In this document: in pieces, positions 1 through 64,000 of the stretch
Layout: every line of letters begins with the position of its first letter
How positions within the stretch are numbered: the stretch's first letter is position 1
DNA from: a phage
Assembly: GCA_028030915.1 (NCBI GenBank)
Contig: GCA_028030915.1_4867.1
DNA: 64,000 nt
Direction: 5' to 3' (one strand)
Program-made: the position numbers and the translations under genes
The notes under the pieces: generated by a model
Seen by the model: only the letters and a program-made list of their open reading frames with translations
The model's database searches: none
What the model was told of the DNA's origin: nothing

Positions 1-290
1 CCTATCTCAGTTCGCCCCTGCGAATAGATGTTGAAGTGATTCAGACCGTCTGTAGACGGCGTGATATCCACCAAGGTACTCTGGTAACCCATACGCAGTA
101 AATAGCGTACAAAGGCTTCCTTTTCTTCTGGTGGGAGGATGGGACGTAAAACAGGATATGTGGTTTCTGCCGAGGCGGGCAACGTAAACCCAAAAGCAGC
201 CGCCAAAGCATCCACCGATGCACCATCGACACGTAGACGTTCCAACGCACTACGCAAAAACTTACCTTCATCTTTCGACATAGAGGTACC

Positions 291-1565
291 TTACAAGGCG
301 AAATAGCTCTGCACCAGCGTACTGGCAGACTGATATTGGACACTACCACCGGCGATAACGTACGGACGTTTCTCGGTGGTCAGGAGTGCTTGAATCGCAT
401 TACTGTTGGCGTACGTGTAAAGCTTAAGCTCAACCATTCCAGGATTCGTTTTAGAGATATCCCAGTTTGGATTAAGCGCATTAAACAACGTCAACAGTCG
501 TTGGCCGTAGGTGCTGTAACCCACCCCCGGCTCAACGTTAAGGTTCATCAGAAGATTCTGAATAACAGTATCTGCAATCTCAGCACCTTGACCTGGCTGT
601 AGTTTAGGCAAGTAATACTCAACGGAATTGAGATTGCCAGCAGCCGCAGCCTGTATCATCAGTTCGCCGTACAACGCTTGTTGTGCAATAGGATCGGTGA
701 TAGCCTGAATCATCGGATCGATGCGATTCGGCAGACCGTATTGATTGAGCTTTGTGGACATACCGTATATCAACGCAGACGAGGTGTTGATATCCAGCGA
801 GGAGAAATTCCCACTCCCGCCCGTAAAGCTATCAATGATCCCGTCGATAGACAAGAAGTCGTCCAGGTCCTTAAAGCTATCAAACGTGTGCGTAACATCG
901 TCAATCAGTGCGGTGACTTGCCACTTGGCGCTATTGGCCATATCGACGTAGTTACCGATTTCACGCTGTACCTCACCAGGCAGTTTGGCAAGCTGTCCCG
1001 CGATGTTCATCGTGGACTCCAGGCGAGCTTTCACTGACGCATAATCTGTCCCGACCGCGCTTAAAGCGCTATCACGAAGATCAGTCAGTGTATCCCATCC
1101 CTTACTTAACAGACTACCTGCGCCGCCCGGTGAGAGATAGCTCAGTGCAGTTTTCCCTTCCTGGTTTACCTTCTGAAAGGGTTCGGACACATCGCGCTTC
1201 TGTGGATCGATAACTGGCAGCGCTTCTTTCGTGTTGGAAGCAAAAGTAGGCACACGTTGAGGCGGCGATACTCCGGAAGCCGCTGAACCTGCTGCCTTTT
1301 TACCACCTACCGTGACTTGGTCGCCACCCCCGAACACGTTACCAAATTTTTCACTTATCGTGTTGCCAATGTTGGAGATCTTGTCGAAAGTTTCCCCTGC
1401 TTTGGCGGTTACGTTATTGTACAAATTTTGAGCACTTTCAATACCGCGCTCGGCATTACCAATCGTTGACTGGACACGGTTTTGAACATCGTTAACTTTG
1501 TTCTCTATTGCGCCCGTTGTGCTGCTTATCTGGTTGGTAATCCCATCAAGGTTGTTCAGTTTCAT
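291..1565 (-). CDS. hypothetical protein (424 aa), Gly/Ser/Thr-rich, possibly virion-associated
   Basis: Long uninterrupted ORF in the six-frame track, same orientation as neighbours; no recognisable catalytic motif. Confidence 0.5.
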   Translation of the reverse strand: MKLNNLDGITNQISSTTGAIENKVNDVQNRVQSTIGNAERGIESAQNLYNNVTAKAGETFDKISNIGNTISEKFGNVFGGGDQVTVGGKKAAGSAASGVSPPQRVPTFASNTKEALPVIDPQKRDVSEPFQKVNQEGKTALSYLSPGGAGSLLSKGWDTLTDLRDSALSAVGTDYASVKARLESTMNIAGQLAKLPGEVQREIGNYVDMANSAKWQVTALIDDVTHTFDSFKDLDDFLSIDGIIDSFTGGSGNFSSLDINTSSALIYGMSTKLNQYGLPNRIDPMIQAITDPIAQQALYGELMIQAAAAGNLNSVEYYLPKLQPGQGAEIADTVIQNLLMNLNVEPGVGYSTYGQRLLTLFNALNPNWDISKTNPGMVELKLYTYANSNAIQALLTTEKRPYVIAGGSVQYQSASTLVQSYFAL

Positions 1566-2424
1566 TGGAACTCCAGAATCTATACGTCGCTAACGGAACG
1601 TCGTCGCTGACCTCATATTCTCTACCACTACGATGACGAACTTTGAATGTGATTTCGAACTCACGTACGTCCAGCGCTTGTAAGATTATTAGAAACCAAC
1701 GCCAGGTGATTGCCTCGGTGTGACGCATCGCCTGTTTCATGTTGTTTCGTCTGTCCCCACGTTTGGATGATGTGCCTGGGCACAACTTAGGGTTGTTGAC
1801 GTAGTTCGTCGTCCACCGTTCCAGTTTATCACCATCGATTTTATACCCACGAATAACTTTGTAGATTAAACGCAGGAGAATGTGCTTCATCACATGTTCG
1901 ATAGTGTGGTCGATGTTCGCGACATACTCGTTAACGTCGTAAGATGCAGGATGCTCGAAACGCTCTTTACGTTTCTTCCTGTTCTCATTACGTAAGTTCT
2001 TAATGAAGTCCTCACGCACAAACGTACTGTCGAATACAAAACACTTCGTGTCAAAGCTTCCCCGCTTAGTCAGCAGGGTGACTGTTAGCGTTTGCATCTC
2101 CAGGATAACTAATCCCTCGATGAAACGTTTCCACGTAAAATCGACTGTCAGGTTACGTACCGAACCACCCGTAAGTGAGGTGTTCAGCCGGTTAACGCGG
2201 TCGGTCATCGTGGTCAGTTTGCTGTCGCGAAACTGTTTCAGATACTCCGGGTCGTTGACATGTTGACGGATAAGGTTTTTCCATATCCCGTCGCTAATAC
2301 CCATCAACTTAACCAGATTCCAATAAGCTTTCCTTAACGGGTAGCTGGAATCTGACGCCGGTGGCGTACCGTGCCAAATTTGCTCGCGTGTGCTATTCAG
2401 CGGCGGCTTTTTCTCATCATCCAT
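1546..2424 (-). CDS. hypothetical protein (292 aa)
   Basis: Long ORF contiguous with flanking minus-strand genes; basic KKRKER stretch; no recognised domain. Confidence 0.45.
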   Translation of the reverse strand: MDDEKKPPLNSTREQIWHGTPPASDSSYPLRKAYWNLVKLMGISDGIWKNLIRQHVNDPEYLKQFRDSKLTTMTDRVNRLNTSLTGGSVRNLTVDFTWKRFIEGLVILEMQTLTVTLLTKRGSFDTKCFVFDSTFVREDFIKNLRNENRKKRKERFEHPASYDVNEYVANIDHTIEHVMKHILLRLIYKVIRGYKIDGDKLERWTTNYVNNPKLCPGTSSKRGDRRNNMKQAMRHTEAITWRWFLIILQALDVREFEITFKVRHRSGREYEVSDDVPLATYRFWSSNETEQP

Positions 2425-2457
2425 ACATCACCTTGTTACAAGGGAATAGATTAAAAG

Positions 2458-2988
2458 TTAGAGATAGTGTTCCACTATCACTTCTAACTCGCGGAAGATA
2501 TGTGCGGTTTGATTAAACAGCGTATCCTGTTCGGGTGTTTGTTTATCAAATGCACGCTGATACAGTTCTAACATAGCGAAGACTGTGCGCAGTTTATCGC
2601 GCGCGACTTCAGGATCGGATGCACCGAAATAATGATCAAGCCATCGTGGTTCTGAACTCTCTCCTTTTCTATCGATTGCCTCAGGCAACTCTAACCAACG
2701 TTGATTGGGAATGTTGCTACTGGATACACGGTTATACTCAGAAATGAAGAATTCCAATCGCTCCACCAACGTGTCAAAATCTCGAATACGTAATTCGAGT
2801 TGTCCACGCAATGAAAAAGGAAGGTATTCTTTCCCATTATATTCCAGAGGCTCTGTAATGAGTTCTAAGCCCACCATCACTCTGTGCAGGGTGTTATGGG
2901 TATTCTTATGAAACTCAGCCTCCAAAGAGCGTCTGCGAGCTTCTACAGCCTTACGACGCAGGAGTGTTGAAAGCCATTTAAAAAGCAT
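2458..2988 (-). CDS. hypothetical protein (176 aa)
   Basis: ORF in track; compact spacing to neighbours. Confidence 0.45.
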   Translation of the reverse strand: MLFKWLSTLLRRKAVEARRRSLEAEFHKNTHNTLHRVMVGLELITEPLEYNGKEYLPFSLRGQLELRIRDFDTLVERLEFFISEYNRVSSSNIPNQRWLELPEAIDRKGESSEPRWLDHYFGASDPEVARDKLRTVFAMLELYQRAFDKQTPEQDTLFNQTAHIFRELEVIVEHYL

Positions 2989-3005
2989 AGGTGTTATCCT
3001 ATTAT
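2977..3005 (+). promoter_or_regulatory. candidate sigma70-like promoter for the 3065 gene (-35 TTTAAA, 17-nt spacer, -10 TATTAT)
   Basis: Hexamers read directly in the divergent intergenic region; GAGG RBS lies 8 nt before the ATG at 3065. Confidence 0.25.
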
Positions 3006-3064
3006 GAGATGTTGTCTCGGATAGATAATATCTGTCTGAGTTCTTTTTGAGATGAGGTTATCCC

Positions 3065-3535
3065 ATGAGCGAAGAAGTGAAATACCAAGCGTTCGACGGA
3101 GATGTGGACAACGAAGATTCGCTTCTCCGCCAAACACAACAGCTACGCGTTAAGCTCGTCACGGATATGGTGAATGACGGTGAAGTACACAAAGACTTAA
3201 AAGCCGTCGACCGAATCGAACGCCTAATCAACGGCATCGACAAACAGGTCATGACGAAGCGGAAAATTAAAGCTGCTGAGAAAGGCGCTGAGGCGACTCA
3301 AGATTTGGCCAACAGTTTAAACGGCTTCTTAATGACCCGTGCAGGCGTTGGTATCAAACGTCACGACGATGAAGAAGATTTAAATAACGGATACCAACCC
3401 ACCGTCCCACAGATTGCCGCAGTACGGCCTCCGAAAGAAGGTGAGTTGGCACCAGTAGGCGAAAAGATTGACGTTGACCAGATCATGGCGTCTGCGTTTG
3501 CGAGTCGTCGTCCTGCTGATGACGACGAAGACTAA
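3065..3535 (+). CDS. hypothetical acidic protein (156 aa)
   Basis: ORF with upstream GAGG RBS; acidic C-terminus (DDEEDL, ADDDED). Confidence 0.45.
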   Translation: MSEEVKYQAFDGDVDNEDSLLRQTQQLRVKLVTDMVNDGEVHKDLKAVDRIERLINGIDKQVMTKRKIKAAEKGAEATQDLANSLNGFLMTRAGVGIKRHDDEEDLNNGYQPTVPQIAAVRPPKEGELAPVGEKIDVDQIMASAFASRRPADDDED

Positions 3536-4211
3536 ACAGCGCAGTGTCCTTTACGTCAGTACCGACGTATTGAGCAAGAAAACGGGTGGACTCCTTAAAG
3601 GGGTTCACCTTATCTCTTTTTATTTGCGCGATGGCTTCTTCCGTTAATTCGCTGGTCAGCATACTCGGTCGGGTAATGGTGAAATCCGGAATCGGTTTCT
3701 GGAAATGGCCCGCGTGTTGTTCTATCCACGGGTACCAGTCGTACATTATCCAACCGTCCCATGCAGAAGCAAGTCGTCCTGGTGTAAGATCGCTGTGAGG
3801 AATAACAACGACGTCTACTTGCACTTCGTTATAGTAGTAACGCAGTTCTTCCAAAAACACATGACGTTCTTCATCATCGAGATCAGCGTATGGCCACAGG
3901 TTAAACGTTAAGACTGGCCGCTCGATAGGAGCGTGCATCTGTATCGTCATTAACATTGCCTGTACTTCGTTCTTTAGCGTAAGCAACATTTCTGTTGGCT
4001 GCGCGTTCTGCAACGCGCGTTTATCACGCTCCGCGAACTTTTTATTCCAGTCCTGAATTCCTACCACTTCGGCCCACGCATCCGTGAACCGCATCCGATA
4101 CACTTCTAAATCAAGCTTCTCTAATACATCAGGCTGCAGCACTTTCGCCCAACCAATTCGTGTATCGAAGATTGTGTCGATATCGACTAAGAAACGGCGT
4201 CCTAATCTCAT
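3483..4211 (-). CDS. hypothetical protein (242 aa)
   Basis: ORF in track; its 3' end overlaps the convergent 3065..3535 ORF by 53 nt, so one of the two ends is uncertain. Confidence 0.4.
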   Translation of the reverse strand: MRLGRRFLVDIDTIFDTRIGWAKVLQPDVLEKLDLEVYRMRFTDAWAEVVGIQDWNKKFAERDKRALQNAQPTEMLLTLKNEVQAMLMTIQMHAPIERPVLTFNLWPYADLDDEERHVFLEELRYYYNEVQVDVVVIPHSDLTPGRLASAWDGWIMYDWYPWIEQHAGHFQKPIPDFTITRPSMLTSELTEEAIAQIKRDKVNPFKESTRFLAQYVGTDVKDTALFSLRRHQQDDDSQTQTP

Positions 4212-4876
4212 TCCGGGCGTCCTAAGTTGTTACCGATGTGCATTGCTTTAAAGTACGAAGACCATGTACGCGGCGCTTTTGAACTGGTACGCTCAGCCCC
4301 TTCCAGGTTGATGCGACCTTTACCGGTTTGCCGTAGCGATTGATAGAACGCACGTTGTAACGTATCGTTACCACCACGCGCCCACAGGAACTCCTGGAGC
4401 GTTGAGTCGTGTCCATCCGAGTACATGATGTACGCTTCTGGAAACGAAACACCCGAAGCTTTGGAAGGCCCTACTACCTGACCTGAGAGTTTATCGCGGA
4501 CTTTATCGTTCTTCGCCACCGCCATTTTCTTCTCTTGCATCTGCGTCTGGCGACGTGCAGGTAGCCGGAAGACTAAATGGGGGTAACGGGTACGCTGTAG
4601 GATACCGGTTTTCGGTTCCGTGAGCCACAGGCGCTGACACAAGTTCAGTCCCATCGCTTCGCAAATTTTAATATTGCGCATATGGTCAATTTTGACCTTG
4701 CCGCCAGTTGGGTTGTAAACAGGCAACCCTTCGCGCAGACGATTGAACTCTTCGTCAGACATTCGTGAGAAAGCGCGCTTGGCAGCTTCCGCGTTAATCC
4801 CGGTCGGGTCAACTAAGTTCAGTAACTGTAAAGCATAAGCTTCTGCTTTTTTTCGCCGTGCCGGGTCTAATCTCAT
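4208..4876 (-). CDS. hypothetical protein (222 aa)
   Basis: ORF in track; 4-nt overlap with the downstream gene suggests coupling. Confidence 0.45.
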   Translation of the reverse strand: MRLDPARRKKAEAYALQLLNLVDPTGINAEAAKRAFSRMSDEEFNRLREGLPVYNPTGGKVKIDHMRNIKICEAMGLNLCQRLWLTEPKTGILQRTRYPHLVFRLPARRQTQMQEKKMAVAKNDKVRDKLSGQVVGPSKASGVSFPEAYIMYSDGHDSTLQEFLWARGGNDTLQRAFYQSLRQTGKGRINLEGAERTSSKAPRTWSSYFKAMHIGNNLGRPE

Positions 4877-5148
4877 TTTTTCATCCTCTCACGGAGCACT
4901 GGAAGAACCACACGTTCCAGGTCTTCAATCCAGTACGGGATATCTTCATTGTGTTCAGGCACACCGACCGCATCAACCTTCGGTTTATCATTAATCAGGT
5001 TGCCGTAATGGGCATTTACCTGATGACTAAATTCAGACAGTGCATGTCGCGGTGCTGAGAACTCGTTATGGAACGCGGTGCTAAGTTCCTGGCTAATACC
5101 AGCGAGACCCAGACACAGACGCTCTACAATATCTTTCTGATAACGCAT
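4873..5148 (-). CDS. hypothetical protein (91 aa)
   Basis: Short ORF fitted between neighbours; 4-nt overlap with the 4208..4876 gene. Confidence 0.35.
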   Translation of the reverse strand: MRYQKDIVERLCLGLAGISQELSTAFHNEFSAPRHALSEFSHQVNAHYGNLINDKPKVDAVGVPEHNEDIPYWIEDLERVVLPVLRERMKK

Positions 5149-5161
5149 CGCTAATCCTCAG

Positions 5162-5190
5162 GGGAAAAAAACAGGCGGGTTGCCCCGCCC
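5162..5190 (-). terminator. intrinsic terminator (stem GGCGGG/CCCGCC, U-tract on minus strand)
   Basis: Hairpin plus A-run on the plus strand immediately downstream of the 5195..6688 gene. Confidence 0.45.
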
Positions 5191-5194
5191 GTGC

Positions 5195-6688
5195 TTATTT
5201 CTTCTTAGTCAAGAACTTAGGTTCCAGACCATCCACGGCCATCGCCAGTAATGACATTGCTGTTAAGCAACGCTTACCACCTTTGACTTCCTGATCCTTG
5301 AACATCCAGTATTCCACTGTATTGTCCAGAATTTCATTCCAGTCCCACTTTTCGTCGATAACTTTATAAAGCTCCGCCGGTGAGAGATGGTACTTCATTT
5401 CCAGTCGGTGGTAGTTATTCTGCATGTACGCTAGTGCGGCGGTGATTTCCAACGCACGGCGCAAACGCGGGTTGCTGTCACACATGTCGCGAATCGTGGT
5501 ACGCATGAAAGATGTACCAGGTAGCAAATCGAGGGTATAGTTAGCACCACTACGTTTGTAGCCCCATTCATCTTTCAGTGTGTCGCTCAGGTAATGCCAC
5601 AGAGAGAGGTGATAAAGCAGACCCATCTCCTGCGAGAAGACCATTTTGAACTTAACGCCTGTGTGACCACCCTTCGCACGGTACTGCGTGAAAACAATTT
5701 CTTTCAGGTCGTTCACCGAAGCATTCATTGCTTTCGAACGCGCAGTCGGGTATTTCTCTTCGTTTACACCGGTCTTCGCGTTGTAAGTCTGATCCTGCTT
5801 CAACTCACCAGACTTGGTTGCAACCAGCAGGGAGTTAGTTAAGAACGACAACTGACGGCGCGGGATACCCGCAAACTTCAGATCATCGCCTGCATCGTCC
5901 AACAGTTTACCGTTCGCCTTCGGTCCACCACGGCCACCTGCCGCCATTGCTTTACCCGCATCGTCGGCCAACTGAGCAACGAAGCCCATATAGAAACCAC
6001 CACGCGCAAACGCAGACGGCCAACGGCTCATCATGTTCGATTTCTGCAGCGCATCGTGGGCGTTCAGGATGTTCTGTTCAGAATCACCGACCTCTGATTT
6101 GGCGTGTTTCTCTTCCAGGGAAGAGGTGTGCCATTCGGACAGGGAGTCAATCGAGTACAACCACGGGTCGAGAATCTTTTTCGCAGAGCGACGGATTGGG
6201 TCCGGGAACGGTGTTTCACGTGCCTTACCAGCCATATACTCTTTGAAACGTTTTTCGACTTCGTCACGGATATAAGCAGAGTAATACTCCTCACCTGCCA
6301 TGATATCCGAGCCAACCATGTTGTAACGACCTTCGTGGATCAGGTCCAGCACGCCGCCTGTTGGTGATACTTCTAATCCGTTTGCTTTCGCTGCGGAAAT
6401 GTACCCCGTTTCCAGACGACTTAATGCTGCCGTAACTTCGGTATCGTATTTCGATCCCCAGGCTGCATTATAACGTTGCAGAATCATGAAAATACAGAAG
6501 TCCAATAAGGTAGACTTAAAGGTATTCCCACGACCTGCGAAGCCCATGATGTGGGCAAAACCACCGTTGAGGTAGTACAAACCATCTTCCCCGCGCTCGT
6601 AGTTACCGAGAGCGTGGTCCATGATGGTATATACGTTAAAACGAGGGCGAATCACTTCACCCATGACTTGTTTAGCTGGACCTGCCAT
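5195..6688 (-). CDS. putative UvsX/RecA-family recombinase (497 aa)
   Basis: Walker-A-like GG(x7)AGRGNTFKST resembles UvsX AGPSKSFKS; downstream IDSL resembles the UvsX Walker B region FIDSLGN; GGAG RBS upstream. Longer than T4 UvsX. Confidence 0.5.
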   Translation of the reverse strand: MAGPAKQVMGEVIRPRFNVYTIMDHALGNYERGEDGLYYLNGGFAHIMGFAGRGNTFKSTLLDFCIFMILQRYNAAWGSKYDTEVTAALSRLETGYISAAKANGLEVSPTGGVLDLIHEGRYNMVGSDIMAGEEYYSAYIRDEVEKRFKEYMAGKARETPFPDPIRRSAKKILDPWLYSIDSLSEWHTSSLEEKHAKSEVGDSEQNILNAHDALQKSNMMSRWPSAFARGGFYMGFVAQLADDAGKAMAAGGRGGPKANGKLLDDAGDDLKFAGIPRRQLSFLTNSLLVATKSGELKQDQTYNAKTGVNEEKYPTARSKAMNASVNDLKEIVFTQYRAKGGHTGVKFKMVFSQEMGLLYHLSLWHYLSDTLKDEWGYKRSGANYTLDLLPGTSFMRTTIRDMCDSNPRLRRALEITAALAYMQNNYHRLEMKYHLSPAELYKVIDEKWDWNEILDNTVEYWMFKDQEVKGGKRCLTAMSLLAMAVDGLEPKFLTKKK

Positions 6689-6703
6689 TTAGCGCTCCGT
6701 CAA

Positions 6704-7003
6704 TTAGCGTTTTTTCAGTGGGAGTAACAGACGACGTTTATGCCAAACTTCGAAATGCACTTCTGCCCACTCGGTGACATGGTTGTCATCCTTAGGATTG
6801 ATGTTAGAAATGCTTTTGAAGCGGTTACGGTTACGTTCGTCGATTTCGATTTCCAGAACGCGTTGACCATCAGCACGTGTGGTCACGTTCAGGATTTTAC
6901 CAACCACGATCGGACTACCATCGGTATTCTTCTTCGTCGGGGTGGTGTAAATCTCAGGTTCGATACGAGAGGTTAAAGCGCGAGTCAGTAATTTGATTCT
7001 CAT
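6704..7003 (-). CDS. hypothetical protein (99 aa)
   Basis: ORF in track; start uncertain. Confidence 0.3.
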   Translation of the reverse strand: MRIKLLTRALTSRIEPEIYTTPTKKNTDGSPIVVGKILNVTTRADGQRVLEIEIDERNRNRFKSISNINPKDDNHVTEWAEVHFEVWHKRRLLLPLKKR

Positions 7004-7101
7004 CAGATGTTACCTTTTTGCAGTTCTCGTACATAAGGTTTGGGTGATACGTAAAAGACTTACTATGTAGCCCAATCCCTTATATATTCGAGGTTGATAG
7101 A

Positions 7102-7857
7102 ATGAATGTTAATCCACTTGCAGCGTTGTCGGGCTTTGTTGCCAAAGCATCCACGATTCTGCCTAAAGCCTTTAGCGGCTCTCAACAGGAACTCGCGCTG
7201 ACCACCTATGACGACATGTCTGATGTGTCCAAGTGGATGCAGCAAGAGAAGTTTTTAAACTTTACCGGAATGCTTGTACCCGTACCTCCGGGCTTCAACA
7301 CGTATGTGATGGACCACATAGAACGGTTGGAATCTGTATGGGCTGTGCTCCAGAAGATTCAGGAAGGGGTTTTAAGTCCCATCGACAAACGTTTCGGCGC
7401 GATGACACACGACCTGGGTATGCTGACACTGCCTATCGGATTTAAGTTCAAAGACCTGAACTATCCACTGAAAAACATCAATCCGAAAGACCTGGTTGAA
7501 AAACTGGCGAAGTCGTACACCAACAATGTGATCGACCAGCGTGCGATTGAAAAGACCTACCACAGTGCAGGTGAGATTGACGTTGCGTTTAATCGTGCCA
7601 AAGCGCTGAACCTGGAAGTGACTAAGAAACTCCAGAAAGGTATTGACCGTACAGTTGAAAGCATCAACGTCTCTGTAGACATTATCTCTAATTCACAAGT
7701 CCATCCTAACGTGGCGGCAGAGTTAGTGAAAATGGCTGACATGGGTGCTGACTGGGTTGAGCTGTTCGGACTGTTTATGAAACAGATTAATGAACTGACA
7801 GAATGCTTGAACGTAACCGGTGATCGCCTCAAGACCCTGAAAGCAAACAAAAAATAA
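7102..7857 (+). CDS. hypothetical protein (251 aa)
   Basis: Plus-strand ORF with GAGG RBS, followed by a strong terminator. Confidence 0.55.
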   Translation: MNVNPLAALSGFVAKASTILPKAFSGSQQELALTTYDDMSDVSKWMQQEKFLNFTGMLVPVPPGFNTYVMDHIERLESVWAVLQKIQEGVLSPIDKRFGAMTHDLGMLTLPIGFKFKDLNYPLKNINPKDLVEKLAKSYTNNVIDQRAIEKTYHSAGEIDVAFNRAKALNLEVTKKLQKGIDRTVESINVSVDIISNSQVHPNVAAELVKMADMGADWVELFGLFMKQINELTECLNVTGDRLKTLKANKK

Positions 7858-7865
7858 AAAGTAAG

Positions 7866-7910
7866 CAGTACCCACTCCCCCTACGGGAGTGGGTAGGCTT
7901 TATTTTATTT
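7866..7910. terminator. bidirectional intrinsic terminator (CCCACTCCC...GGGAGTGGG stem, T-run after, A-run before)
   Basis: Perfect inverted repeat between convergent genes 7102..7857 (+) and 7920..8462 (-). Confidence 0.6.
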
Positions 7911-7919
7911 CGGACCGAT

Positions 7920-8462
7920 TTAGAATTTACTAATAGCGAGTGGCTGCATTGGCTCAATCACAATCAGTATTTCTTTCAGACGTGAAACGATATGCTCCCA
8001 GACCTGTGCTTCGAGGTGACGTAGCATGGTGGTGAACTCACCCATGTACATCTCTTTATACTCGTCGCGGTTGAGATGTTCCCACGCTTCTTTCAATGGG
8101 CCTGCTTCCGGTCCAGACATCTTAATCATCATTTCGATGTCCTTCATTTCATCAAAGGCTTTACCGACCTTATCAATAACCTCATCGGTCTTGAGTTCGA
8201 GTGAGAAGCGACCCATCTTAGACTGCAGGAAGCCGTCTTCAATGTCTTCGTCGTTGTATTCGAAACACGCAATACGTTGCGCGAGTTGATGAACTTCATT
8301 TACCGCGATATTGACATACGCTGCAGAGATAAGCCCAGCGAGGTGTTGACGATCGATATTCTTCGGTATCAGATAGTCTTCACACTTACGCTTAAACTCG
8401 AACAACGCCGCTGGAAATATTTCACGAAATTCGTCATCGAGTAAATCAATGAATATTTTCAT
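7920..8462 (-). CDS. hypothetical acidic protein (180 aa)
   Basis: ORF in track; 4-nt overlap with upstream gene. Confidence 0.45.
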   Translation of the reverse strand: MKIFIDLLDDEFREIFPAALFEFKRKCEDYLIPKNIDRQHLAGLISAAYVNIAVNEVHQLAQRIACFEYNDEDIEDGFLQSKMGRFSLELKTDEVIDKVGKAFDEMKDIEMMIKMSGPEAGPLKEAWEHLNRDEYKEMYMGEFTTMLRHLEAQVWEHIVSRLKEILIVIEPMQPLAISKF

Positions 8463-8998
8463 TCAATAGGTTTCCCGTATTTCTCACCGAGGTATAACAA
8501 CTCACGGCGACAGATAGCCAGCACTTTCATTTCTGCTTCACGATACAATTTGGTGATTTTGTCAATGATTGGCTGGTCAACGATATCGGACCATGTTACC
8601 GTGTCCGTAACGTTCGACGTTTGCCCGTTAATGACCACAGCAACATATGTCTCGCCCAGGTTCTCTTGATGTAACCCCGCCAGAGATTCACCAACCTTAT
8701 CAAAGGCTTCACTCAATAAGTCGGTGATTTGGTCCGTCCCTTCTACCAGTTCAAAACGATGGGGATAGTTCAGAATGTTACGCAGCCGCGTGAACATACG
8801 TTCAATAAGCTGATTTACCATATCCCCAGTGTCACAGATAGCCACATCTACGCCTGAACCCATTTCGTCAGACAAACGATTTTCATGGACGGCCAACGCA
8901 TCGTGAAGTTCAAATTCCACGTCTCGTTTTAATCCTAACAGAATTTCATCTAGCTGACGTCTCGACTCCGACAGAGCGAAGTCAATTACGATTTGCAT
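8459..8998 (-). CDS. hypothetical protein (179 aa)
   Basis: ORF in track. Confidence 0.45.
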   Translation of the reverse strand: MQIVIDFALSESRRQLDEILLGLKRDVEFELHDALAVHENRLSDEMGSGVDVAICDTGDMVNQLIERMFTRLRNILNYPHRFELVEGTDQITDLLSEAFDKVGESLAGLHQENLGETYVAVVINGQTSNVTDTVTWSDIVDQPIIDKITKLYREAEMKVLAICRRELLYLGEKYGKPIE

Positions 8999-9008
8999 CT
9001 AATGCTCC

Positions 9009-9416
9009 TTAAAAGTTACTTACCTCGGGCTGCGTATACCAGTATCTGCACGCTACGAGATCCACAACGTTATATTTCAGTTGTCCACCGTGCTGTGACG
9101 TGTCTGCCAATTCATGCGCAAGCTTGTACGCCAAGTCTTCACGGTTGTCGAGGATAAGCAACACAACACGCTGCACCTCATTAAAGATATCCGGTTCACG
9201 TAAACAACTGTAGCGCTCGCTAAGATGCTTAATAACGCCTTTATAAACATCTCCTGGTACAGCAGTGCCATTTTCTGCTACGTGGAATGAAACAAGCACG
9301 ATTTTAATTAAAATCTCGACAACCATGGAGTATATCATTCCACGGTTGCCGTTAATTTCCACATGCTTTAGATACTCTTGCAAGTCCATCAATGACTCGC
9401 TATACACCTTTAACAT
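9009..9416 (-). CDS. hypothetical protein (start moved to internal Met with GAGGTG RBS)
   Basis: The track ORF 9009..9482 overlaps the upstream gene; the Met at 9416 has an RBS and removes the overlap. Confidence 0.4.
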   Translation of the reverse strand: MLKVYSESLMDLQEYLKHVEINGNRGMIYSMVVEILIKIVLVSFHVAENGTAVPGDVYKGVIKHLSERYSCLREPDIFNEVQRVVLLILDNREDLAYKLAHELADTSQHGGQLKYNVVDLVACRYWYTQPEVSNF

Positions 9417-9427
9417 AGCGACCACCT

Positions 9428-9805
9428 CTAGTTGGTTGCCGGCCACACCCCTGGCGATGGGATTGCATCGTATCCACGCCATTTCTTAATCACGACAAGG
9501 TTCGAGCCTGGAAGACCATCTAAATCAAAACCAACAGTAGCAACGACATCAACTTCAGCATCCAGCGATACCTGATCGCGACCCTGTGTTCTGAAATGCG
9601 CAAGAGACACCAGTTTACCGCCAGTAATCGCAGTATCGCGAATAAGACGTGCCATATTGCGCATCTCTACTGTCACTTCTCCACGAATAGCGACACTCAG
9701 CGTTGCTTTATTTAACCAGGCTTCTTGTCCCGGTTCGACAATATAGAGAATCACACCTTCTTTGTAATACTGTTTTACCATCGTTTCAAATTCGTCTTGC
9801 GTCAT
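9428..9805 (-). CDS. hypothetical protein (125 aa)
   Basis: ORF in track. Confidence 0.4.
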   Translation of the reverse strand: MTQDEFETMVKQYYKEGVILYIVEPGQEAWLNKATLSVAIRGEVTVEMRNMARLIRDTAITGGKLVSLAHFRTQGRDQVSLDAEVDVVATVGFDLDGLPGSNLVVIKKWRGYDAIPSPGVWPATN

Positions 9806-9818
9806 TTTAAATACTCCT

Positions 9819-10553
9819 TCAGTAGTTTATTTTCTCAGCGACTTCTTTACGGATGCGACACATCACCACCATCGCACCATTCGGAATTTGGCTCACGCAG
9901 TTATCCGTGTAAAACTTACCTTCACACAGATAAAAGTCCAGACACATGGCATCGGTCAGCTCGTGCCACAGGGTGCCGAAACCATACTGCCAAGGGCCGG
10001 AATGAACGACATCGTAATCGCCATCAGTTATGCCAAATGCGGCAGTAGCGGAAGACCACAGTATTGAGGAAGTGGTATAAGTGTCATACCAGTAACCGAG
10101 CAGACGATGGTTACGACGTATCTCAGCTAACCGCTCGTACATTGGGATGAATACATCTTCCACCTGCGTGACAAAATCAGCCAGCATCAACTTTTCCGTG
10201 AACCACTCGATCCACGCAAAGATTTGTTCTTCAACGTCTTGTTGGCTTAACCCCGTGGCAGTAATGCCTTCTTCGTAGGTGTAACCTTCGTAGACGTCAA
10301 CAACATTAATCTCTACATGTTCTAGCGTGAACAACCGTTCGGTGTTGATGCAGTCGTACATCTCTTGTAACCACGCAGTGAAGACTTCTATACAGACGTT
10401 GATGGCTGTGTACTTGAATTCATCGCGCAGTGGATACCACTGTGGGTTATCCTTTAGTTCGTTCTTCGCGAACGCGGGCCAATGCTTTTCGAACAACGCT
10501 TCAAAGAACTGGGGCGTGAGGTTTAAAAGCACTGGCACTTCGACTTTAAGCAT
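9819..10553 (-). CDS. hypothetical protein (244 aa)
   Basis: ORF in track. Confidence 0.45.
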   Translation of the reverse strand: MLKVEVPVLLNLTPQFFEALFEKHWPAFAKNELKDNPQWYPLRDEFKYTAINVCIEVFTAWLQEMYDCINTERLFTLEHVEINVVDVYEGYTYEEGITATGLSQQDVEEQIFAWIEWFTEKLMLADFVTQVEDVFIPMYERLAEIRRNHRLLGYWYDTYTTSSILWSSATAAFGITDGDYDVVHSGPWQYGFGTLWHELTDAMCLDFYLCEGKFYTDNCVSQIPNGAMVVMCRIRKEVAEKINY

Positions 10554-10606
10554 CGTGAATAAATTCTCCTTAAGGTTACGTCCCTGTAGATAATATCTAT
10601 CTCAGA

Positions 10607-11347
10607 TTACTTTAAGAGATGCAAGAAGCGTGCTGCCTGTTCTGTAAAGTGAAAATACTCGATGGTATCAGGTTCGTCCGAGTGAATGTCATCCGGGTCC
10701 AGCAGGTAGCCCGAGATATCATCCGTTAAAACCCAAGCGTCTCCCTGCAGGAAAATACCCATCGGTTTTTCTACCACGGGCATCACCAAGTCGGAATAAG
10801 AGTTACCTTCTGCAACCTTTACAATGTCTTCACACGGGTCAACAATATACAGGTTGCAGAGACTACGATCTTTAAGACTGCGATGAAACATCGCTCGATC
10901 GTACCAAATAACCTGAGAACAATTATCTTCGTCACCCGCCACATCGACCAACTCTGTCCAGAAACGATGTAAGAACCAGTTCAACGCACCGGTTATTAGC
11001 TCGTTCGGTTTCAGCATTCTAACGTGTTCGTCGTACAACTCTTCCATTGTCCAGATTCGACAATGCTCACGATCGATTGTCGGTAGCGGAGGTATTTGCG
11101 GCGGGACTTGTTTAGGCATCGGTTCATCACATCTTGCGTTGTAACGCGCAATTGTTTCGGTAACCAGCTCTGCCACAACATCACAAGCCGCTTCAAATCC
11201 CCACTTGTACAACACGTCGTAATCTTCCATGGGCGCAGCACCAAACTCACGGTTCGTTGCCATCCACGACATCCATCCGTATTGCTCCACACAGTTAATC
11301 AGACTTTGTGTGTGGAGCGTGAGCGATTCACTCACGACTCGCAACAT
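10607..11347 (-). CDS. hypothetical protein (start set at the internal Met adjacent to the upstream stop)
   Basis: The track ORF 10607..11407 would overlap the RNase H gene by about 60 nt; the Met at 11347 abuts the RNase H stop. Confidence 0.4.
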   Translation of the reverse strand: MLRVVSESLTLHTQSLINCVEQYGWMSWMATNREFGAAPMEDYDVLYKWGFEAACDVVAELVTETIARYNARCDEPMPKQVPPQIPPLPTIDREHCRIWTMEELYDEHVRMLKPNELITGALNWFLHRFWTELVDVAGDEDNCSQVIWYDRAMFHRSLKDRSLCNLYIVDPCEDIVKVAEGNSYSDLVMPVVEKPMGIFLQGDAWVLTDDISGYLLDPDDIHSDEPDTIEYFHFTEQAARFLHLLK

Positions 11348-11348
11348 G

Positions 11349-12863
11349 TTACACCTCTTCTTCTCGCAGTATGCGACGGTTTGCGTAATACGCACACCAC
11401 AACCCATGATACTCTTTACCGATATAGATTAAGAAGTAACGGATGTAGTATTTTTCAGGACGACACACCGCGATGTAATAACGGCCTTCGGGTTCTTTAA
11501 TACGGTTGATTTCCGTACGCGATGGAATATCGATACCACGCGTCAAAATAACCGAGACAGGTCGTTTACCCATCGGAAAGTCAATCTTTAACGTTATTGA
11601 CTTATCGACGCTACGGTAGTATTCCTTAACAGGCTTACCTTTGTCATCGAACAACAAGTCAGTAATATCATTTAAGACATAACCCTTTTCCTGATGCAGA
11701 ACATCTCTCAACGTTGTAGCGAGTTCGTCACGAATATCCAGCGCACGGTACGACAATAAGGGCGGGCGAAGCATTCTGGAGATGGCCAGGTCTTCAAAGA
11801 ACCAGACATTGGAATCTTCTCCACTGAAATGCATCTTGTCTGCCGGTAATCCATCACCTGCCACGTCAACGAACTTCTTACGTTTAACGAACTCATTGTT
11901 AACAACACCGATTGGATCATACTGCCGCATCTTCGGTGTATCTTTCCATGCCAGGGCGGCGTGGTTGTTTACAATCGTGTAGATGTTATCCCACGGTTGT
12001 TTAGTGAACATTACGGAAAAGTGTGCATCAGGAATCATTTTCCCAATAAACACCAAGTCGTCCTTGTTCTTTGCATGGTTGCCACCAAACATGTAATAGA
12101 AAGTTTCATCTTTCACTTTTACAGTAGGATGGTCCTCGTTCACCAACGGATAGCAATATTTAACCGTACAAATCGGCGGATATGCCGCAAGGTTCATCCC
12201 AGCGGCGATGGGCTCGGGTTCCGCGGATGCAGGCAACTCATCCTTCGACCAGTACGGCTGATATGGAACGCCGTCGTTGGTCGCTGTGATGGCTGAACCT
12301 TTTCTAGCCAATTCGTCCGCCCGGTCGTTACCGTAGTGGCCGGAGTGTCCTTTGATTTTGATAACCTTAACACCCCGTCCTTCTTTTTTCATCTGCTGTT
12401 TGATTTCCCAGATACGAACAATAAGTTCTTTGTTCGCCAGCGGAGTACCGTCAGCACGAACCCAACCACGTTTATGCCAGCCGTCTATCCACTCGTTAAA
12501 AGTGTTTACAACGTAACTGGCATCCACGTAGATGATATAGTTCTTCGCGCGGAAGGGCGCGTTCTCAAACAACGTGATGAAGGCGATTAACTCGCCCACA
12601 TCTGAGTAGAACTCTTTCGGAACGGGAATAACGGCGTCGACAAATTGAACGGTGTCCGGCAACTCCGGACAATTCACATCCTGCGGCACTTTTTTGTATC
12701 CAACAGTGGTAATCCGTTCTGAAACACCCGGATGGCTATAAGCCTGACTGTCTTCCAAATCTCCGTTGTTGAATAAATAACCATGAATACCAGCCCCCGA
12801 ACCTTTCGGGGACTCAGTATGACTACCATCGGTATAAATAACCGCTACGTCGACGTCTTTCAT
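11349..12863 (-). CDS. RNase HI (RnhA-type) N-terminal domain fused to an unknown ~300-aa C-terminal domain
   Basis: N-terminus IYTDGS, then YVDASYV...WHKRGW...IKGHSGHYGNDRADELAR, matching the E. coli RNase HI pattern (FTDGSC...STDSQYV...WKKRGW...VKGHAGHPENERCDELAR). Confidence 0.8.
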   Translation of the reverse strand: MKDVDVAVIYTDGSHTESPKGSGAGIHGYLFNNGDLEDSQAYSHPGVSERITTVGYKKVPQDVNCPELPDTVQFVDAVIPVPKEFYSDVGELIAFITLFENAPFRAKNYIIYVDASYVVNTFNEWIDGWHKRGWVRADGTPLANKELIVRIWEIKQQMKKEGRGVKVIKIKGHSGHYGNDRADELARKGSAITATNDGVPYQPYWSKDELPASAEPEPIAAGMNLAAYPPICTVKYCYPLVNEDHPTVKVKDETFYYMFGGNHAKNKDDLVFIGKMIPDAHFSVMFTKQPWDNIYTIVNNHAALAWKDTPKMRQYDPIGVVNNEFVKRKKFVDVAGDGLPADKMHFSGEDSNVWFFEDLAISRMLRPPLLSYRALDIRDELATTLRDVLHQEKGYVLNDITDLLFDDKGKPVKEYYRSVDKSITLKIDFPMGKRPVSVILTRGIDIPSRTEINRIKEPEGRYYIAVCRPEKYYIRYFLIYIGKEYHGLWCAYYANRRILREEEV

Positions 12864-13582
12864 TATTCTCCTCGCAACTGCGGTGGAATGTATTCACCTG
12901 TGCACATTTCGCGGTGGGCTTCTAACATGCGTTCGAAGCCGTACGTACGCGCGACCAGGGCCAAATGATAGATGCGTGCCGTAGAATACGCTTCCTTCGC
13001 AGCATCAAAGCTAGCGTTATGCTCGTACGCTTCTTTGCCACGGGTCCAATGGTGCGCTTCTGCGTGCCAGTTCGGTTCCAGGCCAAACGCATATGCAATA
13101 CGTTCTGCAGTCCGGTCAGAGTCCAATATAGAAAACTTGCGGTACTTGCCCGGCGGGATATCGCACTGCGCGAATGCGTTCATCAGAATTGGAGCATCGA
13201 AATCGGGACCGCGCATGGTGATAACCATTTTCACGTTGCCCAGATCATCCAACCATTTTTTGGCCGCCCACAGTGCTTCTGGCAGTGGAGTGGTCCCAGA
13301 AAACGCTTCAATACGTGCTTTCTCGCTCGGTGCGTATTCGGGGTCGCCTTTACCTTCCCAATAACCGACCGTTTGTGGATCGATGTAGAAGATTTCTTTT
13401 GCTTTTGCATCATTGGGGTCGATTTTGTGGTAACATGAACCGATCATTTTCATTGTCGGAACATCGAATGCCACGTTTGCCAACGTTAAGATGTAGGCAT
13501 CTGGACGTAAAGCCAGGGTCTCTAAGTCCGTCCCAACAACAACGGTGGGCGTTAAAACAGGCAGAATTTTAGGATATGTCAT
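12863..13582 (-). CDS. putative DEDD-family 3'-5' exonuclease (239 aa)
   Basis: VVVGTDLET (Exo I-like D-x-E) and HNASFDA (Exo II/III-like); start codon overlaps the RNase H gene boundary. Confidence 0.5.
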   Translation of the reverse strand: MTYPKILPVLTPTVVVGTDLETLALRPDAYILTLANVAFDVPTMKMIGSCYHKIDPNDAKAKEIFYIDPQTVGYWEGKGDPEYAPSEKARIEAFSGTTPLPEALWAAKKWLDDLGNVKMVITMRGPDFDAPILMNAFAQCDIPPGKYRKFSILDSDRTAERIAYAFGLEPNWHAEAHHWTRGKEAYEHNASFDAAKEAYSTARIYHLALVARTYGFERMLEAHREMCTGEYIPPQLRGE

Positions 13583-13627
13583 TTCAACTCTCCACGAGAT
13601 TATATATCACACTATTGACTATTAACG

Positions 13628-13666
13628 TAAAAAAAGGAAATCCCCTCTTACCCGAAGGTAAGAGGG
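13628..13666 (-). terminator. intrinsic terminator (CCTCTTACC-CGAA-GGTAAGAGG, U-tract on minus strand)
   Basis: Hairpin with GNRA-like loop preceded on the plus strand by an A-run; downstream of the 13672..14151 gene. Confidence 0.45.
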
Positions 13667-13671
13667 AGTTT

Positions 13672-14151
13672 TCATTGCACAAGGCAACTACTTTTGTGCC
13701 GTTCGTAGGCATGATTAAAAGACTCTCTGTCTTCGCGATAGCTGCGAATGAGAGACTTAATCTGTCGTGACAAATCACGACTAATGTCCTGAGGGCTACG
13801 AGAACCAGGGTCGAGATATATCCCGGAGGGTATATCATGAAGAGTGGGGCGAATAAACTCTTCACAAAGCGGTGCGGCCATCGGGGTGCGCCACCCCTTA
13901 GCTTCTGCGTAATTGTTCAACGACTTAGCGTACAGATAAACGTAATAAGCATAAGCGTTCACATCCGCAACAAACATTTTCCCTGCCAACTTTTTCGCCT
14001 CAGGACTGTTCCCACCAGCATAAACTGGTGGGTGTTCTAAAGGACGAAAAGGCCAATCTCCGGTTGAGGAGTAATCTGGGTCTACGTGACGGACGGCTCC
14101 AGGACATCCTGTCAACAATAGCACCAGTATCGCCACCAAAAATAACTTCAT
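13672..14151 (-). CDS. putative lipoprotein (159 aa), lipobox LLTGC
   Basis: N-terminal hydrophobic segment ending LLTGC; located immediately downstream of a membrane-anchored Pro-rich protein. Confidence 0.5.
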   Translation of the reverse strand: MKLFLVAILVLLLTGCPGAVRHVDPDYSSTGDWPFRPLEHPPVYAGGNSPEAKKLAGKMFVADVNAYAYYVYLYAKSLNNYAEAKGWRTPMAAPLCEEFIRPTLHDIPSGIYLDPGSRSPQDISRDLSRQIKSLIRSYREDRESFNHAYERHKSSCLVQ

Positions 14152-14160
14152 GTATGCTCC

Positions 14161-14676
14161 TCATGGATTATTAAGCGTACTGATAATCTCCTGTCGGAAA
14201 TCATTTGCCTCCTGCGACCCTACCGGGCGAGAAGCGGCCTGGTATTTCTTGGCAGGTGGGCTAGACGGATTTAACGGTGCCGGCGGTGTTACCGGCTTGA
14301 GTTCTACAGGCGGAACCGCGGCCTCAGTGCCTGTTCCTGTTGGAGATTTGGTACCATCATATGGCGGTCGAGAACCCAGGCACGTGAAGAGACGATCGTA
14401 CAACTTATTGTTCTCCACTTCGCTATGATCGGACTTCTCTTTTAGCTCCTTATAGGATATCTCCAGATACTGAGTACGCGATTGAACGCTAACCAGTGTG
14501 TGGTATTGAACAATGTAGGCGTATGAGACAAATGCAGAGAACGCGATCAGTGCCACTATCACTAGTGTCACTATTTTCCCGGCTCGTGTTACTTTCTCCC
14601 CCTCGCCCGGTTTAAATGCTTCCCACAGCATTTGTAAGAATGGAAGCAGTTTGAAAACTGATGCTATCATGCTCAC
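14161..14676 (-). CDS. membrane-anchored protein with Pro-rich linker (spanin-like or TonB/TolA-like)
   Basis: Single N-terminal TM segment (IVTLVIVALIAFSAFVSYAYIV), short charged helical region, Pro-rich stretch PVELKPVTPPAPLNPSSPP. Confidence 0.45.
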   Translation of the reverse strand: MSMIASVFKLLPFLQMLWEAFKPGEGEKVTRAGKIVTLVIVALIAFSAFVSYAYIVQYHTLVSVQSRTQYLEISYKELKEKSDHSEVENNKLYDRLFTCLGSRPPYDGTKSPTGTGTEAAVPPVELKPVTPPAPLNPSSPPAKKYQAASRPVGSQEANDFRQEIISTLNNP

Positions 14677-14694
14677 CTCGGAGAGTTTTTAATT

Positions 14695-16074
14695 ATGTAT
14701 GATTTACAAGGCTTTATTCAAATAGCGGCTCTGATTGATAATGGCCCTGGCAACACCGCTCCGGTAGGTGAGTTGTCTGAGCTGTCATATTCGTTCGCTA
14801 AAAGCAAGCAGTATTTTACTAAAGAAAATCTGCAGGTGGAACTGGTTGCTTTTACTTCTAAACGTGACGAGTTACCTATTAAGACCCCGGCCGTCTTTAG
14901 CGACCACGTTCTTACTGTTTCCCAATGGATCTACCAACAGTCTATCCTGGGCAACTTAAGAAACGACGAAGTTGAATTCCAGCGTTTGCTGTTGGGGCAA
15001 TTTAATAGTGTCATCAGCGGTGTTCAGTCTGGCGCGATGATTCAGACTAACAGTAACTGGTTCCCACGTTGGGTCAGTTGGAAACTTGAAACCACAGCAG
15101 ATAAAGTCGAAGACCCATCTGATGTGAATAACCAGATTATTCTCTGGTTTGCTGATGAAGATTTCAATCAGGACTATACCGGATTTGAAATTGAAGTCCA
15201 AATGCCGATATTACCGGTTGATACTTTCTTGGCTGTGAAATCTGTAGTCGAAAAGGCAATGGAAGGGTTCAACCTTCCGGATCACCATAATAAGATTAAC
15301 GAATTAGCTGACGGTTATCCGTACACTAGCCTGATTACTAACATCTATACTTGGCACGACCAGGAAGACTTTGATTCCACCTTACCGATACCGATGTCGG
15401 CTATCATCTACGGACGCGCGGGTCGTAACCCGAGCAGGATTAAACAAGCGTTGCGTGATTACATTTTGGCAAACTCCAGTTTTACTGTGGCGTTGGGTGT
15501 CAAGGTGTTCCCAGAAATCTTTACGACCACCAAGTTCACAATTGTTCCCGGTTGGTCAATTCGTGGGATTCCAAATGAGGAAGACGTTGCGGCATTATAC
15601 TCGCCGATTCTCCCATATGATTTCTGGGTCAAAGCAATCTCCCGATTTGGGGAGTGGACTGTTCAAACCATTACGGAAAAAAATAGTGGAGCAATCTCAA
15701 CTCCAACTACCGATGTAACGGATTTACCGTCCATCTATAAATCACTAAACGCTGTAGTTATCGCAGGCCCTGAAAACGATTCACGCAAAACGACCCTGCA
15801 CGATACGATTCCCGACTACGCATTAATCGGCACTAACAATGCAGATATTGCGAGAATGTCGAAGAAAACCACCGAGTGGCTGGACTTGTTCTTCCAGGCG
15901 TTAATCGCAGCGGAAGAGTATCACCCACATTCCACCCCGCTGGATATCGTGAAGCTCGTAGACGACGTCGATCCTAACGTTTACTTCTACGTCTTCGAAT
16001 TCGATAACGTGGAGTATCGTGTCTTGGCCCGCAAAGCTGTTTGGGATGTCCCTGCGGCAGAGCCAGAAGCCTAA
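14695..16074 (+). CDS. hypothetical protein (459 aa), possibly abundant or structural
   Basis: Plus-strand ORF in a two-gene unit closed by a strong terminator; no recognised motif. Confidence 0.55.
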   Translation: MYDLQGFIQIAALIDNGPGNTAPVGELSELSYSFAKSKQYFTKENLQVELVAFTSKRDELPIKTPAVFSDHVLTVSQWIYQQSILGNLRNDEVEFQRLLLGQFNSVISGVQSGAMIQTNSNWFPRWVSWKLETTADKVEDPSDVNNQIILWFADEDFNQDYTGFEIEVQMPILPVDTFLAVKSVVEKAMEGFNLPDHHNKINELADGYPYTSLITNIYTWHDQEDFDSTLPIPMSAIIYGRAGRNPSRIKQALRDYILANSSFTVALGVKVFPEIFTTTKFTIVPGWSIRGIPNEEDVAALYSPILPYDFWVKAISRFGEWTVQTITEKNSGAISTPTTDVTDLPSIYKSLNAVVIAGPENDSRKTTLHDTIPDYALIGTNNADIARMSKKTTEWLDLFFQALIAAEEYHPHSTPLDIVKLVDDVDPNVYFYVFEFDNVEYRVLARKAVWDVPAAEPEA

Positions 16075-16084
16075 GGAGGGTTAA

Positions 16085-16708
16085 ATGGCACAACTGTTGC
16101 CTAACACGCCTCAGGTTAACCTTGAGGGGTTGTTCAAGGTTAAGGCACCTTATACGTTGCCAGATAAAGTGATTTACCGTGTTGACGCGGTACAGAACTT
16201 TCCGAAACTCCAACGTAATAATATTGACGTTTATAACAAGTATTATAAACCTGTCGGCCTAACTCGTGACGACTATATCAGCGACGCTAATGTCGAAGCC
16301 TCGATTGTAACATTAAAGTCGAGGGACGGTCAAGTCTACGAGTTGCCTGATACGTACATTGAGACGTATCCTGGACTGAACGGGTTAAATTATAGACGCA
16401 ATGTGGTGGTTATTGACCTGGCATTAATACCCGAATACGTCGATGTCACACTGCTAACGAACGACCTGAAAAGCATCTTAGAACGCGGTTTAGGAATCGA
16501 TGCACGTGTGGACATCACATCGATGGATTACGAAGGGACGGTGACGGAAGAAGAACACTTGCAAATGGAAGCGGTGCGTAAAGCCAAAATCCGTGAGCAG
16601 GTTCCTCTGACAGAACAAGTTGCAACACTCACTAAGCAGAATCAAGAACTGCAGGCGTTGAATGATGCGATGTTGAAAATCCTGAAAGATAACGGGTTAA
16701 CAAATTAA
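16085..16708 (+). CDS. hypothetical protein (207 aa) with C-terminal helical/coiled-coil-like segment
   Basis: AAGGAGGG RBS immediately upstream; C-terminal LTEQVATLTKQNQELQALNDAMLKILKDNG. Confidence 0.55.
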   Translation: MAQLLPNTPQVNLEGLFKVKAPYTLPDKVIYRVDAVQNFPKLQRNNIDVYNKYYKPVGLTRDDYISDANVEASIVTLKSRDGQVYELPDTYIETYPGLNGLNYRRNVVVIDLALIPEYVDVTLLTNDLKSILERGLGIDARVDITSMDYEGTVTEEEHLQMEAVRKAKIREQVPLTEQVATLTKQNQELQALNDAMLKILKDNGLTN

Positions 16709-16720
16709 AGAAAAAAAGAA

Positions 16721-16760
16721 CTACCTACTCCCTTGGGAGTAGGTAGGCTTTTATTTTTTA
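16721..16760. terminator. bidirectional intrinsic terminator (CTACCTACTCCC...GGGAGTAGGTAGG, flanked by A-run and T-run)
   Basis: Inverted repeat between convergent genes 16085..16708 (+) and 16766..17923 (-). Confidence 0.6.
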
Positions 16761-16765
16761 TCGCA

Positions 16766-17923
16766 TTACTTGCCGATAATTTCACGCATCATTGCTTTGA
16801 TTGTGGCAGCAGTACGTTTCTTTTTCGGCTGCTTGCGGATTTCCGCGTACAGTTTATCCAGGTTCAGAGTTTTCTGTACCTGTGCAACGATATGCATTTG
16901 CTCTTCGTCGATTTTCACTTCGACGGTCTGCTCCTGCATCTTGCCCAGTTCCTGAATAACGCTGGCAACCGATACCGGATATGCGGTTGATTTCGGACGC
17001 TCAATGCCGAGGGTGATGAAGATTTCATCATCGATGAACACGTTTTCGATATCAGCCAGGTTTTCCAGAATGATTTCATCGTGGTCTTCATCTTCCGACG
17101 CATTCGGGTATGGACGTTTGTAGGTGTAATCCCACACGTCATAACCGAGTTTATCTGCGAGTTGTACGAAACCTTCCCAGGTTACTTCGCCGGGGTTGAT
17201 AGTCTGGCCACGGAAACCGGGGTTGGCCGTAAAGACTTTCACCCAGTCGATGTTCGCGATGTTACGACACTCTTCCAGCGGCGCGTAACGATCTCCCACT
17301 TCGTCATTGTCAGTCTCTTCAACATGCTCTGCTTCACAACGCTCGAAAGTAACTGAGTGTGGTTTACCGTCGCCGAAGATAACGGAGGCAGCACGCCAGT
17401 CTTCGATAGTCCACTGGACATGAGTCAATTCAATGTAACAATGCCCAACCTTAGCACGGCCTTGTGGGGCACTTACTGGTTTAATCAACTCACCTGGTTC
17501 GAAGAAGAATCCGTCAGAATGTGCAATGGCATACCAGACACCATCAACGCCTTCAACGAGAATAGACCAGTTATAAGGCGCGTGGCAATTTTGGAAAGCT
17601 ACACCCAGCATACTTCCCCAACGGTCATCTGGCGAATATTTCAGTGGTGGCAGGTTATCAAACTGAAGAGTTTGAGAAGAAAGGCACAACTTATTACGCA
17701 GGTGCGGCAGCGGCAGATAAGCCTCCACATTGTTATCGACCAGCGCATTGTAAAGATCCGGGTTGATAACACCGGTGCCAGTGACGTGTTGTGCAATCAG
17801 AGCTTCTGAATATGCACGAATACCTTCGTAGCTAAGCACATACGCACGGTCACGTACTACACGAGCCATATCTTCGATTACGGAAATTGGAAATTGCATG
17901 TTAATAGTCCTTATAAAAGTCAA
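16766..17923 (-). CDS. hypothetical protein (385 aa)
   Basis: ORF in track. Confidence 0.5.
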   Translation of the reverse strand: MTFIRTINMQFPISVIEDMARVVRDRAYVLSYEGIRAYSEALIAQHVTGTGVINPDLYNALVDNNVEAYLPLPHLRNKLCLSSQTLQFDNLPPLKYSPDDRWGSMLGVAFQNCHAPYNWSILVEGVDGVWYAIAHSDGFFFEPGELIKPVSAPQGRAKVGHCYIELTHVQWTIEDWRAASVIFGDGKPHSVTFERCEAEHVEETDNDEVGDRYAPLEECRNIANIDWVKVFTANPGFRGQTINPGEVTWEGFVQLADKLGYDVWDYTYKRPYPNASEDEDHDEIILENLADIENVFIDDEIFITLGIERPKSTAYPVSVASVIQELGKMQEQTVEVKIDEEQMHIVAQVQKTLNLDKLYAEIRKQPKKKRTAATIKAMMREIIGK

Positions 17924-17959
17924 TGGTATTTTCAGATGATTAGTTACTGCTGTAAAAAA

Positions 17960-18226
17960 CTAGTTACGGTCGGAATTAAAGACGTGCCAGGTACTACGCC
18001 AGCGGAAGAATCGGGTTATGAAACCACGTATGTGGTAGCCTGAGAACAACATCCAGATGGTAAGAAAGAGTTGCGCCCATGGGGACGTGAGTTCCATCAG
18101 ATGTGCGACAATCGCACCGATTACCAACATTACCGTGGAGAATAACAAACTATACATCATCGGAATGTTGTGGCTATAGCGTTTCTCCATCCAGTAGAGA
18201 AAATTTATTAAACGTTTCACGAACAC
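17960..18226 (-). CDS. small membrane protein (88 aa, two predicted TM segments)
   Basis: Hydrophobic stretches LLFSTVMLVIGAIVAHL and LFLTIWMLFSGY. Confidence 0.35.
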   Translation of the reverse strand: MFVKRLINFLYWMEKRYSHNIPMMYSLLFSTVMLVIGAIVAHLMELTSPWAQLFLTIWMLFSGYHIRGFITRFFRWRSTWHVFNSDRN

Positions 18227-18237
18227 ACACCCAAGAA

Positions 18238-18272
18238 TTAAATAAAAGGTGGTCAGACCCGAAGGTCTGACC
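18238..18272 (-). terminator. intrinsic terminator (GGTCAGACC-CGAA-GGTCTGACC)
   Basis: Perfect 9-bp stem with GNRA-like loop, preceded by an A-rich run on the plus strand; downstream of the 18278..18871 gene. Confidence 0.45.
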
Positions 18273-18277
18273 GTTAA

Positions 18278-18871
18278 TTACGCTTCGGCCTCAAAGAACG
18301 GCTGGTTCGGTACCACTGCATATTCGAGCACGAAAAGATGTTCTGGGGCATCTTCTGCTCGCCACAGTTTGTGACACGTTGCCAGTTTTTCCAGGATGGT
18401 CAACCAGCTGAGCTGGCAGAAAGCACGATCGCCGAAGAACAGTTTCTGCAGTGCAATCGACACATCCATATACGCCTGTTTGAAGTCGAGTTCTTTATCG
18501 TAACCCGCCGACTGTCGCCACGTCAGCACGAAGCCTGCTTCGGTTTCGTTAATTGCTGGACGTAAACCACAAATCCACATCAGCGCCAGATTAACGTTCC
18601 AGTCGAATTCGATACCTTCGTCTTCGTCATCACCAAACGCCGCGTTTAACGCATCGTAGAAACCGTGGTTCTCTGCGAACCATTCGCCGTACTCAACGTA
18701 TACCGGTGCTTCGACAGCTTCCCCATCGACTTCACCGATAGGACGCTCTACATAGTTCGGGTTGGTTTGAACGTGTTCCGCACCCGCGCGAATTAATTCG
18801 TAGACATCTTTGGCGGTGATTTGTGCGGCTGTTTTAAGACCTGGATACCAGGGGCGTGTTACGAGTGTCAA
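18278..18871 (-). CDS. hypothetical acidic protein (197 aa)
   Basis: ORF in track; 4-nt overlap with upstream gene. Confidence 0.45.
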   Translation of the reverse strand: MTLVTRPWYPGLKTAAQITAKDVYELIRAGAEHVQTNPNYVERPIGEVDGEAVEAPVYVEYGEWFAENHGFYDALNAAFGDDEDEGIEFDWNVNLALMWICGLRPAINETEAGFVLTWRQSAGYDKELDFKQAYMDVSIALQKLFFGDRAFCQLSWLTILEKLATCHKLWRAEDAPEHLFVLEYAVVPNQPFFEAEA

Positions 18872-19590
18872 AGCAATGCTCCTTTCATGATAGTGTTATT
18901 TGCCAGTAGTGTACCGGCCGCAGGTGATATTTTGGTGTACAGCGTATCCCAGATTTTCTGAAGTTCAGCGACGCGTTGGTCGTGGTCTTCCTTCGCAAAA
19001 GCAAGCTGACGTGTTTCAGCTTTCGGTGGTGTCATTTTCGCACCGTAGAATGCTGCGTCTTTTCGGTAGCTGGCCATCCAGCGTTTCCCGACCGGTGATT
19101 TCTTTTTAATCATCGCAACAGCAGCACCCTCACCGAAGCGGTAGCCTAAAGCGATTTCGGCTGTGCTCGGCTTGCGTTTGAGTTGTTTTGTCAGATGATC
19201 CTCGATGTGTTTCATGTAAACGGCAGCAAGCTGTACAGCATACTTCGGTTTATTAAGGTCCGCATTCTTTGGGATGTTAAGTTGTTTCCCATACAGACGT
19301 ATCATGGAGCGTTTAGTGCCTGTCGTCATTTGGACAACACTACTAGCACTGCTCGATTTATTCTTACCCACGTTTTTATTAAAACGGGATTCACGATAAA
19401 TGGTGGTCGCGAGCATCCCGGCATGTACGCCTTGTTTTCGAGATGCGGTGACGATGAGAGGTTTAATCTCATTGAACTGGTCCTGGATAAGGACGAATTC
19501 TTTTTGGTGTTTGTTACTGGTGGTCTGGTAAGAAGCGTTGCTGTTGAACGTAGTCATTGCTACCAGAAGAAACAAAATGGTGCGAAACAT
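18868..19590 (-). CDS. putative secreted lytic transglycosylase (SLT-like domain)
   Basis: N-terminal signal-like segment MFRTILFLLVAMTTFNSNA; SLT-like motifs ESRFN...SSASSVVQMT and YRFGEGAA. Confidence 0.45.
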   Translation of the reverse strand: MFRTILFLLVAMTTFNSNASYQTTSNKHQKEFVLIQDQFNEIKPLIVTASRKQGVHAGMLATTIYRESRFNKNVGKNKSSSASSVVQMTTGTKRSMIRLYGKQLNIPKNADLNKPKYAVQLAAVYMKHIEDHLTKQLKRKPSTAEIALGYRFGEGAAVAMIKKKSPVGKRWMASYRKDAAFYGAKMTPPKAETRQLAFAKEDHDQRVAELQKIWDTLYTKISPAAGTLLANNTIMKGALL

Positions 19591-19689
19591 GGATGTATCT
19601 CCAAACGGATTTATACTTTTCCGTTCCCAATCCGGGAAGACGGCGCGGACGGCATTGTGCTCCTTTGTAATGTGCCCTGATGATAATAT

Positions 19690-20190
19690 CTATTTGAAAC
19701 TATTTGGGATGATTTTCTCTGCTTCCCTCAGCAGGGTGTCCGGTAAATAGAATCGATAAGTCTGCTCCGTGTGCTGTAGTCGTTTCTGTAAGTGTATAAA
19801 GATTTCCAATCGCTCATGGTAACGTAACCAACCGTTAGCCATCCCTAGGGGCGGTATCGCAATCCCTCCTTCTAAGTCTTCCCCTAGTCGCGCCAGCGCA
19901 TCAATGCCGGACGTGACATAGTAAATCTGCGATTTATAGCGAAAATGGGTTTTAGTAGGAAGGAGTATTACCCCTTCCTCAGGATAACAATAGACCTCAC
20001 CGATAACGATTTGCTCTTTACGGCATTTCTGGCGATAGTCATTATAAAGCGATGGGAAGCGTTCTCGGCACGCCAAAGCAATACCCCTTCCCATCGCACC
20101 AACGCAATTAACTGTAACGACCTTGAAGCGCTCAGGCGCGTTAAACAGGTCGTGGGAGATAACGGCCTCGTCGATCAGTTCTAGTGACAT
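19690..20190 (-). CDS. macro-domain protein, TARG1/DarG-like (candidate ADP-ribosyl hydrolase)
   Basis: VTVNCVGAMGRGIALACRERFP resembles the TARG1/DarG-type macro signature (C-x-x-x-x-MG-x-GIA...FK..F); downstream IAIPPLGMANGWL resembles the PRIGCGLDRL region. Confidence 0.6.
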   Translation of the reverse strand: MSLELIDEAVISHDLFNAPERFKVVTVNCVGAMGRGIALACRERFPSLYNDYRQKCRKEQIVIGEVYCYPEEGVILLPTKTHFRYKSQIYYVTSGIDALARLGEDLEGGIAIPPLGMANGWLRYHERLEIFIHLQKRLQHTEQTYRFYLPDTLLREAEKIIPNSFK

Positions 20191-20389
20191 CTATTGCCAT
20201 ACCCCATTGTGAAATAACCGGAGACTGAAGCAACGATTCCAGCTCAGTAAGAACTCTGGCTTTTGCTTCTTCGCGCAACTTACGGACTTCCGGGTCAGGT
20301 TTGCCTGCGCCCAAATATTGGGGTTCTGTTTGTGGGGTAGGGAAGCCACAGAAAGAACCAACCGTTATTCCGATGATTGTTTTTTGCAT

Positions 20390-20812
20390 TTAGCTATTCC
20401 TTTTCACCCAGGCTTGTACCGCTGACTCGAAACCTTCGTGTTCGATACCGAGCCGTTTCATTGCCAACATAGTGTTGAGGCTATTCGTAATTTCTTCACG
20501 GTAGCGATGGTCGTCCATCTTACGCCAACACTTCTCCGGGTCAACACCTAAGCGTTGGAGTAGATACGCCTCACGCACCATACCAGGCCGCCAGAATTTA
20601 GGGCGGGTAATCGCGATTTCAATCATGGGCGTCATGTCCAACGTGTGCGCGAGAATACTAACCGGCGTTTCCCCAACTTTATCACGTAGCGCTAAACGTA
20701 ACCACCACTGAACATTTGCTTTGGTTTCAGGTAACAGGTCGTAGAATAAGGCTGTTTCTTCTTCTGATAAATGATCGTATAGTGATTTTGTTTCGCGAAT
20801 AGCGGTAACCAT
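20390..20812 (-). CDS. hypothetical protein (140 aa)
   Basis: ORF in track. Confidence 0.4.
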   Translation of the reverse strand: MVTAIRETKSLYDHLSEEETALFYDLLPETKANVQWWLRLALRDKVGETPVSILAHTLDMTPMIEIAITRPKFWRPGMVREAYLLQRLGVDPEKCWRKMDDHRYREEITNSLNTMLAMKRLGIEHEGFESAVQAWVKRNS

Positions 20813-20823
20813 TTTAATGCTCC

Positions 20824-21087
20824 TTAGGGTAAAGTTGCCTCCCAGTCGTGGTGGTGAGGCTCAGGCAGCGTACCAAGCGCTGCTTTAATACACGTACTCA
20901 GCGGAGTATCATCGAACGCAACACGCCCGATAGTGCCCACGTTGATGTGTTTAGGATTTACGGGTAAGAACTCCTTCACCCGCTCGTACTCAGCCCAACA
21001 GACATCGGTGTTTAAAGCTGAAAACCCAGGACGGTGAAACATAAATAGCACTCCTCGCGTAAAAATACCCCACTCATAGTGAGGCAT
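20824..21087 (-). CDS. hypothetical protein (87 aa)
   Basis: ORF in track. Confidence 0.3.
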   Translation of the reverse strand: MPHYEWGIFTRGVLFMFHRPGFSALNTDVCWAEYERVKEFLPVNPKHINVGTIGRVAFDDTPLSTCIKAALGTLPEPHHHDWEATLP

Positions 21088-21112
21088 AATCGTAAGGAGT
21101 GCTAAAACAGGA

Positions 21113-21601
21113 CTATGCTACCGCAGTCCTTAAAGGTTCATCTGCTTCCGCAGGAACCTGCTTCTTAAATTCAAGCCATTGTCCGTCTGTAGAGACGGTC
21201 TTGTCAAAACCGCGAGCGGTAAAGAACGCAATACCAGCTTCCTGGCAAGCGTATATTCCCCCATGCGCACTGGTGAACTGTTCATTCACATCAAGCGCAT
21301 CAAAAATCTGCGTCATCGTTTTACGACGGCGTGCCATTTCAGACACGAACATCGTACGAATCTTCAGAACCCCAGCGATTACGCGATACAAACAGTAACC
21401 AACAGGGGTACCCCCTTCCAGAGCAACACAAGCACGGTTCCCCGCCAACAGTTTCTCCAGAGTGAGGTTCGGAATCTCACCTTTTTCGATATGGAGTATG
21501 GTACGTTGGTGGTTCAGAAATTTATAATGCAGCCCCAACAGCTGTTTATTTTGTGCTTCCGTTAAATCTGAGGATGAGGAAAGAATGACAATTTCGGCCA
21601 T
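21113..21601 (-). CDS. possible GNAT-family acetyltransferase (weak)
   Basis: C-terminal AFFTARGF resembles the GNAT motif B (FY-x-x-x-GF); start set at an internal Met with AGGAA RBS. Confidence 0.3.
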   Translation of the reverse strand: MAEIVILSSSSDLTEAQNKQLLGLHYKFLNHQRTILHIEKGEIPNLTLEKLLAGNRACVALEGGTPVGYCLYRVIAGVLKIRTMFVSEMARRRKTMTQIFDALDVNEQFTSAHGGIYACQEAGIAFFTARGFDKTVSTDGQWLEFKKQVPAEADEPLRTAVA

Positions 21602-22726
21602 GAGCTGAATTCCTAAGTGAGCTTTCACCTGCGATGAAAGCGAGTAACGAAGAATTGCGTTTGTGTTTTCTTAAGTTTACCGGTAAAGCTTAGCGGTGTA
21701 TACCGCCAGAGGTGAAGACCAGTTCTCTATCGGAACCGTGTCTTTAATCAGCAACGACGTTGAAAACGTCGCGATGCTGAGGTAACCTTCCGTCGCCACA
21801 TTCGCTCATGGCGCTTCTGATTACCACGCCAGTCTTCCCCGACTGTACGTGAAACTGCAAAATCATCCGGCCCGCAGACTTCCGCGATGTCTGCTAGAAG
21901 GTTCTTTGAAGACCCTATAGCCATCCCCACACTCGAAAGAACGATACGCCGGGTTGGCTCGGCCGCCCCTGAACCCACGACCACGGGATCAGAGACTGTT
22001 TCACTGTCACATGATACTTCTCCCACTTCGTAATTACCCTCCTGTTAAAACCAACCTTGCGTCAATGCAAGGATTGCGCCTAGGGCGTATGCGCCTGCTC
22101 CTAGTACCAGACTACAGATGATACACCCAACCCACTTCACTAAAATAACCATGATGCCAGAAATGCTCCGATTGCACAGATGATAATCGTAATGCCAAGG
22201 TCTGTCCAGGTGGCACCATCATACGCACCTGTTGCAATCATGGCTGCGTTGACACTATTCACGACTGTCATAAGCCGGGTCCCTTAAACGCGGGGGCTTG
22301 CTCCACAGATTACCGAAGTAAACCCCTTCTAAGAACACCAAAACAACTAAGCCCCAAAAGGCAGGCGTAGCGCGAGACATGAAAATACCGAGTAGCACCA
22401 CAGTGTGCATTACCACAACTGCCCAAAACTTTAAACGACCAGGTTTACGTCTTGCCATGGAATGCCCATCCTTTCGTGCGGATAATCCAACCCCAGGCAC
22501 CACGAATCAACCACAGTGCAATACCGGTTAATACGATACCTTCAATCATGTCCGTTCTCCTATATCTCGCCACTCACAACGCGTGTCAAAAAGGCGTTCT
22601 TTAAGAGCAGAGGCTAAATAGACAACTGCAGCGATAACCACCACGGCTGCACAAAAGGAGAGGTACAGTACCATCACAACAAACTGAAGGAACTGAAAAC
22701 CCCACCAAGCCCATAAGCGCCAACCT

Positions 22727-25237
22727 TTATGATGCATATTTGATTATTACCCCTTCGTTATACACCGGTGGAAGCGTTACACCTTCTGGTTCTACGACAC
22801 AGTAGGTGGCTTCGTTAAGTTTAGAATGAACTTCCGCTTCATGCGAAACGACCAGCAATTGAGAAAACTCTCCCGACAACGCCAACGATTTAATGAAGTT
22901 AACTAATCGGTTTTTGTGTTCTTCATCCATGCCTTCAGATGGTTCATCCAATAACAAAGGATAATTTTGTAAACCAAGTGCTTTATACGCCGTTAAACGA
23001 AACATCATGTTGAAAATGATACGCTGTGCTTTTGAACCTTTCTTCACGTCAGGTACCAGTTCTTCATGGTCTTTTAATCGTACCGGGAATGTGTAATCCA
23101 AATCCCCGTCGGTTAAATCGCACGGAATAACCTGCATCGGATATGCCCACACCATTTCGATATACCGATTCATTAAATCCATGATGCGTGTAATCGCAGC
23201 ATAAAAGTAACGACGCAATAATCCTTTTTCGGGGGAGACGGCATTGATAATCAATCTGGCATGGTGATGCTCTTTGAGCAGTTCAGCTTGTTCCTTTTCC
23301 AGTTCCGCTAAACGTGCAATAGCCCCTTCCATTTGACGAAACCGTTCACGAGCTGAAGTATACGCATCGAGCTTCGCTTCGCGTCGGTTTAACAACTCGC
23401 GAACCACGACGTTGTTAACGGAGATGTTCATTTCCGATACCAGATGTTCGTAGCCCTTTTGGAAACGTTCGATTGCTTCTTTGGTTTGTTGCAGTTGGAT
23501 GGTTTCGCGTTCCAGCTCATTGGCTTGTCTGCGGTATTCTATCAGTCGACGGTTAGCCCCGTCTAGTTGTGAACGGATATGTTCAATTTTCTGACTCAGC
23601 GCACCATCAACATTACCTACTGCGGCAACAGCCTCTTGCCATTCCCGTTCCGCTGTTGCAAGCTTCGCTGATTGACGCAGATACATCATGGCCGAATCTA
23701 ACTCTTCGGTAAAGGCACGTGCAATGGCACCATAACGATCCCGCGACGTGGTGAAGATATCCAACTCTTGCAGTTTACGGAAAAACAAACCGACAACGGG
23801 ATGGTTGGAATACGACATGACAATTTCGCGAATCGTACGTAAGCTACGGACGTCCTCTTCAATCTCTTTGCGGTCACGCAAAAGACTATCCATTTCGTCT
23901 TTCAGCTGTTTTTTCCAACCTTCATTATCGTTGATGGCCTTTTCAGTTTCAGGTAACGACTTACGAATCCCAGGACGGAAACGGTGGTTACACTGTGGAC
24001 AATCAACTTCTGCAGTTTCTAAGAAGTGTTGACGGTCGTGGTATAAACCGTGTAGCACATTCTCACAACGTTGCAACTTTTCAGATAGACCCGCAGAGGT
24101 TAAATCCATACCCTGTAAACGCTTCTCTAACGCTCCCAGGCGCTCTGTTGTCTTTAACTGGTCCAGATGCATGGACAACGGTAAATTCCAGTTACAGGCG
24201 TCGTTTAACGCGTTCTGAATGCTATCCACGTCGATGCGGGTACCTTCAAACAGAGCCGGGAACATCCAGTTCTGTTGGAACGTTGCCAGTTCCTGTTTTA
24301 AGCTGTCGATTGTTTGTTTTAGACCGGTATGGTTGCGCATCAGATATGTTTGACGCGACTCCTCATCCAGTAGCTGTGACAACTCTTTATTGTACATGTT
24401 GCATTCAGTTTCAGCAGAGGCAGCTTGCTCACGCCAGGCAACCACACGACTTTGAAACTCGTTAATCAGTTCGTCAGAAGGCAGAACGCCATAACGTTCC
24501 ATAATGAGTTTTACAGCCGGTTGCAACGAAGCAATGCGTTTCCGGATACTGTCAACCGAAACAGCGTTATCTAAACCGGGCCTTGCTTCAATTGTGCGGT
24601 TTAATTCTTGAAGCTCAGCATCGAGTTCTTTCAAACGAACTTCTAAACGTGCACGATCTTCTTCATCGTCAACGACGCGCATTTTTGCTTCGCCGATTTT
24701 TCGTCCGGTGTGTTCGATGGCCCCGCTTAAACTGGAAGCGAGTTTACGCAAACGTCGATAGCAGCCAACAACGTATGTCAGATCAGATTCTGACATTAAC
24801 GTAAACCATTTGCGACGAACTTCGGTAGTGGCGTCAGTTAATAAGGTCTCGCCATTAATTAACTCTTTGATTTCTTTGGTGATTCCGGTTAACTGTTCCA
24901 CCATGGAGTTGTAAACTTTGGCGTTTACCGAGTCCACAATGGGGACGCCTTTGGTGATATTGAAAATACTACAAGACAAAGAAGACCCACGTCGCAGGAC
25001 TTCAAATTTAAGACGGTCGTCCCCGACTAACGCGTAGTTAGTGTAAGAACCGCCTTCGCGGAATTCAGATTTTGCTGGAGCTAAGGGGAGAAAAACAGAC
25101 AGGAGGCTTGTTTTACCGCAACCATTGCCACCGAGGATGATGGTAACGGTTGACTTAAGGGTGAAATCAAACGTTTCGATTTCGTGTAACCCCATGCCGG
25201 TAAATCCTTTCAAAATGATACGTTCGACCTTGAGCAT
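22727..25237 (-). CDS. SbcC/Rad50-like recombination ATPase (836 aa)
   Basis: Walker A GGNGCGKTS; long coiled-coil middle with CPQC zinc hook; Walker B/D-loop LLLDEPSEGMDEE; H-loop VVSHEAE. Confidence 0.85.
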   Translation of the reverse strand: MLKVERIILKGFTGMGLHEIETFDFTLKSTVTIILGGNGCGKTSLLSVFLPLAPAKSEFREGGSYTNYALVGDDRLKFEVLRRGSSLSCSIFNITKGVPIVDSVNAKVYNSMVEQLTGITKEIKELINGETLLTDATTEVRRKWFTLMSESDLTYVVGCYRRLRKLASSLSGAIEHTGRKIGEAKMRVVDDEEDRARLEVRLKELDAELQELNRTIEARPGLDNAVSVDSIRKRIASLQPAVKLIMERYGVLPSDELINEFQSRVVAWREQAASAETECNMYNKELSQLLDEESRQTYLMRNHTGLKQTIDSLKQELATFQQNWMFPALFEGTRIDVDSIQNALNDACNWNLPLSMHLDQLKTTERLGALEKRLQGMDLTSAGLSEKLQRCENVLHGLYHDRQHFLETAEVDCPQCNHRFRPGIRKSLPETEKAINDNEGWKKQLKDEMDSLLRDRKEIEEDVRSLRTIREIVMSYSNHPVVGLFFRKLQELDIFTTSRDRYGAIARAFTEELDSAMMYLRQSAKLATAEREWQEAVAAVGNVDGALSQKIEHIRSQLDGANRRLIEYRRQANELERETIQLQQTKEAIERFQKGYEHLVSEMNISVNNVVVRELLNRREAKLDAYTSARERFRQMEGAIARLAELEKEQAELLKEHHHARLIINAVSPEKGLLRRYFYAAITRIMDLMNRYIEMVWAYPMQVIPCDLTDGDLDYTFPVRLKDHEELVPDVKKGSKAQRIIFNMMFRLTAYKALGLQNYPLLLDEPSEGMDEEHKNRLVNFIKSLALSGEFSQLLVVSHEAEVHSKLNEATYCVVEPEGVTLPPVYNEGVIIKYAS

Positions 25238-25290
25238 GTTTGCCTTCTAATGAGAAAGTATTAGTCGTTCATATCCAAAAGGCCATGCGT

Positions 25291-25322
25291 AAAAAAGAAG
25301 AAATGGAACCCCGAAGGGTTCC
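25291..25322 (-). terminator. intrinsic terminator (GGAACCC-CGAA-GGGTTCC)
   Basis: Hairpin with GNRA-like loop, A-run upstream on the plus strand; downstream of the 25334..25960 gene. Confidence 0.45.
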
Positions 25323-25333
25323 AGAGAGGAGAG

Positions 25334-25960
25334 TTACTGCGGAATAAACTTACGGTGTCCGAGCGATTCCCAAAAACTGTCGGTGCGCTCTTTGGTTAAT
25401 TCATACCACGCACGCCCGGCATCAGAATCGACAACCTTTAACGTTTCAGTAAGCAGGAATTTGAACAGTTCAGCGCTACGACCGGGTGCTACACCGTCGA
25501 GATATATCGGAATTAAATAACCGGTTTTGATTTCTTCGTACGGTTGCGATTGGTGTTGACCAACAACCCAGGCATCAGCAGCGCTACCGACCAAAGTGGT
25601 GTTTACAGTTAACTCATCAGAAATCCAGTTAACTGTATCAGCCATTATTGAATCGCCATTGACGTAGAAGAAAACTAAACGTTTAGGTTGCTCCACCGAA
25701 CCAGCCAAATCTAATGCAGTAGTTCCGGTGAAGATCGTATTATTGGGATTACGTTCTGCAATAGGTAGAGCAAACCACGCTTCGAGCTGCCCCCAGCTAC
25801 GCGGCAGTGCTTCTTTAAACCACTTCACCAATCGCGGGTATTCCAGAAACCCTTCTACCTCTTCTTCCATCAGATTGATACGCAGTTTGGTATCCTGACG
25901 ATTCGCTTTCTGACACGTCACCATGTCGTCGATGAAACGAATCAGGGTAATCTCGTTCAT
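25334..25960 (-). CDS. hypothetical protein (208 aa)
   Basis: ORF in track. Confidence 0.45.
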   Translation of the reverse strand: MNEITLIRFIDDMVTCQKANRQDTKLRINLMEEEVEGFLEYPRLVKWFKEALPRSWGQLEAWFALPIAERNPNNTIFTGTTALDLAGSVEQPKRLVFFYVNGDSIMADTVNWISDELTVNTTLVGSAADAWVVGQHQSQPYEEIKTGYLIPIYLDGVAPGRSAELFKFLLTETLKVVDSDAGRAWYELTKERTDSFWESLGHRKFIPQ

Positions 25961-25974
25961 GTTTAATCCTTCTT

Positions 25975-26007
25975 CAACAAAAAAAGAAGGTAGCCCGTAG
26001 GCTACCT
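25975..26007 (-). terminator. intrinsic terminator (GGTAGCC-CGTA-GGCTACC)
   Basis: Hairpin preceded by an A-run on the plus strand; downstream of the 26015 gene. Confidence 0.4.
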
Positions 26008-26014
26008 CTCGTAT

Positions 26015-26515
26015 TTACAGCCCCATATGCATAAGGGAAATGATTGGGACCTTACGGCCACGAATCATTGCATACGGTTCGTACATTTGTGCGTTAGTTT
26101 CGAATAACTCACAGGCCGGAATGCGGTCACCGGTAGAGAGTTGCAAGACTTCAATTTGGTCGCCCCAGAAGTTATTCACCAATACATGGTCGACAGTGTT
26201 GTCTTCACGACCTTCAGGGGTGTTGCAATAAGTGGCTGCAGCGTACCAGCCCTTACGGTATACTTCATAACCCGCATGAAGCATCCGGTAGTACGGACGT
26301 AGTTGTGGGGCATTCAACGCAGCATCTAGCCACTCGCTGTGAATGCTGTTAATCAATACGGTCGCTTCTTCTGGCCAGTCGGTGCGGTTTAGGGTTAACT
26401 CGCCTAACAGCTTTAACTTCCAGCCAGTGGAAAGAATAGCGCGGGTACGTTCGGGATTGACGTTCATCTGAGTAAAGAAAGTAGAACGGGTATCGTCGAG
26501 AATGTTCATGTTCAT
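26015..26515 (-). CDS. hypothetical protein (start set at internal Met with AAGGA RBS)
   Basis: The track ORF extends to 26581 through a hairpin region; the Met at 26515 has a properly spaced RBS. Confidence 0.4.
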   Translation of the reverse strand: MNMNILDDTRSTFFTQMNVNPERTRAILSTGWKLKLLGELTLNRTDWPEEATVLINSIHSEWLDAALNAPQLRPYYRMLHAGYEVYRKGWYAAATYCNTPEGREDNTVDHVLVNNFWGDQIEVLQLSTGDRIPACELFETNAQMYEPYAMIRGRKVPIISLMHMGL

Positions 26516-26644
26516 TTGCATAATCCTTACGAGTAATAGTCGATTAAAAAGGACCCTGCGGCTAAGTGTTGGGGATATCACCGCAGGGCCAAAGTGAGAT
26601 GGGTCGTCATCTCACGTTATAACATCTGTCTGAAAACTTTTCGG

Positions 26645-27028
26645 TTACTGGTCGAGCGCTACTGAACCACGCACCACCCCTTGCTGTTCAATAACCAGGA
26701 GGCGTTGTTTGGTTTTCGTATTGTAAGCGAGCGACGCGCGAAGCGTCGGGTCGCACGTTATTGTCTCTACTGGCACAATCTCTTGTGCCTTTGAGTTCAA
26801 CAGAAAGTAGTAACCTGCCGGACAAGTTTCCTCGCCCTTTGCGTGGACTAGGATGTACTCGTCGTGCCGGCTGACTTCTTCACATCTACCATCGTCGCCA
26901 GTACAGACTTCGAACGAAGGCGGGTTGTACTGATACGGTGTGCCTGGTAGTAAATCTTCTACGCTAGTTGTAGCTGAAGCAGAAGCGGTAAAGAACACCG
27001 CCACGATAATACCCATAAATCCACGCAT
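26645..27028 (-). CDS. small secreted protein with paired cysteines (127 aa)
   Basis: Signal-peptide-like N-terminus MRGFMGIIVAVFFTASASA; four Cys in the mature part. Confidence 0.45.
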   Translation of the reverse strand: MRGFMGIIVAVFFTASASATTSVEDLLPGTPYQYNPPSFEVCTGDDGRCEEVSRHDEYILVHAKGEETCPAGYYFLLNSKAQEIVPVETITCDPTLRASLAYNTKTKQRLLVIEQQGVVRGSVALDQ

Positions 27029-27041
27029 GTTGTTTCCTTAC

Positions 27042-27452
27042 TTAAAAGTCGAGTTTATTGATGCCTACATTTTTCTTAATCGTAGGGTCATACATGATAA
27101 CCGTCAGGGCATTGTCGCCTGGGTCGCGTGTAAACTCAGCAACGGCTTCACCACTGCAGGCTTGGTTATCATTATAGTTCATGGATTCGGCTTGCCCGGT
27201 TGCCATGTTAATAACCCCGTATTCAGGGTCGCCACATGCGACACCGCCCATCGTTTTCACTAACAGGTAACGGTTGTTATCGGACATCGCAACGATCTGG
27301 CAGCTACCGCCTTGTACGTCAGAGTTCTGGCACCAGAACGGCCCGCCGTATTCGTGATCGTTAACAACTTTTGGTAACTCGATACTCCCAGCGCGAGCGA
27401 AGAAGCTAATGGCTAGAGTAGCAAGTAAAACTGGTAATAAAAAATGTTTCAT
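27042..27452 (-). CDS. small secreted protein, PFWC-motif paralog (136 aa)
   Basis: Signal-like MKHFLLPVLLATLAISFFARA; GPFWCQNSDVQGGSC. Confidence 0.45.
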   Translation of the reverse strand: MKHFLLPVLLATLAISFFARAGSIELPKVVNDHEYGGPFWCQNSDVQGGSCQIVAMSDNNRYLLVKTMGGVACGDPEYGVINMATGQAESMNYNDNQACSGEAVAEFTRDPGDNALTVIMYDPTIKKNVGINKLDF

Positions 27453-27474
27453 AATAGCACCTCAATTTTTTGAG

Positions 27475-27966
27475 TTATTCTGAATAGTCGATTGTTTTGA
27501 TGGTTTCCATACCGTAGTACATAGCGATGGAGGCCAGAGTTTTGGTATCCGGTCGCTGTACAAAACCGGCTCTGAAATCTTTGCTGCAAATTTTCTCCAC
27601 TGATAGTTCATCACGATTAGGGATAAGCCATAACGCGTCACCATTGTGACGGTCGACTGCACCCCACCAACCACCTGGGCAATCTTTATCGCCCGGACGG
27701 TGTACGATAGCGACACGACCGTTGAAGGATATGTCAACTACACGACACTGTTTCTTAAGCAGCTTACGCGCATTGCACCAGAACGGCTTATCATTAAGAT
27801 TGATGGTGCGGGTATATGCTGGAATGCTGCCGTTAATACTGCCCTGGAACCCGCTGAATTCGTCAGCGCGTGCCTTAGAAATCCGTAGCCCAACAACAAC
27901 TGCCATCAACAGCACAGTAAAAAGCACCACTTTGGCCAAGTGGCGATTAACGTTATTGCATTTCAT
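27475..27966 (-). CDS. small secreted or membrane-anchored protein, PFWC-motif paralog
   Basis: Start set at MKCNNV; hydrophobic VVLFTVLLMAVVVGL; KPFWCNARKLLKKQC. Confidence 0.4.
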   Translation of the reverse strand: MKCNNVNRHLAKVVLFTVLLMAVVVGLRISKARADEFSGFQGSINGSIPAYTRTINLNDKPFWCNARKLLKKQCRVVDISFNGRVAIVHRPGDKDCPGGWWGAVDRHNGDALWLIPNRDELSVEKICSKDFRAGFVQRPDTKTLASIAMYYGMETIKTIDYSE

Positions 27967-28354
27967 TTTTGATATCTCCACGATTGAGGGTGATGCGACC
28001 GACGAGCACATCGTTGTGATAAAAGCTCACAGCAACCAAATTCGGTAATTCCAGTGGCGATACACTGACCGAGGTGACTTTTGGTTGATTGCACGATATG
28101 TCGATTAACCGCTGATACATTTTCAATTTCTTATCAGCGATAACCAGCCCTGTGCAGTTCTTACCGTCCGTCAGTCTGTAGATTTGTAACTGTTCGACCT
28201 CACGCATCAGTTCCGGTTTTTCATTCGGTGCAATGCCATAATCCGAATCAGCTGATGTGTATTCAGTCACGTCTGGCTTATCGAAAGCATAAGTTGCTGC
28301 AATACCACATGCGGCCAGAACTACTACTGCTTGTAAGAACTTCTTGATAGTCAT
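27953..28354 (-). CDS. small secreted protein (133 aa)
   Basis: Signal-like MTIKKFLQAVVVLAACGIAATYA. Confidence 0.4.
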   Translation of the reverse strand: MTIKKFLQAVVVLAACGIAATYAFDKPDVTEYTSADSDYGIAPNEKPELMREVEQLQIYRLTDGKNCTGLVIADKKLKMYQRLIDISCNQPKVTSVSVSPLELPNLVAVSFYHNDVLVGRITLNRGDIKNEMQ

Positions 28355-28374
28355 GTTTTACTCTATAGTCGATT

Positions 28375-28408
28375 GGTTTAAAAAAGAATAGGCTACCCGA
28401 GGGTAGCC
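28375..28408 (-). terminator. intrinsic terminator (GGCTACC-CGAG-GGTAGCC)
   Basis: Hairpin with upstream A-run on the plus strand; downstream of the 28460 gene. Confidence 0.4.
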
Positions 28409-28459
28409 AGTTGAGTTAATCTCTTAACTCTCACCTAAGTAATATATATCTGAGATATT

Positions 28460-29056
28460 TTACAATGTGAACGTTGTGTTAAGAATACGAAAACCCAATG
28501 CTCGCTTAGCGATTTGCATATTTGCAGGCGTGAAGTCCACCAGTTTGATTTGAACGATCGATAAATCGTAAAGCTTGTGAAGCACTTCGATTTTGTGTCG
28601 CCAATCTGTTTTTTGGTGCAGCTCTATCGTCGTTGGTATCTCGCCTAGTCTCGGCAACTGTGCTCCAAGTAAACGATGATGGACTTTACCGTTTATAGTT
28701 GGGGTGCCTTCCGTGACCATCAGTCGCGCATCGATGTAGTTATTTCGCTTAGCGTACTCCATAAAAGTTTTGACATTTATCTTTTCCTCGTATAGAATGC
28801 TGCGAAAGTATTCGTAAATGATGTGTCCTGCCTCCCTACCGCTTTCCGAGTCTGGAATAACCTTATCGATGAAAATCGCAGAGACCACTTCGCTCCCACG
28901 CGAATGCATTGTAATGACCCTATCCCCGTGCTCTGCGGCGGTTAATAATCCACTCACATCAAGCCCCACCGGAAACAAGCCACGACTACGCATTACGTGC
29001 AGGTCTTCTAACTTGTTCTCTTGCAGTCGTAAAATACGTTCTGTCATATACCACAC
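28460..29056 (-). CDS. hypothetical protein (198 aa)
   Basis: ORF in track. Confidence 0.4.
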   Translation of the reverse strand: MWYMTERILRLQENKLEDLHVMRSRGLFPVGLDVSGLLTAAEHGDRVITMHSRGSEVVSAIFIDKVIPDSESGREAGHIIYEYFRSILYEEKINVKTFMEYAKRNNYIDARLMVTEGTPTINGKVHHRLLGAQLPRLGEIPTTIELHQKTDWRHKIEVLHKLYDLSIVQIKLVDFTPANMQIAKRALGFRILNTTFTL

Positions 29057-29080
29057 CTCAAATTAATTTGAGTTAAGTGT

Positions 29081-29121
29081 AAAAAATAAGAGGACTCCAG
29101 TAACCACGAGGGTTACTGGAG
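29081..29121 (-). terminator. intrinsic terminator (CTCCAGTAACC...GGTTACTGGAG)
   Basis: 11-bp inverted repeat with A-run upstream on the plus strand; downstream of the 29127 gene. Confidence 0.4.
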
Positions 29122-29126
29122 ATAAA

Positions 29127-29654
29127 CTACACACTCAACGTTTCAATGAATTTGATGCGCGCTGGGTGAAATGTGTGATAAACAGTTACCGGCGCGTGCG
29201 GGCCTTCGGCTGCGTGTATTGCGCCATCGTATCCGCTCAGCAACAGATGGTCATATATCGCACTACAGTTATACGCCACCGATGCCCATAGTGGTAACTT
29301 GTCAAACTCTTTAGGGTGTTGGTGGTAAACCTCCATCAAACCCTTTTCAGGATGACGCTCTTGGATACGCTCCCACTCATTTGTTTCAATGAGCAAGTTC
29401 CCTTTCTTCTGTGCAACTGTCTGGTATTGATGCGGGGAAAGAATCTCGCGGAAATTACCGATATCGACGAACGGGTCAGTAGGATCGTTGATAAATGGAT
29501 TGGTGATTTCCAAAGAAACGTGGTTGATTAGCCAGCTGGGATTCGCTTTAACAATTTCAGCAGGGACATCGATGTCTTTATAGACAACTTGAGAACGTGA
29601 AAGGTTAGCCTCAACAAACGGCTTATCAGTAACAATATAACCTTCGAGTTTCAT
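29127..29654 (-). CDS. hypothetical protein (175 aa)
   Basis: ORF in track. Confidence 0.45.
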   Translation of the reverse strand: MKLEGYIVTDKPFVEANLSRSQVVYKDIDVPAEIVKANPSWLINHVSLEITNPFINDPTDPFVDIGNFREILSPHQYQTVAQKKGNLLIETNEWERIQERHPEKGLMEVYHQHPKEFDKLPLWASVAYNCSAIYDHLLLSGYDGAIHAAEGPHAPVTVYHTFHPARIKFIETLSV

Positions 29655-30217
29655 TATAAGGCTCCTTTAAAGTGATATGTTAAGCTTTCTACGAGATGGC
29701 AGGTTTGGCTTTCAAAGAAGTGTAAAATGGGTTCAATGGGCACACCGCCGAGATTATAGACGATTACGTCCTGCTTTAATCCGGCCTCGACTTCGCTAAG
29801 AAACGATTCGGTTGCGAGTTCACTCTCTGACGAGGAAAGGGTAATCGTTGTTTCCCCATCGTCGCTACTACCAGAGACATCCTGTAAACGCAAAACGGTC
29901 GGTACAGTTTTACTGATACGAATATCTGGCGGGAGTGTAACCTCCAGTAGCGGTGTACGGACTTTACGCGCAAGATAGTTGGTGAATAGATTGGGATCAA
30001 GCTCGCTGACGCCACAGCAAATGCAGTTCAGTAAGGTCGACAAGCTTGTCGTTTTGCGTTCAAATATCCCCTTGATCTGTTTGGCTTTATCGCTATAAAG
30101 GAACACCAACAGCTGGTCGGGGTTATCCGGTAAATCACGTTCAACTCCTTCCCACTCCGGATCGTTGCGGATGTGCTCTTGCCAGATATCGTTTCGAATT
30201 TCTAGTAAACGGGACAT
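29654..30217 (-). CDS. hypothetical protein (187 aa)
   Basis: ORF in track; start/stop overlap with neighbour. Confidence 0.45.
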   Translation of the reverse strand: MSRLLEIRNDIWQEHIRNDPEWEGVERDLPDNPDQLLVFLYSDKAKQIKGIFERKTTSLSTLLNCICCGVSELDPNLFTNYLARKVRTPLLEVTLPPDIRISKTVPTVLRLQDVSGSSDDGETTITLSSSESELATESFLSEVEAGLKQDVIVYNLGGVPIEPILHFFESQTCHLVESLTYHFKGAL

Positions 30218-30226
30218 ACACTCACC

Positions 30227-30808
30227 TTACGCAATGTAAATACCACGGTGGTTACGGAAACCGTGTTCTTCGGTAAGGTAACGCGCATAGGTGTGCTCAA
30301 CGGATGGAGTGTAGCAAACCAGATGCAATTCCTGACCTTCAGCTAGGCCCGGTAACATGACGTTTAGCCAATCCATCCCGCCGTTCTGCTGTAACGTATC
30401 TTGCGACAGCGTTAGTGGCTGAACAATATGCGCTGGGTTACTGTCGTCTTCGCTTTTCGTAAAACGAAGAATAGCCGGACGGGAACCATCTACTAGTACC
30501 GTGCGTGGTAAGTCAAAAGCAACCACCTTCGCTTTCTGTTCGTAGGATGATTTATAACGACGTAACAGCCCAATATCGGTATCTAGTACGGTAGCCATCA
30601 CGTTATACAACATCACTAGACGGGCGTCGTTATCGGTGGTGACGTGTTTTACGAACACCATCATCGGAATACCTTCGCGTTGGAATACCACGAAGTCTGC
30701 TTCTTTGTATTTCTCGCAACCTTCTACTACCCGTGGGGCTTTCACGCGATAGCGGCGGGTCAGTTCTTCGTAGTTCATTTCATGTTGTTCAATAATTGGT
30801 TGTGGCAT
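30227..30808 (-). CDS. hypothetical protein (193 aa)
   Basis: ORF in track. Confidence 0.45.
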   Translation of the reverse strand: MPQPIIEQHEMNYEELTRRYRVKAPRVVEGCEKYKEADFVVFQREGIPMMVFVKHVTTDNDARLVMLYNVMATVLDTDIGLLRRYKSSYEQKAKVVAFDLPRTVLVDGSRPAILRFTKSEDDSNPAHIVQPLTLSQDTLQQNGGMDWLNVMLPGLAEGQELHLVCYTPSVEHTYARYLTEEHGFRNHRGIYIA

Positions 30809-30868
30809 GGTTAAATACTCTTTACGGTTAAAAAATAAGAAGGGGGTACAAGACCCCCGATGACGAGA

Positions 30869-32101
30869 TTACAGTAAACGCAAATCTGCGACAAACAACA
30901 GTTGACGGCCGTACTTAGTCACTTCTTTCCAGCCATTGTTAACACCCCATTTGATGATAGCGTCGTAATGCCACTGTTTCAGTTCGCTGGTACCCCACGC
31001 ATCCCGTACCGCCTTCGCCGACATCAAATAAGCAGGTTCGGCAACGGAGCGCATTTCAGAATCTGGCAGGCGAGAAACAACGGAACTGTTCACACGCTGC
31101 AGCGTTCCTGACACCTGTATCCAGAACGCAGGCGATATTGTATTTGTCGGTCGACAGTCAAACACCCAGGCCGTGTCATTTTCACTGGCCGGGGTCTTAC
31201 GCTTATAGATGCTTAACAGTATTTCCGATTGGATAACTTCGCGGAAAACGTTAAGAAGGGTGACGACCTTCTCATTAACCACATCGCCTTTTTCGACCTT
31301 ATGGTAATCTTTAAGGTTTCCGGGCTCTGCTATCGGCATTACTGACCAAACATCGGCGTCTAACATCTCACCGAAATAATGGTTAGCGTTTTCATCAGAT
31401 GTCCAGAACATCGTATTGCCATCATTGGCTATGGTGACTAGATCACGCAGTGCTTCTTTGGTGTCTTCGTCAATTTCCACAGGTTTGGCTGCTTCACGCG
31501 GTGCGTTTTTCGTGTAGAATCTGCGCTTGCTTACCGCTCTATTCCATACGGTAGTAATTTGGTACGCAGTGAATTCGGGGAACTGCTGCACCAACACTTC
31601 CGCATCAACATCGAGTCGCTCTGAATTAAAGTTTTGTAATTTCTCATTAAACCCTGTATTCAGCTCTCCGCCAGTCCACCAGTTGCTATCGCTTAGTGCA
31701 GGCATGTCAGGTGTTAACTCGAACACCGGTTTACCGGTCAGCAGAGTAAGAATGTAGTGCACCCACATTGTGTTACCCTCAGCAATGGCGCGTCCGATGT
31801 TTTGATTACCCGATAGGTAAGCTACCCGCGAATCCCCTTCGAACGTCATGGTTAACTCAACCCACGGCGCTAAGTCAGAGACGTGGTGGCCTAAACGGCA
31901 CTTTACTTCCCCTTTGTCAAGCAGCCGCTTTTCGACAACGGTTGAGAGCTTTTGTGGCAGGTGCGCACAATCCTGCCACGTTACGTCGCTGTAAGCCATA
32001 CTCCGAATACTGAACTGCATTCCCAACAGTACAATTGAGTTAGTAATTACTGCATTAAAGAATGCTTCTTTCGGTGTCTGGTAAACTAATTCGTTATACA
32101 T
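30869..32101 (-). CDS. hypothetical protein (410 aa)
   Basis: Long ORF in track. Confidence 0.5.
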   Translation of the reverse strand: MYNELVYQTPKEAFFNAVITNSIVLLGMQFSIRSMAYSDVTWQDCAHLPQKLSTVVEKRLLDKGEVKCRLGHHVSDLAPWVELTMTFEGDSRVAYLSGNQNIGRAIAEGNTMWVHYILTLLTGKPVFELTPDMPALSDSNWWTGGELNTGFNEKLQNFNSERLDVDAEVLVQQFPEFTAYQITTVWNRAVSKRRFYTKNAPREAAKPVEIDEDTKEALRDLVTIANDGNTMFWTSDENANHYFGEMLDADVWSVMPIAEPGNLKDYHKVEKGDVVNEKVVTLLNVFREVIQSEILLSIYKRKTPASENDTAWVFDCRPTNTISPAFWIQVSGTLQRVNSSVVSRLPDSEMRSVAEPAYLMSAKAVRDAWGTSELKQWHYDAIIKWGVNNGWKEVTKYGRQLLFVADLRLL

Positions 32102-32221
32102 TTGGTATTTCCTTTAAAGTACACTAAAGTGACCAAAAACTGTTACTAAAGAACAGTTGGTGTTTAAGCGACTGTGGGTTTATACACAATGCTCACTAAG
32201 ATGACATCTATCTGTAAAAAC

Positions 32222-32539
32222 TTAGTATACGACCAGCACGACGCAGTCATCGATAGCCAGATTCAGTAATGCGTAGTCGTTACTTAACCGCTGGTAACGC
32301 ATCCCTTTTTCAAACTGACTTAATTGTTCAGTCGGCATGGCGTATACCGCGCTTTGCACTACTCCCGTAAACAGTTCGTCGTAGAACTGGTCTACTTCCC
32401 CGACTTTGTAAAAGCGCATTCTTTGATTGTTAGCAAAGACGCTGTCTAGCTTCCCGTTACTGGCTTTCTGTAACGCAGTAAAGGCACTGTCTGCATCATT
32501 ACGCTCTAATGCACTTTTAATGGTTTGAAATAAAGACAT
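32222..32539 (-). CDS. hypothetical protein (105 aa)
   Basis: ORF in track. Confidence 0.4.
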   Translation of the reverse strand: MSLFQTIKSALERNDADSAFTALQKASNGKLDSVFANNQRMRFYKVGEVDQFYDELFTGVVQSAVYAMPTEQLSQFEKGMRYQRLSNDYALLNLAIDDCVVLVVY

Positions 32540-32725
32540 GGTACTGCACTCCTCGTTAGGTTAGAAGTCAAGGTCAACTACAAAAACAAAAAGGATGTCG
32601 GTATCCTACGGATACCTCCGTTTATGTTCGCATCCAATACATAAACCCCCTTACCCCCGTACACTCCTCGATTGTCAAACGATGAGATCGAAACGTAAAA
32701 AAGTGTAGTATGAGAGGAGGGTGGT

Positions 32726-33658
32726 ATGAATAAATCTAAGTCAGGGTTGCACATCTTCTCGATAGGTATCGTCGCGGAAGATAAACCTCGTGGTGCCACT
32801 CGAGTTAAAGTCATCCCTATCGAAGTTAACTTTATTAATCCTACAGCTGTCGATGCAACAGAGACACCTGTAGAGAAGCAACACAACAGTTTAAGTGGTA
32901 CTGACAACCTTACTGTAAAGCAAGGTAATGCCATCACTGCAAAATGGATGAAGTCCAACAGCAACCGGGTTAACCCTCCGGATGTGAAAAAAGAAGACTA
33001 CGTAAGAATCTGGCGTATCGGTGAAACCGATATGTACTTCTGGGAAGATTTAAACAACAGTAACGTTAAGCGACTGGAAGATGGGGTATACGCCTGGTCT
33101 GCTGACCCAGTAAACCAGATGGCCGATGACCTCTCTAACGCCTACGTACTGAATATCTCCCCGATGGATGGTCACGTTACTTTACGCACCAGTATGACTA
33201 ACGGCGAGAAAAATGCGTATCTATTTCAATTGAACACGCGCGATGGGTTTTTCCAGTTAGTAGATGACGAAGGGCGTAAGTTCTACCTTAACTCCCCAGA
33301 GGATGACTTAGGGTTTGAAAACGCCTGCCGATCGAAGGTTAATATCAATAAAGAGGACGCTTTCATTTATGCTAAACGTTCTATTAATCTCGAGACAAAA
33401 ACGATTAACGAGAAGTGCGAAACTCGCAACTCTACAGCGTCGAAAAACATGGCATGGACGACTGAAGACTGGAAGACCACATGCCCAACGAATCTATTTA
33501 CCGGTAACCTGGAAGTAGGTAAGGATTTCCTCTATAATGGCAAGGGTGAAGGTAAGGGTACATTCACAGTTACCGAATCGGTTATCGGTGGCATCACCTT
33601 TAGTCTTCACTTGCATACTGGCCATGGTCCGGGCAACGACACCAGTACACCGCACTAA
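32726..33658 (+). CDS. hypothetical protein (310 aa)
   Basis: Plus-strand ORF with GAGAGGAGGG RBS. Confidence 0.5.
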   Translation: MNKSKSGLHIFSIGIVAEDKPRGATRVKVIPIEVNFINPTAVDATETPVEKQHNSLSGTDNLTVKQGNAITAKWMKSNSNRVNPPDVKKEDYVRIWRIGETDMYFWEDLNNSNVKRLEDGVYAWSADPVNQMADDLSNAYVLNISPMDGHVTLRTSMTNGEKNAYLFQLNTRDGFFQLVDDEGRKFYLNSPEDDLGFENACRSKVNINKEDAFIYAKRSINLETKTINEKCETRNSTASKNMAWTTEDWKTTCPTNLFTGNLEVGKDFLYNGKGEGKGTFTVTESVIGGITFSLHLHTGHGPGNDTSTPH

Positions 33659-33865
33659 GTTATTTACGTGTGTGGGGTATAATGTGACAATAAACCCCTA
33701 ACTGTAACGATAACCCGAATCGCTTGTGCACAGTTAGCCACTTTTTTCGCACAAAAGCCGGTTTATTGTCAACTAATTTACGAGTCGGGGCAGTTAATAT
33801 GCCTCGAAGTACAAGTAGTTGAACATAGGGTTCTTCTGCTATCATTTGTTAATGGAGATAAGTAA

Positions 33866-34075
33866 ATGAGCATTCGTGAAATCACCGCAGGCAGCGACGT
33901 TTCTGGTCTGGTAGAAGCAGGCACCGTTCAGGTTTCTGGACTGAGCACCGTTACCGAAGTTACCGAAGCGCTGGCTAAGAAAGCCGAAGCTGAAGGCGGC
34001 GTAGCATTTAAAGTTACCGCTTGCGGCGGCAACAACAAAATGTTCGGCAACGCCATCTATTACGTAAACGCGTAA
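33866..34075 (+). CDS. small BhsA/YdgH-like (DUF1471-like) protein, no signal peptide (69 aa)
   Basis: VQVSGLSTVTEVTEALAKKAEAEGGVAFKVTACGGNNKMFGNAIYY resembles the DUF1471 pattern (S-G-ST-L-D...AKKA...GA-Y-I......GNN...G-A-IYK); GGAGA RBS; strong terminator follows. Confidence 0.5.
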   Translation: MSIREITAGSDVSGLVEAGTVQVSGLSTVTEVTEALAKKAEAEGGVAFKVTACGGNNKMFGNAIYYVNA

Positions 34076-34100
34076 TCGGCCTGCGGGCAAAAAAGATATA

Positions 34101-34146
34101 GGTACCCTACTCCCGTTGGGAGTAGGGTTTACCTTTTATTTTTTTC
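34101..34146. terminator. bidirectional intrinsic terminator (CCCTACTCCC-GTT-GGGAGTAGGG, then T-run)
   Basis: Inverted repeat between convergent genes 33866..34075 (+) and 34136..35398 (-). Confidence 0.6.
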
Positions 34147-35398
34147 GTGCTTTGTAGCGATGCATTTCAACAAATGGCTTACCCCAAGCCCCGAAAGGCC
34201 CGACGATTGCCTGCACGTCGTTTACCAAATTCTGGTTATACCAACGCGCGTTCCCCAACAAAAAGTTTTCCCGGTCGAAGAATGTGGTATTAAAGACCCA
34301 CTCCCCTTCTTCCCAGGTCGGCCAGTACCCTACACATTTACCAACACGGTTAAAGATAGGACCTAGCGTCTTCTTCCCATCTGGGTCAGTCGGGTCTTTT
34401 AAATAGAACCGGCCCCAGATAGCGTTGTGGCTTATTCCGTGAATCTCTTTTTCGAGATACGGGTTGTCTATCGTAAAGATAAACGAGGATTCGTGCGTCA
34501 GCAACGCTTTTAACGTTTCTGAGTTACGAATACGTTGAACGGACGTAGGCGTACTTAAATCACCTACACCGATGGCGTCCCAATCGTAATAGCGACGGGT
34601 TTCCAATACAATCTTCGCCACGCTAAGGTTTGGCAGACTCAGCATAATCGCACGGTCGCTGAAATAGCCCTGCGGCGGCAACCAATGCAGAATACCTCCG
34701 ATGACGAACCCAACGGTTTTCCCTGTAATGGAATCGGGTAAGGTCAACATTAACGAAGAATAGTAATCTCGCGTAGTATCGAGTTTGTTCATCGTTAAAC
34801 CGGATATGGGGTAGGTCTTTACTTTACCGATATTTGCCATCACCAGACAGCCAATGTCTGGCGTATTGGCACGCCGCACGATATTACCAGCGCCGGTTAA
34901 GCGAACGCCCACTGGGTCAGATTGGTGAGGTACCCACTGGCCGTTGATGTTGTACAGCACCCCAGTACGGTATTTCTCTTTCCACTCATCGTCGCAGACT
35001 ACAACAACGTCGTGTGCATCATCAGGATTGAAGTCCTGAGTGTAGTGGTACCCAGGAGGGCACAGGTGCGTTTCCACGGGCACATCTGCATTAATAGACT
35101 GGTAATGTGCCTCAACGAATTCGAGCTTCGGTAGGCCCTTCCCAAGCGTTGGAATCGCGATTCCTGACTTGGTGTTTAACCAATCTTGCAACGTGTCCGT
35201 ACGGTTTTGTAAATCAGCCAGGTGATACTGGCTATAGAAGGTATATTCAGCACCTAGTGCTTCTAGTCCTACTTCGAAAAAGTGGTAGTTAGCACAAAGG
35301 GTATTTAAGGGCTGCGTGACATCGATGGTTCCCCAAGTTCGGGTGTCTCGAGAGAAGCCAAAAGCGCTGTCGGCCCGCACTTGATAAGCAGTAGTCAC
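34136..35398 (-). CDS. hypothetical protein (420 aa), possibly structural
   Basis: Long ORF adjacent to, and divergent from, the fiber gene block. Confidence 0.5.
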   Translation of the reverse strand: MTTAYQVRADSAFGFSRDTRTWGTIDVTQPLNTLCANYHFFEVGLEALGAEYTFYSQYHLADLQNRTDTLQDWLNTKSGIAIPTLGKGLPKLEFVEAHYQSINADVPVETHLCPPGYHYTQDFNPDDAHDVVVVCDDEWKEKYRTGVLYNINGQWVPHQSDPVGVRLTGAGNIVRRANTPDIGCLVMANIGKVKTYPISGLTMNKLDTTRDYYSSLMLTLPDSITGKTVGFVIGGILHWLPPQGYFSDRAIMLSLPNLSVAKIVLETRRYYDWDAIGVGDLSTPTSVQRIRNSETLKALLTHESSFIFTIDNPYLEKEIHGISHNAIWGRFYLKDPTDPDGKKTLGPIFNRVGKCVGYWPTWEEGEWVFNTTFFDRENFLLGNARWYNQNLVNDVQAIVGPFGAWGKPFVEMHRYKARKK

Positions 35399-35465
35399 TG
35401 GCTGTTTCCTCTAAGGATTCGGGTCATAGTATGAACTCGACGCCCTCAGAGAAAAGGAGTGTAAA

Positions 35466-38400
35466 ATGGCTGTCGTCCCTGACCCGCACTATCAAGAACC
35501 GGGGAATATGCAGACCGGTGAAGCGGTAACGCCGATCGGTACTAAGTACCGGATGCTGTTCCCCGCACACGCCCCCTTTTATACCACATCCCTGGTGGTC
35601 AAGAGTGGCGGCAAGAAATTAACATTAGGTGATGATTACGTCATCACCCATGCGTACGTTACGGGCATGGCACGCACTGGCCATGTTTGTCATGGTGGTG
35701 TGTGGATTACCAACCCGAAATATCAGAGTGGCTTTACACTCGATTACCACGCAATTGGCATCGGTGAAGCCACCGCAGAAATGATCGCCGCAGAACGAGA
35801 AGCGAATAAAGATCGCTATCCCGTAGACTGCCAATGGGATAACGTTATTGGGGATTTATATTTCCCACCGGTCGATATTAAGTTCGATTGGGAAAACTGG
35901 CGTGGCGAATCCGAGTTGATGGAAGCCATTGTTGCGGTTGGTGCTAAGCTCGGTGAAGCGATCAGTCGTGTTGACCCGATTGCTCGTAACACGTTAGACC
36001 TTCAATATCGCGCCGGCGTCACGCTTATCACATCCGAGCAGTATGCGACGTACGACGGTACTGGCGGCTACACCTATAACGCGTCACGTCGTCGTTATTC
36101 GTTATCTTACCAGAACACGACATTCGATGCGTATTCGTTAGCGGCAAAATACCGTTTACCGAGCATTCCACCGGAAACAACGTTGAACCCAGGCGAGTTG
36201 ATCGATTGGATGCTCTGTTACGCAAACGGTGGGACAAGTATCCTGCGTCTTCAGTTGAAGCAACGCGCGATTTATCTTACCTTAACGACGGCGATTGGTT
36301 CTGGTTCGTCTAATTACAGCTATACGTTGACGACTGGCCTGACCGATACCGAGTTGGCGGGTGATATTGAGCTTAGCGTGGTCAGACGCGAAGGTAACGG
36401 CGTTTACGACATTACCGTTAAAACAAGCAAGCAAACCGTTAACTACAGCTTTAACGTTGACAACCCACCGAGCGAATTTGCACCAGGGTATCAGAAAACT
36501 GATGTCGCAAAATGGTTGAAGTTTAAATCGGGCGTCAACCTAAACTGGTGGGCAGGTGAGAACGATTACGTCCAGATTCGTTCATTACCAGGCGCACCGG
36601 CACCTGACGTTAACAACGACGTGTACCAGCTGCTGGTAAAATATCACCAGATTGTCGATAAGCTGTACCGTGATGCACCAGCACATACGCACGTGCCGCG
36701 CAAGGATAACCCACATCGCGATTCGTGGGGCGCAATCCGTGCTTTGGAGAATAACGGTATTGCTTCGGACGCGACACTGGTATACGGAAAAACGCAACCG
36801 CAGCTGACAGATTACGTTAACAATCTGTTGCCGAAACTGTCAACGCTGGCGAATAAGCTTTTACGTTTACCGGCGGCTGCACAGTCTATCAACGGCACTT
36901 TCGGTATGAAGCCTGGCCTGACTTCGATAACGTCAGCAGTGGGTACCGATGAGTCTGAAGGCGTGGGTGCACAATTCACGGTTGACCCGAGGGTTATCCG
37001 TTTTATTGGCCGCGATTCGCAAACCGTTAACGCCGGGAATAACCCGATTACATGGCAAGGTGGGGCTAACCAACTCATCCTTTATCCGGATTCCCGTGGA
37101 TTGGAGTTCAACGGTAAGAAACTATTGGACCCTACTACGGTCGGACCGTACCTGCCGGGTAACGAGTCAGGTGGTGATGGACTGTTTTACGGAACATCCA
37201 CAGCTACTGTAACCATTAACGGCAACGGTATTCAGTCTGTTCCGTTCATTTGTACTTTTGTTCCACCGGAGTCCGACGACCTTGGCCTGATGGCTGTCCG
37301 TTTGTTGGCTACTGAATTCGGTGATCGTGAGGACTTGGCCGCAACGCCGGCACTCATCAAGAAATTGGATCAGCAGTTTACGGGCAAGTTGGTTGCCGTT
37401 AAATCGTACATCAACGACATGCCACTGACGAGTTCTATTTACATCGATAAAACTAACTTCGGCTTATCGAACGTACAGAACATCCCAGATGTGCAATTGC
37501 CGATTTCCCCGCTCCAACGAGCTGAGCTGGACAAGTATGCAGTCGTCGGTCACACACACACTCCTGCTGCGCTCGGGATTAAGCGTGCAACAACGACGGA
37601 GTTCGGTTTAGTACAGTTCGGCACCGCGGTTGACGATGCCACGCTGGCATTAGACGGCGGTGAGGTCATCCGACAGGCGGACGCTATCACAGAGATAGAG
37701 AAGGTTGCGAAGACAGTCGACTCTGGTGCTTCAATCAACATTATTCGTTACGGTTTACCCGGCACGGATATCATTGAGAACGGCATCACTTACACCGACT
37801 GGATGGTTACTATTAAAGCGAACGATTATTTCGTTGGTCGCGAGTACAAAGTACCTCTCTCCACATTTAACTTGGCGGAGCTATTCCCAGCGACGCACGA
37901 AGATGCTGAGTTTGGCGTGTATGTTGACGCGGCGGGCGATGACGGCAAGTACATTATCTACGAAAATCCAAACACGGCAGAAACTGAGACGATGACCAAA
38001 ATAGGTTCCATCATCACCAGTGAAACCGGTGTGGTTTTTGTAGAAATCCGCAACGTGACGCGTTTAGGTGAGTTCCGTGAATTAGGCGAGCACATCGAGG
38101 ATGATAACGCCCATATTCGTCGGGGCATGACGCAAGCTGAATTCGGATTTACTTACGGTACGGGCGGGCCTGTGTGGTCCACGGGTGCACCGGGTACAAA
38201 ACGTATAGATGCCGATTGGCGTTACGCGCAGGCTAGCAGCTATACGCCTATGTTGAAAGCGGACTACGATCCGGCTGCTGATAAATGGACGTTTAAAACA
38301 ACCAGTTTATCTGTAACCGATTATCGTTTTGTCCACAACACATTCCCGATGTTCCAGAATAACGGCATTACCGCGACGTGGACACCTTTAACCGCAACAG

Positions 38401-39179
38401 CGGACAGTGTGCTAGAAACGGTAATTGGCTGTTGCCATCACTCGGCCACGTTCATGCACCGTATTTCTGTACTCGTCGCACGCACCGCAGGGCGTATTAC
38501 CACTCCAGGCGGCGTGAGCACGTATGCGGGAATCGCGGTTAACTACGGACGTGCTGCACAGGTTGTTATTGGCTTGAACGGCGTTACTGGTTCCGGCCAT
38601 GACTGGACGGCACTTAATCCATCGGTGCGTTTCAGCCACGCGCGAACAGCGGACGGTATTTCGTTCGTGGGAACGATTAACATCGATTCCAAAACGATTA
38701 ACTTTGAGCTGACGCTAACCGCGACAACAAAGACGCTGAAATACACCTTGCAGTCGACCGGCGAGTCGTGGACTGAGGATTTGTCTACCCGTCTCCGTCC
38801 TGACTATATCGACTTGACGAAACTGATTACCGATCCGAGTACGCCGATTTATCACGGCGTGGGTGGTTTGTTTAGTTCCGACACAGAAGCGCGTTTGACT
38901 TACGCTAACCTGAACACGATGCCGACAAAGAATCGTTATTACGCCACGTTCCTTGACTATGCGATTAACTATTCCGGCTTAAACCGCGCAAGATTCTTTA
39001 CTGGCGTGGTGGATGCAGGTTCAACGATTAATGAGATGAACAGCGCGATGTGCAACTATTCATACAGTTCGTTCCGACCAGTGGATACAGGTAAAATTCC
39101 ACCGGCGGCGCACCCATCCAAGATGATGACGTTCAATCCGAAAAACACGTCAGGTCGAACACTTATTATTCGTGATTAA
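35466..39179 (+). CDS. tail fiber protein (1237 aa)
   Basis: AAAGGAG RBS; fiber-type His motifs (APAHTHVPRKDNPHRD; VVGHTHTPAALGIKRATTTEFGLVQFG); N-terminal domain shared with the next three proteins. Confidence 0.7.
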   Translation: MAVVPDPHYQEPGNMQTGEAVTPIGTKYRMLFPAHAPFYTTSLVVKSGGKKLTLGDDYVITHAYVTGMARTGHVCHGGVWITNPKYQSGFTLDYHAIGIGEATAEMIAAEREANKDRYPVDCQWDNVIGDLYFPPVDIKFDWENWRGESELMEAIVAVGAKLGEAISRVDPIARNTLDLQYRAGVTLITSEQYATYDGTGGYTYNASRRRYSLSYQNTTFDAYSLAAKYRLPSIPPETTLNPGELIDWMLCYANGGTSILRLQLKQRAIYLTLTTAIGSGSSNYSYTLTTGLTDTELAGDIELSVVRREGNGVYDITVKTSKQTVNYSFNVDNPPSEFAPGYQKTDVAKWLKFKSGVNLNWWAGENDYVQIRSLPGAPAPDVNNDVYQLLVKYHQIVDKLYRDAPAHTHVPRKDNPHRDSWGAIRALENNGIASDATLVYGKTQPQLTDYVNNLLPKLSTLANKLLRLPAAAQSINGTFGMKPGLTSITSAVGTDESEGVGAQFTVDPRVIRFIGRDSQTVNAGNNPITWQGGANQLILYPDSRGLEFNGKKLLDPTTVGPYLPGNESGGDGLFYGTSTATVTINGNGIQSVPFICTFVPPESDDLGLMAVRLLATEFGDREDLAATPALIKKLDQQFTGKLVAVKSYINDMPLTSSIYIDKTNFGLSNVQNIPDVQLPISPLQRAELDKYAVVGHTHTPAALGIKRATTTEFGLVQFGTAVDDATLALDGGEVIRQADAITEIEKVAKTVDSGASINIIRYGLPGTDIIENGITYTDWMVTIKANDYFVGREYKVPLSTFNLAELFPATHEDAEFGVYVDAAGDDGKYIIYENPNTAETETMTKIGSIITSETGVVFVEIRNVTRLGEFRELGEHIEDDNAHIRRGMTQAEFGFTYGTGGPVWSTGAPGTKRIDADWRYAQASSYTPMLKADYDPAADKWTFKTTSLSVTDYRFVHNTFPMFQNNGITATWTPLTATADSVLETVIGCCHHSATFMHRISVLVARTAGRITTPGGVSTYAGIAVNYGRAAQVVIGLNGVTGSGHDWTALNPSVRFSHARTADGISFVGTINIDSKTINFELTLTATTKTLKYTLQSTGESWTEDLSTRLRPDYIDLTKLITDPSTPIYHGVGGLFSSDTEARLTYANLNTMPTKNRYYATFLDYAINYSGLNRARFFTGVVDAGSTINEMNSAMCNYSYSSFRPVDTGKIPPAAHPSKMMTFNPKNTSGRTLIIRD

Positions 39180-39191
39180 GGAGATTTTTGA

Positions 39192-42100
39192 ATGAAAACG
39201 TATCCTTACGATCCTCGGGGTGTAAATCCTGAGTGTCACTTCATCGAGGAACGTATCATCGACTCCGACAATCCTAACGATCGGGTGGTGATGCTAGATC
39301 ATCGCCCGTTTTTCGAAGGATTGGTGGTAAGGCTCGCCGGCTCGTCCATACCGCTTACCCGCGGGACGGACTATGAGCTGGAGTATGCTTTAACACCGTT
39401 GGACGACTCGGTGACGACCCCGGTGTTTTGCGGGGTGCATCTTATTAACCCTAAACTGCGTGGTGCGGTGGTCTTTGAAGGCCAGATGCTCGGGGGTACG
39501 TTTTACAGTGGTTTGATTGAGATGTTGGATGAGCTAATTAAGGCACTCAACAATCCAACGGCTGCAGATTGGCTGCTTTTAGGTAATCGACCTTCCCTGT
39601 ACCCAGCCACCCCTGCAGCGGTAGCTTGGTCAGACATGCTGAATAAAAAGTATGTTGCCTCTGCAGTGCATGATGTGGAGTTAGATGCCGGGGCGGCCAA
39701 CGAGCAGATTCGTGAAAAGCTTACTGAGCTGAAAGATGCGGTTTTGGGCTTAGGAACTGAAATCGCCACATTTAACTACCCCGGACACATTGCGTCGACT
39801 AACCCTCATGGGACTACCGCGGCGCAGGCCGGTGCGCATCCTGTCAACCTGAAAACGCCAGATACTTTCCTGGCGTATGGAAAGACGTTGCGTCAGTTAA
39901 CCAGCGAGGTCCGTGCACTGGGTCTGCAACAATCGGATATCGACAAGTACATTTCTAAATGGGTATCGAAAGAATCCAGAGGGGTGTTTAATGCGACGAT
40001 ATCCGGTACTCGTGCCCTGTTCCGTTCTCCTGCTGGTGAATCCGAAATTGTGTTCTCTGCTGAGGCATTCACTCTTAAATCTAATGGCTCTGTTGTGTTG
40101 GCGTGTGGGTATGCCGACACTACTGGAACCGTCCGGTTTATGGAGTGGAAAGCAGGCATCAATACATTACGTATTGAGTCGACTGGCAGTGCCTTGGGGA
40201 TGGATAAGCTGACGCTTAATGGTACGACGTTACTGACCACAACCGCTCTCATGGGCTATCAACAAGACCCTGGTACCGGCGGTGGTACCGTTGACCCGGA
40301 TGACAACAAACTGTACATTAGCGGGGTGAACGGCATTACTTTCACGGGTAAAGGGTCAAAAGCCGATCCTGTCACCGGGAAGGTCACAGCCAAACCCGCG
40401 ACGACCTCTGAACCAGGCGTTGTGACGCTGACTGATAAGCCGAGCGATGTAGTCAAAGGGCAAGCAGCCACCCCGTCGGCGCTTTTGCCGTATGAGGGCG
40501 ACCTGTCTTCGTACGTCAGGAAGACAACGCTGCTGAATAACCAGCCGATGAACACTGGTAGTCGAACGCTGACGAAAAAGGATTTGGGTTTAGACTTGGC
40601 TGATAACACAGCCGACGTCGATAAACCACTTTCTGACGCGTTGGCAGAAGCAGTTACCGGTCTTAGCGATAAAGGCCATCATCACAACTTCGCTGATTTA
40701 CAGATCCCAACGGCTTCTCAAACTGTGCCAGGCATCGCGCGATACTCTACCAACTTAAACGGCTTGGCGGATAATCGTGGCGTTACCCCGAACGTTCTGA
40801 ACGAATTGTCAAAACGTTTAGACGTGGTTGCAGCCGCGTTAGCAAACGCGAAAGAGGATTCCGTGGCCGACTTCGCCGCTGTGCGTGGTAAGACATGGAC
40901 TGTGGGGTCTACGCGTACTACCCTCGCTGTAACAGATTTGAACTATTTCTATCTGTTAAATGGTACACGTAAAGAGGGGACGGTATCCGGCTCGATAGAC
41001 CTGCAAACCACACCGATGTTCCAGTGGTTCTCTCCGGATAACCGTATGGAAAGAACGTGGCAAAACGCGGTAATTAATACCGGTGCCGGTATTGATTTTA
41101 GTGGGTTCGAGGTTGCTGTCCCGGAAACAAACTACGGTGCGCAGATTGGTTTAACGACAACCGGAATGGGTGATTTGTCAGTCGTTAACCTCTTGGCGAA
41201 AACGTGGGTTCGTTGCGACTCTGGTAAGCTGCGGATTTGGGTTCGTGGCGGTGGTGCTGTTTCTGTTTATCTGGACGGTGAAATTATCGGTGCGGGTATT
41301 ACAGAAGCGGGGTATCTGGAGGCGACTGTCAAAGAGGGGTGGAAGCAACACTGCTTAGCATTCCGTGCAGAATGTAACGATAGCGCTAAAGCAGCCGCAA
41401 TTCGTTTCACAATTTACGACGGTGACTTTGCGGTTGGGGCCTCGGATAAAAACACCAAAGTTGCCCGCCTGCAGGAGTTTGTTAAGACGCCGAACGGTTT
41501 AAGGCATTACCTCTATGTGAACATGATAACCGATGCGTTATATTCGCGCGCCGAACCTATTGTGGACACGGAAGGTATTAACTTGGAACGCGGCTATATC
41601 GGCCACATTGATGTCCCTGACGCGGGATTGGTTGCAGGCACGACTTACGAGTTTGAAACGACGTTTGATTTTGGCATGGCGTCCGAACTTAAACGGCACT
41701 TCGAAACACGTCTAGCACACGGGGTGAGTAACACCGACTGGTCGTTGACGGATAACCCGAAAATGCTGCCGTTGAATAAGGTTGATCCATTACCTAAACA
41801 ATGGCTGTATGCGTATCCAACTAACCCGTCTGTTTCTGGGGATAACCTCGTTCGTTTAGATCGTGGGTTATTTGATTATAAATTCGTAAGTGCCACCTCG
41901 CTCAGGATTCTTCTTGCGGCGGTTGTTTCCACTGAAAACGCGTCCCCGTATTGCTGGTTTACACCAAGCAACCCGAAAGAAAATGGAATGGCGACATTCG
42001 AGGGTTCGGTGGTAATCGACACTGATTATCCTGAAGTCCCAAAAACCTCGGACGTCGAAGTTTCATTAAACTTCATGGCCCCTTCTGCTGATGGGAAAGG

Positions 42101-43322
42101 TAAAACCAGAGTCCTGCGGTGGAGTAACTCCCGCACCAGTTTAAACTGCGGCTTTATTGCTGCGCCGTACGATAAACCAACCGGAAGAATTGCCACCACA
42201 CAATCCAGCGTTACTAATACGCTGGTTGATGCTCCTCGTGTAATCAAGAGCGTGGATGTTCAGTCGCCTGACTGTTTAGACTATCTCCCGGTTTCAATCG
42301 CTAGCGAGTTCGCAGCCATTGGTTCGCGCTGGCTTATTCGTTATCGCTATATTGTTGATACGCAGATACTGCGAATATCGTCGATTAGTAAGATAGGCGG
42401 CCAGGCTTCGGCGACTGTTCGTGAGATAGAGTACGACATTCCGTTTGACGCGATTGATTATTTTAAAGGCGGCGCTTTATCGATTAGTGTTACTGGCATC
42501 GAAACTGGTGAAGGCGTCACAATCAACCACGGTTTGATGGACCCTTCCACAACAGAAGTAGATTTAAATCGTTTCCATTATCTACGCTCGCTATTTGAGT
42601 CGTATATTGAGCGTTCTCCGGACAGCCAGTCTTCTGGGCATGAGGAGATGTCGATATCAACCGTCGCGTTCGCGAACTTTGGAGATAACGTCGATAACCC
42701 GGTTACGGAATACATCACGATGTCTGCTGCAAGTGAGGGTTATCCGGAACTTGCACCGAACGGTAAACTCCCCGCACCGTTTTACAAAGGGCTGCAGAAA
42801 CGTGGTGCTCCGCTACTTGAGTCGGCTCCTGCAGACTATACGTCTAACGGTGGTGAATGGAAGTACGGCTTTATGCGGGCTTATCGCCCAACTCAAAATG
42901 AGCGTTTTGTGTCGGTAAATGGGACAATGCTCTCTAACTACCCAGGATATATCATCGTGGGTAGTGAGAAAATTCCGGGTAATGTTATACCTTTCAGTGC
43001 ATCGACAACAGCTGTTCAGATATCTGGGACTCTTGCCCGCACGAAACCGATGCAGCCAATTCACATCGTGTTCGTGCCTCCGGAAGGTTCTGTGCCGCCG
43101 CTGCAAGCGAAGTTCACTATTAATGGCGTGGGCAGTAGTGGTAATCCGATGTTCGTGATTACTGAAACGACACCGGTGGAACTTCGCACTGGTGGCGAGA
43201 CGATTCTCATTGAGAAGCGTAATCCATTCCATATCCCCACCAGGACATGGGATTGGATTTTACAAACGTTGGATACTGAACGTAGAAACGAAGGCAACAA
43301 CTCGGGTGAGTGGGCCTCTTAG
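39192..43322 (+). CDS. tail fiber protein (1376 aa)
   Basis: AAGGAG RBS; GHHHNFADLQIPTASQTVPGIARYST fiber motif; shared N-terminal domain (PFFEGLVVRL...GTDYELEY). Confidence 0.7.
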   Translation: MKTYPYDPRGVNPECHFIEERIIDSDNPNDRVVMLDHRPFFEGLVVRLAGSSIPLTRGTDYELEYALTPLDDSVTTPVFCGVHLINPKLRGAVVFEGQMLGGTFYSGLIEMLDELIKALNNPTAADWLLLGNRPSLYPATPAAVAWSDMLNKKYVASAVHDVELDAGAANEQIREKLTELKDAVLGLGTEIATFNYPGHIASTNPHGTTAAQAGAHPVNLKTPDTFLAYGKTLRQLTSEVRALGLQQSDIDKYISKWVSKESRGVFNATISGTRALFRSPAGESEIVFSAEAFTLKSNGSVVLACGYADTTGTVRFMEWKAGINTLRIESTGSALGMDKLTLNGTTLLTTTALMGYQQDPGTGGGTVDPDDNKLYISGVNGITFTGKGSKADPVTGKVTAKPATTSEPGVVTLTDKPSDVVKGQAATPSALLPYEGDLSSYVRKTTLLNNQPMNTGSRTLTKKDLGLDLADNTADVDKPLSDALAEAVTGLSDKGHHHNFADLQIPTASQTVPGIARYSTNLNGLADNRGVTPNVLNELSKRLDVVAAALANAKEDSVADFAAVRGKTWTVGSTRTTLAVTDLNYFYLLNGTRKEGTVSGSIDLQTTPMFQWFSPDNRMERTWQNAVINTGAGIDFSGFEVAVPETNYGAQIGLTTTGMGDLSVVNLLAKTWVRCDSGKLRIWVRGGGAVSVYLDGEIIGAGITEAGYLEATVKEGWKQHCLAFRAECNDSAKAAAIRFTIYDGDFAVGASDKNTKVARLQEFVKTPNGLRHYLYVNMITDALYSRAEPIVDTEGINLERGYIGHIDVPDAGLVAGTTYEFETTFDFGMASELKRHFETRLAHGVSNTDWSLTDNPKMLPLNKVDPLPKQWLYAYPTNPSVSGDNLVRLDRGLFDYKFVSATSLRILLAAVVSTENASPYCWFTPSNPKENGMATFEGSVVIDTDYPEVPKTSDVEVSLNFMAPSADGKGKTRVLRWSNSRTSLNCGFIAAPYDKPTGRIATTQSSVTNTLVDAPRVIKSVDVQSPDCLDYLPVSIASEFAAIGSRWLIRYRYIVDTQILRISSISKIGGQASATVREIEYDIPFDAIDYFKGGALSISVTGIETGEGVTINHGLMDPSTTEVDLNRFHYLRSLFESYIERSPDSQSSGHEEMSISTVAFANFGDNVDNPVTEYITMSAASEGYPELAPNGKLPAPFYKGLQKRGAPLLESAPADYTSNGGEWKYGFMRAYRPTQNERFVSVNGTMLSNYPGYIIVGSEKIPGNVIPFSASTTAVQISGTLARTKPMQPIHIVFVPPEGSVPPLQAKFTINGVGSSGNPMFVITETTPVELRTGGETILIEKRNPFHIPTRTWDWILQTLDTERRNEGNNSGEWAS

Positions 43323-43357
43323 GACGGACTGCCTACGGGCGGGTAGTCCGTAGGTAA

Positions 43358-43397
43358 ACCGCCCTTCCGTTATTGGGAGGGCGGTCTCCGTTTTATT
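43358..43397 (+). terminator. intrinsic terminator/attenuator between fiber genes (ACCGCCCT...AGGGCGGT, then T-run)
   Basis: Inverted repeat followed by CTCCGTTTTATT; preceded by a second hairpin at about 43323-43354. Confidence 0.45.
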
Positions 43398-43417
43398 ACA
43401 GATTAGGAGTGTTTGCA

Positions 43418-46400
43418 ATGCCGAGAGAAGATGCGGCGCAGTTTAACGGTACCCTCAGTACCGCTACTTACCCGAACCGTTATTCGACGGTCATTCCCGT
43501 CGAAGCACCGTTCTATCGCATCGGGTTAACGTTAACCGTTACCGATAAAGCAACCGGAACCAAACGCAAGTTAATAGAAGGTCTTGATTATTTCTTAGGA
43601 CATTACTTCCAGGAATTAGCCGAGGCTGAGAACGATGCAATATACGGCAGCATAATGCTGCTGAACGCCACAGAGGTAGAATACGAGTTGTTGTCGGTTG
43701 GTCGACAGTATCGCATCCCTGCTTCTGAAATCGGCAAGTATCTGGTTAAGACGGATATGAAAGACCCGCGCAACTGCGATTGGTCTGAGCTGATGAAATA
43801 TCCACCGATTATCTCGCCAATCGACCCGCCAAAAGATCTCGAAGAAGCGATTCTTCGCGATGAAATCGTAAAGGCGTTGGAAGATATCCGTCTGGGTATT
43901 TTAGAGCGCGCCCACGAACTGGATGAGGCATTTGCCGAAGTTACCGATTTGATTTATCAGAACGGTAAGCAGGTGTTTGATGACGAAATGTATCAACACC
44001 ACCTGATTAAAAATGCACATGGTTACACCTGCGGTGACATTGGCGCACTCCCTGTGCTCGGTAAGGCCGTAGATGCGACTAAGGCATTCGGACGTACCCT
44101 GGCAGAGCTAGTGACGTTAATGTCTACCAGTGGCATCCAACAGAAACACGTTGACCTGCTTCTGGATAATACCCTGGGTGATTTACTGGGCCGTATGCGT
44201 GTTCTGAATAACGACGCGATTACGTTCCAAACAACGTCTGGTCACGTTATCAGCATGAAAGGTGAGAAGTTCATCATCACCTCGACAAAACCGCTGGTAT
44301 TAAAAGCTGACCAGGATAACAACGAACCGGGTATCGCTACGGAGTTCAGTGCTGGTCTGAACACGCTTTGGGTTCACTCGGGTAAAGCAGGTGACAAGTG
44401 GGGCGCTTATGATGCAGGTGTGCTTGCACCTGTGTATAACAGCGTGTATCTCGTTACACCGGATATGGTTAAGATGTACTTGACCTCGGTGAAGATACTT
44501 CCAGCAAACGCCTACTTCAAGTCCAGCGACACGTTGAAGATTTACGGCTCTGGTAAAGAAACAAACAAAGTTTACATGAATGCGGAGCTGCCTGCAGCAA
44601 CCACAACTGTGCAGGGTTTGTTTGCGATTACTAACCTCTCGGCATCCGCTGCAGCGTCCACAGCGATTTCCCAAAAAGCTGTTACTGACTTGAAGAACAA
44701 ACTCGACGGATATGTGGACGACACGTATACGGTCAATGGTAAAGGGTTTGTATTAGATTCAAACGGGCAGATGCATCTGACCTTAACCGCGGCAGATTTC
44801 GGTATTGAGAAAATGGACAATACCGGACCGTTAGAAAAGCCTGTTACTAACGCATTGCGTACCGTGCTATCAGGCAAAGCGTTTACATCGCACACCCACA
44901 CCATTGCAGATCTCGATAACGTGCCGTACGCATCCACGTCTGTTACAGGTTTGGCTAAACTGTGGGATGCAATCGACACTACCTCGGATAAGATGGTCAC
45001 TTCGCGCCAAGGCTTCTTGCTTGAACAGAAGATTGACACGCTGAATGACAAGATTGGTACGTTATTACCGGCGTGGACTGTCGGCGGATCATCGTACGGC
45101 AACAATAACTTCTTGCCTATACCAGTCCAGGGGAACTACGAAGGGTATACCAAAAACCAAACCTGGCAGAAAGGTTTGGCGCGTTACGAGTCTGGTAAGG
45201 TTTACTCGCTCCGTAATGGTTCTAACGGGAATCCACCTGGTGACTGGGCTATCTATTACGCTTACGCAGATGTAGCCGCGGATAACACGCTGACGAACAT
45301 GCAGCAGACGTCCGTACGTTACCGCCCCGCTGGAATGTCGGCGTATCCTGGGGTGAATCTGGTTGCTATTGTGATTACCGGTACAGATGCAATGATCTGC
45401 TTAGGCAGTGACGGTGCGTATTACCTGGTCATCTTTGACGGCACCATTGACCATGCAAAACATCATCGTGTTGTTAAAGTTCAGTTGGGCGATTACCGAA
45501 ATGGTAACGCGGCCGGTGTGATTACAACCGCTCCATGGGTTGCCGATCCATCAACAAACGATTTGATCGTTTGCAACGAGCGGGTTTATCTGCTCCGTAC
45601 TGTCCTTACCTCCGGTGACTATTTCGTGAGTATGCGTAGCATCGCACTTGACGAACTTAATCTGGGTGGTAGCAACACGTTTGTGGCGGATGTGTTAACA
45701 GGCGGGATGTTAACGTCGGGAGATAATATCTATTTGCGTCAGGGTCAGAAACGTTCTGATACAGATGTGTTGGTAGCGCCAGTAACACAAATCTACGCAG
45801 ACGCATCGGCGAAGTGGAATAGTGCGCGAAATTTCGTCCATGGTCCGGAATGTAATCACGCGATTGGTGTGGATGGGCTGAACTTTCGTGTTGGTTTAAC
45901 TCCAACGGTTTGGTTTGCTTCTACTACAGGGCAAACTATTAACTTTAAACAATGGGTGTCAAGCTTTGTTGTTGATTGTAGTTCAATGACGATAACGCTG
46001 GAAGGTGCTGATCGATTCCCTATTGTGGCCGATCTTACCACGGTTCGTTATAACGGTGGTGCTGAGATTGGGATTCCGAGCCGGAAATGGGGCGAAGGTC
46101 AAGCTAATAACCGAACCTTTGCAACATCGCAAGACAAGTATATCGTTTCGCAAGGACATGCAGGCGATCGCGACCTGATGCCTTACGTCACGATTACCAC
46201 GTTAGATGACGGTGTGAGTTGGTACGAGTACCTGTCGTGCGACTACAACTTCACTGCCAGAAGTTTTAGTGCGGTAATGTTAAACCAAGGTCGTGGTTCT
46301 ATCTACGAGCTGGGTATGGCGTATCCGCTGACTCTGGGAGCGAATTCCAGACTTATCTGGTTGTCACAGCCGCGTACCCGTTTGGCAATTGAAGTTGAGT

Positions 46401-48601
46401 TTGATCCGAACACCACTTACTCAGGTAAGGCGGGGTACGGCCCAACTAACAATCGTCGTGTGGTGGATTCTACCACGTACGAGAATCTGTCGCAGATGTG
46501 CCACATTGTTACACCGGCGTCGCCTGGTACAGAGTTAAACGGCTGGTATTGCACAGGACCAGAAACATTCCCTTACCACAACGTTTCTGGCACTTTCACG
46601 ATTCATGCCGATCGGTTGACGCTGTCACAAGCTGAATGGGATAAGATGAAGCAGATGATCATCGACGGAGCACCGGCAGGCGCTGCGAATGGTTATGCTT
46701 CGGAATTTATCCTTGCCGCAAATAACGCAGGAAAGGCATTGTTCTCCGTTTGGTTCATCGGCATTGGTACGGCCACACCGCTCACGTTAGCACAAGTAGC
46801 ATGTACGCGTACTGTGAACAACGTTAACGTGTTGGATATCTACTACTTTACACTGAAACCAACAATCAGCAACGGGCAGGTAACATTCCCGGCAGCGATA
46901 TTGGCATTGTTTGACTTCTATAACAACCTCGACTATGGCTTGAACTATGCTACGTTGGGTGAGATAACGGGAGGAAAAACACGCCGGCCGGGACAACCTA
47001 CACTGGTGTCAGTAGATGGTACTCAGTTCGGGTTGTATCTTCCACACACGTTAACCTTGCGCCAAATTGGCGACTTGGGTGCGCTTAACTACGGCGTTGG
47101 TCTTACGCTGTCTAATGGTACCTGGACGCGTTCTTCTGCTCCACACGGCATTGGACGCATGGCACCATCACACACTCCAGTCAGCCCAGCTTATCTGGCT
47201 CATCGTGATCAGGTGATGCTACACAACTCATCTCTCGACTACGTCTATTGTGGTGGTATCGCAATGTCGTCGAGTGATTTTGTCGCGGCTCCTAATTTTA
47301 GTGGCCCGACTGAATCGGTCGTCATTGCTGGTGTGGAAACAGCCGAAGGTTGGCTGGTATATGTGACTGAGGAAGTTGACCTGCGTTTCGGCTCGAGCAC
47401 TTATAAACTGCCTACGTGGTATATTGACCTCAGCGCAGCATTTCCAACAAACCATCAGAACCGGACATTCTACCTGCACGCCAAGGTAGAAAATGGTACA
47501 CCGAAGTACGTAATGGACGTGATTCAACATCCAGACACTGAAACGGAACTCTATATCGGGTATGTTAAAACGGGCTCGTCGCGAGTCGTCGAGACTAACG
47601 TCGAACATGCTAAGCGATTAGGGGCGGTGAAACAACTGTTGGAACATGCGGCGGTTGAGAATAAGCATGATGTGGAGGTGGGAAGGGATGCAGCAACGGG
47701 CAGACTGGCACCATTGCGTAAAGAAGCGATGGGTCCTTTGTCGATCGATGCTACGAAAGGCTATCTGGATAGTCAGTTGCTTTATACCGTATCTGACGCA
47801 CAGCGTCGCGGTAAAGCGATGGTCTCCAAACGTTTCGAAGGCTTGAAAACTTTGCCGGCGTTTACTCAGGCAAACAAGTCGGGGGCGTTTTGGAAACATC
47901 CTACAACAATTGCGACGGTAACGGCCGATGAGAACGGTGAAGCGGCATCGTTGGGAATGGAGTGGGTAGGTATTCCAACGCCCGCTTTCTCACCGACCTC
48001 AACGAACTTGATGGTGGTGGTGCAAAGTAAATTCGTCGTCCCAGGTACACCGGGAGTAGAAACGACCTTTAATGTCCACGTTGCCCCATGGGAGGCGGTG
48101 GATGGCTTTTTCTACAACGTCGAGGCGGAAGGTACGGATGTTAACATTGACGAAAATCCAGAAGTGTTATTGCCGTCACCACATACCGTGCACCACAAAC
48201 AGCACTCTCTGCCAGCAGGCGTGCCGTGCACCTTTACATTTGTCGCGGCGGTAAGTTCTTCAGCGCTCGAAACAGCCAACCAGCATATTTGCTCTTGGCT
48301 TTTCACGGAAGCGGGGGGACTACCAATCACCACCGATCTTTCGGATAGTAAGATTCAAATCTTACCACAGCCGGGAGAAACCTATGGCACTCCAGTTGTT
48401 CTGAACAGTCGTAGCTATACGTTTACGAATGTGGCAGGTGCAATCCCGGTTGTTACCACGGGCGCTCAGGGTTTATTCCCACCACCGATCGTGGCGTGGG
48501 ATGGCGATGATCTTACGTTAACGATTGCGCACGATTGGGTGAACGAGAGAGGACGTCAGCAGCCTGATATTATCCAGGTCAATCTTATGTTCCGTACCTA
48601 A
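43418..48601 (+). CDS. tail fiber protein (1728 aa from the ATG with AGGAG RBS)
   Basis: FTSHTHTIADLDNVPYASTSVTGLAKL fiber motif; shared N-terminal domain (APFYRIGLTLTV...GLDYFLGHY); the track ORF begins upstream at 43373 inside the terminator hairpin. Confidence 0.7.
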   Translation: MPREDAAQFNGTLSTATYPNRYSTVIPVEAPFYRIGLTLTVTDKATGTKRKLIEGLDYFLGHYFQELAEAENDAIYGSIMLLNATEVEYELLSVGRQYRIPASEIGKYLVKTDMKDPRNCDWSELMKYPPIISPIDPPKDLEEAILRDEIVKALEDIRLGILERAHELDEAFAEVTDLIYQNGKQVFDDEMYQHHLIKNAHGYTCGDIGALPVLGKAVDATKAFGRTLAELVTLMSTSGIQQKHVDLLLDNTLGDLLGRMRVLNNDAITFQTTSGHVISMKGEKFIITSTKPLVLKADQDNNEPGIATEFSAGLNTLWVHSGKAGDKWGAYDAGVLAPVYNSVYLVTPDMVKMYLTSVKILPANAYFKSSDTLKIYGSGKETNKVYMNAELPAATTTVQGLFAITNLSASAAASTAISQKAVTDLKNKLDGYVDDTYTVNGKGFVLDSNGQMHLTLTAADFGIEKMDNTGPLEKPVTNALRTVLSGKAFTSHTHTIADLDNVPYASTSVTGLAKLWDAIDTTSDKMVTSRQGFLLEQKIDTLNDKIGTLLPAWTVGGSSYGNNNFLPIPVQGNYEGYTKNQTWQKGLARYESGKVYSLRNGSNGNPPGDWAIYYAYADVAADNTLTNMQQTSVRYRPAGMSAYPGVNLVAIVITGTDAMICLGSDGAYYLVIFDGTIDHAKHHRVVKVQLGDYRNGNAAGVITTAPWVADPSTNDLIVCNERVYLLRTVLTSGDYFVSMRSIALDELNLGGSNTFVADVLTGGMLTSGDNIYLRQGQKRSDTDVLVAPVTQIYADASAKWNSARNFVHGPECNHAIGVDGLNFRVGLTPTVWFASTTGQTINFKQWVSSFVVDCSSMTITLEGADRFPIVADLTTVRYNGGAEIGIPSRKWGEGQANNRTFATSQDKYIVSQGHAGDRDLMPYVTITTLDDGVSWYEYLSCDYNFTARSFSAVMLNQGRGSIYELGMAYPLTLGANSRLIWLSQPRTRLAIEVEFDPNTTYSGKAGYGPTNNRRVVDSTTYENLSQMCHIVTPASPGTELNGWYCTGPETFPYHNVSGTFTIHADRLTLSQAEWDKMKQMIIDGAPAGAANGYASEFILAANNAGKALFSVWFIGIGTATPLTLAQVACTRTVNNVNVLDIYYFTLKPTISNGQVTFPAAILALFDFYNNLDYGLNYATLGEITGGKTRRPGQPTLVSVDGTQFGLYLPHTLTLRQIGDLGALNYGVGLTLSNGTWTRSSAPHGIGRMAPSHTPVSPAYLAHRDQVMLHNSSLDYVYCGGIAMSSSDFVAAPNFSGPTESVVIAGVETAEGWLVYVTEEVDLRFGSSTYKLPTWYIDLSAAFPTNHQNRTFYLHAKVENGTPKYVMDVIQHPDTETELYIGYVKTGSSRVVETNVEHAKRLGAVKQLLEHAAVENKHDVEVGRDAATGRLAPLRKEAMGPLSIDATKGYLDSQLLYTVSDAQRRGKAMVSKRFEGLKTLPAFTQANKSGAFWKHPTTIATVTADENGEAASLGMEWVGIPTPAFSPTSTNLMVVVQSKFVVPGTPGVETTFNVHVAPWEAVDGFFYNVEAEGTDVNIDENPEVLLPSPHTVHHKQHSLPAGVPCTFTFVAAVSSSALETANQHICSWLFTEAGGLPITTDLSDSKIQILPQPGETYGTPVVLNSRSYTFTNVAGAIPVVTTGAQGLFPPPIVAWDGDDLTLTIAHDWVNERGRQQPDIIQVNLMFRT

Positions 48602-48648
48602 CAGATAGCGCTATGGGGCAAGGAAGCCCCAATCAAAGGAGTTTGGCA

Positions 48649-49851
48649 ATGGCCGAAATCATTCATCAGTACCCGCTCGACCTTACCGGGACATTAACGT
48701 CGAACGCCGTTACACGGCGTATTACGTTAGGTTCTGGTAAAGTTAACCGGGCTTTTGCATTTCCTGACGGAGCTTTCTACGCGGATACCTTCCGCTTGGC
48801 AGCTGCGAATAAACCAGGTGTCTACCCGTACAAACGCGGCACAGACTACGAACTGATTTTTGCACATACTGCATATCAGAAAATGACCAAGAACCGCGAA
48901 GTGGTCATGGGTGTGGTGGTAACTAACTCGGCCATTCCTACTGATATCGAGGTCTCTGCGCAAGTCGTTGGTGGTTTTCAGTCTGCGAACGTCGAAGGCA
49001 TCCGACAAGCGATTGCGTCGTTGAAAATTGAAGACCGCGTGGTGGACTTCAAGGATCTTCGAAACGTACCCGATACGTTCCCGTCCGCCCCGACGTATAA
49101 AGACCTTGGCGATATCTACGGTTTTGAGTATATCATTACCGTACTCGCGGGGATTAAAGATGCGATTAACTCCGGCTCTGCAGTACAGCTGGAAGAAATT
49201 AAAGGTATTCTGGATGGTCTGAAAAACGACTTCCTCGACGCCTTAAATACCCACATCAACGCCGAAGGTAACGTACACAATCTCGACATTCATCAGGTTA
49301 ATGGCCTGACGGAGACGGAGATTCGTGCCCTGATTCAAAGTGTACAGACTGCCATTGACGCCACTATCAGAGATATCGGCGACTTAAGAGCAGCAGACAC
49401 GGCATTGGGGCAACGCATCGATGCAATTGTGGCTTCGTTAGCCGCGTGGAACGACCAGCTTAACGTGGTTGCTCAAAATTACCAGAAAATGTCGTTAGCA
49501 TTAGCTAACCTTAATTCTCTGGTGTTGCAATTACAGAAGATGGTTAACGATCTTCAGTCTGCACTGAATGAAACAAATCAGCGTGTCACGGATCTTGAGA
49601 ATCAGGGCAAAGACTTCCAACAGCAAATTGATAACCTGCAAGGACAAATCAACAGTCTTAAAACTCAGGTTGTAAACAACACCAACGCAATTTCGCAGGC
49701 AAACCAGAATCTGGCGAACCATGCGGCTGCGGATAACCCACACCCGAATTACCTCCATAAACAGTATGGCGGTGTTGTGCAGGCTGCTGTTCACGTCAAC
49801 AACAACCTCACCTCGCGCGACGATGTTCAAGCTGAAGCGGGTACTAAGTAA
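48649..49851 (+). CDS. short tail fiber-like protein with coiled-coil (about 400 aa)
   Basis: AAGGAG RBS at the internal Met; shared N-terminal domain (GAFYADTFRL...GTDYELIFAHT); heptad-like Q/N/L-rich segment; NPHPNYLHK motif near the C-terminus. Confidence 0.6.
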   Translation: MAEIIHQYPLDLTGTLTSNAVTRRITLGSGKVNRAFAFPDGAFYADTFRLAAANKPGVYPYKRGTDYELIFAHTAYQKMTKNREVVMGVVVTNSAIPTDIEVSAQVVGGFQSANVEGIRQAIASLKIEDRVVDFKDLRNVPDTFPSAPTYKDLGDIYGFEYIITVLAGIKDAINSGSAVQLEEIKGILDGLKNDFLDALNTHINAEGNVHNLDIHQVNGLTETEIRALIQSVQTAIDATIRDIGDLRAADTALGQRIDAIVASLAAWNDQLNVVAQNYQKMSLALANLNSLVLQLQKMVNDLQSALNETNQRVTDLENQGKDFQQQIDNLQGQINSLKTQVVNNTNAISQANQNLANHAAADNPHPNYLHKQYGGVVQAAVHVNNNLTSRDDVQAEAGTK

Positions 49852-49860
49852 CTTGTTTAC

Positions 49861-49905
49861 GAGCCGGACTATGTTTATGGACATAGTCCGCTCGTTCTAC
49901 TTTTT
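49861..49905 (+). terminator. intrinsic terminator/attenuator (CGGACTATGT...ACATAGTCCG, then T-run)
   Basis: 10-bp inverted repeat followed by CTACTTTTT, between the last fiber gene and the Cys-rich peptide genes. Confidence 0.45.
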
Positions 49906-49916
49906 AAGGAAGCGTA

Positions 49917-50309
49917 ATGGCGATATCTATTAAAGACGTCAGAAACCGCGTCCAGATAGTCGAAGCTAACATGGCGACAGGCCCCCGCATCGAGGCGCAA
50001 GTGGCCTCTAAAGCCCATAATGCGGCAGACCGATTTGGGGGTTGGACGAAAGCACAGCTAGATTGCGGCGGGACATGTTCTTGGACATGCTCTAACGGTT
50101 GCTCGCACGGCTGTTCGAGCTGTTCAGGAAGCTGTTCTGCTTCTTGTATCGGTAGCTGTTCTTCGACGTGTGGCGGTAACTGTTCTGGTTGCTCTGGTTG
50201 TTCTGGTGGTTGCAGTAGTAGCTGTACCGGTAACTGCACAGGTGGTTGCGGTGGCTCATGTTCTTCCAGTTGTTCCGGGGCCTGCTCCGGCGGCTGTTCA
50301 GGTCGCTAA
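49917..50309 (+). CDS. Cys-rich repeat protein A (130 aa): ~49-aa leader-like N-terminus plus a CxxxC repeat tail with about 21 Cys; candidate RiPP precursor
   Basis: ATG with AAGGA RBS; N-terminus MAISIKDVRNRV is paralogous to the next two ORFs; tail DCGGTCSWTCSNGCSHGCSSCSGSC...CSGACSGGCSGR. Confidence 0.6.
   Translation: MAISIKDVRNRVQIVEANMATGPRIEAQVASKAHNAADRFGGWTKAQLDCGGTCSWTCSNGCSHGCSSCSGSCSASCIGSCSSTCGGNCSGCSGCSGGCSSSCTGNCTGGCGGSCSSSCSGACSGGCSGR
50064..50306 (+). repeat. in-frame period-12-nt coding repeat (Cys-Ser/Gly-x-x) within protein A
   Basis: Reiterated TGC/TGT-containing units (e.g. tgttctggttgctctggttgttctggtggttgc); both alternative frames are also open, as expected for a low-complexity repeat. 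Confidence 0.6.
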
Positions 50310-50319
50310 GGGGGATTAA

Positions 50320-50724
50320 ATGGCAATTGGATTAAAAGAACTGAATAACCGATTAAACACGATCGATGCAAACGCTCTAAAGAATACCACGAATGTGCAA
50401 AACTACATTCGCAATAAAGCTACGAATAACGCTGACTTGTTCGCAGGTCAAGGTCGTTCGCACTACGACTGTGGTGGTACGTGTTCTTTTAGCTGCTCAA
50501 GTTGCTCTGGCGGCTGCACAGGATCTGCGACAGGTGGTTGTGGGTCGACTTGTTCGGCAAACTGTGTATCAGGCTGTAGCAGCAGCTGCACGGGCTGTAG
50601 CTCTTCGTGCTCTGGTGGTTGTAGCGGCACGTGCACAGGCAGCTGTTCTGGGGGTTGTGGTAAATCCTGCTCCGCAAACTGCTCAGGTGCGTGCTCTGGT
50701 GGTTGTTCAGGTCCTAACTCCTAA
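50320..50724 (+). CDS. Cys-rich repeat protein B (134 aa): leader-like N-terminus plus a CxxxC repeat tail with about 20 Cys; candidate RiPP precursor
   Basis: ATG with GGGGGA RBS; MAIGLKELNNRL leader paralogous to A; tail begins YDCGGTCSFSC and ends CSGACSGGCSGPNS. Confidence 0.6.
   Translation: MAIGLKELNNRLNTIDANALKNTTNVQNYIRNKATNNADLFAGQGRSHYDCGGTCSFSCSSCSGGCTGSATGGCGSTCSANCVSGCSSSCTGCSSSCSGGCSGTCTGSCSGGCGKSCSANCSGACSGGCSGPNS
50470..50721 (+). repeat. in-frame period-12-nt coding repeat (Cys-Ser/Gly-x-x) within protein B
   Basis: Same repeat style as in A; alternative frames open. Confidence 0.6.
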
Positions 50725-50739
50725 CTGACGGAGGCTTAT

Positions 50740-50946
50740 GTGATCAGTCTCAAGACTATTCGAAACCGTCTCGTTACGGCAGAAGGTTACATTACAACCG
50801 CACAGGCAAACAACTATATCGCTAACCAGGGCACCGTGTCGACCACAAATAACCTGGCTGGCTTACCGCTTTCTCACTATAACTGTAATGGTGGGTGTAG
50901 CTGGTCCTGCAGCGGAAGCTGTAGCCGTGGAGCGGGGAATCGATAA
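50740..50946 (+). CDS. Cys-rich short paralog C (68 aa, GTG start): leader-like N-terminus plus a short CNGGCSWSCSGSCS core
   Basis: GGAGG RBS 5 nt before GTG; MISLKTIRNRL leader matches A and B; core starts YNCNGGCSW, like the start of the A and B cores. Confidence 0.5.
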   Translation: MISLKTIRNRLVTAEGYITTAQANNYIANQGTVSTTNNLAGLPLSHYNCNGGCSWSCSGSCSRGAGNR

Positions 50947-50968
50947 CAGAAAACGTTCGGAGTATTAA

Positions 50969-51856
50969 ATGAAAAACGATTTGCATCTTGCGTATAAAAC
51001 CACATTCAACCACCCGCTGCATCTATCTTCCCCAGATTCAGTGCGTGCACACCTTGCTGACAAAGTCAGACTGATTGCACAGATTCCTGGTGAGTGGCCA
51101 AAGGTTCGTGGTCGCTTCTTGACCGACAAGAAGAACTACACCGTAGAAAATACGTTTAAGATCCGTGATATGGTTGCAGAGGCCATCGTTATCTTTAACG
51201 GCGATGGTAACTCTCGTGGCGTGTTAGTCGACGGTAAGTATTTCTTCAGTGAAGGGATTTTGAACAACAGCGTCGATTTAGAACTGATGTTTACACCGTT
51301 TGACGAACTTGAAGCAAAACCGATGGCGCGCCGTTGGTGGAGTCCGGACTATCTGGGCTCGTTCCCTTACTACTTTGTACTGGTACCTGCCGATACGGAA
51401 ACGTATTTCGACACCGAACCATACATCGATATCGAGGGGTATAAAGAACTCGGCATCACCCGTTTAGCGGACATGATGGCGTATAGCTATAAGTTCGTGT
51501 GGGATAAAAAGCGTTCTGTCTGGTATGCACTGACTGACGATTTCGAAATCACCAAACGTATTCGTAAACCGTGGATGCAACATCTGGTTCAAACCCGATA
51601 TGGGGATTATCCGGCGACGGAAGCGGATTTGAGTAAGCTGGTAAGTTTCCTCTTAACGAAGGTGGATTTAACGAAAGAAGAAGCAGAAGCTGTTTCTGAG
51701 ATTCGTGGTCGTTCGGTAACGTTGGCCGATTTGAAACGCCTGAACGAAAGACACGCCGACCTGAACAAAATTTTAGCTGCCTATCACGACCCGATGTTAC
51801 TGGTGCCCGGCGCTAATGTAGACGAAGATCCTTTATTCGCCATTGATTATATTTAA
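50969..51856 (+). CDS. hypothetical protein (295 aa) within the Cys-peptide/radical-SAM cluster
   Basis: GGAG RBS; no recognised motif; lies between the precursors and the rSAM genes. Confidence 0.5.
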   Translation: MKNDLHLAYKTTFNHPLHLSSPDSVRAHLADKVRLIAQIPGEWPKVRGRFLTDKKNYTVENTFKIRDMVAEAIVIFNGDGNSRGVLVDGKYFFSEGILNNSVDLELMFTPFDELEAKPMARRWWSPDYLGSFPYYFVLVPADTETYFDTEPYIDIEGYKELGITRLADMMAYSYKFVWDKKRSVWYALTDDFEITKRIRKPWMQHLVQTRYGDYPATEADLSKLVSFLLTKVDLTKEEAEAVSEIRGRSVTLADLKRLNERHADLNKILAAYHDPMLLVPGANVDEDPLFAIDYI

Positions 51857-51878
51857 AAATATACTGGAGCAACCTGCA

Positions 51879-52793
51879 ATGACAGATCAAGTAGAATCCA
51901 GGATCTCGTCTGAACTGTACGACAAACCGTCAATTCTGTCGGTTGTCGCAACTTCTAAGTGTAACTTAGACTGTAGCTTCTGTGGAGGGGCTTATTACAT
52001 GGATAGAGAAGATACTTCTCGTGAGTTTCAACGTGAAGAGATTCTCTCGATTTTAGAGAAGAATCCGGATATCGGTGAGATTCATTGGACGGGCGGTGAG
52101 CCGCTGTTAGCGCAGCGCAAGATTGAAGACTTCGTGAACGAGTTGAAGGAGTCTCATCCGAACCTCCGTCATCACATGTACACCAACGGTTTAAAGATGC
52201 GTAAATCACATCTGCCGTTGCTGAAACAGTTCGACCTTATCTTTGTGTCCATTGACGGCTACAAGAAGTCGGAACGTCCGTTTATGAACTTTGTAAACGG
52301 TGGTAATCATGAAGCGCTGGAAGTGCTGTACGAGCTGGACAACTATTACACCTGGGGTGTGATGACGCGTGACCAGTTAGGTGATAAACGCTGGTACGAA
52401 GATTTCATCGAGCTGCACCGAGCAATCTATCATTACCGTCCAGGTGGGATGTCGTTGCTGTTTGATGCGATGATGCCGAAACCGTTATCGCCAGACCACG
52501 TCATGAACTTCATGTACGGGTATTGGAAAATACTCGACAATATCGAACGCCTTAACATGCAGAACGATTCTGAATGTGGGCTTGCGATCAGTAAAATGTT
52601 CGATACCGAGTGCAACACGTGCAGTGAAGTTCTGTGGCTTAACGCCGACGGTACGCAGGAGCAAATTCAGAACGCCCCAGAGATATTGGAAGTCGGCTGT
52701 AATCGCCTGGCGCGTTCTATCGGCGTTGATGCGTATAACTACATCAACCGTGTAATTTCTGCTAAGCGTAAACGGGCGGCGAACAATGAGTAA
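51879..52793 (+). CDS. radical SAM enzyme (about 305 aa) with short Cys-containing C-terminal extension
   Basis: CNLDCSFC (C-x3-C-x2-C) near the N-terminus, WTGGEPLL, YTNG, SIDG; C-terminal ECGLAISKMFDTECNTCSEV...GC; GGAG RBS before the ATG at 51879 (the track ORF starts at an upstream TTG). Confidence 0.7.
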   Translation: MTDQVESRISSELYDKPSILSVVATSKCNLDCSFCGGAYYMDREDTSREFQREEILSILEKNPDIGEIHWTGGEPLLAQRKIEDFVNELKESHPNLRHHMYTNGLKMRKSHLPLLKQFDLIFVSIDGYKKSERPFMNFVNGGNHEALEVLYELDNYYTWGVMTRDQLGDKRWYEDFIELHRAIYHYRPGGMSLLFDAMMPKPLSPDHVMNFMYGYWKILDNIERLNMQNDSECGLAISKMFDTECNTCSEVLWLNADGTQEQIQNAPEILEVGCNRLARSIGVDAYNYINRVISAKRKRAANNE

Positions 52794-54114
52794 CAGCGAA
52801 CAGCAAATCCAGTACACACCACGCACATATCAGGTCGTGACTAACTTGTCATGTAACCTGGACTGCGAATACTGCTACGAGCGTAAATACCCACGCAACA
52901 ACAAAGTAGCTGACGTGATTGATTTTATCCACGCTTGCTTCGAGCGTGATAAAGATATCCCGAACGTTGAAGTCATCATCGATATCATCGGTGGTGAGCC
53001 GTTCATGCAGCCTAAACTTCTTTTGGCGGCCTTTGAAACCGCAGAGAAGTTATGTGCAGAACACAATCGCCCGTATATGTTCAGTATCTCCACGAACGGT
53101 ACGCTTCTGGACCGTCCGCTGAACAAAGAAATTATCGAGCGCTGGAAAGACAAACTGTCTATTGGGGTCTCCATCGATGGTTTACCTGAAATCCATGACA
53201 AATATCGTATCTTTACCACGACGCGTGAAGGGTCGTACGAAGCTGCGGTACGCGGTTACAATTACCTGAAGAGTGTTGGCATCGCTGAGCTGGGCGTAAA
53301 GGCGACGTTTACGATCGATACATTGCCGCACTATGCCGCCAGCATGAAATCGTTAATTGACATGTCCGGCGGTGGTACCATTTCTGGTAACGTAACGTAC
53401 GAAGATATCCTGCCGCGCCATATGGCGTTGGATATCGCGAACCAGATGATGGACGTGATGGACTACTGGATTGAGAAGGGTCTGCACACCAACCCGCGTA
53501 ACACGATTACGCACATCATCCCGGATGGCCTGAACTTTATGGCAACTTGGGACCCGGATTGGCGTGACAAACTCTTACATGACGACTCTGTTCGTCTCGA
53601 CCCAGAACGCCTGAAACCGTACTGCGGTACGTTGACGCACATGACCTGTCTCGGCTTTGATCGCAAGATTTACGGTTGTAACCGTTTCATGTCCACGGTA
53701 ACTTCCCGTTCTGCTGTAGCAGAACTGGTCGGTCGTGAGTTTGTGAGCCTGGACGGTGGTAAGCTGTTAGAAGAGATTCAAACGCAGTACACCAACTACC
53801 CAGAAACCTGTTTAGGGTGTCCGATGAAACACAGCTGCGGTAGCTGCGCAGCAGCATCGTACGAAAACGGTGAAGGTACACTGGAAGACCGTAAAGCGTA
53901 TCACGCCGAGCGTCGTCAGTGTGGTTGGACTACTGCGAAGCTGATGGCGGCGGAATATTGGTATCAGAAAACTGGTACGACCCGCGCATCAGATTTGCAC
54001 GATAAATCCATGTGCTATTGTTCACGTTGTGTACGCCAACGTGCTGAAGCAGAAAAATTACAAAACGGAGCCCAGAATGAAGTCAATACTGATTCACAAT
54101 TTTACGAAGCGTAA
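52786..54114 (+). CDS. radical SAM enzyme with SPASM-like Cys-rich C-terminal domain (442 aa)
   Basis: CNLDCEYC (C-x3-C-x2-C), GGEPF, STNG, SIDG; C-terminal cysteine cluster CGTLTHMTCLGFDRKIYGCNRF...CLGCPMKHSCGSCAAASY; start overlaps the upstream rSAM stop by 8 nt. Confidence 0.75.
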   Translation: MSNSEQQIQYTPRTYQVVTNLSCNLDCEYCYERKYPRNNKVADVIDFIHACFERDKDIPNVEVIIDIIGGEPFMQPKLLLAAFETAEKLCAEHNRPYMFSISTNGTLLDRPLNKEIIERWKDKLSIGVSIDGLPEIHDKYRIFTTTREGSYEAAVRGYNYLKSVGIAELGVKATFTIDTLPHYAASMKSLIDMSGGGTISGNVTYEDILPRHMALDIANQMMDVMDYWIEKGLHTNPRNTITHIIPDGLNFMATWDPDWRDKLLHDDSVRLDPERLKPYCGTLTHMTCLGFDRKIYGCNRFMSTVTSRSAVAELVGREFVSLDGGKLLEEIQTQYTNYPETCLGCPMKHSCGSCAAASYENGEGTLEDRKAYHAERRQCGWTTAKLMAAEYWYQKTGTTRASDLHDKSMCYCSRCVRQRAEAEKLQNGAQNEVNTDSQFYEA

Positions 54115-54643
54115 ACTGCACTTGGTCGATCGCTTCCTGCGCAAAAGCAAGCTGTACAATGTGCACGCAATTGTGGCAGGGGAAGACTTCACTGATGAAA
54201 TCCAAAGCCTGTTGATTAAATACGGGCTGAATGTGATGATCCCGGTCTACTGCGTTGAGAAAGGACACGAGTCTGTCGCGGAAATCGAAAAGCGCAACCC
54301 TGGCTTTGAGAAGCGACTGCTTGCATACCCACGCCACAAAATCGAACTGCTACGACACTCTATTGATGAAGCCAGTCCTGAAAGTTTAGTGGCATTGGGC
54401 TTGTCTTTCCCGCGGATGCGTATTCGTAACTTACGCTCCAATAACCCGGTTGACGCTTATTACACAGAGCGTCAAATCTTCGAAGAACACCTGCTCCCGC
54501 AGTTGGAAGAAGAAGAGCAACACAACATTTCTCTGTTGTGGGCCGGTAACCTCGATCAGGACTTCCAGATGCTGGACTTCGGTTTGTTGTTAGAACTTGG
54601 CCTGATTGAGGAGGACGAATGTCTGTTACTGACAAAAGCTTAA
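54077..54643 (+). CDS. hypothetical protein (188 aa from the internal Met with GGAG RBS)
   Basis: The track ORF starts at 54029 inside the rSAM gene; the Met at 54077 has an RBS but still overlaps the rSAM 3' end by 38 nt. Confidence 0.4.
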   Translation: MKSILIHNFTKRKLHLVDRFLRKSKLYNVHAIVAGEDFTDEIQSLLIKYGLNVMIPVYCVEKGHESVAEIEKRNPGFEKRLLAYPRHKIELLRHSIDEASPESLVALGLSFPRMRIRNLRSNNPVDAYYTERQIFEEHLLPQLEEEEQHNISLLWAGNLDQDFQMLDFGLLLELGLIEEDECLLLTKA

Positions 54644-55290
54644 CGAACGAAGAGATCCGCGCCCGTTATTTCCAGCGTGATTTGCCGATTGATCGTCACG
54701 GTAATTTCATGGAACGAATCGGTGCGCAGGATCAGGGCCGTACCGGATTTTGTGCATTACTCCATTACCATCTCATCGAAGGGATGTCTGATAAAGAAGC
54801 CCTGGCACGCATGAAGCTGTATGAGATGTCGGAGATTGAAGCTAACTTCACATTGAAACGCACGAAAGAGTTTATTGCTAATGTGCTGGAGATTGACCTC
54901 GACGAAATTCGCGGGAATCTGAAATCTACCGCACGTTACATTTACGAAGACGTGCAGAAGATGCTGTTGGAACTCGACCACCGCTACGAAGATGAGCGCC
55001 ATGGTTATATCGAGTTTGAAGGTAGTCACTTTCAAGCCGATGAATCGTCGCGTACCATCCTCGGTCAATACATTCAGGCAGATACCGCACCAGAATACTG
55101 GCTCGATACGCTGAATACTAAGCACAGTCCGTTTACAGTAGCCCAATGTAAAGCGTTGCTGGCCGCTATTGTTGCACGTGACCAAGTGTTGCACTCAGCA
55201 ATGGCAGATAACAAACGCCAAATCCGTGAGTTAGCTGAAAAGCGCGATTACACTGGATTAAAAACATTGTCCGAGTCACTCGGCATGTAA
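54619..55290 (+). CDS. hypothetical protein (223 aa), last gene of the cluster
   Basis: ORF overlapping the previous gene by 25 nt; followed by a strong terminator. Confidence 0.5.
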   Translation: MSVTDKSLTNEEIRARYFQRDLPIDRHGNFMERIGAQDQGRTGFCALLHYHLIEGMSDKEALARMKLYEMSEIEANFTLKRTKEFIANVLEIDLDEIRGNLKSTARYIYEDVQKMLLELDHRYEDERHGYIEFEGSHFQADESSRTILGQYIQADTAPEYWLDTLNTKHSPFTVAQCKALLAAIVARDQVLHSAMADNKRQIRELAEKRDYTGLKTLSESLGM

Positions 55291-55302
55291 GCAAAGAAAA
55301 TA

Positions 55303-55348
55303 AAGGCCCTACCTCCCCGAAGGGAGGTAGGTACCTTTTATTTATTTC
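55303..55348. terminator. bidirectional intrinsic terminator (CCCTACCTCCC-CGAA-GGGAGGTAGG, then T-run)
   Basis: Inverted repeat between convergent genes 54619..55290 (+) and 55372..55899 (-). Confidence 0.6.
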
Positions 55349-55371
55349 TTAGAAACTACTAAGTTGTTTTG

Positions 55372-55899
55372 TTAAACGAATCCGTCCAGTTCACCGTTGG
55401 TGGTGCTCAGGTCAGTTTTAACGATTGGCTGCGTTACAGTATAAACTGCAAGGCTGGCAGGTTGGTATTTAATGTGGCCTTCTTTCACCATAACAGTGAT
55501 GATTTTCTCACCACTGTCGCCGTCCTCGCGTGAAATGGTGAGTTCAGACAATGCAAACGCATCTTCCGTTTTACCGGCGGCAATTAGATCTGCGTTGACA
55601 AAAGCAAGCACTTCTTCATCGGTATCCCATTCTGCCTGGTCAGCGGTAACTGCTTTCGCACCGATGATGTTCAATGAATCGAGGCGGGTGTAATGCAGCT
55701 CTTTCTCGCCAGTAAAGTTAGCGGATTCCGCGGTGGCAGTGATGGTGAGTTTGGAGTTGCGAGTGTCTCCAGAATCTGCTGGTGAATAGTCAGCAACAGC
55801 GCCGAATGTAACGTCAGCAGTAGTTAACGGACTAGACAGTCCGCTGTTTGCAGCATTAAACAGCGCGACGAGTTGGTCTTTTGCAGAGATGACTGCCAT
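55372..55899 (-). CDS. hypothetical protein (175 aa), Thr/Ala-rich, possibly virion-associated
   Basis: ORF in track. Confidence 0.45.
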   Translation of the reverse strand: MAVISAKDQLVALFNAANSGLSSPLTTADVTFGAVADYSPADSGDTRNSKLTITATAESANFTGEKELHYTRLDSLNIIGAKAVTADQAEWDTDEEVLAFVNADLIAAGKTEDAFALSELTISREDGDSGEKIITVMVKEGHIKYQPASLAVYTVTQPIVKTDLSTTNGELDGFV

Positions 55900-56022
55900 G
55901 GTTGTTTCCTTATAGTAGGTTTGTGGTGCATACTAAATCGTTCTAAAAACAACATAGTGGGCTTAATATGACAGTAAAGTTGGCTGTTAAACGAGAAAGT
56001 TTTTACCACTGAAAGGTACTCT

Positions 56023-56514
56023 ATGAAACGTCTATTTATCGTATTCGCGATTATAAACCTGTTGGCCGGTTGTGTTCAGTCGCCAAGCAACATAGGACAA
56101 TTTAGCGCCACACCAGTAAAGAATCACGACTTGGTGATTTATACATGCACAGGGACGCAGGAGAAGTTTGTAGACTACCGTCCGGTACTGGACAACCTAC
56201 AAATGATGCCGCGGTCAGTAACAGTAATGGATGTGGGTGCAAACTGGGTAGCAGCGTGGGACGGTGGCAAACTAGAGTCACCGATGATGTTTAAAGATAC
56301 AATTGGCAAAATCGACGGGAATGTTAATACCACCACAGGTGAGCGTTATTACCGTATTAATAAAACCGTAAACGATAGCCCCACTTACTCTTTTTCGGAT
56401 GTGAACCCGTATACCGGCGAAGGTAAAGGGATGACATTCTTTCGCTGCAGCAGCGGGTTTATCGGTGAAGTTCCTACTCCGATTACGATTGTTCCGTTAG
56501 AAGAAAATAAATAA
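56023..56514 (+). CDS. putative lipoprotein (163 aa), lipobox LLAGC
   Basis: N-terminal MKRLFIVFAIINLLAGC; own terminator downstream. Confidence 0.55.
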   Translation: MKRLFIVFAIINLLAGCVQSPSNIGQFSATPVKNHDLVIYTCTGTQEKFVDYRPVLDNLQMMPRSVTVMDVGANWVAAWDGGKLESPMMFKDTIGKIDGNVNTTTGERYYRINKTVNDSPTYSFSDVNPYTGEGKGMTFFRCSSGFIGEVPTPITIVPLEENK

Positions 56515-56517
56515 TGC

Positions 56518-56560
56518 TTACCCACTCCCGTAAGGGGAGTGGGTAAGGGCTTTATTTACC
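56518..56560 (+). terminator. intrinsic terminator (CTTACCCACTCCC-GTAAG-GGGAGTGGGTAAG, then T-run)
   Basis: 13-bp inverted repeat after the lipoprotein gene. Confidence 0.6.
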
Positions 56561-56639
56561 CTCTAAAACGCTCTGTAACGCTCTCTAAGCGCATTAAACG
56601 TATCAAATGATAAATGATATTACTTTTGATTAAAGTGGA

Positions 56640-57155
56640 TTAGATTTTAACTAGCTTGCTCCAATCGATGGGTTGTTGCTTAACCACTTTAACGGTACCA
56701 CGTGTCGGTGACCAGAAGGTGATATCAGGCTGGTTGCGTACGTCAACATGCAGCCAGGTAATATCGCACTCGATAAAGTGAATAAACGGAAACTCGTTAG
56801 GGTTCGCGGCAATATAGTCGTGTACTTTCTGCAACGGAGTATCAAGCATTGTTGCATCAAACGCATTACCGAATTTATGCATACTGCCTGATTCGGCGTA
56901 CAGTTTGTTTGCACGAGTTTGCCAATCGCCACCCTTTGGTTTCTCTTGATTAATAAAGAACTGCAGGGTACGCAGACTACGCTGTTGCTGGGAACTGGTT
57001 AAAATCACCATCCGCCCAAAACGATTACGAATCTGTTGGAGCGAGATTAGCAGTAACGGATTAAGGAAACGAATAGCACCTTCACCGTATTTCGCGATGT
57101 ACTCCTGCGGCATCAACTCTTTTAACGCGAAGTTGGCAGGATTCGGATGAAACAT
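56640..57155 (-). CDS. peptidase M15-like (zinc D-Ala-D-Ala carboxypeptidase/endopeptidase fold) cell-wall hydrolase
   Basis: SMHKFGNAFD (S-x-H-x-x-G-x-A-x-D) and downstream WLHVDV (H-x-D) match the M15 zinc-binding signature. Confidence 0.55.
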   Translation of the reverse strand: MFHPNPANFALKELMPQEYIAKYGEGAIRFLNPLLLISLQQIRNRFGRMVILTSSQQQRSLRTLQFFINQEKPKGGDWQTRANKLYAESGSMHKFGNAFDATMLDTPLQKVHDYIAANPNEFPFIHFIECDITWLHVDVRNQPDITFWSPTRGTVKVVKQQPIDWSKLVKI

Positions 57156-57164
57156 TTTCTCTCC

Positions 57165-57806
57165 TTAAGGGGTAGTCAGGAACGCACGTTTGATATTCAA
57201 ATACTGCACGTTTACCGGTTGCCCATTAGTAATGTCAACACGTTCGTGTTCAGGAATCGCTAACGTACGCGACGTTCTAAAGAACAGGTAGTTGCGATTA
57301 TAGGACAACGTCTTTTCTACCGGCCGGCTATAAACCACCTTAGAGTTATCGTCTACATAGGACGGCCAACCAAACTCGTGAACGGCATGGTAGAAGGACT
57401 TACGAATAAAGGTGTCAACGCCTAATGCCTCCATGATACGTAAGAACATCAGGTCAGCGAAAGTTTTGTCACATGCACGAGATAGATTACCTTCGACAGT
57501 GTCAGGGTAAAAGCCTACAGATGAACGTTTCTGGTAAAACAAATCATGCACACAAGCGGCAGCAGCCCAAGGCCCATCCGGATGCAGGATAGGACGTAAC
57601 GCTTCTGGAATGCTTGCCAGGTCCGTCACAAATCCTTTCGGTACCGTTACCCATAACGGGGTATCCGGATGCACACCTGCTAATGCTACCATCGCATCCA
57701 TTCCGGTCTGTTCACGATAGAGGCTGCGCAACGTAAACTCGAAATGGAAATCATCCGTGAGGATAAACCACGGCTTCTCTAACAACTTATACTTAAGTGC
57801 TTCCAT
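57165..57806 (-). CDS. DUF1353-family protein (213 aa)
   Basis: VTVPKGFVTDLASIPEALRP...AAACVHDLFY matches the DUF1353 core pattern (P-x-GF-x-TD-x-ASIP ... HD). Confidence 0.5.
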   Translation of the reverse strand: MEALKYKLLEKPWFILTDDFHFEFTLRSLYREQTGMDAMVALAGVHPDTPLWVTVPKGFVTDLASIPEALRPILHPDGPWAAAACVHDLFYQKRSSVGFYPDTVEGNLSRACDKTFADLMFLRIMEALGVDTFIRKSFYHAVHEFGWPSYVDDNSKVVYSRPVEKTLSYNRNYLFFRTSRTLAIPEHERVDITNGQPVNVQYLNIKRAFLTTP

Positions 57807-57813
57807 ACTGACC

Positions 57814-57906
57814 TCACGTCATATAACGCACGACCATCGTGAGGACCATTAATCCCAGTAAAATGGGCATTAAGCCTTTCGGCCAGTCGTCGTTGTCGTA
57901 TTGCAT
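57814..57906 (-). CDS. small hydrophobic ORF (30 aa), possible membrane peptide in the lysis region
   Basis: Hand translation MQYDNDDWPKGLMPILLGLMVLTMVVRYMT with GGAGGG RBS; below the track size cut-off. Confidence 0.2.
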   Translation of the reverse strand: MQYDNDDWPKGLMPILLGLMVLTMVVRYMT

Positions 57907-58094
57907 GGCTTTACCCTCCGACAGAAGATCGCACGTAATAGTTTGAAGAACCCAGAATCGTAATACGTTTCCGGAACGGTTTGTACTTCGGGGAACTTAG
58001 GCGGAGTTGGACGGTGGGTCATTACGTTTTCTCCTTGCGGCAAAAACAAGGGCGCGCCAGATAGCTTTCATTAAGGCAGCAAACCAATTCTGTT

Positions 58095-58712
58095 TCATTT
58101 GCACATCCCCAACTTAGCCACGTAGTCTGGCATTTCCTGATAGACGCGGCCATACCAGCCGTAAGTAAACTCTTCGTTATCCTCACGCCCTTCACTGATT
58201 TCCGTGTAGTACGCAACCTGATGACAGGTTAAAGCGAACATCAGTCGATTCAGGCCCTCTTCCCCACGGGCTTTGATGAAGCCTTCTAACGCTGTTAACG
58301 TACGTGGCCCGATACCACCATCGGCATCGATATCATCGTATAGTTTACCCTGACGGTTTAATACGTTCAGAATACGTTGCAGGGACTTGATACAGTTACC
58401 GCGTCCTGCGTTAATGCCGAAATCAAACATTCGGTCAGCTAGCAGGACATTCATTTTCATAATCTGGTCTAAACGCATCCGTTGCCACCAGAGTTTGTTG
58501 TAGATGTCTAACGCGGTTTCTAGGCTCAGGTCACGCATATCCCCTTTATAGCCATATTCACGCGCAGTGAGTTCAGTGACACCACGGTTCGTTGCTTTAC
58601 CCAAATCTTTCGGGTTATTAACGTAACCGGCTTCGATGTTTACTTTGGCACGAATAATGCCCTCTTTACTCCAACGATCGACCACGATAACCTCCTGCGT
58701 TGATAGGGTCAT
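58095..58712 (-). CDS. endolysin-like muramidase (GH108-like N-terminal domain plus peptidoglycan-binding domain)
   Basis: EAGYVNNPKDLGKATNRGVT matches the GH108 signature; C-terminal DADGGIGPRTLTAL is PG-binding-like; start set at the Met just after the upstream hairpin. Confidence 0.6.
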   Translation of the reverse strand: MTLSTQEVIVVDRWSKEGIIRAKVNIEAGYVNNPKDLGKATNRGVTELTAREYGYKGDMRDLSLETALDIYNKLWWQRMRLDQIMKMNVLLADRMFDFGINAGRGNCIKSLQRILNVLNRQGKLYDDIDADGGIGPRTLTALEGFIKARGEEGLNRLMFALTCHQVAYYTEISEGREDNEEFTYGWYGRVYQEMPDYVAKLGMCK

Positions 58713-58746
58713 AAAAAGAAAGCCTCTTCCCCGTGGGGAAGAGGGC
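58713..58746 (-). terminator. intrinsic terminator hairpin (CCTCTTCC...GGAAGAGG) with A-run on the plus strand
   Basis: Inverted repeat immediately downstream of the 58791..60968 gene and upstream of the endolysin start. Confidence 0.4.
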
Positions 58747-58790
58747 ATGGGTTATTCTCAGGCTTTAACCCCGTCAAGTTCCTCGTTAAA

Positions 58791-60968
58791 TTATGATAAC
58801 GATTTCTTTGGCCGCTCCCACGGTTTAGGGGCGGATTTGGTATACGGATTACATTCCATCATCTTGCCGAGATACGCATCGTAATACACGAAGCGATCGA
58901 CATAGAACTTCTCCACCGGTGCACTACTGGTAGCCGATTTCACCCGGTTGCGTTCCACAGCGAGGTTAATCGTCCCGGTAGGCGCGGGTTTTAGCGTGAA
59001 CATCACCGCACGGTTGTAACGCCAAGTGTCGTGCACAATATCAAACTCCGATACACTGTGTGCCATGATACCAAACAATGTGGTGCTCGGTAAATTGGCT
59101 ACAGCATCACCGTATGGTGTTCCCACCAAACCGCCGGGTATGTTTTGCTTTTTGAACAGCGTACCTGAAATAATCGTACCTAAGAACTCCACAACTACAG
59201 GCTTGGTTGGGTCGGTGACTTTATCTATCCCATCCGCACTGGCCAGTCGATTGGCATCTAAAACTGCGAGGTAGTCGAGGAACTCTTGGTACTCGTCGGT
59301 AACATTCGGTTTCACCGTTCCGACGGATACCCAGTTGACGATACTTTTATTCCCACCGACAGCTTCGCCTGCCATCCCAGGGCGAGTCCATGACATCCCG
59401 TCTTCACGACCGTAGACATAGACTGGCGAGCCGGTAGCCGGGGTGTTCCATTGCTCGAACGCTGTATATCGTCCCGGCTGGCCCCAATCCCCACCCGGAC
59501 CGCCATAGTAGCGACTCTGGTAGCCGGTAAATTGCGCGACGACTAACTGGGTAGCACCGCCTTTGTCACGGGACCCAGCTAAGCCGTTACGGTTATTGGT
59601 GCCGCTGGGCACCGCCGCGCCTGGCCCGAGAGGCGCACCACCAGCTCCACCGATCTTGGTGGTGCTAAACGCATAGTAGTCGCCCCCACCCCCACCTCCG
59701 GCGATGGTGCCGTAGTTTTCGATGGTGACTTTGCCACGGAAGGCATCGGTAATGTGGATTGCGTCAGCTCCGTCTGCTGATGTGTTCGCAGGCAGAGAAT
59801 AGACCATACCCGAACCACCACGACCAAGAATGGTTCCCCGGTTAACGAAGTTCCAAACCACCTCGCCAATTTGCGGCAATTCGTCGATAACGAACGTCGG
59901 TTTCAGGTTGCTGTCGCGATAAACGAAAGCCCCTGCATCCACGGTCACGTTAACAAACAAACGCCCGCACGCCGCATGGTTGGTCAACGTCGTGGCCCAG
60001 TAGCTGTCCGAAACTTGCGACGTAGTTGTGTAGTTCAGGTTAAGGGTTTGCTCGTTATCTTGATAGCGTGCCACATTCAACGTGGCACTGCCCATGACTT
60101 TGTACGAACCCTCCACGGGTGCCAATTGCACTTGTCTTGGCCACTCGCCTGCCAAGTTCTCTACAGGAGCAATTTCGTTTACATCAAAAACACTCCGAAT
60201 GCCGAGTGTCTCGATGGCCAGAGCATCGTGCAGGCTACCGGTGAAATCATCCGGGACGTATGTGGTTTTGCCTGCATATGTCTCGAGTTTGTTACGTGAA
60301 AAGAACACATACTTCGTTCCAAACATCCCGCTCCCCGGTCTAGCGGTCAAAGCCACGACGCTGTTATACGCAGAGGTTTGGCCTATATCCTCCGGGGACA
60401 TCGGGGCGCTGACATCGACTTTATCAAGATCCACGATCCGTTTGGCTGCATTAGAGTAGAAGTTAATCCACTGCTGTTTATTCGCAGCCTTTAACGTGAG
60501 AATGATATTGGTAACAGTGTAGACGGTGTTGATATCCACGTCGCCGTTTATCACATCTAGCGTTTGGCTGCCGTACCAGACAAGACTTGTCTGTTTCGCC
60601 TGGAACGTGATGCGCGCAGCATTGTTTGTCCAAGTGATAGGCAGGTCTTCAAAGTCGTCGGTTAAAAAGGTAATCCCCAGTAAAGTGTCTAAATGCGGCA
60701 ACAGTTCGTGAATGGATGCACAAGTGGGAATGGCATCCAACTTAACCTTAGCGAAATAATCAGCAATATTTTGCTTCGTGACTTGGGCCGTAATTTGACC
60801 GTAATTTGAATACCCCGGACCCCCTGTCAGTGTGACGTCTAGGGTTTTTTCGTCACGATGCGCCACGGACACCAGGCGTACGTTAGCGGGGTCTACTGCT
60901 TTGGCGACCGCGTTTTTACGGTTGAGCGACCGAATCACGGTCGCCACTAAATCAGGAGTGTAGGACAT
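58791..60968 (-). CDS. tail fiber/receptor-binding-like protein (725 aa) with Gly-rich segment
   Basis: Gly-rich IAGGGGGGDYY...GGAGGAPLGPG; C-terminal motif PYTKSAPKPW shared with the next gene. Confidence 0.5.
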   Translation of the reverse strand: MSYTPDLVATVIRSLNRKNAVAKAVDPANVRLVSVAHRDEKTLDVTLTGGPGYSNYGQITAQVTKQNIADYFAKVKLDAIPTCASIHELLPHLDTLLGITFLTDDFEDLPITWTNNAARITFQAKQTSLVWYGSQTLDVINGDVDINTVYTVTNIILTLKAANKQQWINFYSNAAKRIVDLDKVDVSAPMSPEDIGQTSAYNSVVALTARPGSGMFGTKYVFFSRNKLETYAGKTTYVPDDFTGSLHDALAIETLGIRSVFDVNEIAPVENLAGEWPRQVQLAPVEGSYKVMGSATLNVARYQDNEQTLNLNYTTTSQVSDSYWATTLTNHAACGRLFVNVTVDAGAFVYRDSNLKPTFVIDELPQIGEVVWNFVNRGTILGRGGSGMVYSLPANTSADGADAIHITDAFRGKVTIENYGTIAGGGGGGDYYAFSTTKIGGAGGAPLGPGAAVPSGTNNRNGLAGSRDKGGATQLVVAQFTGYQSRYYGGPGGDWGQPGRYTAFEQWNTPATGSPVYVYGREDGMSWTRPGMAGEAVGGNKSIVNWVSVGTVKPNVTDEYQEFLDYLAVLDANRLASADGIDKVTDPTKPVVVEFLGTIISGTLFKKQNIPGGLVGTPYGDAVANLPSTTLFGIMAHSVSEFDIVHDTWRYNRAVMFTLKPAPTGTINLAVERNRVKSATSSAPVEKFYVDRFVYYDAYLGKMMECNPYTKSAPKPWERPKKSLS

Positions 60969-60982
60969 GGTGACACCTTAGT

Positions 60983-62302
60983 CTATAGCGGTGGATACCA
61001 AGGGACCGGGGCGGTTTTGCTATATGGACTGTAGACCATATAGCCGCCTTTGCTTGGGTCGTAATAGATGAAATAGTTACAGTAATTCGAGTAGAGGCTC
61101 GTCAATTGTTTGGATTGGTATCCGTTACGGTATAGTCCCTGGTAAGTAATAGCCGATGTCGTGGTGGTGTAAGCAGTGTGGTACAGTACCCGACGCCGGT
61201 TAGCAATACTTTCTTGGAACATCTCTTCGGTCGGAAACGCGTGTTGCATCAGCCGTCGAATACTCCCGGTACAGTATCGAGTGCCATACGGGGAACCCGT
61301 TAAATCATCCATTGTTTCAGGCGCTTCCGCCCGAGTCAACACGTACTCGTTTTGATACAACGTGACGCTCATCGAATTTGAGCTGGTTTCCCGGAACCTC
61401 ATGTAACGCGCATAACGTTCGACGTCCTCTTCCTGCGCCAAATAGGCCACGTTATTTTTCGGACCAAAGTGCAAGAAGAACGGACGGCGGAGATTACCCA
61501 TATCCTCAGGTGGCGTCAACTTCACGCAGTAATTGTACTCCCCACGCATATCAGGGTCTAAGCCTGGGTTGTTATTGCGTGTAGCGACATACCCATAGAG
61601 GTCATACGGGTTATCGGTAGCAGCATTACTGATGGTGAACGGGATGCCAGACCATGCCGACAGCGCCGCGATAAACTGGGTCATGTACGAGTTACTGTTT
61701 AGTCGCAGCGGGGTACCCATTGGAATATTGATTATCTGTTGGGTGTACATGCTCCAGTCGAGTCGATAGACCGTGCTGTAAACATCCATGGGTTCCCAAG
61801 CCCCGGTTTCGGTGGTGTGGTACAAGTCGGCAAAGCTGGGCTCTTCACGAATAAAGCTAATAGGAATGTGACCCGTGAATGCGGGGTTATCCGATTTAAT
61901 CGCCACCGTCCGATCGCCCGTTGCCACAGTGATCATTGCAAACTGGCTGTCGGGATACGTTAAATCGTCAGCAGTAAGCACCAACCCACATGCTGCGGAA
62001 ATCCGGTCGATGATGTCGCGGTAGACCGTCGCCCGATAAGGTACTTTAACCGGTACGCTGACGCCTTTAAAATACTGCGAAAGGTTTAAGCGGTCGTAGT
62101 AGATGTCCATCTTACCGCTGTAACCGCCACCCTGTAATCCGTTTACCACTATACGGCTGTTGCGGCCATCGCGCAAGGCATTGGTTAAAGGACCTTGTAA
62201 TAACGCCACGTTGGTTGCGTTGAGTGGTTTCTTGAGCTGCGGGTTATCACGATTAATCTGATCCCAAACCAGCTGCATGACAGGTTTGTTATAGTTGATC
62301 AT
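60983..62302 (-). CDS. fiber-like structural protein (439 aa), paralogous C-terminus
   Basis: C-terminal YSPYSKTAPVPWYPPL resembles PYTKSAPKPWERP of the downstream protein. Confidence 0.5.
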   Translation of the reverse strand: MINYNKPVMQLVWDQINRDNPQLKKPLNATNVALLQGPLTNALRDGRNSRIVVNGLQGGGYSGKMDIYYDRLNLSQYFKGVSVPVKVPYRATVYRDIIDRISAACGLVLTADDLTYPDSQFAMITVATGDRTVAIKSDNPAFTGHIPISFIREEPSFADLYHTTETGAWEPMDVYSTVYRLDWSMYTQQIINIPMGTPLRLNSNSYMTQFIAALSAWSGIPFTISNAATDNPYDLYGYVATRNNNPGLDPDMRGEYNYCVKLTPPEDMGNLRRPFFLHFGPKNNVAYLAQEEDVERYARYMRFRETSSNSMSVTLYQNEYVLTRAEAPETMDDLTGSPYGTRYCTGSIRRLMQHAFPTEEMFQESIANRRRVLYHTAYTTTTSAITYQGLYRNGYQSKQLTSLYSNYCNYFIYYDPSKGGYMVYSPYSKTAPVPWYPPL

Positions 62303-62310
62303 TGCAACGT

Positions 62311-62347
62311 CCTAAAAAAAGAAAATAGGCCCTGAAGGGCCTATTTT
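62311..62347 (-). terminator. intrinsic terminator (ATAGGCCC-TGAA-GGGCCTAT) flanked by A-run and T-run
   Basis: Perfect inverted repeat between the 62481 and 60983 genes. Confidence 0.5.
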
Positions 62348-62480
62348 TAGCTGCTATGGTGAAGTACGCTATCCCTTTAACTCCAGCTGATTCGACCTGC
62401 GTGTTGGGGATTATCCCGCTGAATGAGCCGACACAACAGCTCAAGTGCAGTGGATGAGTAAAACCCCATATTAGCTCCTG

Positions 62481-63383
62481 TTAGCTAAGAACCAATTCGA
62501 TAACGTGGACTACCGACGCGCTATCGGTCGAATAGGTATACGATGGTGAGTCTGGTGAGTTGCTGCGATAGTACCAGGCGTTGTAGATGTCACGACCGTT
62601 GGCAAACAATGTTGCGCTTGAATCGGTTGGACTACCGCCGGAGCGCATCGGTAAGTCGCCAAAACGTCTTACGACGCCCGCGTACCGGAACAAGCTTGCG
62701 AACGTGTTGTGCCACTCGCCGTCTTGAAAATAACCACCGCTGCTTAGGTAGGTGCTGTGCCCATAACTGTAGTCTCCGAGTCGAGGCAAGCGTACCACAT
62801 ACTCGTAACCGTCTTTATTAAATGTCCGACGCTGGTTAGTGGTAGTGACGCCCCCTGGCGGGAAACCGTAGTCATCTGTTCCCCAGGCCAGACCTTGCCG
62901 GTATTGTTCTTCCCACGTCGTCCCTAAACGGGTCACCGTGTCAGGAATGAACAGAATGCGTCCTTTGAAAACGAATTTATGGAACAATGTTGGAGCTTGG
63001 TTCCAGGCATTAAAGCCAATTAAACCATTCAGCTCGGCATGGTTAAGAATAAATTCTTCGTTTGTCAGTGTGCCAAAGTAGCCACGATGCCAATCGCCAC
63101 GAATAAGTTCCTGTGGGCCGGGCCCTGTCATTGGAAAGTCGCCCTGTACAATCGGCAGCCCCATAACCTTTTCAGTGCCCTTTACCGCCACGATGCGATA
63201 TTGATACGTTTTATACGCCTCGGTGGTCGTGTCCTCGTACGTCGTTGTGTTACCTGGTAGTGTTACAATAGGTTCCCCCGGTGCCACTGGGTTAACACTT
63301 TGTCTAGGGTTGTCGTAACGATAGATTTCAATGGAATCTAAAGTCTGACCTGGCTGTTGTTTCCAGTTTAAGATAATCGACAT
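62481..63383 (-). CDS. structural protein with N-terminal fibronectin-III-like domain (300 aa)
   Basis: N-terminal beta-rich pattern IILNWKQQPG...IEIYRYDNP...TYQYRIVAV; C-terminus VIELV shared with the next gene. Confidence 0.45.
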   Translation of the reverse strand: MSIILNWKQQPGQTLDSIEIYRYDNPRQSVNPVAPGEPIVTLPGNTTTYEDTTTEAYKTYQYRIVAVKGTEKVMGLPIVQGDFPMTGPGPQELIRGDWHRGYFGTLTNEEFILNHAELNGLIGFNAWNQAPTLFHKFVFKGRILFIPDTVTRLGTTWEEQYRQGLAWGTDDYGFPPGGVTTTNQRRTFNKDGYEYVVRLPRLGDYSYGHSTYLSSGGYFQDGEWHNTFASLFRYAGVVRRFGDLPMRSGGSPTDSSATLFANGRDIYNAWYYRSNSPDSPSYTYSTDSASVVHVIELVLS

Positions 63384-63386
63384 GTT

Positions 63387-63989
63387 TTACTCCACTAACT
63401 CGATAACGAATGCGTACAAACCGACCTTCTCAGCACTATCAACTAACGTAACTTGGGAGAGGTTACGTTTCGACGTATTGGTTATGCTTGAATCGATAGG
63501 CGCAGACCCGCGAACCAGAACTAATCCCGATTCAGGATCACGTTCTTGGCACAAGAAACCTTTGCCTTGGTAAGCGCTACCGCTCCCATAAATGGACGCT
63601 GGACTAATATTAGTCCAGTTAGGGAGCATTTGTTTGTTAGGGATACATTCTCCGAACGGATAAACAAAATCGTTATATTCGCAGCGACCATATTCCAAGT
63701 CATCATGGTCTGCGTTTCGCAACGATTCATCCAATGTCATTACTGTCGGTTCGTCCCCGTCGGTTAAACCGCGCAGCAATCGCATCCGATAGGTGTCGCC
63801 TTGCCATTCAAACAACCCACTCTGGTCAACACCTGCCAAATCCCCACGTCCGTTATCAGGACCAAATCCATCAACACCGTACACAAGCCCCGCGTTATAA
63901 ATGTCATTCCACGAGTAAAGTGTAGAGTTAAATCGTCCGCCGCTGTTCATCATGTAGTAAACTTTACCATGACGATAAAACTTGTTCAT
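63387..63989 (-). CDS. structural protein paralog (200 aa), C-terminal VIELV
   Basis: ORF in track; shares the C-terminal motif and internal similarity with the 62481 protein. Confidence 0.4.
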   Translation of the reverse strand: MNKFYRHGKVYYMMNSGGRFNSTLYSWNDIYNAGLVYGVDGFGPDNGRGDLAGVDQSGLFEWQGDTYRMRLLRGLTDGDEPTVMTLDESLRNADHDDLEYGRCEYNDFVYPFGECIPNKQMLPNWTNISPASIYGSGSAYQGKGFLCQERDPESGLVLVRGSAPIDSSITNTSKRNLSQVTLVDSAEKVGLYAFVIELVE

Positions 63990-64000
63990 GATTAGCGTGC

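Follow-up and report, generated by a model that had tools for sequence, protein, structure and literature searches.

Candidate two-way terminators with a common stem sequence between converging genes of an SPN3US-like jumbo phage

Terminators are usually regarded as constrained in structure only, and the terminators of bacteria are not known to have a stem sequence in common between loci. In the phages phiKZ and 201phi2-1, long-read transcriptomics has revealed motifs in which a C-rich/G-rich stem is followed by TTAT (PMC10914365, PMC11512511). The intrinsic terminators of phiKZ have the common form BCCYCCCC-HWWD-GGGRRGG-BYTTAT, written literally as 5′-BCCYCCCCHWWDGGGRRGGBYTTATKYYGT-3′ (Putzeys et al. 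2024, PMC10914365), and six of them are bidirectional and placed between convergent genes (PMC10914365). A similar motif (motif A) is present in 201phi2-1, which has 15 bidirectional terminators, and the eight terminators tested there stop transcription in uninfected cells (PMC11512511). The basic phenomenon is therefore already published, and the present analysis extends and sharpens it rather than discovers it.

Repeated stem-loops of other kinds occur in T4-type phages. UUCG-tetraloop hairpins were reportedly described in the intercistronic regions of phage T4 by Tuerk et al. in 1988. The PeSL elements couple an early promoter to a stem-loop, and they flank and shuffle variable genes in hyperplastic regions (PMC2839356, PMC4122927).

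Five hairpins at convergent gene junctions

The window, a stretch of 64,000 nucleotides of phage DNA, has 99.4% identity to the SPFM phages and about 97% to SPN3US. This likeness places it among the SPN3US-like jumbo phages (Seoulvirus, phiKZ-like lineage), and its genes are named here after the SPN3US annotation of their homologues. Multiple RNA polymerase beta-type subunit genes are present in SPN3US. The setting is thus that of the phiKZ-type motif: the jumbo phage is phiKZ-like and encodes multisubunit RNA polymerases itself, and the lineage and the two multisubunit phage polymerases are common to this phage, phiKZ and 201phi2-1.

A preliminary description listed five terminators with nearly the same stem at the ends of plus-strand or convergent units, and each was recovered at its position (Table 1). 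The five hairpins are perfect palindromes of 10–13 bp with the common stem TACC(C/T)ACTCCC / GGGAGT(G/A)GGTA, which at site 4 takes the form CCTACCTCCC. The window contains five convergent, non-overlapping gene junctions, and each of them carries one site. The plus-strand units ending there include a DUF1471 protein gene (the gp094 homologue, 33866-34075) upstream of site 3 and the long structural operon of the gp096-gp105 homologues at site 4.

Table 1. Positions and sequences of the five hairpins and of three related hairpins in the window
Feature	Strand	Hairpin	Stem arms	Region	5′ arm/loop/3′ arm	Setting
Site 1		7869-7895	7869-7879/7885-7895	7845..7911	TACCCACTCCC/CCTAC/GGGAGTGGGTA	between gp052 homologue (7102-7857, +) and gp053 homologue (7920-8462, -); T-tract 7899-7910
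Site 2		16721-16746	16721-16732/16735-16746	16706..16761	CTACCTACTCCC/TT/GGGAGTAGGTAG	between gp063-gp064 unit (14695-16708, +) and gp065 homologue (16766-17923, -)
Site 3		34104-34128	34104-34114/34118-34128	34088..34146	ACCCTACTCCC/GTT/GGGAGTAGGGT	between gp093-gp094 unit (32726-34075, +) and gp095 homologue (34136-35398, -)
Site 4		55308-55331	55308-55317/55322-55331	55291..55348	CCTACCTCCC/CGAA/GGGAGGTAGG	between gp096-gp105 homologues (35466-55290, +) and gp106 homologue (55372-55899, -); loop CGAA on +, UUCG on -
Site 5		56517-56547	56517-56529/56535-56547	56500..56560	CTTACCCACTCCC/GTAAG/GGGAGTGGGTAAG	between gp107 homologue (56023-56514, +) and gp108 homologue (56640-57155, -)
Related style, different sub-family	-	13643..13666			CCCTCTTACC/CGAA/GGTAAGAGGG	UUCG loop on minus strand
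Related style	-	58723..58744			CCTCTTCCC/CGTG/GGGAAGAGG	minus-strand terminator, G-free 5′ arm
Related style	+	43358..43385			ACCGCCCTTCC/GTTATT/GGGAGGGCGGT	within plus-strand operon

The anatomy of the sites is that of intrinsic terminators: a stable G+C-rich hairpin with a U-rich tract, located just past a stop codon (9–29 nt from the plus-strand stop codon to the hairpin). At all five sites an A-tract lies upstream of the stem and a TTTAT-type T-tract downstream, and TTAT is present in 8 of the 10 tails read directly. The fold energies on both strands range from -21.5 to -29.5 kcal/mol (z -4.6 to -6.5), with -26.9 (+) and -26.1 (-) kcal/mol and z of about -6 at site 1. On the plus strand the U-tract directly follows the stem at every site, and on the minus strand it does so at sites 2, 4 and 5. 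At sites 1 and 3 the minus strand has a spacer of 6–7 nt between stem and U-run, and at site 3 its U-tract is weaker as well. Because convergent position, A/T-tracts and strong folding on both strands coincide at all five sites, the elements are predicted to be bidirectional Rho-independent terminators between converging genes. The preliminary description had already regarded them as terminators at the ends of plus-strand or convergent units. The perfect palindrome stands between an A-tract and a T-tract, and therefore the same hairpin, with U's after it, would close the transcript of either strand. No transcript 3′-end mapping of SPN3US was found in the literature.

The perfect G+C-rich palindrome, the A-tract/T-tract pair and the short gap between convergent stop codons are also features of the canonical bidirectional terminators of bacteria. 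Unlike those, the stems described here fall into families by sequence, with 5′ arms that lack G, and they are probably met by phage-encoded polymerases.

Likeness of the stems within and between genomes

The stem sequence recurs in the window far above dinucleotide shuffles: CCYACYYCCC has 5 matches (0.48 expected), TACCYACTCCC with at most one mismatch has 10 (0.97 expected), and ACTCCC-N2-7-GGGAGT has 4 (0.01 expected). The preliminary description proposed that a genome-wide analysis might reduce this likeness to what is expected of G+C-rich hairpins. Such a test was run on the 40 strict terminators of the full SPN3US genome. A common 8-mer is present in 10 pairs of 5′ arms (1.4 expected from arm shuffles), and 6 pairs are identical at the eight loop-proximal stem positions (0.14 under column permutation); within the G-free arms only, there are still 5 such pairs against 0.44. 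The sharing of arms exceeds these nulls, so that G+C-rich hairpins of the same composition would not be expected to be this alike. Chance resemblance would draw on the restricted alphabet of the 5′ arm (C, T, A), which lifts the background so far that arm shuffles still yield 76 pairs with a common 5-mer. However, the observed sharing lies above every null applied and the exact palindrome is restricted to one phage lineage, by which chance is refuted as an extremely improbable account. The conservation thus concerns the sequence of the stem beyond its structure, as first claimed, and asks for an explanation beyond folding.

The five sites belong to a wider style of terminators. G-free 5′ arms are found in 17 of 40 SPN3US and 16 of 44 pEa_SNUABM_29 terminators, compared with none of the 35 terminators from 1 Mb of unrelated viral contigs used as a control (Fisher p=3e-6). 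In SPN3US such arms are enriched at convergent junctions (10/13 vs 7/27, p=0.005). A C/Y-rich 5′ arm with a purine-rich 3′ arm is common to many SPN3US terminators: the ratio C:G in the 5′ arms of the 40 terminators is 180:58, and the word TACC occurs in 17 of them (3.2 expected). TTAT is present in 27 of 46 terminator tails of this genome (19.7 expected, p=0.01). The arms are reversed, with a purine-rich 5′ arm, in 6 of the 40 terminator-like hairpins, and the polarity is therefore a preference and not a rule.

The exact 11-bp palindrome TACCYACTCCC..GGGAGTRGGTA occurs 10 times in IMG/VR, always in SPN3US, in Pseudomonas phage EL (identity confirmed) or in uncultured relatives confirmed by tblastx. 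Several copies are found where homologous genes end: at the gp218 junction in EL, L023, L059 and L262, and at the gp011 junction in L052. Relatives make up 12 of 120 matched loci for the real motif and 3 of 120 for a polarity-flipped control motif. In 596 Gb of bacterial genomes there are 2 occurrences, against about 0.8 estimated by chance, and REP/MITE-like copies are accordingly seen there at a chance-level count only.

Each site has a G-free stem of the same style in the Erwinia phages pEa_SNUABM_29 and phiEaH2, the latter of a different genus. The stem and A-tract of site 2 are identical in both phages, and the orthologues of site 3 have CTCCTACTCCC(C). Site 1 corresponds to CTACCCACTCC in phiEaH2. 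The core TACCCACTCC of site 5 is unchanged in SPAsTU, pEa_SNUABM_29 and phiEaH2, and in Asesino it has a single wobble. At site 4 the stem has changed in both Erwinia phages within the G-free style, to CCTCTCTACC in pEa_SNUABM_29 and SPAsTU and to CCTACTACC in phiEaH2 and Asesino. Across these four phages orthologous sites keep the stem family, the loops vary and the stem changes are compensated. Outside the hairpins no likeness between sites was found apart from the A/T tracts, and at all orthologous junctions examined the hairpin is present, with none of the presence/absence variation of REP/MITE-like elements.

Such a pattern does not agree with the recent duplication that the preliminary description suggested, since each site keeps its own stem variant at 4 of 5 sites in phiEaH2 and at 3 of 5 in pEa_SNUABM_29, with unlike flanks. 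In a broader form, the likeness could arise mainly from copying within the genome, by terminator duplication or ectopic gene conversion. This is distinctly unlikely, but some pairs are suggestive. Site 4 of pEa_SNUABM_29 and SPAsTU is CCTCTCTACC-CTAG-GGTAGAGAGG. In both SPN3US and pEa_SNUABM_29 the gp223/gp222 junction carries the identical hairpin, loop included, while SPN3US site 4 differs from it at three pairs. SPN3US also has three identical CCCTCTTACC-TTCG hairpins, the 13643-13666 type among them, and its sites 1 and 5 are identical, loop included, in inverted orientation; a similar pair was seen in phiKZ. Identity of loops is weak evidence here, since the tetraloops TTCG and CTAG are favoured, and the copies have unrelated flanks. 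In addition, 4 of the 5 window sites are each conserved in their own right from genus to genus, so the window sites bear no sign of recent duplication, and copying within a genome gives no explanation for the same stems in EL and uncultured relatives.

The preliminary description also suggested a recombination hotspot flanking mobile cassettes. On this reading the hairpins would be hotspots of recombination, or regulatory cassettes that are mobile themselves, on either side of exchangeable units, in the manner of PeSL. These hairpins are likewise repeated, sequence-conserved intergenic stem-loops of a large lytic phage, and gene content varies right beside two of them. Beside site 1, Lh1B carries an extra 924-bp ORF, and in three other relatives (EC001, SaP7 and JN03) the match span is longer by about as much; beside site 4 there are one to four gp106-like paralogues. 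However, neither of the two indels ends at a family hairpin. The other boundary of the Lh1B insertion is an unrelated hairpin, and TAGAA is the only microhomology between the junctions of this insertion. Other hairpins occupy the gaps between the gp106 paralogues. None of the relatives examined lacks the units that the five terminators close (homologues of gp052, gp063-064, gp094, gp105 and gp107 in pEa_SNUABM_29 and phiEaH2), with all five hairpins at orthologous positions in other genera. Unlike PeSL, the hairpins close conserved units, and comparison of their flanks revealed no conserved part, promoter-like or other, beyond the A/T tracts. The repeats were not found as exchange endpoints around variable genes in the relatives examined. 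Mobile cassettes and hotspots are thus largely refuted and very improbable.

A probable phiKZ-type design and its possible readers

The five hairpins are, with good probability, two-way terminators that carry a lineage version of the phiKZ-type design, rather than products of recent duplication or of a mobile element. As in phiKZ and 201phi2-1, a pyrimidine-rich 5′ arm ending in (C)TCCC is joined to a purine-rich 3′ arm starting with GGGAG/GGGRR, TTAT follows the stem, and many copies per genome are alike in sequence beyond their fold. The bidirectional copies lie between convergent genes, and their positions are conserved relative to homologous genes. A scan of phiKZ (1-50 kb) yielded GCC(C)TCCC/GGGAGGGC stems followed by TTAT. 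In contrast to the 7–8 bp of those phages, the present stems have 10–13 bp, with an A inside the stem and (C)TACC at its base (TACCYACTCCC), and the literal 30-nt phiKZ consensus has no match in the window with up to 3 mismatches. Because the stems are longer and contain A, the tie to phiKZ is one of style and not of identical sequence.

The common stem would then be the Seoulvirus/Erskinevirus version of a design present in phiKZ-like (chimalli-type) jumbo phages. Its G-free 5′ arm would consist of C, T and a few A, in most cases with (C)TACC at the start and CTCC(C) at the end; the purine-rich 3′ arm would start with GGGAG and lead into a TTTAT-type tail. Such a hairpin presumably releases the multisubunit RNA polymerases of the phage. 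Selection on the design would narrow the range of usable stems, and separate terminators would therefore become nearly identical, the sites being probably old and slowly changed by compensated substitutions. This selection may act on rapid and unambiguous folding, on what the phage polymerases prefer, or on protection of the 3′ end. The clustering of identical stems exceeds the null of position-specific composition, and design constraint alone may therefore be insufficient to explain all of it.

This excess would suit an alternative in which the stem is a sequence-specific recognition element, the TACCYACTCCC/GGGAGTRGGTA hairpin being read by some conserved component of the phage. The reader could be the phage RNA polymerase, a factor for termination or antitermination, a protein that binds RNA, or a nuclease by which the 3′ ends of mRNA are set or protected. 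Recognition would fit the confinement of exact 11-bp stems to this phage lineage and their persistence between phages whose homologous proteins reach only about 23–40% tblastx identity, and the stem of site 5, invariant across two genera with a variable loop. Yet TACC lies at the base in TACCCACTCC and at the loop in CCCTCTTACC, and such different placement does not suit a single rigid binding site. The polarity is reversed in some terminator-like hairpins, and no candidate protein was identified. In 201phi2-1, moreover, the host polymerase alone is enough for the terminators to work in uninfected cells (PMC11512511). Recognition is on balance unlikely. Still more doubtful is the specific form in which the partitioned stem (5′ TACCYACTCCC, 3′ GGGAGTRGGTA), restricted to phiKZ-like jumbo phages and kept at the same junctions from SPN3US to EL, is a sequence-specific signal for a conserved phage component. 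It may be the termination signal proper of the phage multisubunit RNA polymerases, or a tag for a phage RNA-binding protein that may protect mRNA 3′ ends or direct their handling at the phage nucleus.

A stem fixed across a giant-phage family points to an unrecognised need of its own transcription or RNA-handling machinery. The sequence signature, at chance level in bacterial genomes, may help to recognise such phages and their operon boundaries, and the hairpins, as compact putative two-way terminators, might find use as genetic parts.

Related hairpins are also present elsewhere in the window. The preliminary description regarded the stems with CGAA loops as unrelated. These terminators close minus-strand genes and have a UUCG loop in the transcript, and two hairpins counted among them, at 13643 and 58723 (Table 1), have the same G-free 5′-arm style. 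Many unidirectional terminators of this phage have C(UUCG)G loops, like the T4 hairpins, whereas the five bidirectional sites mostly have other loops, since UUCG reads CGAA on the opposite strand. The hairpin at 43358 contains a T.G pair, and its full stem therefore forms only in the plus-strand RNA. This stem resembles those of phiKZ.

Anatomy and setting of the hairpins

The window is approximately the reverse complement of SPN3US 131-195 kb, and therefore most of its genes lie on the minus strand; the plus-strand units are a minority and mainly virion-structural. The record of SPN3US, a Seoulvirus jumbo phage of 240 kb, annotates several RNA-polymerase beta-type subunit genes. By megablast, positions 7000-17000 are 99.4% identical to Salmonella SPFM phages and ~97% identical to SPN3US.

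All five hairpins of the preliminary description (sites 1-5) were located at the positions it gave. Each occupies the small interval that separates two converging genes, one on each strand, and together they mark all five non-overlapping convergent junctions of the window. They are perfect Watson-Crick palindromes with stems of 10-13 bp, preceded by a run rich in A and followed by one rich in T, and both strands of each site fold, at -21.5 to -29.5 kcal/mol (z -4.6 to -6.5). The arms TACC(C/T)ACTCCC ... GGGAGT(G/A)GGTA are common to four sites, and site 3 has an additional C ahead of TAC. A search of the whole window against Rfam returned no family, including none for sites 1-5.

Judged by this anatomy, the five hairpins are putative two-way intrinsic terminators, ordinary in function. 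What is unusual is that their sequence, and not the fold alone, is conserved across the phage family. The nascent RNA hairpin, together with a weak rU:dA hybrid, would release the polymerase during transcription of either strand; this enzyme is reportedly phage-encoded in phiKZ-like phages, as Ceyssens et al. are said to have found in 2014.

Two further places in the window concern plus-strand units. Within the long plus-strand structural operon, one terminator stem resembles those of phiKZ and contains a T.G pair, so the full stem forms only in plus-strand RNA, whereas the convergent-junction stems are perfect palindromes. The convergent gp046 and gp047 homologues share ~50 nt, and the sole strong plus-strand hairpin after gp046 (GGGTGGACTCC..GGGGTTCACCT) falls within the gp047 coding sequence.

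Positions of the hairpins and associated features (window coordinates unless another sequence is named; gp numbers denote homologues of SPN3US genes)
Feature	Position	Setting	Stem	Form in pEa_SNUABM_29	Form in phiEaH2/Asesino (genus Erskinevirus)
Site 1	7845..7911	gp052/053		drifted to CTGCCTACCC, full compensation	CTACCCACTCC
Site 2	16706..16761	gp064/065		identical	CTACCTACTCC
Site 3	34088..34146	gp094/095		CTCCTACTCCCC	CTCCTACTCCC
Site 4	55291..55348	gp105/106	CCTACCTCCC ... GGGAGGTAGG	CCTCTCTACC	GACCTACTACC
Site 5	56500..56560	gp107/108		core kept	(A/C)T(T)ACCCACTCC
Family relative beyond the window	SPN3US 72436	after major head gene, co-directional, UUCG loop	AGCTTACTCCC
Family relative beyond the window	SPN3US 92501	co-directional junction, UUCG loop	ACCCACTCC
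Family relative beyond the window	SPN3US 101176	co-directional junction, UUCG loop	CCCTACCTAAC
Family relative beyond the window	SPN3US 113924	co-directional junction, UUCG loop	ACCCTACTCC
Three identical hairpins	SPN3US 67345, 94154, 180981; window 13643-13666	unrelated co-directional junctions	CCCTCTTACC-TTCG-GGTAAGAGGG
Operon terminator	43358-43385 (+)	long plus-strand structural operon	GCCCTTCC/GGGAGGGC
gp046/gp047 overlap and hairpin	3483-3535 and 3584-3610	convergent
Extra Lh1B ORF, 924 bp	window 7911-7920; Lh1B (L137) 1110-2102	between site-1 T-tract and gp053 stop
gp106 homologue	window 55372-55899; loci L127-L130	beside site 4
Conserved segment	56548-56640 (-)	between gp108-homologue stop and site-5 hairpin
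phiKZ pair	phiKZ (L136) 25214-25234 and 34917-34937	two convergent junctions	GCCCTCCC/GGGAGGGC

Stem similarity and reach of the motif

Stem patterns were counted 5, 10 and 4 times in the window, against dinucleotide-shuffle expectations of 0.48, 0.97 and 0.01. The comparison was extended to the whole SPN3US genome, in which 40 hairpins passed strict terminator criteria (7 or more perfectly paired bp, dG no higher than -11, A- or T-tract). Their 5′ arms are strongly skewed (C:G = 180:58): 17/40 are without G and 0/40 without C. This composition raises the background similarity, and the observed sharing still lies above it. Pairs of 5′ arms with a common 8-mer numbered 10, against 1.4 expected from arm shuffles; six pairs agreed at all eight positions nearest the loop, where column permutation gave 0.14, and among the G-free arms alone five did so, against 0.44. 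Stem sharing is likewise in excess in Erwinia phage pEa_SNUABM_29. A G-free arm was present in 0/35 comparable hairpins from 1 Mb of unrelated viral contigs (Fisher p=3e-6). Therefore the objection that such likeness is expected of any GC-rich hairpins fails, the sharing being above all nulls, and the sequence-level similarity first described is real.

The G-free style, in which a 5′ arm of C, T and few A faces a purine-rich 3′ arm starting GGGAG, is enriched at SPN3US convergent junctions (10/13 vs 7/27, p=0.005). A sister sub-family, CCTCTC..., occupies most SPN3US convergent junctions other than the five sites. The word TACC (GGTA in the 3′ arm), placed at the stem base or beside the loop, occurs in 17/40 SPN3US arms against 3.2 expected and in 17/44 pEa_SNUABM_29 arms against ~3 expected from composition. 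TTAT is enriched in SPN3US terminator tails (27/46 vs 19.7 expected, p=0.01).

A first scan of IMG/VR with a 15-base pattern gave at least 120 matches, overall near chance density. It was made informative by tblastx classification, by a control of equal composition with the polarity flipped, and by a more stringent pattern of 22 bases. Among the 120 matches listed for each, SPN3US relatives account for 12/120 with the real motif and 3/120 with the control; of the full palindromes among these listed matches, 11/21 and 1/14, respectively, belong to such relatives. The strict palindrome TACCYACTCCC-N2-7-GGGAGTRGGTA is present in only ten IMG/VR stretches: three of SPN3US, two of Pseudomonas phage EL (identity confirmed, 100%) and five uncultured contigs, which tblastx identifies as distant SPN3US relatives with protein matches of ~21-45% identity (~80% for contig L059). 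Bacterial and archaeal genomes totalling 596 Gb contain it twice, with ~0.8 estimated by chance. Chance resemblance among G+C-rich hairpins is thus excluded, both by sharing above the shuffle and permutation nulls and by a palindrome that is lineage-restricted in IMG/VR and at chance level in bacteria.

Several of these palindrome stretches lie at the same gene junctions in different phages. The gp218 homologue, for example, is followed at its 3′ end by CTACC(C/T)ACTCC(C) in EL, contigs L023, L262 and L059, and pEa_SNUABM_29, CTACCCTCTCC in SPN3US and CCTACCCTACCTCC in contig L112. The gp185, gp011 and gp222 junctions are marked by related stems in other contigs.

Age of the sites, copying and mobile cassettes

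The relative pEa_SNUABM_29 belongs to the same genus, with a DNA identity of ~72-78% over the two regions compared. Among orthologous hairpins the loops vary freely; stem changes are rare and come as compensated pairs. In four sites the individual stem variant persists across two genera, site 4 remains in the G-free style, and the site 5 stem is invariant in five phages. Recent duplication had been suggested as one source of the similarity and is contradicted by this retention of site-specific variants. Copying between loci has probably happened now and then, as site 4 in pEa_SNUABM_29 and SPAsTU has the same sequence as the gp223/222 hairpin, loop included, but it cannot account for the cross-genome conservation.

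It had also been suggested that the hairpins form a recombination hotspot flanking mobile cassettes. This reading fails, since the units closed by the terminators are found in all relatives examined and the indels end elsewhere. The extra ORF of Escherichia phage Lh1B at site 1 carries its own unrelated UUCG hairpin, its junctions share only TAGAA microhomology, and a Pfam scan of it gave no match; in EC001, SaP7 and JN03 the match span is longer by about the length of this insert. At site 4, the gp106 homologue (~170 aa) stands in a tandem array of similar-sized genes, presumed paralogues, with one copy in the window and SPN3US, two in phiEaH2 and Asesino, three in pEa_SNUABM_29 and four in SPAsTU, and this variable array uses other hairpins. 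Of the preliminary description, the terminators with sequence-conserved stems stand, and recent duplication and mobile cassettes do not.

Two-way use was considered as a brake on compensatory evolution, since wherever one strand forms a G.U pair its opposite strand has an A.C mismatch; comparison of SPN3US-pEa_SNUABM_29 orthologs by eye did not clearly separate convergent from co-directional hairpins, and the idea was set aside. Beside site 5, ~90 nt of the minus strand are conserved in SPAsTU, pEa_SNUABM_29, phiEaH2 and Asesino, with the blocks CATTTATCGTCTTA, CTTAGAGAGCGTTACAG and AGAGGGCAAATAAA kept even where gp108 is absent. This segment could be a 3′UTR element or a small RNA ending in the terminator; structural support is weak, with two compensated pairs and a covariation term that is positive.

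Relation to known terminators and basis of the conservation

Most intrinsic terminators of phiKZ, mapped by ONT-cappable-seq, share 5′-BCCYCCCCHWWDGGGRRGGBYTTATKYYGT-3′ (PMC10914365), and 201phi2-1 has a very similar motif, 15 bidirectional terminators, and terminator positions that are conserved relative to homologous genes (PMC11512511). The literal phiKZ consensus has no match in the window, owing to the greater length of the SPN3US-type stems and to their A and TACC base. Our scan of phiKZ 1-50 kb found GCC(C)TCCC / GGGAGGGC stems with TTAT after them. One stem recurs at two convergent junctions with similar flanks and reverse-complementary loops (ATTGC, GCAAT), a relation also seen between sites 1 and 5 of SPN3US. 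The five hairpins are the Seoulvirus/Erskinevirus variant of this phiKZ-lineage motif. A literature search on SPN3US terminators found nothing relevant; papers of 2024 on phiKZ and 201phi2-1 had described stem-sequence conservation, and the present variant adds a member.

The 5′ arm avoids G, and the stems favour the pairs CTCCC/GGGAG and TACC/GGTA. A plausible physical reason is rapid folding into a single form, since pyrimidine-only and purine-only arms cannot self-fold or pair out of register. That the divergent phage polymerases prefer the conserved stem sequence, or that a phage protein binds it, is an unlikely explanation. A rigid protein site is at odds with the favoured words, which take different positions in different stems, with the opposite polarity of six SPN3US hairpins, and with the terminators of 201phi2-1, which need no phage factor, eight of them functioning in uninfected Pseudomonas (PMC11512511).

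A Shine-Dalgarno/anti-Shine-Dalgarno relation was rejected. GGAG or TAAGGAGG is present in the 3′ arms, and one 5′-arm variant equals the 16S 3′ end; since the next start codon is ~50-85 nt away, the resemblance is treated as a by-product of purine/pyrimidine partitioning. The variant CCTCCTTACC..GGTAAGGAGG of the threefold-repeated CCCTCTTACC hairpin, present in pEa_SNUABM_29 and contig L090, amounts to the 16S rRNA 3′ end paired to a perfect Shine-Dalgarno sequence.

Follow-up and report, generated by a model that had tools for sequence, protein, structure and literature searches.

We report that a gene on the minus strand (11349..12863) of a 64,000-nucleotide stretch of phage DNA, hereafter called the window, encodes a type-1 RNase H (RNase HI) fused to a C-terminal domain whose predicted fold resembles that of a sliding clamp. 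Judged by sequence, this gene is the ortholog, in the lineage of phage SPN3US, of the genes for phiKZ gp155 (Nlp2) and Goslar gp246, i.e., it codes for Rhc, a core protein of Chimalliviridae. The encoded protein very probably works as the rest of the family does, serving as a clamp-derived processivity subunit of the DNA polymerase that carries a tethered RNase HI. The gene has already been deposited, it belongs to a core family, and studies of two model phages have established the mechanism; the function described here is therefore already known. No new principle emerges from the window, and the SPN3US lineage has a typical, intact copy of Rhc.

The Rhc gene is a complete open reading frame that extends from an ATG start codon to a TAA stop codon and encodes 504 amino acids. 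Its nucleotide sequence is 98.5-99.9% identical to the corresponding genes of SPN3US, SPLA5c, the SPFM phages, EC001, and other members of Seoulvirus. The window belongs to an SPN3US-like Salmonella jumbo phage, that is, a nucleus-forming chimallivirus, and SPN3US is among the phages that have been experimentally shown to form a nucleus (PMC13282480). The counterpart of the gene in SPN3US is SPN3US_0207, which was deposited as 'putative ribonuclease H'. We found no literature on SPN3US gp207, and the database labels 'ribonuclease H' and 'ribonuclease' cover only about 40% of the protein.

The RNase HI domain occupies residues 1-196 (12276..12863, minus strand), with catalytic residues D12, E91, D114, H173, and D183. 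Residues 89-190 match the Pfam family RNase_H (PF00075) with an E-value of 7.7e-22 and 78.4 bits (the cutoff is 25.8), and residues 91-202 align with PDB entries for RNase HI from E. coli and for its human counterpart, RNase H1, with E-values of 1e-11 to 1e-13. In the alignment, the five catalytic residues are equivalent to D10, E48, D70, H124, and D134 of the E. coli enzyme, and the RNase H fold with its DEDD carboxylates and conserved His is present in this protein. A preliminary description of the gene, made from the letters of the DNA, had already proposed a full RNase HI catalytic signature at the N-terminus and an insertion that separates the first motif block from the second, and both proposals hold. 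All five residues are invariant among the Rhc protein of the window, phiKZ gp155, and Goslar gp246. They are also retained in nearly all of the 179 full-length members that we compared (D12 in 172, E91 in 177, D114 in 176, H173 in 174, and D183 in 175).

The insertion was located with the help of a full-length AlphaFold model, which was based on an alignment of 42 sequences and had a mean pLDDT of 88.5 and a pTM of 0.56. In this model, the strands and helices of the domain follow the canonical RNase H order apart from an excursion at residues 32-72. This family-specific insertion of approximately 41 residues (12648..12770, minus strand) is predicted to be well ordered (pLDDT 89-95) and to lie between beta-strand 2 (residues 20-31) and beta-strand 3 (residues 73-81). 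It is also seen in the alignments with phiKZ gp155 and Goslar gp246, and is missing from the RNase H1 enzymes of E. coli and human, which align with the protein in sequence from about residue 91 onward. Compared with bacterial and eukaryotic RNase HI/H1 proteins, such as E. coli RnhA and human RNASEH1, Rhc therefore has two additions, i.e., the insertion of about 41 residues and a C-terminal extension of about 300 residues. It has no counterpart of the hybrid-binding domain that eukaryotic RNase H1 carries at its N-terminus. The only NCBIfam matches were to RNase H models below threshold, including the equivalog NF001236 (70.4 bits, with a cutoff of 160). With its 504 residues, insertion, second domain, and sub-threshold score to NF001236, the protein is not equivalent to a stand-alone RnhA of approximately 150 residues.

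The RNase HI domain is followed by an acidic, Pro-rich interdomain linker (12198..12275, minus strand; residues 197-222, DGVPYQPYWSKDELPASAEPEPIAAG). The linker has a pI of 4.05, and both its length and its sequence differ among homologs. Its pLDDT in the AlphaFold model is 51-76, falling below 50 at residues 210-215. When the C-terminal domain was modeled alone, pTM rose from the 0.56 of the whole protein to 0.88. The low pLDDT of the linker and the contrast in pTM indicate that the two domains are flexibly linked in the predicted structure.

The C-terminal domain consists of approximately 280 residues (11352..12197, minus strand). Modeled alone from an alignment of 21 sequences, it gave a confident fold with a pLDDT of 88.8, and structure searches with this model point to a sliding-clamp-like fold. 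The clamp-fold matches were HUS1 (score 6.8, 187 residues aligned), DDC1 and the African swine fever virus (ASFV) sliding clamp (both 5.9), RAD9A (5.7), RAD1 (5.1), gp45 (5.0), bacterial beta clamps (4.7), HSV UL42 (4.6), archaeal PCNA and CMV UL44 (both 4.5), and KSHV PF-8 (4.2). At the level of sequence, Pfam returned nothing for the region at a cutoff as lax as E<=10, and a profile of the 21 sequences searched against all PDB sequences returned only a chance-level match (1ydm, YqgN, E 0.66). The basic residues K275, R449, and K/R461 of the domain are conserved, and would face the DNA if the protein is arranged as in phiKZ. The preliminary description had counted about 300 residues beyond the RNase HI domain and called them uncharacterized. 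The residues are there, but the term no longer holds; work on phiKZ155/Nlp2 dates from 2024-2025 onward, and the name Rhc was given in October 2026. The idea of a clamp came from the structure search first, and the matching publications on Rhc were found afterwards.

Two other relationships were considered for this region and rejected. An accessory region of the hybrid-binding-domain type, i.e., a known RNase H accessory domain, does not agree with the data, as the extension lies at the C-terminus, differs in fold, and is without a match in Pfam. Kinship with PIWI/Argonaute proteins was also dismissed; these matches cover about 105-130 residues and vanish in a search with only the C-terminal domain, which is consistent with the RNase H fold that Argonautes have in common with the N-terminal domain.

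The relationship to the characterized proteins is evident over most of the length of the sequence. In BLASTP searches, phiKZ gp155 (PHIKZ155) matched residues 5-494 with an E-value of 7e-38, and Goslar gp246 (508 residues, annotated as 'putative ribonuclease HI') matched residues 76-501 with an E-value of 4e-37, although identity to these two orthologs is only about 26%. Gene order provides additional information. The window shares with phiKZ and Goslar a neighborhood that consists of a piece of virion RNA polymerase beta, a UvsX/RecA-like protein, Rhc, a virion structural protein that is transcribed divergently, and an SbcC-like protein. The phiKZ counterparts in this neighborhood are phiKZ152 (UvsX/RecA-like), phiKZ157 (virion structural protein), and phiKZ165 (SbcC-like). 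Like the protein of the window, the Rhc proteins of phiKZ and Goslar have the insertion in RNase HI, a flexible linker, and a clamp-derived C-terminal domain.

Several studies have addressed the function of these orthologs. Gerovac et al. (Nature 2025, PMC12571901) reported that phiKZ155 belongs to the core genome and acts as a bona fide RNase H in vitro, that it is located in the nucleus, and that genome amplification and nucleus maturation require it. Studies of protein import identified gp155 as Nlp2, a cargo dependent on Imp1/PicA. According to a preprint by Basu et al. (bioRxiv, 1 Oct 2026, PMC13648687), the core polymerase of phiKZ is a 1:1 complex of DNAP-N and DNAP-C, Rhc binds DNAP-C, and a single Rhc subunit together with the polymerase thumb holds the exiting duplex in the cryo-EM structure. 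The same preprint describes a strong increase in primer extension by Rhc and an RNase H domain that is flexibly linked and unresolved in cryo-EM. A second preprint, by Rani et al. (bioRxiv, 2 Oct 2026, PMC13648698), names the Goslar protein Rhc (for RNase H-clamp) and describes it as essential both for replication and for maturation of the nucleus, with a separable role in late transcription, probably in the resolution of R-loops. From the matching architecture and phenotype, we infer that the Rhc of these preprints is phiKZ gp155.

If the protein of the window acts by analogy with these systems, it would be made in the cytoplasm and then imported into the phage nucleus. A single Rhc would dock via its clamp-derived C-terminal domain on the C-terminal subunit of the split B-family polymerase (DNAP-N and DNAP-C), and Rhc and the polymerase thumb would grip the duplex that leaves the active site. 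Rhc would in this way be a built-in, loader-independent processivity factor in a phage that has neither a ring clamp nor a clamp loader, while the RNase HI domain, held on its flexible acidic linker, would cut the RNA of RNA:DNA hybrids near the polymerase, e.g., primers and R-loops. The architecture, catalytic site, orthology, synteny, and genome context were established here, together with a predicted clamp-like fold and a predicted flexible tether. On the basis of phiKZ and Goslar, we expect that the protein binds the polymerase and stimulates synthesis, that it has RNase H activity, that it is imported into the nucleus and located there, and that it is essential. The fusion had been suggested in the preliminary description to couple the removal of RNA:DNA hybrids to another activity during replication, and this suggestion gains support from the predicted clamp-like fold and from the polymerase subunit of phiKZ and Goslar as presented in the two preprints. 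Clamp-fold processivity factors that work without a loader are also found in herpesviruses, i.e., UL42, UL44, and PF-8. These proteins have no detectable sequence similarity to Rhc, and, unlike them, Rhc has a fused nuclease and pairs with a split, divergent B-family polymerase.

A different view of the protein would place it mainly outside DNA synthesis, as a nuclease-independent licensing or 'sensor' factor for nucleus maturation that acts, for example, at the PicA/Imp1 site, with the RNase H fold serving for recognition of nucleic acid instead of cleavage and the C-terminal domain serving as a protein scaffold. A sensory role was proposed by the authors of the phiKZ155 study, who found that the catalytically dead D102N form of phiKZ155 complemented a knockdown and that the GFP-tagged protein formed a punctum at the nuclear periphery, as does PicA (PMC12571901). 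However, catalysis was required in Goslar according to the second preprint (PMC13648698), and the two model phages thus disagree on this point. The conservation of the active site bears on the disagreement. Each of the five catalytic residues is kept in 96-99% of the 179 members, which argues that catalysis is strongly selected across the family. The sensor role is also at odds with the predicted likeness of the C-terminal domain to DNA clamps, and with the cryo-EM and primer extension data that place Rhc on the polymerase and DNA (PMC13648687). We consider it unlikely that this is the main role of the protein, and favor the clamp-derived polymerase subunit.

The replication genes of the phage are also informative with regard to this subunit. 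Iyer et al. (2021, PMC7824862) noted that phages of this group invariably carry RNase H1, although a classical clamp and a primase are missing from them. Rhc answers part of the resulting puzzle, namely, how genomes of more than 200 kb are replicated processively by a divergent split polymerase with no recognizable clamp, clamp loader, or primase (PMC7824862); this part of the answer would be a clamp-derived domain that is built into the polymerase and fused to RNase H. Since the polymerase genes are located outside the window, we examined instead the annotation of the complete genome of SPLA5c, which is 99.9% identical. Two genes in it are labeled 'DNA polymerase', namely, divDNApol (PF20286, E 9e-271; 708 residues, SPLA5c 23771-25897), the putative DNAP-C, and a gene for 594 residues (SPLA5c 54382-56166), the putative DNAP-N; divDnaB (PF20307) and pieces of a multisubunit RNA polymerase are present as well. 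The annotation of the whole SPLA5c genome lists no clamp, clamp loader, or primase. This gene set matches the chimallivirus replication repertoire given in PMC13648687. Members of the Rhc family are encoded by nucleus-forming phages that have a DnaB-like helicase and a B-family polymerase that is divergent and split, and in which neither a clamp nor a primase has been identified; the genes of SPLA5c agree with this, as does the nucleus formation of SPN3US.

This genome context is relevant to a further possibility, in which the C-terminal domain forms a canonical closed-ring trimer around DNA, as do PCNA and gp45, and thereby carries three tethered RNase H domains. The predicted fold resembles the protomers of such rings, including the 9-1-1 subunits, the ASFV clamp, gp45, and PCNA (143-187 residues aligned), and a domain of approximately 280 residues is about the size of one protomer. 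A closed ring with an AAA+ loader does not agree with a genome in which no loader is annotated, nor with the single Rhc subunit of phiKZ described in PMC13648687, and we regard a ring of this kind as very improbable.

The fusion of RNase H and the clamp-like domain is not peculiar to the window. The PHROG family phrog_3265 ('ribonuclease', 496 profile positions) matches the protein of 504 residues end to end (E 3.7e-189), and the two-domain architecture is therefore a property of the family rather than a local accident. The same uninterrupted architecture was found in 34 phage records (at least 80% coverage at the nucleotide level). With the full protein as a query, tblastn detected relatives with 90-99% coverage, 22-26% identity, and E-values down to 1e-30 in distant jumbo phages, including phiKZ-like phages of Pseudomonas, RAY-like phages of Erwinia, and jumbo phages of Ralstonia and Xanthomonas. 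The C-terminal 288 residues alone detected 219 phage records by tblastn, and those listed were all jumbo phages of 197-322 kb, phiKZ among them. When 1.84 billion representative sequences were searched exhaustively with a profile of this domain, 794 clusters were recovered at E<=0.001; nearly all of the cluster matches listed were proteins of 430-585 residues with this domain in a C-terminal location. These sequence comparisons indicate that fusion of the two domains is the rule. The distant family surfaced only by tblastn and the exhaustive profile search, and a word-indexed homolog search returned 49 proteins, all from the close clade.

The notion that the reading frame is an artifact, in which a sequencing error or frameshift joined an RNase H gene to an unrelated neighbor, could draw on the records of SPFM6, 9, 10, and 12, where the region is broken into many pieces with short 'hypothetical protein' calls; however, it has virtually no chance of being correct and is refuted by the comparative data, given the full-length PHROG profile and the intact architecture in dozens of independently sequenced phages (23-100% identity) and hundreds of metagenomic clusters, with possible stand-alone C-domain proteins (P0188 and P0107) as rare exceptions. 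The SPFM records are fragmented throughout this region, which points to the quality of their assembly.

The gene directly upstream of Rhc (12863..13582, minus strand; SPN3US_0206) encodes a DEDDh-type 3'-5' exonuclease of 239 residues. This protein matches Pfam PF16473 (Rv2179c-like 3'-5' exoribonuclease; 35.5 bits, with a cutoff of 27) and phrog_255 ('exonuclease', E 4e-53), and the motifs GTDLET, GPDFDA, and HNASFD, identified by eye, follow the pattern DxE ... D ... H-x4-D. The two genes meet in a TAATG junction, where the TAA of the exonuclease (12865-12863) and the ATG of Rhc (12863-12861) share one base; the overlap of the Rhc start codon with the stop codon of a DEDD-type exonuclease gene had been read correctly before. 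The exonuclease gene is directly upstream of Rhc throughout a clade that includes SPN3US, the Erwinia phages Asesino, Huxley, and phiEaH2, CR5, and Vibrio phage pVp-JHP1101. This arrangement is restricted to that branch and was found in 81 phage records, versus 219 records for the C-terminal domain of Rhc. In tblastn searches, the exonuclease was found neither in the loci of phiKZ and Goslar that were compared nor in any phiKZ-like record, and these loci differ from those of the SPN3US/Erwinia/CR5 clade in that Rhc is not translationally coupled to a DEDDh exonuclease.

It is conceivable, if rather doubtful, that the exonuclease is an additional, clade-specific partner of Rhc and the polymerase, which may trim the RNA fragments or 3' ends that remain after cleavage by RNase H and would create a replisome variant with four components. 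If so, this variant would have been missed by the work on phiKZ and Goslar. The clade-specific coupling of the exonuclease is the sole detail that the known mechanism does not explain and the sole residual novelty of the locus. SPN3US is reported to have an amber-mutant genetic system (PMC5105663).

Scans of the window with Rfam and for tRNAs had no matches. Downstream of Rhc is a gene in the same orientation (10607..11347, minus strand; 246 residues, SPN3US_0208, phrog_9472), whose coordinates follow the annotation of SPN3US and SPLA5c. Its ATG is at 11347, 1 nucleotide past the Rhc stop codon, and the match to phrog_9472 starts at residue 21 of a longer, mechanically called open reading frame (10607..11407).

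The two reports on whether Rhc, the RNase H-clamp protein encoded at 11349-12863 on the minus strand, needs RNase H catalysis contradict each other. A D102N mutant of the phiKZ orthologue, phiKZ155, complements a knockdown (PMC12571901), whereas catalytic activity of Goslar Rhc is described as required in the abstract of PMC13648698. Across the 179 full-length members of the Rhc family that were aligned, the RNase H catalytic residues are kept near-universally, and this conservation favors a catalytic role of RNase H in the family.

The surroundings of the Rhc gene were compared between positions 3483-25237 of the window, phiKZ (150-172 kb) and Goslar. These loci have a common order consisting of an RNAP-beta piece, a UvsX/RecA-like gene, Rhc, a divergent virion structural protein, a phiKZ161-like gene and an SbcC-like gene, with protein identities of 21-36% among the three. 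The small genes lying between these anchors are lineage-specific. At the 3' end of Rhc, a mechanical ORF list placed a 266-aa ORF (10607-11407, minus strand) whose first 59 nt lie within the Rhc gene. Similarity to phrog_9472 begins at residue 21 of this ORF, and the start annotated in SPN3US and SPLA5c, close relatives of the window phage, is the ATG at 11347, which gives a 246-aa product starting 1 nt past the Rhc stop; the overlap is therefore a product of the longest-ORF rule.

In several genome records of the related SPFM phages (LR535903-LR535913; SPFM5, 6, 7, 8, 9, 10, 12, 14 and 15; proteins P0035-P0037 and P0047), the region of Rhc and the DEDDh-type exonuclease gene directly upstream (12863-13582, minus strand) is split into 4-26 short aligned pieces and labelled as several "hypothetical proteins". 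Because the pattern is one of dense indels, it points to assembly or sequencing quality rather than to true gene disruption.

Two metagenomic representatives, P0188 (280 aa) and P0107 (291 aa), align along almost all of their own length with the clamp-derived C-terminal domain of Rhc. Their starting Met lies near the domain boundary, and these C-domain profile matches are without an RNase H domain. Both could represent a C-domain that stands alone or is split from its partner, or simply have mis-called starts. In Foldseek searches of BFVD with the C-domain model, two nameless viral proteins of clamp size, I1VX43 (233 aa, E 6e-10) and G4KKB4 (247 aa, E 1.6e-4), outscored every annotated clamp in that library; such proteins might bridge the gap from ordinary phage clamps to the domain seen in Rhc.

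Elsewhere in the window, a plus-strand region without annotation in SPLA5c (49917-54114) begins with three tandem small ORFs of 130 aa (49917-50309), 134 aa (50320-50724) and 68 aa (50740-50946), which have similar N-terminal leaders and C-terminal halves in which every fourth residue is Cys (CSGSCSASCIGSCSSTCGGNC...). Next on the same strand come a 295-aa ORF of unknown identity and the genes for two radical SAM proteins. Based on its sequence features, the region looks like a RiPP-type peptide-modification cluster within a jumbo phage. Among NCBIfam models, the 442-aa radical SAM protein matches TIGR04115 best (E 3e-36, under the curated cutoff), a model named "radical SAM peptide maturase, CXXX-repeat target family", and two of the small peptides score 19.6 and 17.1 bits with the CXXX repeat model TIGR04114, under its cutoff of 20.

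Follow-up and report, generated by a model that had tools for sequence, protein, structure and literature searches.

An orphan DarG-like macrodomain in an SPN3US-like jumbo phage and its probable role as an AdfM-type enzyme against DarTG2

Introduction

What a single macrodomain may do in a phage genome is the question raised by a minus-strand gene located in the 64,000-nucleotide stretch of phage DNA analysed here (the window). The original prediction, made from the letters of the DNA, placed the gene product in the TARG1/DarG class of macrodomains, which remove ADP-ribose from proteins or DNA, and offered two roles for it. The protein could neutralize host immunity based on ADP-ribosyltransferases (ARTs), whether DarT-like DNA ADP-ribosylation or other ART toxins, or it could reverse modifications imposed by the phage itself.

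Macrodomains of this kind have been found in nucleus-forming phages. Morgan et al. (Cell Rep 2026, PMC13309987) described AdfM (anti-DarT factor macro), DarG2-like macrodomains present in about half of the chimalliviruses, the named members being PhiKZ gp104, PhiPA3 gp108, Goslar gp83 and Asesino gp217. PhiKZ gp104 strips the ADP-ribose installed by DarT2 from a TNTC ssDNA substrate and fully rescues E. coli from DarT2 toxicity. PhiKZ and PhiPA3 without AdfM plate with titres 3-6 logs lower on DarTG2-expressing hosts, in which their DNA replication is reduced and packaging is blocked, and GFP fusions of the AdfM proteins from PhiKZ, PhiPA3 and Erwinia phage Asesino locate to the phage nucleus (PMC13309987). 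AdfM showed that the jumbo-phage nucleus is an imperfect shield that needs an enzymatic back-up, and more generally, the orphan antitoxin domains of phages are instances of viruses borrowing the off-switch of the defence system itself. Computed here for the gene of the window were the domain identity, the closeness of sequence and fold to DarG, the conservation of the catalytic residues, the orphan status, and the orthology and synteny with AdfM.

The gene and its genome

The gene is an open reading frame with an ATG start that fills its interval exactly, the end coordinate counting the stop codon (Table 1). The two motifs that had led to the macrodomain assignment are VNCVGAMGRGIAL, residues 27-39, and IAIPPLGMANGWL, residues 110-122 of the 166-residue translation. 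The phage origin of the DNA was borne out, as the 6 kb around the gene match about 34 SPN3US-like jumbo phages at 97-99% identity; these have genomes of 233-243 kb, belong to the genus Seoulvirus and infect mostly Salmonella, with E. coli and Proteus isolates too. The orthologue of the gene in SPN3US is SPN3US_0196; that phage has a diverged chimallin homologue, gp244, and forms the square-lattice shell that characterizes nucleus-forming phages (PMC9365700). The window is thus DNA of an SPN3US-like nucleus-forming jumbo phage (Seoulvirus). The GC content of the gene, 0.45-0.48, is that of its flanks and gives no sign of recent horizontal acquisition. A scan for sigma-70 promoters and terminators yielded nothing informative, the consensus being inapplicable where a phage transcribes with RNA polymerases of its own.

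Table 1. Features of the window, in positions of the whole stretch
Feature	Position	Strand	Remarks
adfM-like gene	19690..20190	-	single macrodomain, 166 aa; orthologue of SPN3US gp196 and Asesino gp217
Asn28 codon (in TVNCVG)	20107..20109	-	equivalent by alignment to TaqDarG N22 and PhiKZ AdfM N23
Lys80 codon (in PTK)	19951..19953	-	equivalent to TaqDarG catalytic Lys80, PhiKZ AdfM K78 and TARG1 K84
G116-M-A-N-G120 codons	19831..19845	-	ADP-ribose diphosphate-binding loop; equivalent to TaqDarG G117-A-G119-N120-G121
82-aa ORF	20141-20389	-	SPN3US gp195 orthologue; shares 50 nt with the start of the macro gene, in another frame
GNAT-family acetyltransferase gene	21113-21628	-	PHROG 3810, E 4e-42
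SbcC/SMC-like protein gene	22727-25237	-	836 aa
Two adjacent radical SAM genes	~51880-54120		mapped from SPLA3 150925-153160

A macrodomain of the DarG type

Profile searches returned the macro fold through several models, with scores well beyond chance, the more specific models being the unambiguous ones. The protein matched PHROG 335 with an E value of 1.3e-29; in PADLOC its sole match was DarG (E 4.3e-32, model positions 7-147 of 329), and in NCBIfam it was the equivalog NF048014, 'antitoxin DarG', with 107.2 bits against a cut-off of 250 and over positions 7-150 of 338. Pfam Macro (PF01661) was marginal when taken alone, scoring 21.7 bits against a gathering score of 22.0 (E 2e-4); a precomputed PF01661 match is present in several homologues at 60-65% identity. 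Among PDB sequences, phmmer retrieved the M. tuberculosis DarG macrodomain (5m3i, E 1.9e-20) and that of T. aquaticus (5m31, E 8.7e-19). A family profile built from 40 sequences ranked the solved structures further, with E values of 3.4e-55 for M. tuberculosis and 4.8e-51 for T. aquaticus DarG, 1e-35 for T. africanus DarTG (7omu), 3.5e-12 for TARG1, ~1e-6 for alphavirus nsP3 and 1.8e-4 for Poa1p.

The structural comparison led to the same order. The AlphaFold2 model computed on the 40-sequence family alignment (pLDDT 93, pTM 0.89) has a macrodomain fold, and in the Foldseek search against the PDB its best match was T. aquaticus DarG (5m3e, E 7.7e-14, TM 0.83). The top matches 5m3e, 5m31, 5m3i and 7omu had E values from 8e-14 to 4e-10, and the succession of T. 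aquaticus DarG, M. tuberculosis DarG, 7omu and TARG1 (E 2e-7) agrees with the profile ranking. The PDB matches are mostly solved macrodomains, a few low-ranked ones being computationally designed serine hydrolases. The protein is therefore a single DarG-like macrodomain with TARG1 as a distant second, so that the TARG1/DarG class originally proposed is confirmed by both profile and fold searches, DarG being much the closer of the two.

Database labels would suggest a different function, that of a housekeeping enzyme, either an ADP-ribose-1''-phosphate phosphatase of the Poa1p type or an O-acetyl-ADP-ribose deacetylase. PHROG 335 carries the label 'phosphatase', several Erwinia phage records read 'putative Appr-1-p processing protein', and there are weak matches to Poa1p structures. 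Those matches are marginal (E 0.05 with the single sequence, besides the profile value given above) and cover the first ~60 residues only, and in the Foldseek ranking Poa1p stands 29th or lower. Structures of the MacroD/YmdB type are absent from the PDB matches of the family profile and from those of Foldseek. Moreover, 'phosphatase' is a generic legacy name for macrodomains, and the entry for the M. tuberculosis DarG structure itself bears the title 'RNase III inhibitor'. A housekeeping role is consequently very unlikely indeed.

The active site

In T. aquaticus DarG (TaqDarG) the K80A mutation inactivates the enzyme and abolishes rescue from DarT, and N22A ranks second in its effect on turnover of the substrate (Jankevicius et al. 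2016, PMC5179494); in PhiKZ AdfM, activity is reduced by N23A (PMC13309987). The equivalent residues of the window protein, Lys80 and Asn28, are invariant in alignments of 40-43 family members, and so are Gly116 and Gly120 of the diphosphate-binding loop. Since macrodomains are binders of ADP-ribose derivatives, and sponges that counter signalling-based immunity are known from phages, the protein might be pictured as a non-catalytic sponge that would soak up signalling molecules of immunity or products derived from NAD. The strict conservation of the catalytic Lys and Asn across the family speaks against it, as does the PhiKZ homologue, which is an enzyme and becomes less active in the N23A mutant; a sponge is accordingly extremely unlikely, and the protein is regarded in what follows as a predicted hydrolase.

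With respect to TaqDarG, W83 is replaced by F83, G119 by A118, G122 by W121, Q34 by A40 and K29 by R35, and since several residues of the ADP-ribose pocket differ, the specificity could differ as well. The exchange at A118 is also found in the characterized PhiKZ AdfM (LGCANGG). In Asesino AdfM the diphosphate loop has a His (GMAHGW) at the place where N120 of TaqDarG and N119 of the window protein contact ADP-ribose, which indicates that the loop Asn varies within the named AdfM set.

Comparison with human TARG1 (C6orf130; 4J5S) bears on the substrate. Both proteins share the macrodomain subclass fold and the position of the catalytic Lys, but identity is only ~16-18%, and TARG1 acts on Glu-ADPr of proteins. 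At the column of TARG1 Asp125 the window protein has Gly120, as DarG does, and thus the Lys84 and Asp125 pair of TARG1 is incomplete; conversely, the Asn of TVNxVG in DarG and AdfM is a Ser in TARG1. These differences weigh against the proposal that the protein is a broader or different TARG1-like de-ADP-ribosylase, removing protein or RNA marks left by other host ARTs (for instance RNA-targeting ones) or by the phage's own, with DNA thymidine not its main substrate. The proposal draws on the second place of TARG1 by structure and sequence with the catalytic Lys in common, on the residues F83, A118, W121 and A40 lining the pocket, which differ from DarG, and on the label 'protein-ADP-ribosylation protein' in one GenBank record. 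Apart from the two substitutions just mentioned, the profile score of TARG1 is ~40 orders of magnitude worse than that of DarG, and the phenotype of PhiKZ lacking the homologue is specific to DarTG2. The genetic surroundings, described below, likewise disfavour a TARG1-like enzyme, which we hold to be improbable.

An orphan antitoxin domain

DarG of the DarTG2 systems (5M31/5M3E/5M3I; NF048014) is the closest relative by sequence and fold, and by analogy with TaqDarG, for which the activity has been shown, hydrolysis of ADP-ribosyl-thymidine in ssDNA is predicted. The window protein differs from DarG in that it is devoid of the C-terminal DarT-binding domain and is borne by a phage, outside a toxin-antitoxin operon. 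Its match to the DarG models is confined to their macro half, and it lacks the full-length DarG architecture. The missing parts were sought elsewhere in the window by means of two HMMs, one for DarT, seeded from the P. aeruginosa 505 DarT2 together with 46 genomic DarTs, and one for the DarG C-terminal domain, made from 43 sequences. Against the 417 window ORFs of at least 40 aa the DarT HMM gave no match (best E 0.28), and neither did the C-terminal-domain HMM (best E 5.4). A linked toxin or a split antitoxin in the window was rejected, nothing better than E 0.28 appearing among the 417 ORFs. Pfam and PHROG scans of the 10 flanking ORFs found no ART or DUF4433 among them; they comprise an SLT transglycosylase, a GNAT acetyltransferase, phage families without assigned function and nothing else.

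The cellular relatives have a different organization. The 80 closest were taken from among 185,579 species genomes, with ~44% as the top identity. Their median length is 361 aa and 64 of the 80 have at least 300 aa; in 46 of the 80 the same-strand ORF immediately upstream matches the DarT profile whose seed was P. aeruginosa 505 DarT2. Long relatives with an upstream DarT imply that the closest relatives in cells belong to genuine DarTG2 operons, and the absence of both DarT and the DarG C-terminal domain from the window makes the phage gene an orphan antitoxin catalytic domain.

The lack of an ART beside the gene and of any window ORF matching the DarT profile also counts against a TARG1-like enzyme. 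With no ART nearby and with TARG1 Asp125 absent, the further roles that had been suggested, namely protection from other ART toxins and reversal of phage-imposed modifications, found no support.

Relationship to AdfM and proposed role

Among the named AdfM proteins, Asesino gp217 has 70% identity to the window protein over 166/166 aa and occupies an equivalent syntenic slot (SMC/SbcC-like ... macro-endolysin ... virion structural protein). Identity is 35% to PhiKZ gp104 (E 3e-25) and 30.7% to Goslar gp83 (E 4e-11). The window protein has in common with the chimallivirus AdfM a single DarG2-like macrodomain of ~160-190 aa, a nucleus-forming jumbo phage as its carrier, and the catalytic Asn and Lys. 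As judged from its sequence, it is a stand-alone DarG2-like macrodomain of a chimallin-encoding jumbo phage, that is, an AdfM by homology and architecture. This family is already known, having been characterized experimentally in 2025-2026, and the novelty of its Seoulvirus member is low.

The protein is probably, by analogy with those homologues, an anti-defence enzyme of the AdfM type, an orphan DarG2 macrodomain that would erase DarT2 marks inside the phage nucleus. In the model, the DarT2 toxin of a DarTG2-carrying host would ADP-ribosylate thymidines in the TNTC motifs of phage ssDNA, with the consequence of impaired replication and genome packaging. The macro protein, made during infection, would be imported into the chimallin-bounded nucleus, where its Lys80/Asn28 active site would hydrolyse the ADP-ribose-thymidine bond and return unmodified DNA. 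Since it lacks the C-terminal DarT-binding domain of DarG, it would act only catalytically on the DNA, with no sequestration of the toxin. The substrate, the anti-DarTG2 phenotype and the nuclear localization are drawn here from the published homologues; biochemistry and genetics come from PhiKZ gp104, at 35% identity, and Asesino gp217, at 70% identity, contributes localization only. The neutralization of DarT-type DNA ADP-ribosylation put forward originally is in this way supported, having been demonstrated for PhiKZ gp104 and accompanied by a nuclear location of the Asesino orthologue.

Avoidance of the DarT2 target motif by the phage was rejected. TNTC occurs in the window at an observed/expected ratio of 1.00 (rank 34 of 64), with ~2,080 sites on both strands. 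As the motif is not depleted, the genome offers abundant targets to DarT2.

Other phage proteins resemble the window protein to different degrees. T4 Tk.4, also named AdfM, in an independent preprint (HIDEN-SEQ, 10.1101/2025.11.20.689424), is likewise a stand-alone phage macrodomain that protects against DarTG2, but it belongs to a phage that does not form a nucleus and is only 27% identical over 63 aa. A common lineage with Tk.4 was rejected, the BLASTP similarity being essentially undetectable (E 0.009). AdfN and other orphan anti-DarTG1 enzymes of T4-like phages (PMC11825919) follow the same principle of an orphan antitoxin catalytic domain erasing DarT marks; AdfN differs in having a NADAR fold and in acting on the guanine-ADPr made by DarT1, whereas the present protein is a macrodomain expected to act on thymine-ADPr. 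Stand-alone DarG-like macrodomains with 30-38% identity are also found in many phages other than chimalliviruses, such as phiEco32-like podophages (SkaterBoy_Bas90, for example), Vibrio phage VAP7 and a Pseudanabaena cyanophage; the corresponding gene of Streptomyces and Arthrobacter phages is labelled ADP-ribosyltransferase. It follows that a strategy of the AdfM type may extend far beyond nucleus-forming phages.

The annotations of the orthologues are inconsistent: 'hypothetical protein', 'phosphatase', 'macro domain-containing protein' and 'protein-ADP-ribosylation protein' are all in use. The main value of the present analysis is to correct them, and we propose that the gp196 orthologues be relabelled as AdfM-like anti-DarTG2 DNA ADP-ribosylglycohydrolases, a predicted activity. 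Such an annotation predicts that SPN3US-like phages resist DarTG2-carrying hosts, a matter of practical weight in that SPN3US-like jumbo phages of Salmonella and E. coli are candidates for phage therapy and biocontrol.

A distinct branch and the overlapping reading frame

Within AdfM, the Seoulvirus and Erskinevirus proteins form a branch with its own pocket rim. In the window and Asesino proteins F takes the place of W after the catalytic Lys (PTKTHF), and the second Gly of the NGG loop is replaced by W; the ~14-aa insertion that precedes the IPPLG loop in PhiKZ gp104 is missing from the window protein. The branch is thereby characterized by Phe in place of the thymine-stacking Trp83, Trp in place of the second NGG Gly and Ala in place of Gln34, and an additional helix at the C terminus is likewise conserved in it.

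The start of the gene is overlapped by the 82-aa ORF (Table 1), for which Pfam and PHROG searches returned no match. This ORF has a counterpart in Asesino (L004:11517-11753), unannotated there, with 44% identity over 81 aa (E 2e-13), and the counterpart shares 47 nt with the start of gp217 (L004:11707-12207). The window phage and Asesino have the same first 12 residues in their macro proteins, which fits with a dual-coding constraint or with translational coupling.

From the modified rim, the extra helix and the overlapping frame, one may conceive that the Seoulvirus/Erskinevirus branch has broadened or shifted its substrates to other ADP-ribosylated bases, RNA or proteins, or that the macro protein and the 82-aa protein make up a two-part mimic of the antitoxin, the latter replacing the DarT-binding domain. 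We regard either possibility as unlikely, and the AdfM-type removal of DarT2 marks from DNA is the probable role of the window protein.

Database records and neighbouring genes

Records of several Salmonella phages give the impression that the gene has decayed. Natural gene loss in SPFM1/6/8/12/14/15/20, suggested by truncated homologues with the look of pseudogenes, was rejected after blastn comparison as an artefact of deposition. In LR535912.1 (SPFM14; locus L008) the sequence consists of consecutive 60-nt blocks, each matching the window at ~100% identity and in the same orientation, with the order of the blocks reversed. By implication, the SPFM1/6/8/12/15/20 records have the same reversed block order. 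The scrambling generates bogus truncated proteins (P0037-P0052) that mimic a frameshifted macro gene.

Copies of the protein, identical or 63% identical (P0001, P0014, P0016), are registered under isolates of Salmonella enterica, some of them on contigs of 79-243 kb. This suggests that assemblies of bacterial isolates contain complete jumbo-phage genomes, owing either to a carrier state or to contamination.

The GNAT-family acetyltransferase and SbcC/SMC-like genes are located a short way upstream of the macro gene and share its strand, with small uncharacterized ORFs in between. The Pfam match of the acetyltransferase is weak (Acetyltransf_1, 21.1 bits, barely over the cut-off). At the distant locus given in Table 1, two adjacent genes encode radical SAM domain proteins according to the PHROG-annotated SPLA3 genome; the pair adjoins large virion structural genes and is an unusual cargo for a phage.

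Follow-up and report, generated by a model that had tools for sequence, protein, structure and literature searches.

The gp172 locus

The window (the whole stretch of 64 000 nt of DNA that was analysed) comes from an SPN3US-like (Seoulvirus) nucleus-forming jumbo phage of Salmonella. On its plus strand an ORF runs from ATG at 33866 to TAA at 34073-34075; the product, gp172, is a 7-kDa protein of 69 amino acids with one DUF1471 (YdgH/BhsA/McbA-like) beta-alpha-beta-beta domain. A preliminary description of this DNA had given the same ORF with its own ribosome binding site (RBS). The locus has the following features:

32726-33658, plus strand: orthologue of gp173, baseplate/central spike protein ('phiKZ-like membrane puncturing device'), the upstream neighbour in every inspected genome
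33854-33857, plus strand: Shine-Dalgarno GGAG, read from the sequence, with an 8-nt spacer to the ATG
33863-33865, plus strand: in-frame TAA directly 5' of the gp172 ATG, read from the sequence
33866-34075, plus strand: gp172 coding sequence, orthologue of SPN3US_0172 with 100% amino acid identity (Pfam, AF2, Foldseek)
34089-34146, both strands: bidirectional intrinsic terminator (A-tract, stem, T-tract) common to the convergent gp171, from folding and conservation
34136-35398, minus strand: orthologue of gp171, an essential tail-associated protein homologous to phiKZ gp130, the convergent downstream neighbour

The gene is already annotated (RefSeq YP_009153466.1, 'DUF1471 domain-containing protein', SPN3US gp172), with no function assigned in the database entries for the family (phrog_8068 and the RefSeq record). 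Its product is 100% identical at the amino acid level in >20 Seoulvirus genomes with 2-5% divergence in the flanks, the dN/dS values of 0.09-0.23 indicate purifying selection, and the GGAG/GAGG at the RBS position is kept across orthologous loci. The G+C content is slightly higher than that of the window (0.519 versus 0.481). An antisense ORF of 82 amino acids (33842-34090, minus strand) was considered and rejected as a real gene, since it is the plus strand that has the Pfam match, the published peptides (81% coverage), the codon bias and the purifying selection. A Pfam search of the neighbouring genes produced no matches, and the PADLOC defence-system models gave none either.

The terminator has a stem of 11 bp, 7 of them G-C (34104-34128), between an A-tract (34089-34094) and a T-tract (34134-34146). 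Folding gave -34.3 kcal/mol (z -5.3) on the plus strand and -28.4 kcal/mol (z -4.8) on the minus strand; the structure is kept in all loci with convergent genes, with compensatory stem changes in Machina and CR5. The strong bidirectional terminator proposed earlier is borne out by these values, and gp172, having an RBS of its own and this conserved terminator, is supported as a discrete unit.

Domain family, fold and the missing signal peptide

The DUF1471 family is restricted to Enterobacterales and poorly understood; it has been linked to stress, biofilm and virulence. The Pfam search suggested in the preliminary description placed gp172 in this family: PF07338 (YdgH/BhsA/McbA-like, DUF1471) matched with 43.5 bits (E-value 3.3e-11) against a gathering cut-off of 27 bits, with residues 16-66 aligned to positions 2-54 of the 55 in the HMM, and the GGNN...G-A-IYY motif falls at residues 54-66. 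The match to phrog_8068 is full length (E-value 3.1e-33, residues 1-68 on profile positions 1-69 of 70). Several GenBank records name the orthologues 'BhsA'; this label is an over-annotation, as gp172 scores far under the NCBIfam equivalog cut-offs for BhsA (NF047859; 39.4 versus 90), McbA (NF040473; 40.9 versus 110) and YbiJ (29.6 versus 110).

Sequence search of the PDB gave weak matches only (E-values 0.17-0.35), so that a comparison of folds was required. The AF2 model of gp172 (pLDDT 88.6) has a strand at residues 15-26, a helix at 29-42 and strands at 47-54 and 59-68; this predicted beta-alpha-beta-beta order is that of solved DUF1471 domains. Foldseek matched the model to SrfN (2jna/2ma8), YdgH (4evu/2m2j) and YahO (2noc/2ma4) with probabilities of 0.99-1.0 and TM scores of 0.69-0.76; the top matches overall were SrfN, YdgH, YahO and RcsF (TM 0.69-0.82).

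To our knowledge, every DUF1471 protein characterised so far works in the envelope, being periplasmic or associated with the outer membrane. Judged by the export signal of the characterised bacterial members, a trait that lies outside the Pfam domain model, gp172 stands apart: the N-terminal Sec signal peptide or lipobox is absent, and about 10 hydrophilic residues (MSIREITAGS) take the place of the signal peptide of the bacterial homologues. The maximal 10-residue Kyte-Doolittle value within the first 30 amino acids is 1.24 for gp172 and 0.30-1.24 for 14 phage orthologues, against 2.15-2.73 in 30 bacterial homologues. An in-frame upstream start supplying a signal peptide would have overturned the earlier claim that none is present; however, the TAA at 33863-33865 abuts the ATG, hence no upstream start can add an N-terminal extension. 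Thus, gp172 is a stand-alone DUF1471 domain without a signal peptide.

Upstream region and promoter candidates

Between the gp173 stop and the gp172 start we distinguish three elements:

33663-33684, plus strand: promoter-like unit 1, TTTAC (33663-33667) ... TATAATG (33678-33684), just past the gp173 stop and containing TATAAT
33721-33748, plus strand: non-coding box CGCTTG...GCCACTTTTTTC, conserved, role unassigned
33774-33801, plus strand: promoter-like unit 2, TAATTTACG (33774-33782), 15 nt, TATG (33798-33801), proposed from conservation and likeness to phiKZ

The promoter suggested earlier for positions 33655-33683 fared less well than the other features. A sigma-70 promoter should have its -35 and -10 hexamers 16-18 nt apart. 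A perfect TATAAT is indeed present at 33678-33683, but a sigma-70 promoter scan of 32500-35600 found none, the corresponding -35 sequence is CTAAGT (2 of 6 matches), and in the relatives the hexamer varies while the TTAC part of unit 1 is invariant; we therefore rejected a sigma-70 promoter at this site.

In phiKZ, middle and late promoters have AAanTTACc at about -24 and TATG with G as +1 (PMC4666361). The TAATTTACG element, centred at -23, agrees with 6 of the 8 specified positions of this consensus, which is phiKZ's and may not be that of the SPN3US RNA polymerase. TTTAC and TATG of unit 2 are invariant or nearly so in 12 phages of five genera, and the phiKZ-type pattern occurs 8 times against 3.96 expected, with 5 occurrences intergenic and correctly oriented. 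With the predicted +1 at G33801, gp172 would have a 5'UTR of 65 nt. From this comparison unit 2 appears to be a better promoter candidate for gp172 than the sigma-70 site.

The conserved upstream motifs GCCACTTTTTTC, TATRRTGTGACAA and AGTTANTATGCC were rejected as generic promoters; they do not recur in the window and are thus locus-specific. The CGCTTG...GCCACTTTTTTC box lies in the leader here and upstream of an extra terminator in most relatives; an exact-pattern scan of IMG/VR for it gave 14 matches, 9 of which were chance matches in unrelated contigs. No Rfam family was found in this region of the window or in four orthologous loci, RNAalifold of the upstream block supported no consensus structure beyond the extra terminator hairpin, and in single-sequence folds the partners of the CGCTTG box differ between genera. 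Neither the gp172 5'UTR nor the leader is unusually stable (z -0.47 and -1.35).

Expression level

The Fop of gp172, 0.82 (z +4.1), ranks first among the 73 ORFs of the window, above that of the abundant head protein gp160 (0.63); the orthologues have Fop of 0.65-0.82 versus 0.50-0.57 for both neighbours in all 13 phages. Abundance is understood here from this codon bias together with a one-line supplementary comment of the SPN3US group on gp172, 'Unusually high abundance in cell' (PMC7411985 Table S2). Both lines support the earlier suggestion that gp172 is highly expressed.

Distribution, origin and alleles

Orthologues of gp172 were found in 62 phage records, and all hosts of the carriers belong to Enterobacterales. 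In every enterobacterial phiKZ-like genome inspected the orthologue is signal-less, 68-78 amino acids long and located at this spike/gp171 junction; gene order is the same in the 14 genomes examined, which belong to Seoulvirus, Erskinevirus, Machinavirus, Wellingtonvirus and Derbicusvirus. At the homologous junction of phiKZ, Goslar and Vibrio phage pVp-JHP1101, gp172 is absent and the spike or tail-tip gene adjoins the gp171 homologue. As the gene is carried by five genera and missing from these three relatives, it looks like a single old host capture. As an accessory gene confined to this clade, gp172 has been inserted where gp173 and gp171 converge, and its acquisition is old rather than recent, being fixed throughout a jumbo-phage clade.

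Outside phages, the closest relatives are DUF1471 proteins of Salmonella, Klebsiella, Brenneria and Yersinia, which bear signal peptides and are ~45-52% identical; by this relationship the domain is host-derived, a possibility that the preliminary description had raised. The phage sequences are monophyletic with respect to the closest bacterial DUF1471 proteins with NJ bootstrap of 67%, or 89% once a long-branch paralogue is removed. These comparisons suggest that gp172 was captured once from an enterobacterial host and that the signal peptide was then lost.

Two allele classes, A and B, have 42-49% identity between them, and their distribution is incongruent with gp171 and gp173. The Caitlin gp172 is 78% identical to that of the window while its flanks are at 60-64%; the SPAsTU gp172 is only 42% identical, with flanks at 74-84%. 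On this evidence, divergent gp172 alleles are exchanged between phages. Wellingtonvirus also has a gp172 paralogue with an acidic tail.

Presence in virions

Virion membership of gp172 was judged from the proteomics published by the SPN3US group. In CsCl-step wild-type virions (Ali 2017) gp172 was identified by 4 unique peptides at 81% coverage, with SC/M of 0.86, similar to the portal and gp170, and the authors list it as 'Tail' in one table. We first favoured virion or tail-tip delivery from these data; a purification series and triplicate runs that this group published later undermined that reading. Particles from differential centrifugation alone gave 13 PSM, preparations with a CsCl step gave 6 and 3, and tailed virions purified by step and buoyant-density gradients gave 0. 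Three tail-rich preparations had 0 PSM for gp172, with 23-39 for gp171 and 3-27 for gp173; tailless heads had 2 PSM for gp172 and 0 for gp171 and gp173. gp172 is not listed for triplicate buoyant-density wild-type virions, though proteins with 2-3 PSM appear there, it is absent from three mutant virion preparations, and the CsCl lower band rich in debris and flagella had 0 PSM.

The protein is thus missing from buoyant-density-purified virions, heads and tails and is carried over in crude and step-gradient preparations; measured by reproducible presence in gradient-purified virions or tails, it does not qualify as a virion protein. Since purified virions are without it, gp172 is not a stoichiometric virion part. 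The authors caution that the low-mass gel region was possibly missed, so a weak or salt-labile association with the virion may exist.

Possible roles of gp172

The reading that we prefer, with a probability of about one half, is that gp172 is an abundant, signal-less cytoplasmic small binder made from a captured host domain, transcribed by the phage and not part of the virion. The phage's own RNA polymerase would transcribe the gene from a phiKZ-type middle/late promoter (TTTAC at about -24, G33801 as +1), the bidirectional terminator would insulate the unit, and the strong RBS combined with the top optimal-codon usage of the window would give a very high rate of translation. The product would remain in the host cytoplasm as a soluble, small binder acting stoichiometrically, with the DUF1471 protein-interaction scaffold directed at an intracellular target of the host or the phage; such a role would differ both from that of a periplasmic stress protein and from that of a virion part. 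An intracellular location, also proposed in the preliminary description, is probable given the lack of an export signal and the absence from buoyant-density-purified virions; the cytoplasmic target is purely what we infer. The swapping of allele classes between phages suggests that this target lies at the phage-host interface.

One could speculate further that gp172 is an abundant cytoplasmic 'sponge' or decoy, maybe oligomeric in the manner of dodecin, which sequesters a host molecule as a counter-defence or takeover factor of nucleus-forming jumbo phages. Candidates for the sequestered molecule would be immune signals, defence effectors and those stress or envelope-signalling proteins that are made in the cytoplasm, and the two swapped allele classes and the acidic-tail paralogue of Wellingtonvirus may then reflect an arms race. 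We hold this proposal to be rather unlikely.

Rather unlikely, too, is a late factor acting on the envelope, which would accumulate in the cytoplasm and reach the periplasm or outer membrane only by way of holin lesions or when the cell lyses. Bound to envelope components, it could for instance help to disrupt the outer membrane, or mask receptors on debris and so protect progeny. The envelope location of all known DUF1471 relatives, the resemblance of the fold to RcsF, a promoter layout suited to middle or late expression and the top spectral count in the crude pellet with cell debris are in its favour, and a high, stoichiometric abundance suits coating or masking. However, gp172 is undetected in the debris- and flagella-rich lower band, lysis genes were not identified adjoining it, and no DUF1471 protein is known for receptor binding or membrane disruption; the proposal is inferential throughout.

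A role in structure or assembly would be in keeping with the position of gp172 in a baseplate module, in the same orientation as the spike gene. If gp172 were a low-copy tail-tip or baseplate protein, perhaps sitting on the gp173 spike, tail contraction would carry it into the periplasm, which would explain why a signal peptide is needless. The CsCl-step peptides, the 'Tail' listing and the place of the gene, which in every relative has the spike gene on one side and an essential tail gene on the other, agree with this. Still, the gp172 signal drops as purification becomes more stringent, down to its absence in the buoyant-density, triplicate wild-type, mutant and tail-rich preparations, and it persists in tailless heads devoid of gp171 and gp173; a component of few copies would not be expected to have such extreme codon bias or an 'unusually high abundance in cell', and phiKZ, Goslar and the Vibrio phage share the spike and gp171 without gp172. 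We consider such a role unlikely.

A non-structural assembly chaperone for the baseplate, the spike or the giant fibre-like gp168-170 (compare T4 gp57A) would be small and soluble like gp172, would belong in a cluster of baseplate and fibre genes such as the one that holds gp172, and would be seen in crude particle fractions without being a stable virion component. Against it, relatives with homologous spike and gp171 genes do without gp172, and two alleles with an identity of only 42-49% move between phages without the structural genes that flank them, which is unexpected if a chaperone co-evolves with its clients. No chaperone members are known for the fold, and the essential genes for which amber mutants were obtained do not include gp172 (a weak negative). 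A chaperone is, in our estimate, quite unlikely.

That gp172, short as it is, could be a functionless hitch-hiking host fragment, or an artefact with the opposite-strand 82-aa ORF as the real gene, is effectively refuted by the peptides over 81% of the plus-strand product, dN/dS of 0.09-0.23, 100% amino acid identity in >20 Seoulvirus genomes with flanks differing by 2-5%, the extreme codon optimisation, and the conservation of the predicted promoter and the terminator.

Relation to known systems

gp172 is the same protein as the phrog_8068/YP_009153466.1 orthologues of Erwinia, Cronobacter, Salmonella, Escherichia and Proteus jumbo phages. With bacterial DUF1471 proteins (BhsA/YcfR, McbA/YbiM, YbiJ, YhcN, YahO, BsmA, SrfN, YdgH) it has in common the domain by HMM, the fold, the core G-x-N...G-A-x-x-Y and the size of the mature protein; the taxonomic range also matches, the bacterial family being enterobacterial and the phage hosts all Enterobacterales. 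It differs from them in having no signal peptide or lipobox, so that it is not exported, and in being carried by a lytic jumbo phage, where it is probably transcribed by the phage RNA polymerase.

Classical morons are prophage genes with host-type promoters and are expressed in lysogens. Like them, gp172 is host-derived, is inserted between genes that are adjacent in distant relatives, and has a terminator and a predicted promoter-like element; in contrast, it resides in a strictly lytic phage, its promoter layout is of the phage type, and it is an old gene, fixed in its clade.

A related beta-alpha-beta-beta fold is present in dodecin-like oligomers (dodecin, YbjQ/DUF74 and the Methanococcus selenium-binding protein; 2jz7 with probability 0.99, 3qkb with 0.93), which are small, cytoplasmic and signal-less, as gp172 is; the selenium-binding protein also gave weak sequence matches. 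By sequence, however, gp172 belongs to DUF1471, and it has no conserved Cys or ligand residues: Cys53 occurs only in sequences of the SPN3US and pEa_SNUABM_29 type, with Ala in the other class A members, including Caitlin. Canonical signal-less endolysins, with periplasm-acting relatives and accumulation in the cytoplasm without an export signal, offer an analogy only; gp172 has no enzymatic domain and is known here without a link to a holin.

A literature search found no link between DUF1471 or BhsA and jumbo phages, and the missing signal peptide, the expression signature and the allele exchange of gp172 are undescribed in the literature searched. Two database habits are corrected by the present analysis, namely the labelling of gp172 as 'BhsA' and as a tail protein, and the locus offers a predicted promoter model for SPN3US-like phages. 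A whole clade of nucleus-forming jumbo phages has retained a bare DUF1471 domain with its export signal removed, and by codon usage no other small gene of the region is as strongly expressed. Knowledge of its partner could tell what binds to the DUF1471 scaffold, which is relevant to about ten paralogues in E. coli and Salmonella, and could show how phages of interest for therapy against Salmonella, Erwinia and Cronobacter manipulate their hosts.

A DUF1471 protein without a signal peptide

Salmonella phage SPN3US and some 30 phages closely related to it share 95–99% identity with the DNA around gp172; the closest relatives of the region are Seoulvirus, 240-kb phiKZ-like, nucleus-forming jumbo phages. 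The protein is 100% identical to SPN3US_0172, labeled "DUF1471 domain-containing protein" in RefSeq NC_027402 and "hypothetical protein" in the original GenBank record. Databases thus already contain the gene with its DUF1471 label, and a supplementary table mentions its abundance; in the literature searched we found no description of its signal-peptide loss, clade-wide conservation, codon signature, allele exchange or promoter model. The gene is as the preliminary description had it, an ORF of 69 aa with an ATG start and its own RBS (GGAG 8 nt 5′ of the ATG). Its surroundings are as follows.

32726-33658, + strand: gp173, upstream neighbor, annotated as baseplate assembly protein or "phiKZ-like membrane puncturing device"
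33866-34075, + strand: gp172
34136-35398, − strand: gp171, convergent and downstream, essential tail-associated protein
gp170: neighbor, baseplate or fibre candidate

No domain was found in gp173 by Pfam. Its C-terminus (33620-33655) ends in ...SLHLHTGHGPGNDTSTPH, an H-x-H motif which, by eye only, resembles the metal-binding apex of contractile-tail spike proteins; the likeness fits the annotation as a membrane-puncturing device.

The domain named from the sequence was recovered in a Pfam search (PF07338, 43.5 bits with a threshold of 27), and phrog_8068, a dedicated PHROGs phage family, matched over the full length at E 3e-33. An AlphaFold2 model built from a 40-sequence alignment was confident (pLDDT 88.6); in the PDB it matched best the DUF1471 structures already solved (SrfN, the N- and C-domains of YdgH, YahO), with RcsF and dodecin-like proteins next. 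By sequence and fold, gp172 belongs to PF07338 and phrog_8068. Scores against NCBIfam equivalog models (BhsA, McbA, YbiJ and others) were far below the cut-offs, so gp172, though a DUF1471 domain, is orthologous to none of the named E. coli members. Since the BhsA equivalog gave 39.4 bits against a cut-off of 90, the name 'multiple stress resistance protein BhsA' carried by orthologues in KX397369/NC_031010 (Kwan), KX397373 (Stratton), MH426724/NC_048016 (Wellington) and MH221129 (SPAsTU) is an over-annotation.

All characterised bacterial DUF1471 members have a signal peptide, whereas gp172, as was noticed at the outset, has none. A same-frame TAA directly abuts the ATG, which rules out an upstream start adding a signal peptide. 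N-terminal hydropathy was 0.30–1.24 in 14 of 14 phage proteins versus 2.15–2.73 in 30 bacterial homologues, with separate ranges.

Distribution and origin

A word-based search with gp172 returned only phage-like relatives of 66–70 aa. When 1.84 billion representatives were searched exhaustively with a profile, 73 matches came back, the top ones being other signal-less proteins (68–78 aa) and the lower-ranked ones typical bacterial DUF1471 proteins (78–88 aa), whose alignments begin at residue 27–38, i.e. past the signal peptide. By tblastn, signal-less proteins were found in 62 phage records, all jumbo phages of Enterobacterales (hosts Salmonella, Escherichia, Proteus, Erwinia and Cronobacter). 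We inspected the locus in 14 genomes from five genera (Seoulvirus, Erskinevirus, Machinavirus, Wellingtonvirus and Derbicusvirus); in all 14 the gp172 orthologue lies between those of gp173 and gp171, preceded by a non-coding gap of 207–310 nt. In more distant relatives, namely phiKZ (gp129-131), E. coli phage Goslar and Vibrio phage pVp-JHP1101 the gp171 homologue still adjoins a spike or tail-tip gene, with no gp172-like ORF at that junction.

The closest bacterial proteins, DUF1471 proteins of Salmonella, Klebsiella, Brenneria and Yersinia (about 45–52% identity over 67–83% of the query), all have a signal peptide. In a neighbor-joining tree the phage sequences formed one clade with bootstrap 67%, or 89% if the long-branch Wellington paralogue need not fall inside. 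The earlier suggestion of a host-derived domain thus gains support; the simplest history would be that the ancestor of the enterobacterial jumbo clade captured a host gene once and that the signal peptide was lost.

In Wellingtonvirus the mini-gene is followed directly by a tandem 186-aa paralogue (3787-4347 in the locus of Erwinia phage Wellington, gp189; also 1802-2368 in orthologous locus L013); it combines a signal-less DUF1471 domain (Pfam 29.7 bits) with an acidic tail of low complexity, about 120 aa long. In several SPFM assemblies (LR5359xx; e.g. SPFM5, 7, 9, 10, 12, 14, 15) the locus matches only as many short pieces, and the gp172 ORF is apparently truncated to 61 aa; these look like sequencing or assembly frameshifts, not real gene loss.

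Selection and allele exchange

Within allele classes the dN/dS of gp172 was 0.09–0.23, and the protein is invariant in >20 Seoulvirus genomes with flanking DNA differing by 2–5%. Two allele classes were seen.

Class A: SPN3US, pEa_SNUABM_29, Caitlin
Class B: phiEaH2, Asesino, SPAsTU, Machina, ChrisDB, others

Identity between the classes is only 42–49%, below that of any flanking-protein pair among these phages, and the class distribution (orthologous loci L005-L015 compared with window 33866-34075) contradicts the flanks, gp171 and gp173. In comparison with the window, Caitlin is 78% identical in gp172, 60% in gp173 and 64% in gp171; its gp173 and gp171 group with ChrisDB, giving an SPN3US-type allele in a ChrisDB-like background. 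Conversely, SPAsTU has a phiEaH2-type allele (42% identity) within an SPN3US-like background (flanks 74% and 84%). As the upstream region and terminator of Caitlin gp172 resemble ChrisDB, the exchanged segment is essentially the gp172 coding sequence; these comparisons indicate a cassette-like exchange of just this sequence between phages.

Expression signals

Codons were scored with an E. coli-type list, the optimal codons of E. coli being well established. The optimal-codon fraction of gp172 was 0.82 (z +4.1 against a mean of 0.51, sd 0.076), which ranks first among the window's 73 ORFs and is well above the 0.63 of gp160. In 13 of 13 phages the orthologue had 0.65–0.82, with both neighbors at 0.50–0.57. 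Codon usage is independent evidence for very high expression, and abundance in cells is remarked on in the SPN3US supplementary table; the high expression anticipated from the sequence is thereby supported.

The same cannot be said of a sigma-70 promoter with a perfect TATAAT at 33678-33683: the hexamer lacks a matching −35 element, relatives do not keep it as TATAAT, and a sigma-70 scan of 32500-35600 yielded zero promoters. Infection by phiKZ is independent of host RNA polymerase; its middle promoters have AAanTTACc centred near −24 and its late promoters TATG, with G as +1 (PMC4666361). An element of this layout lies 65 nt before the gp172 ATG.

33774-33782 (TAATTTACG) and 33798-33801 (TATG), + strand: promoter-like element in phiKZ layout

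Across 12 orthologous loci its TTTAC and TATG hardly vary or do not vary at all, the remaining spacer having diverged. The window has eight occurrences of the pattern TTTAC-N12-17-TATG, where 3.96 would be expected. Of these, five fall in intergenic DNA, which makes up 6.5% of the window, and are oriented towards a gene start.

7032-7055, − strand
25270-25293, − strand
33777-33801, + strand, before gp172
49856-49879, + strand
55953-55978, − strand

One intergenic copy belongs to gp160, among the most abundant head proteins, and the top three window ORFs by optimal-codon usage (gp172, ORF 6704-7003 and gp160) all have the motif. Given the layout, the conservation and the intergenic copies including that of gp160, we propose 33774-33801 as a candidate promoter of gp172; the pattern may be a general strong promoter of SPN3US-like phages.

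The strong bidirectional terminator described 3′ of gp172 is present as a hairpin of −34.3 and −28.4 kcal/mol on the two strands (z about −5 on both), flanked by A- and T-tracts. It is kept at every locus with a convergent gp171; in Machina and CR5 the stem differs by changes that compensate each other.

A conserved non-coding block (33659-33773) separates the proposed promoter from the gp173 stop.

33663-33667 (TTTAC) and 33678-33684 (TATAATG): second TTTAC...TAT(N)TG unit, including the TATAAT hexamer
33685-33696 / 33760-33771: inverted repeat
33721-33748: nearly invariant box, CGCTTG (33721-33726) and the 12-mer GCCACTTTTTTC (33737-33748)
Orthologous non-coding stretches, for example: 1229-1440 in locus L009, 3268-3420 in locus L005

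The box is unique within the window, and in IMG/VR it co-occurs with a DUF1471 gene in five jumbo-phage contigs. In most relatives the block further contains a T-run terminator whose hairpin covaries (compensatory changes in 5 of 7 pairs); the SPN3US type has lost it. Rfam gave zero matches to the block, and no consistent consensus fold was found beyond the terminator; it may be a small RNA of 110–190 nt or a regulatory leader.

Presence in virions and possible roles

We consider it about an even bet (probability near 0.5) that gp172 is a signal-less cytoplasmic protein, transcribed by the phage polymerase and acting as a stoichiometric binder. The phage polymerase would use a middle/late-type promoter, the product would stay in the cytoplasm, and it would act stoichiometrically as a small binding module on a host or phage target. 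An envelope-acting factor, reaching the periplasm only via holin lesions or at lysis, is an unlikely alternative.

A loosely bound tail-tip or virion protein has a small probability. In its favor, gp172 was detected by Ali et al. 2017 in wild-type SPN3US that had gone through a CsCl step (4 unique peptides, 6 spectra, 81% coverage), and they called it the smallest virion protein. They also noted its absence from 47(am1) particles. Against it stand later counts.

In Table S2 of Reilly et al. 2020, differential centrifugation alone left 13 PSM for gp172. Two samples taken through a CsCl step gradient had 6 and 3, and tailed virions banded additionally by buoyant density had 0. Tailless heads had 2, and 0 were counted in each of three preparations rich in tails and proheads.

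The last three preparations had 23–39 PSM for gp171 and 3–27 for gp173 (Reilly et al. 2020 Table S2). A gp172 row is absent from the group's 2016 tables and from the triplicate buoyant-density WT virions of 2023, where "non-virion" proteins with 2–3 PSM do appear. Such counts are what an abundant soluble protein would give as it is progressively washed away; gp172 is reportedly abundant in cells and absent from pure virions. The SPN3US authors caution that proteins in the low-mass part of the gel may have escaped them, and for this reason a small probability of a loose association is kept. Spike-borne delivery of gp172 to the periplasm was considered after Ali et al. 2017; the same group's later counts argue against it.

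We give little credence to a baseplate or fibre assembly chaperone, a role that the position among tail genes might suggest. gp172 is a clade-specific insertion under purifying selection, and its being a functionless fragment is effectively refuted.

In architecture gp172 is like a phage moron; it differs in residing in a lytic phage and in its candidate phage-type promoter. The observation of a signal-less DUF1471 protein in these phages is solid and slightly surprising, and the swapping of its alleles would point to the phage–host interface.
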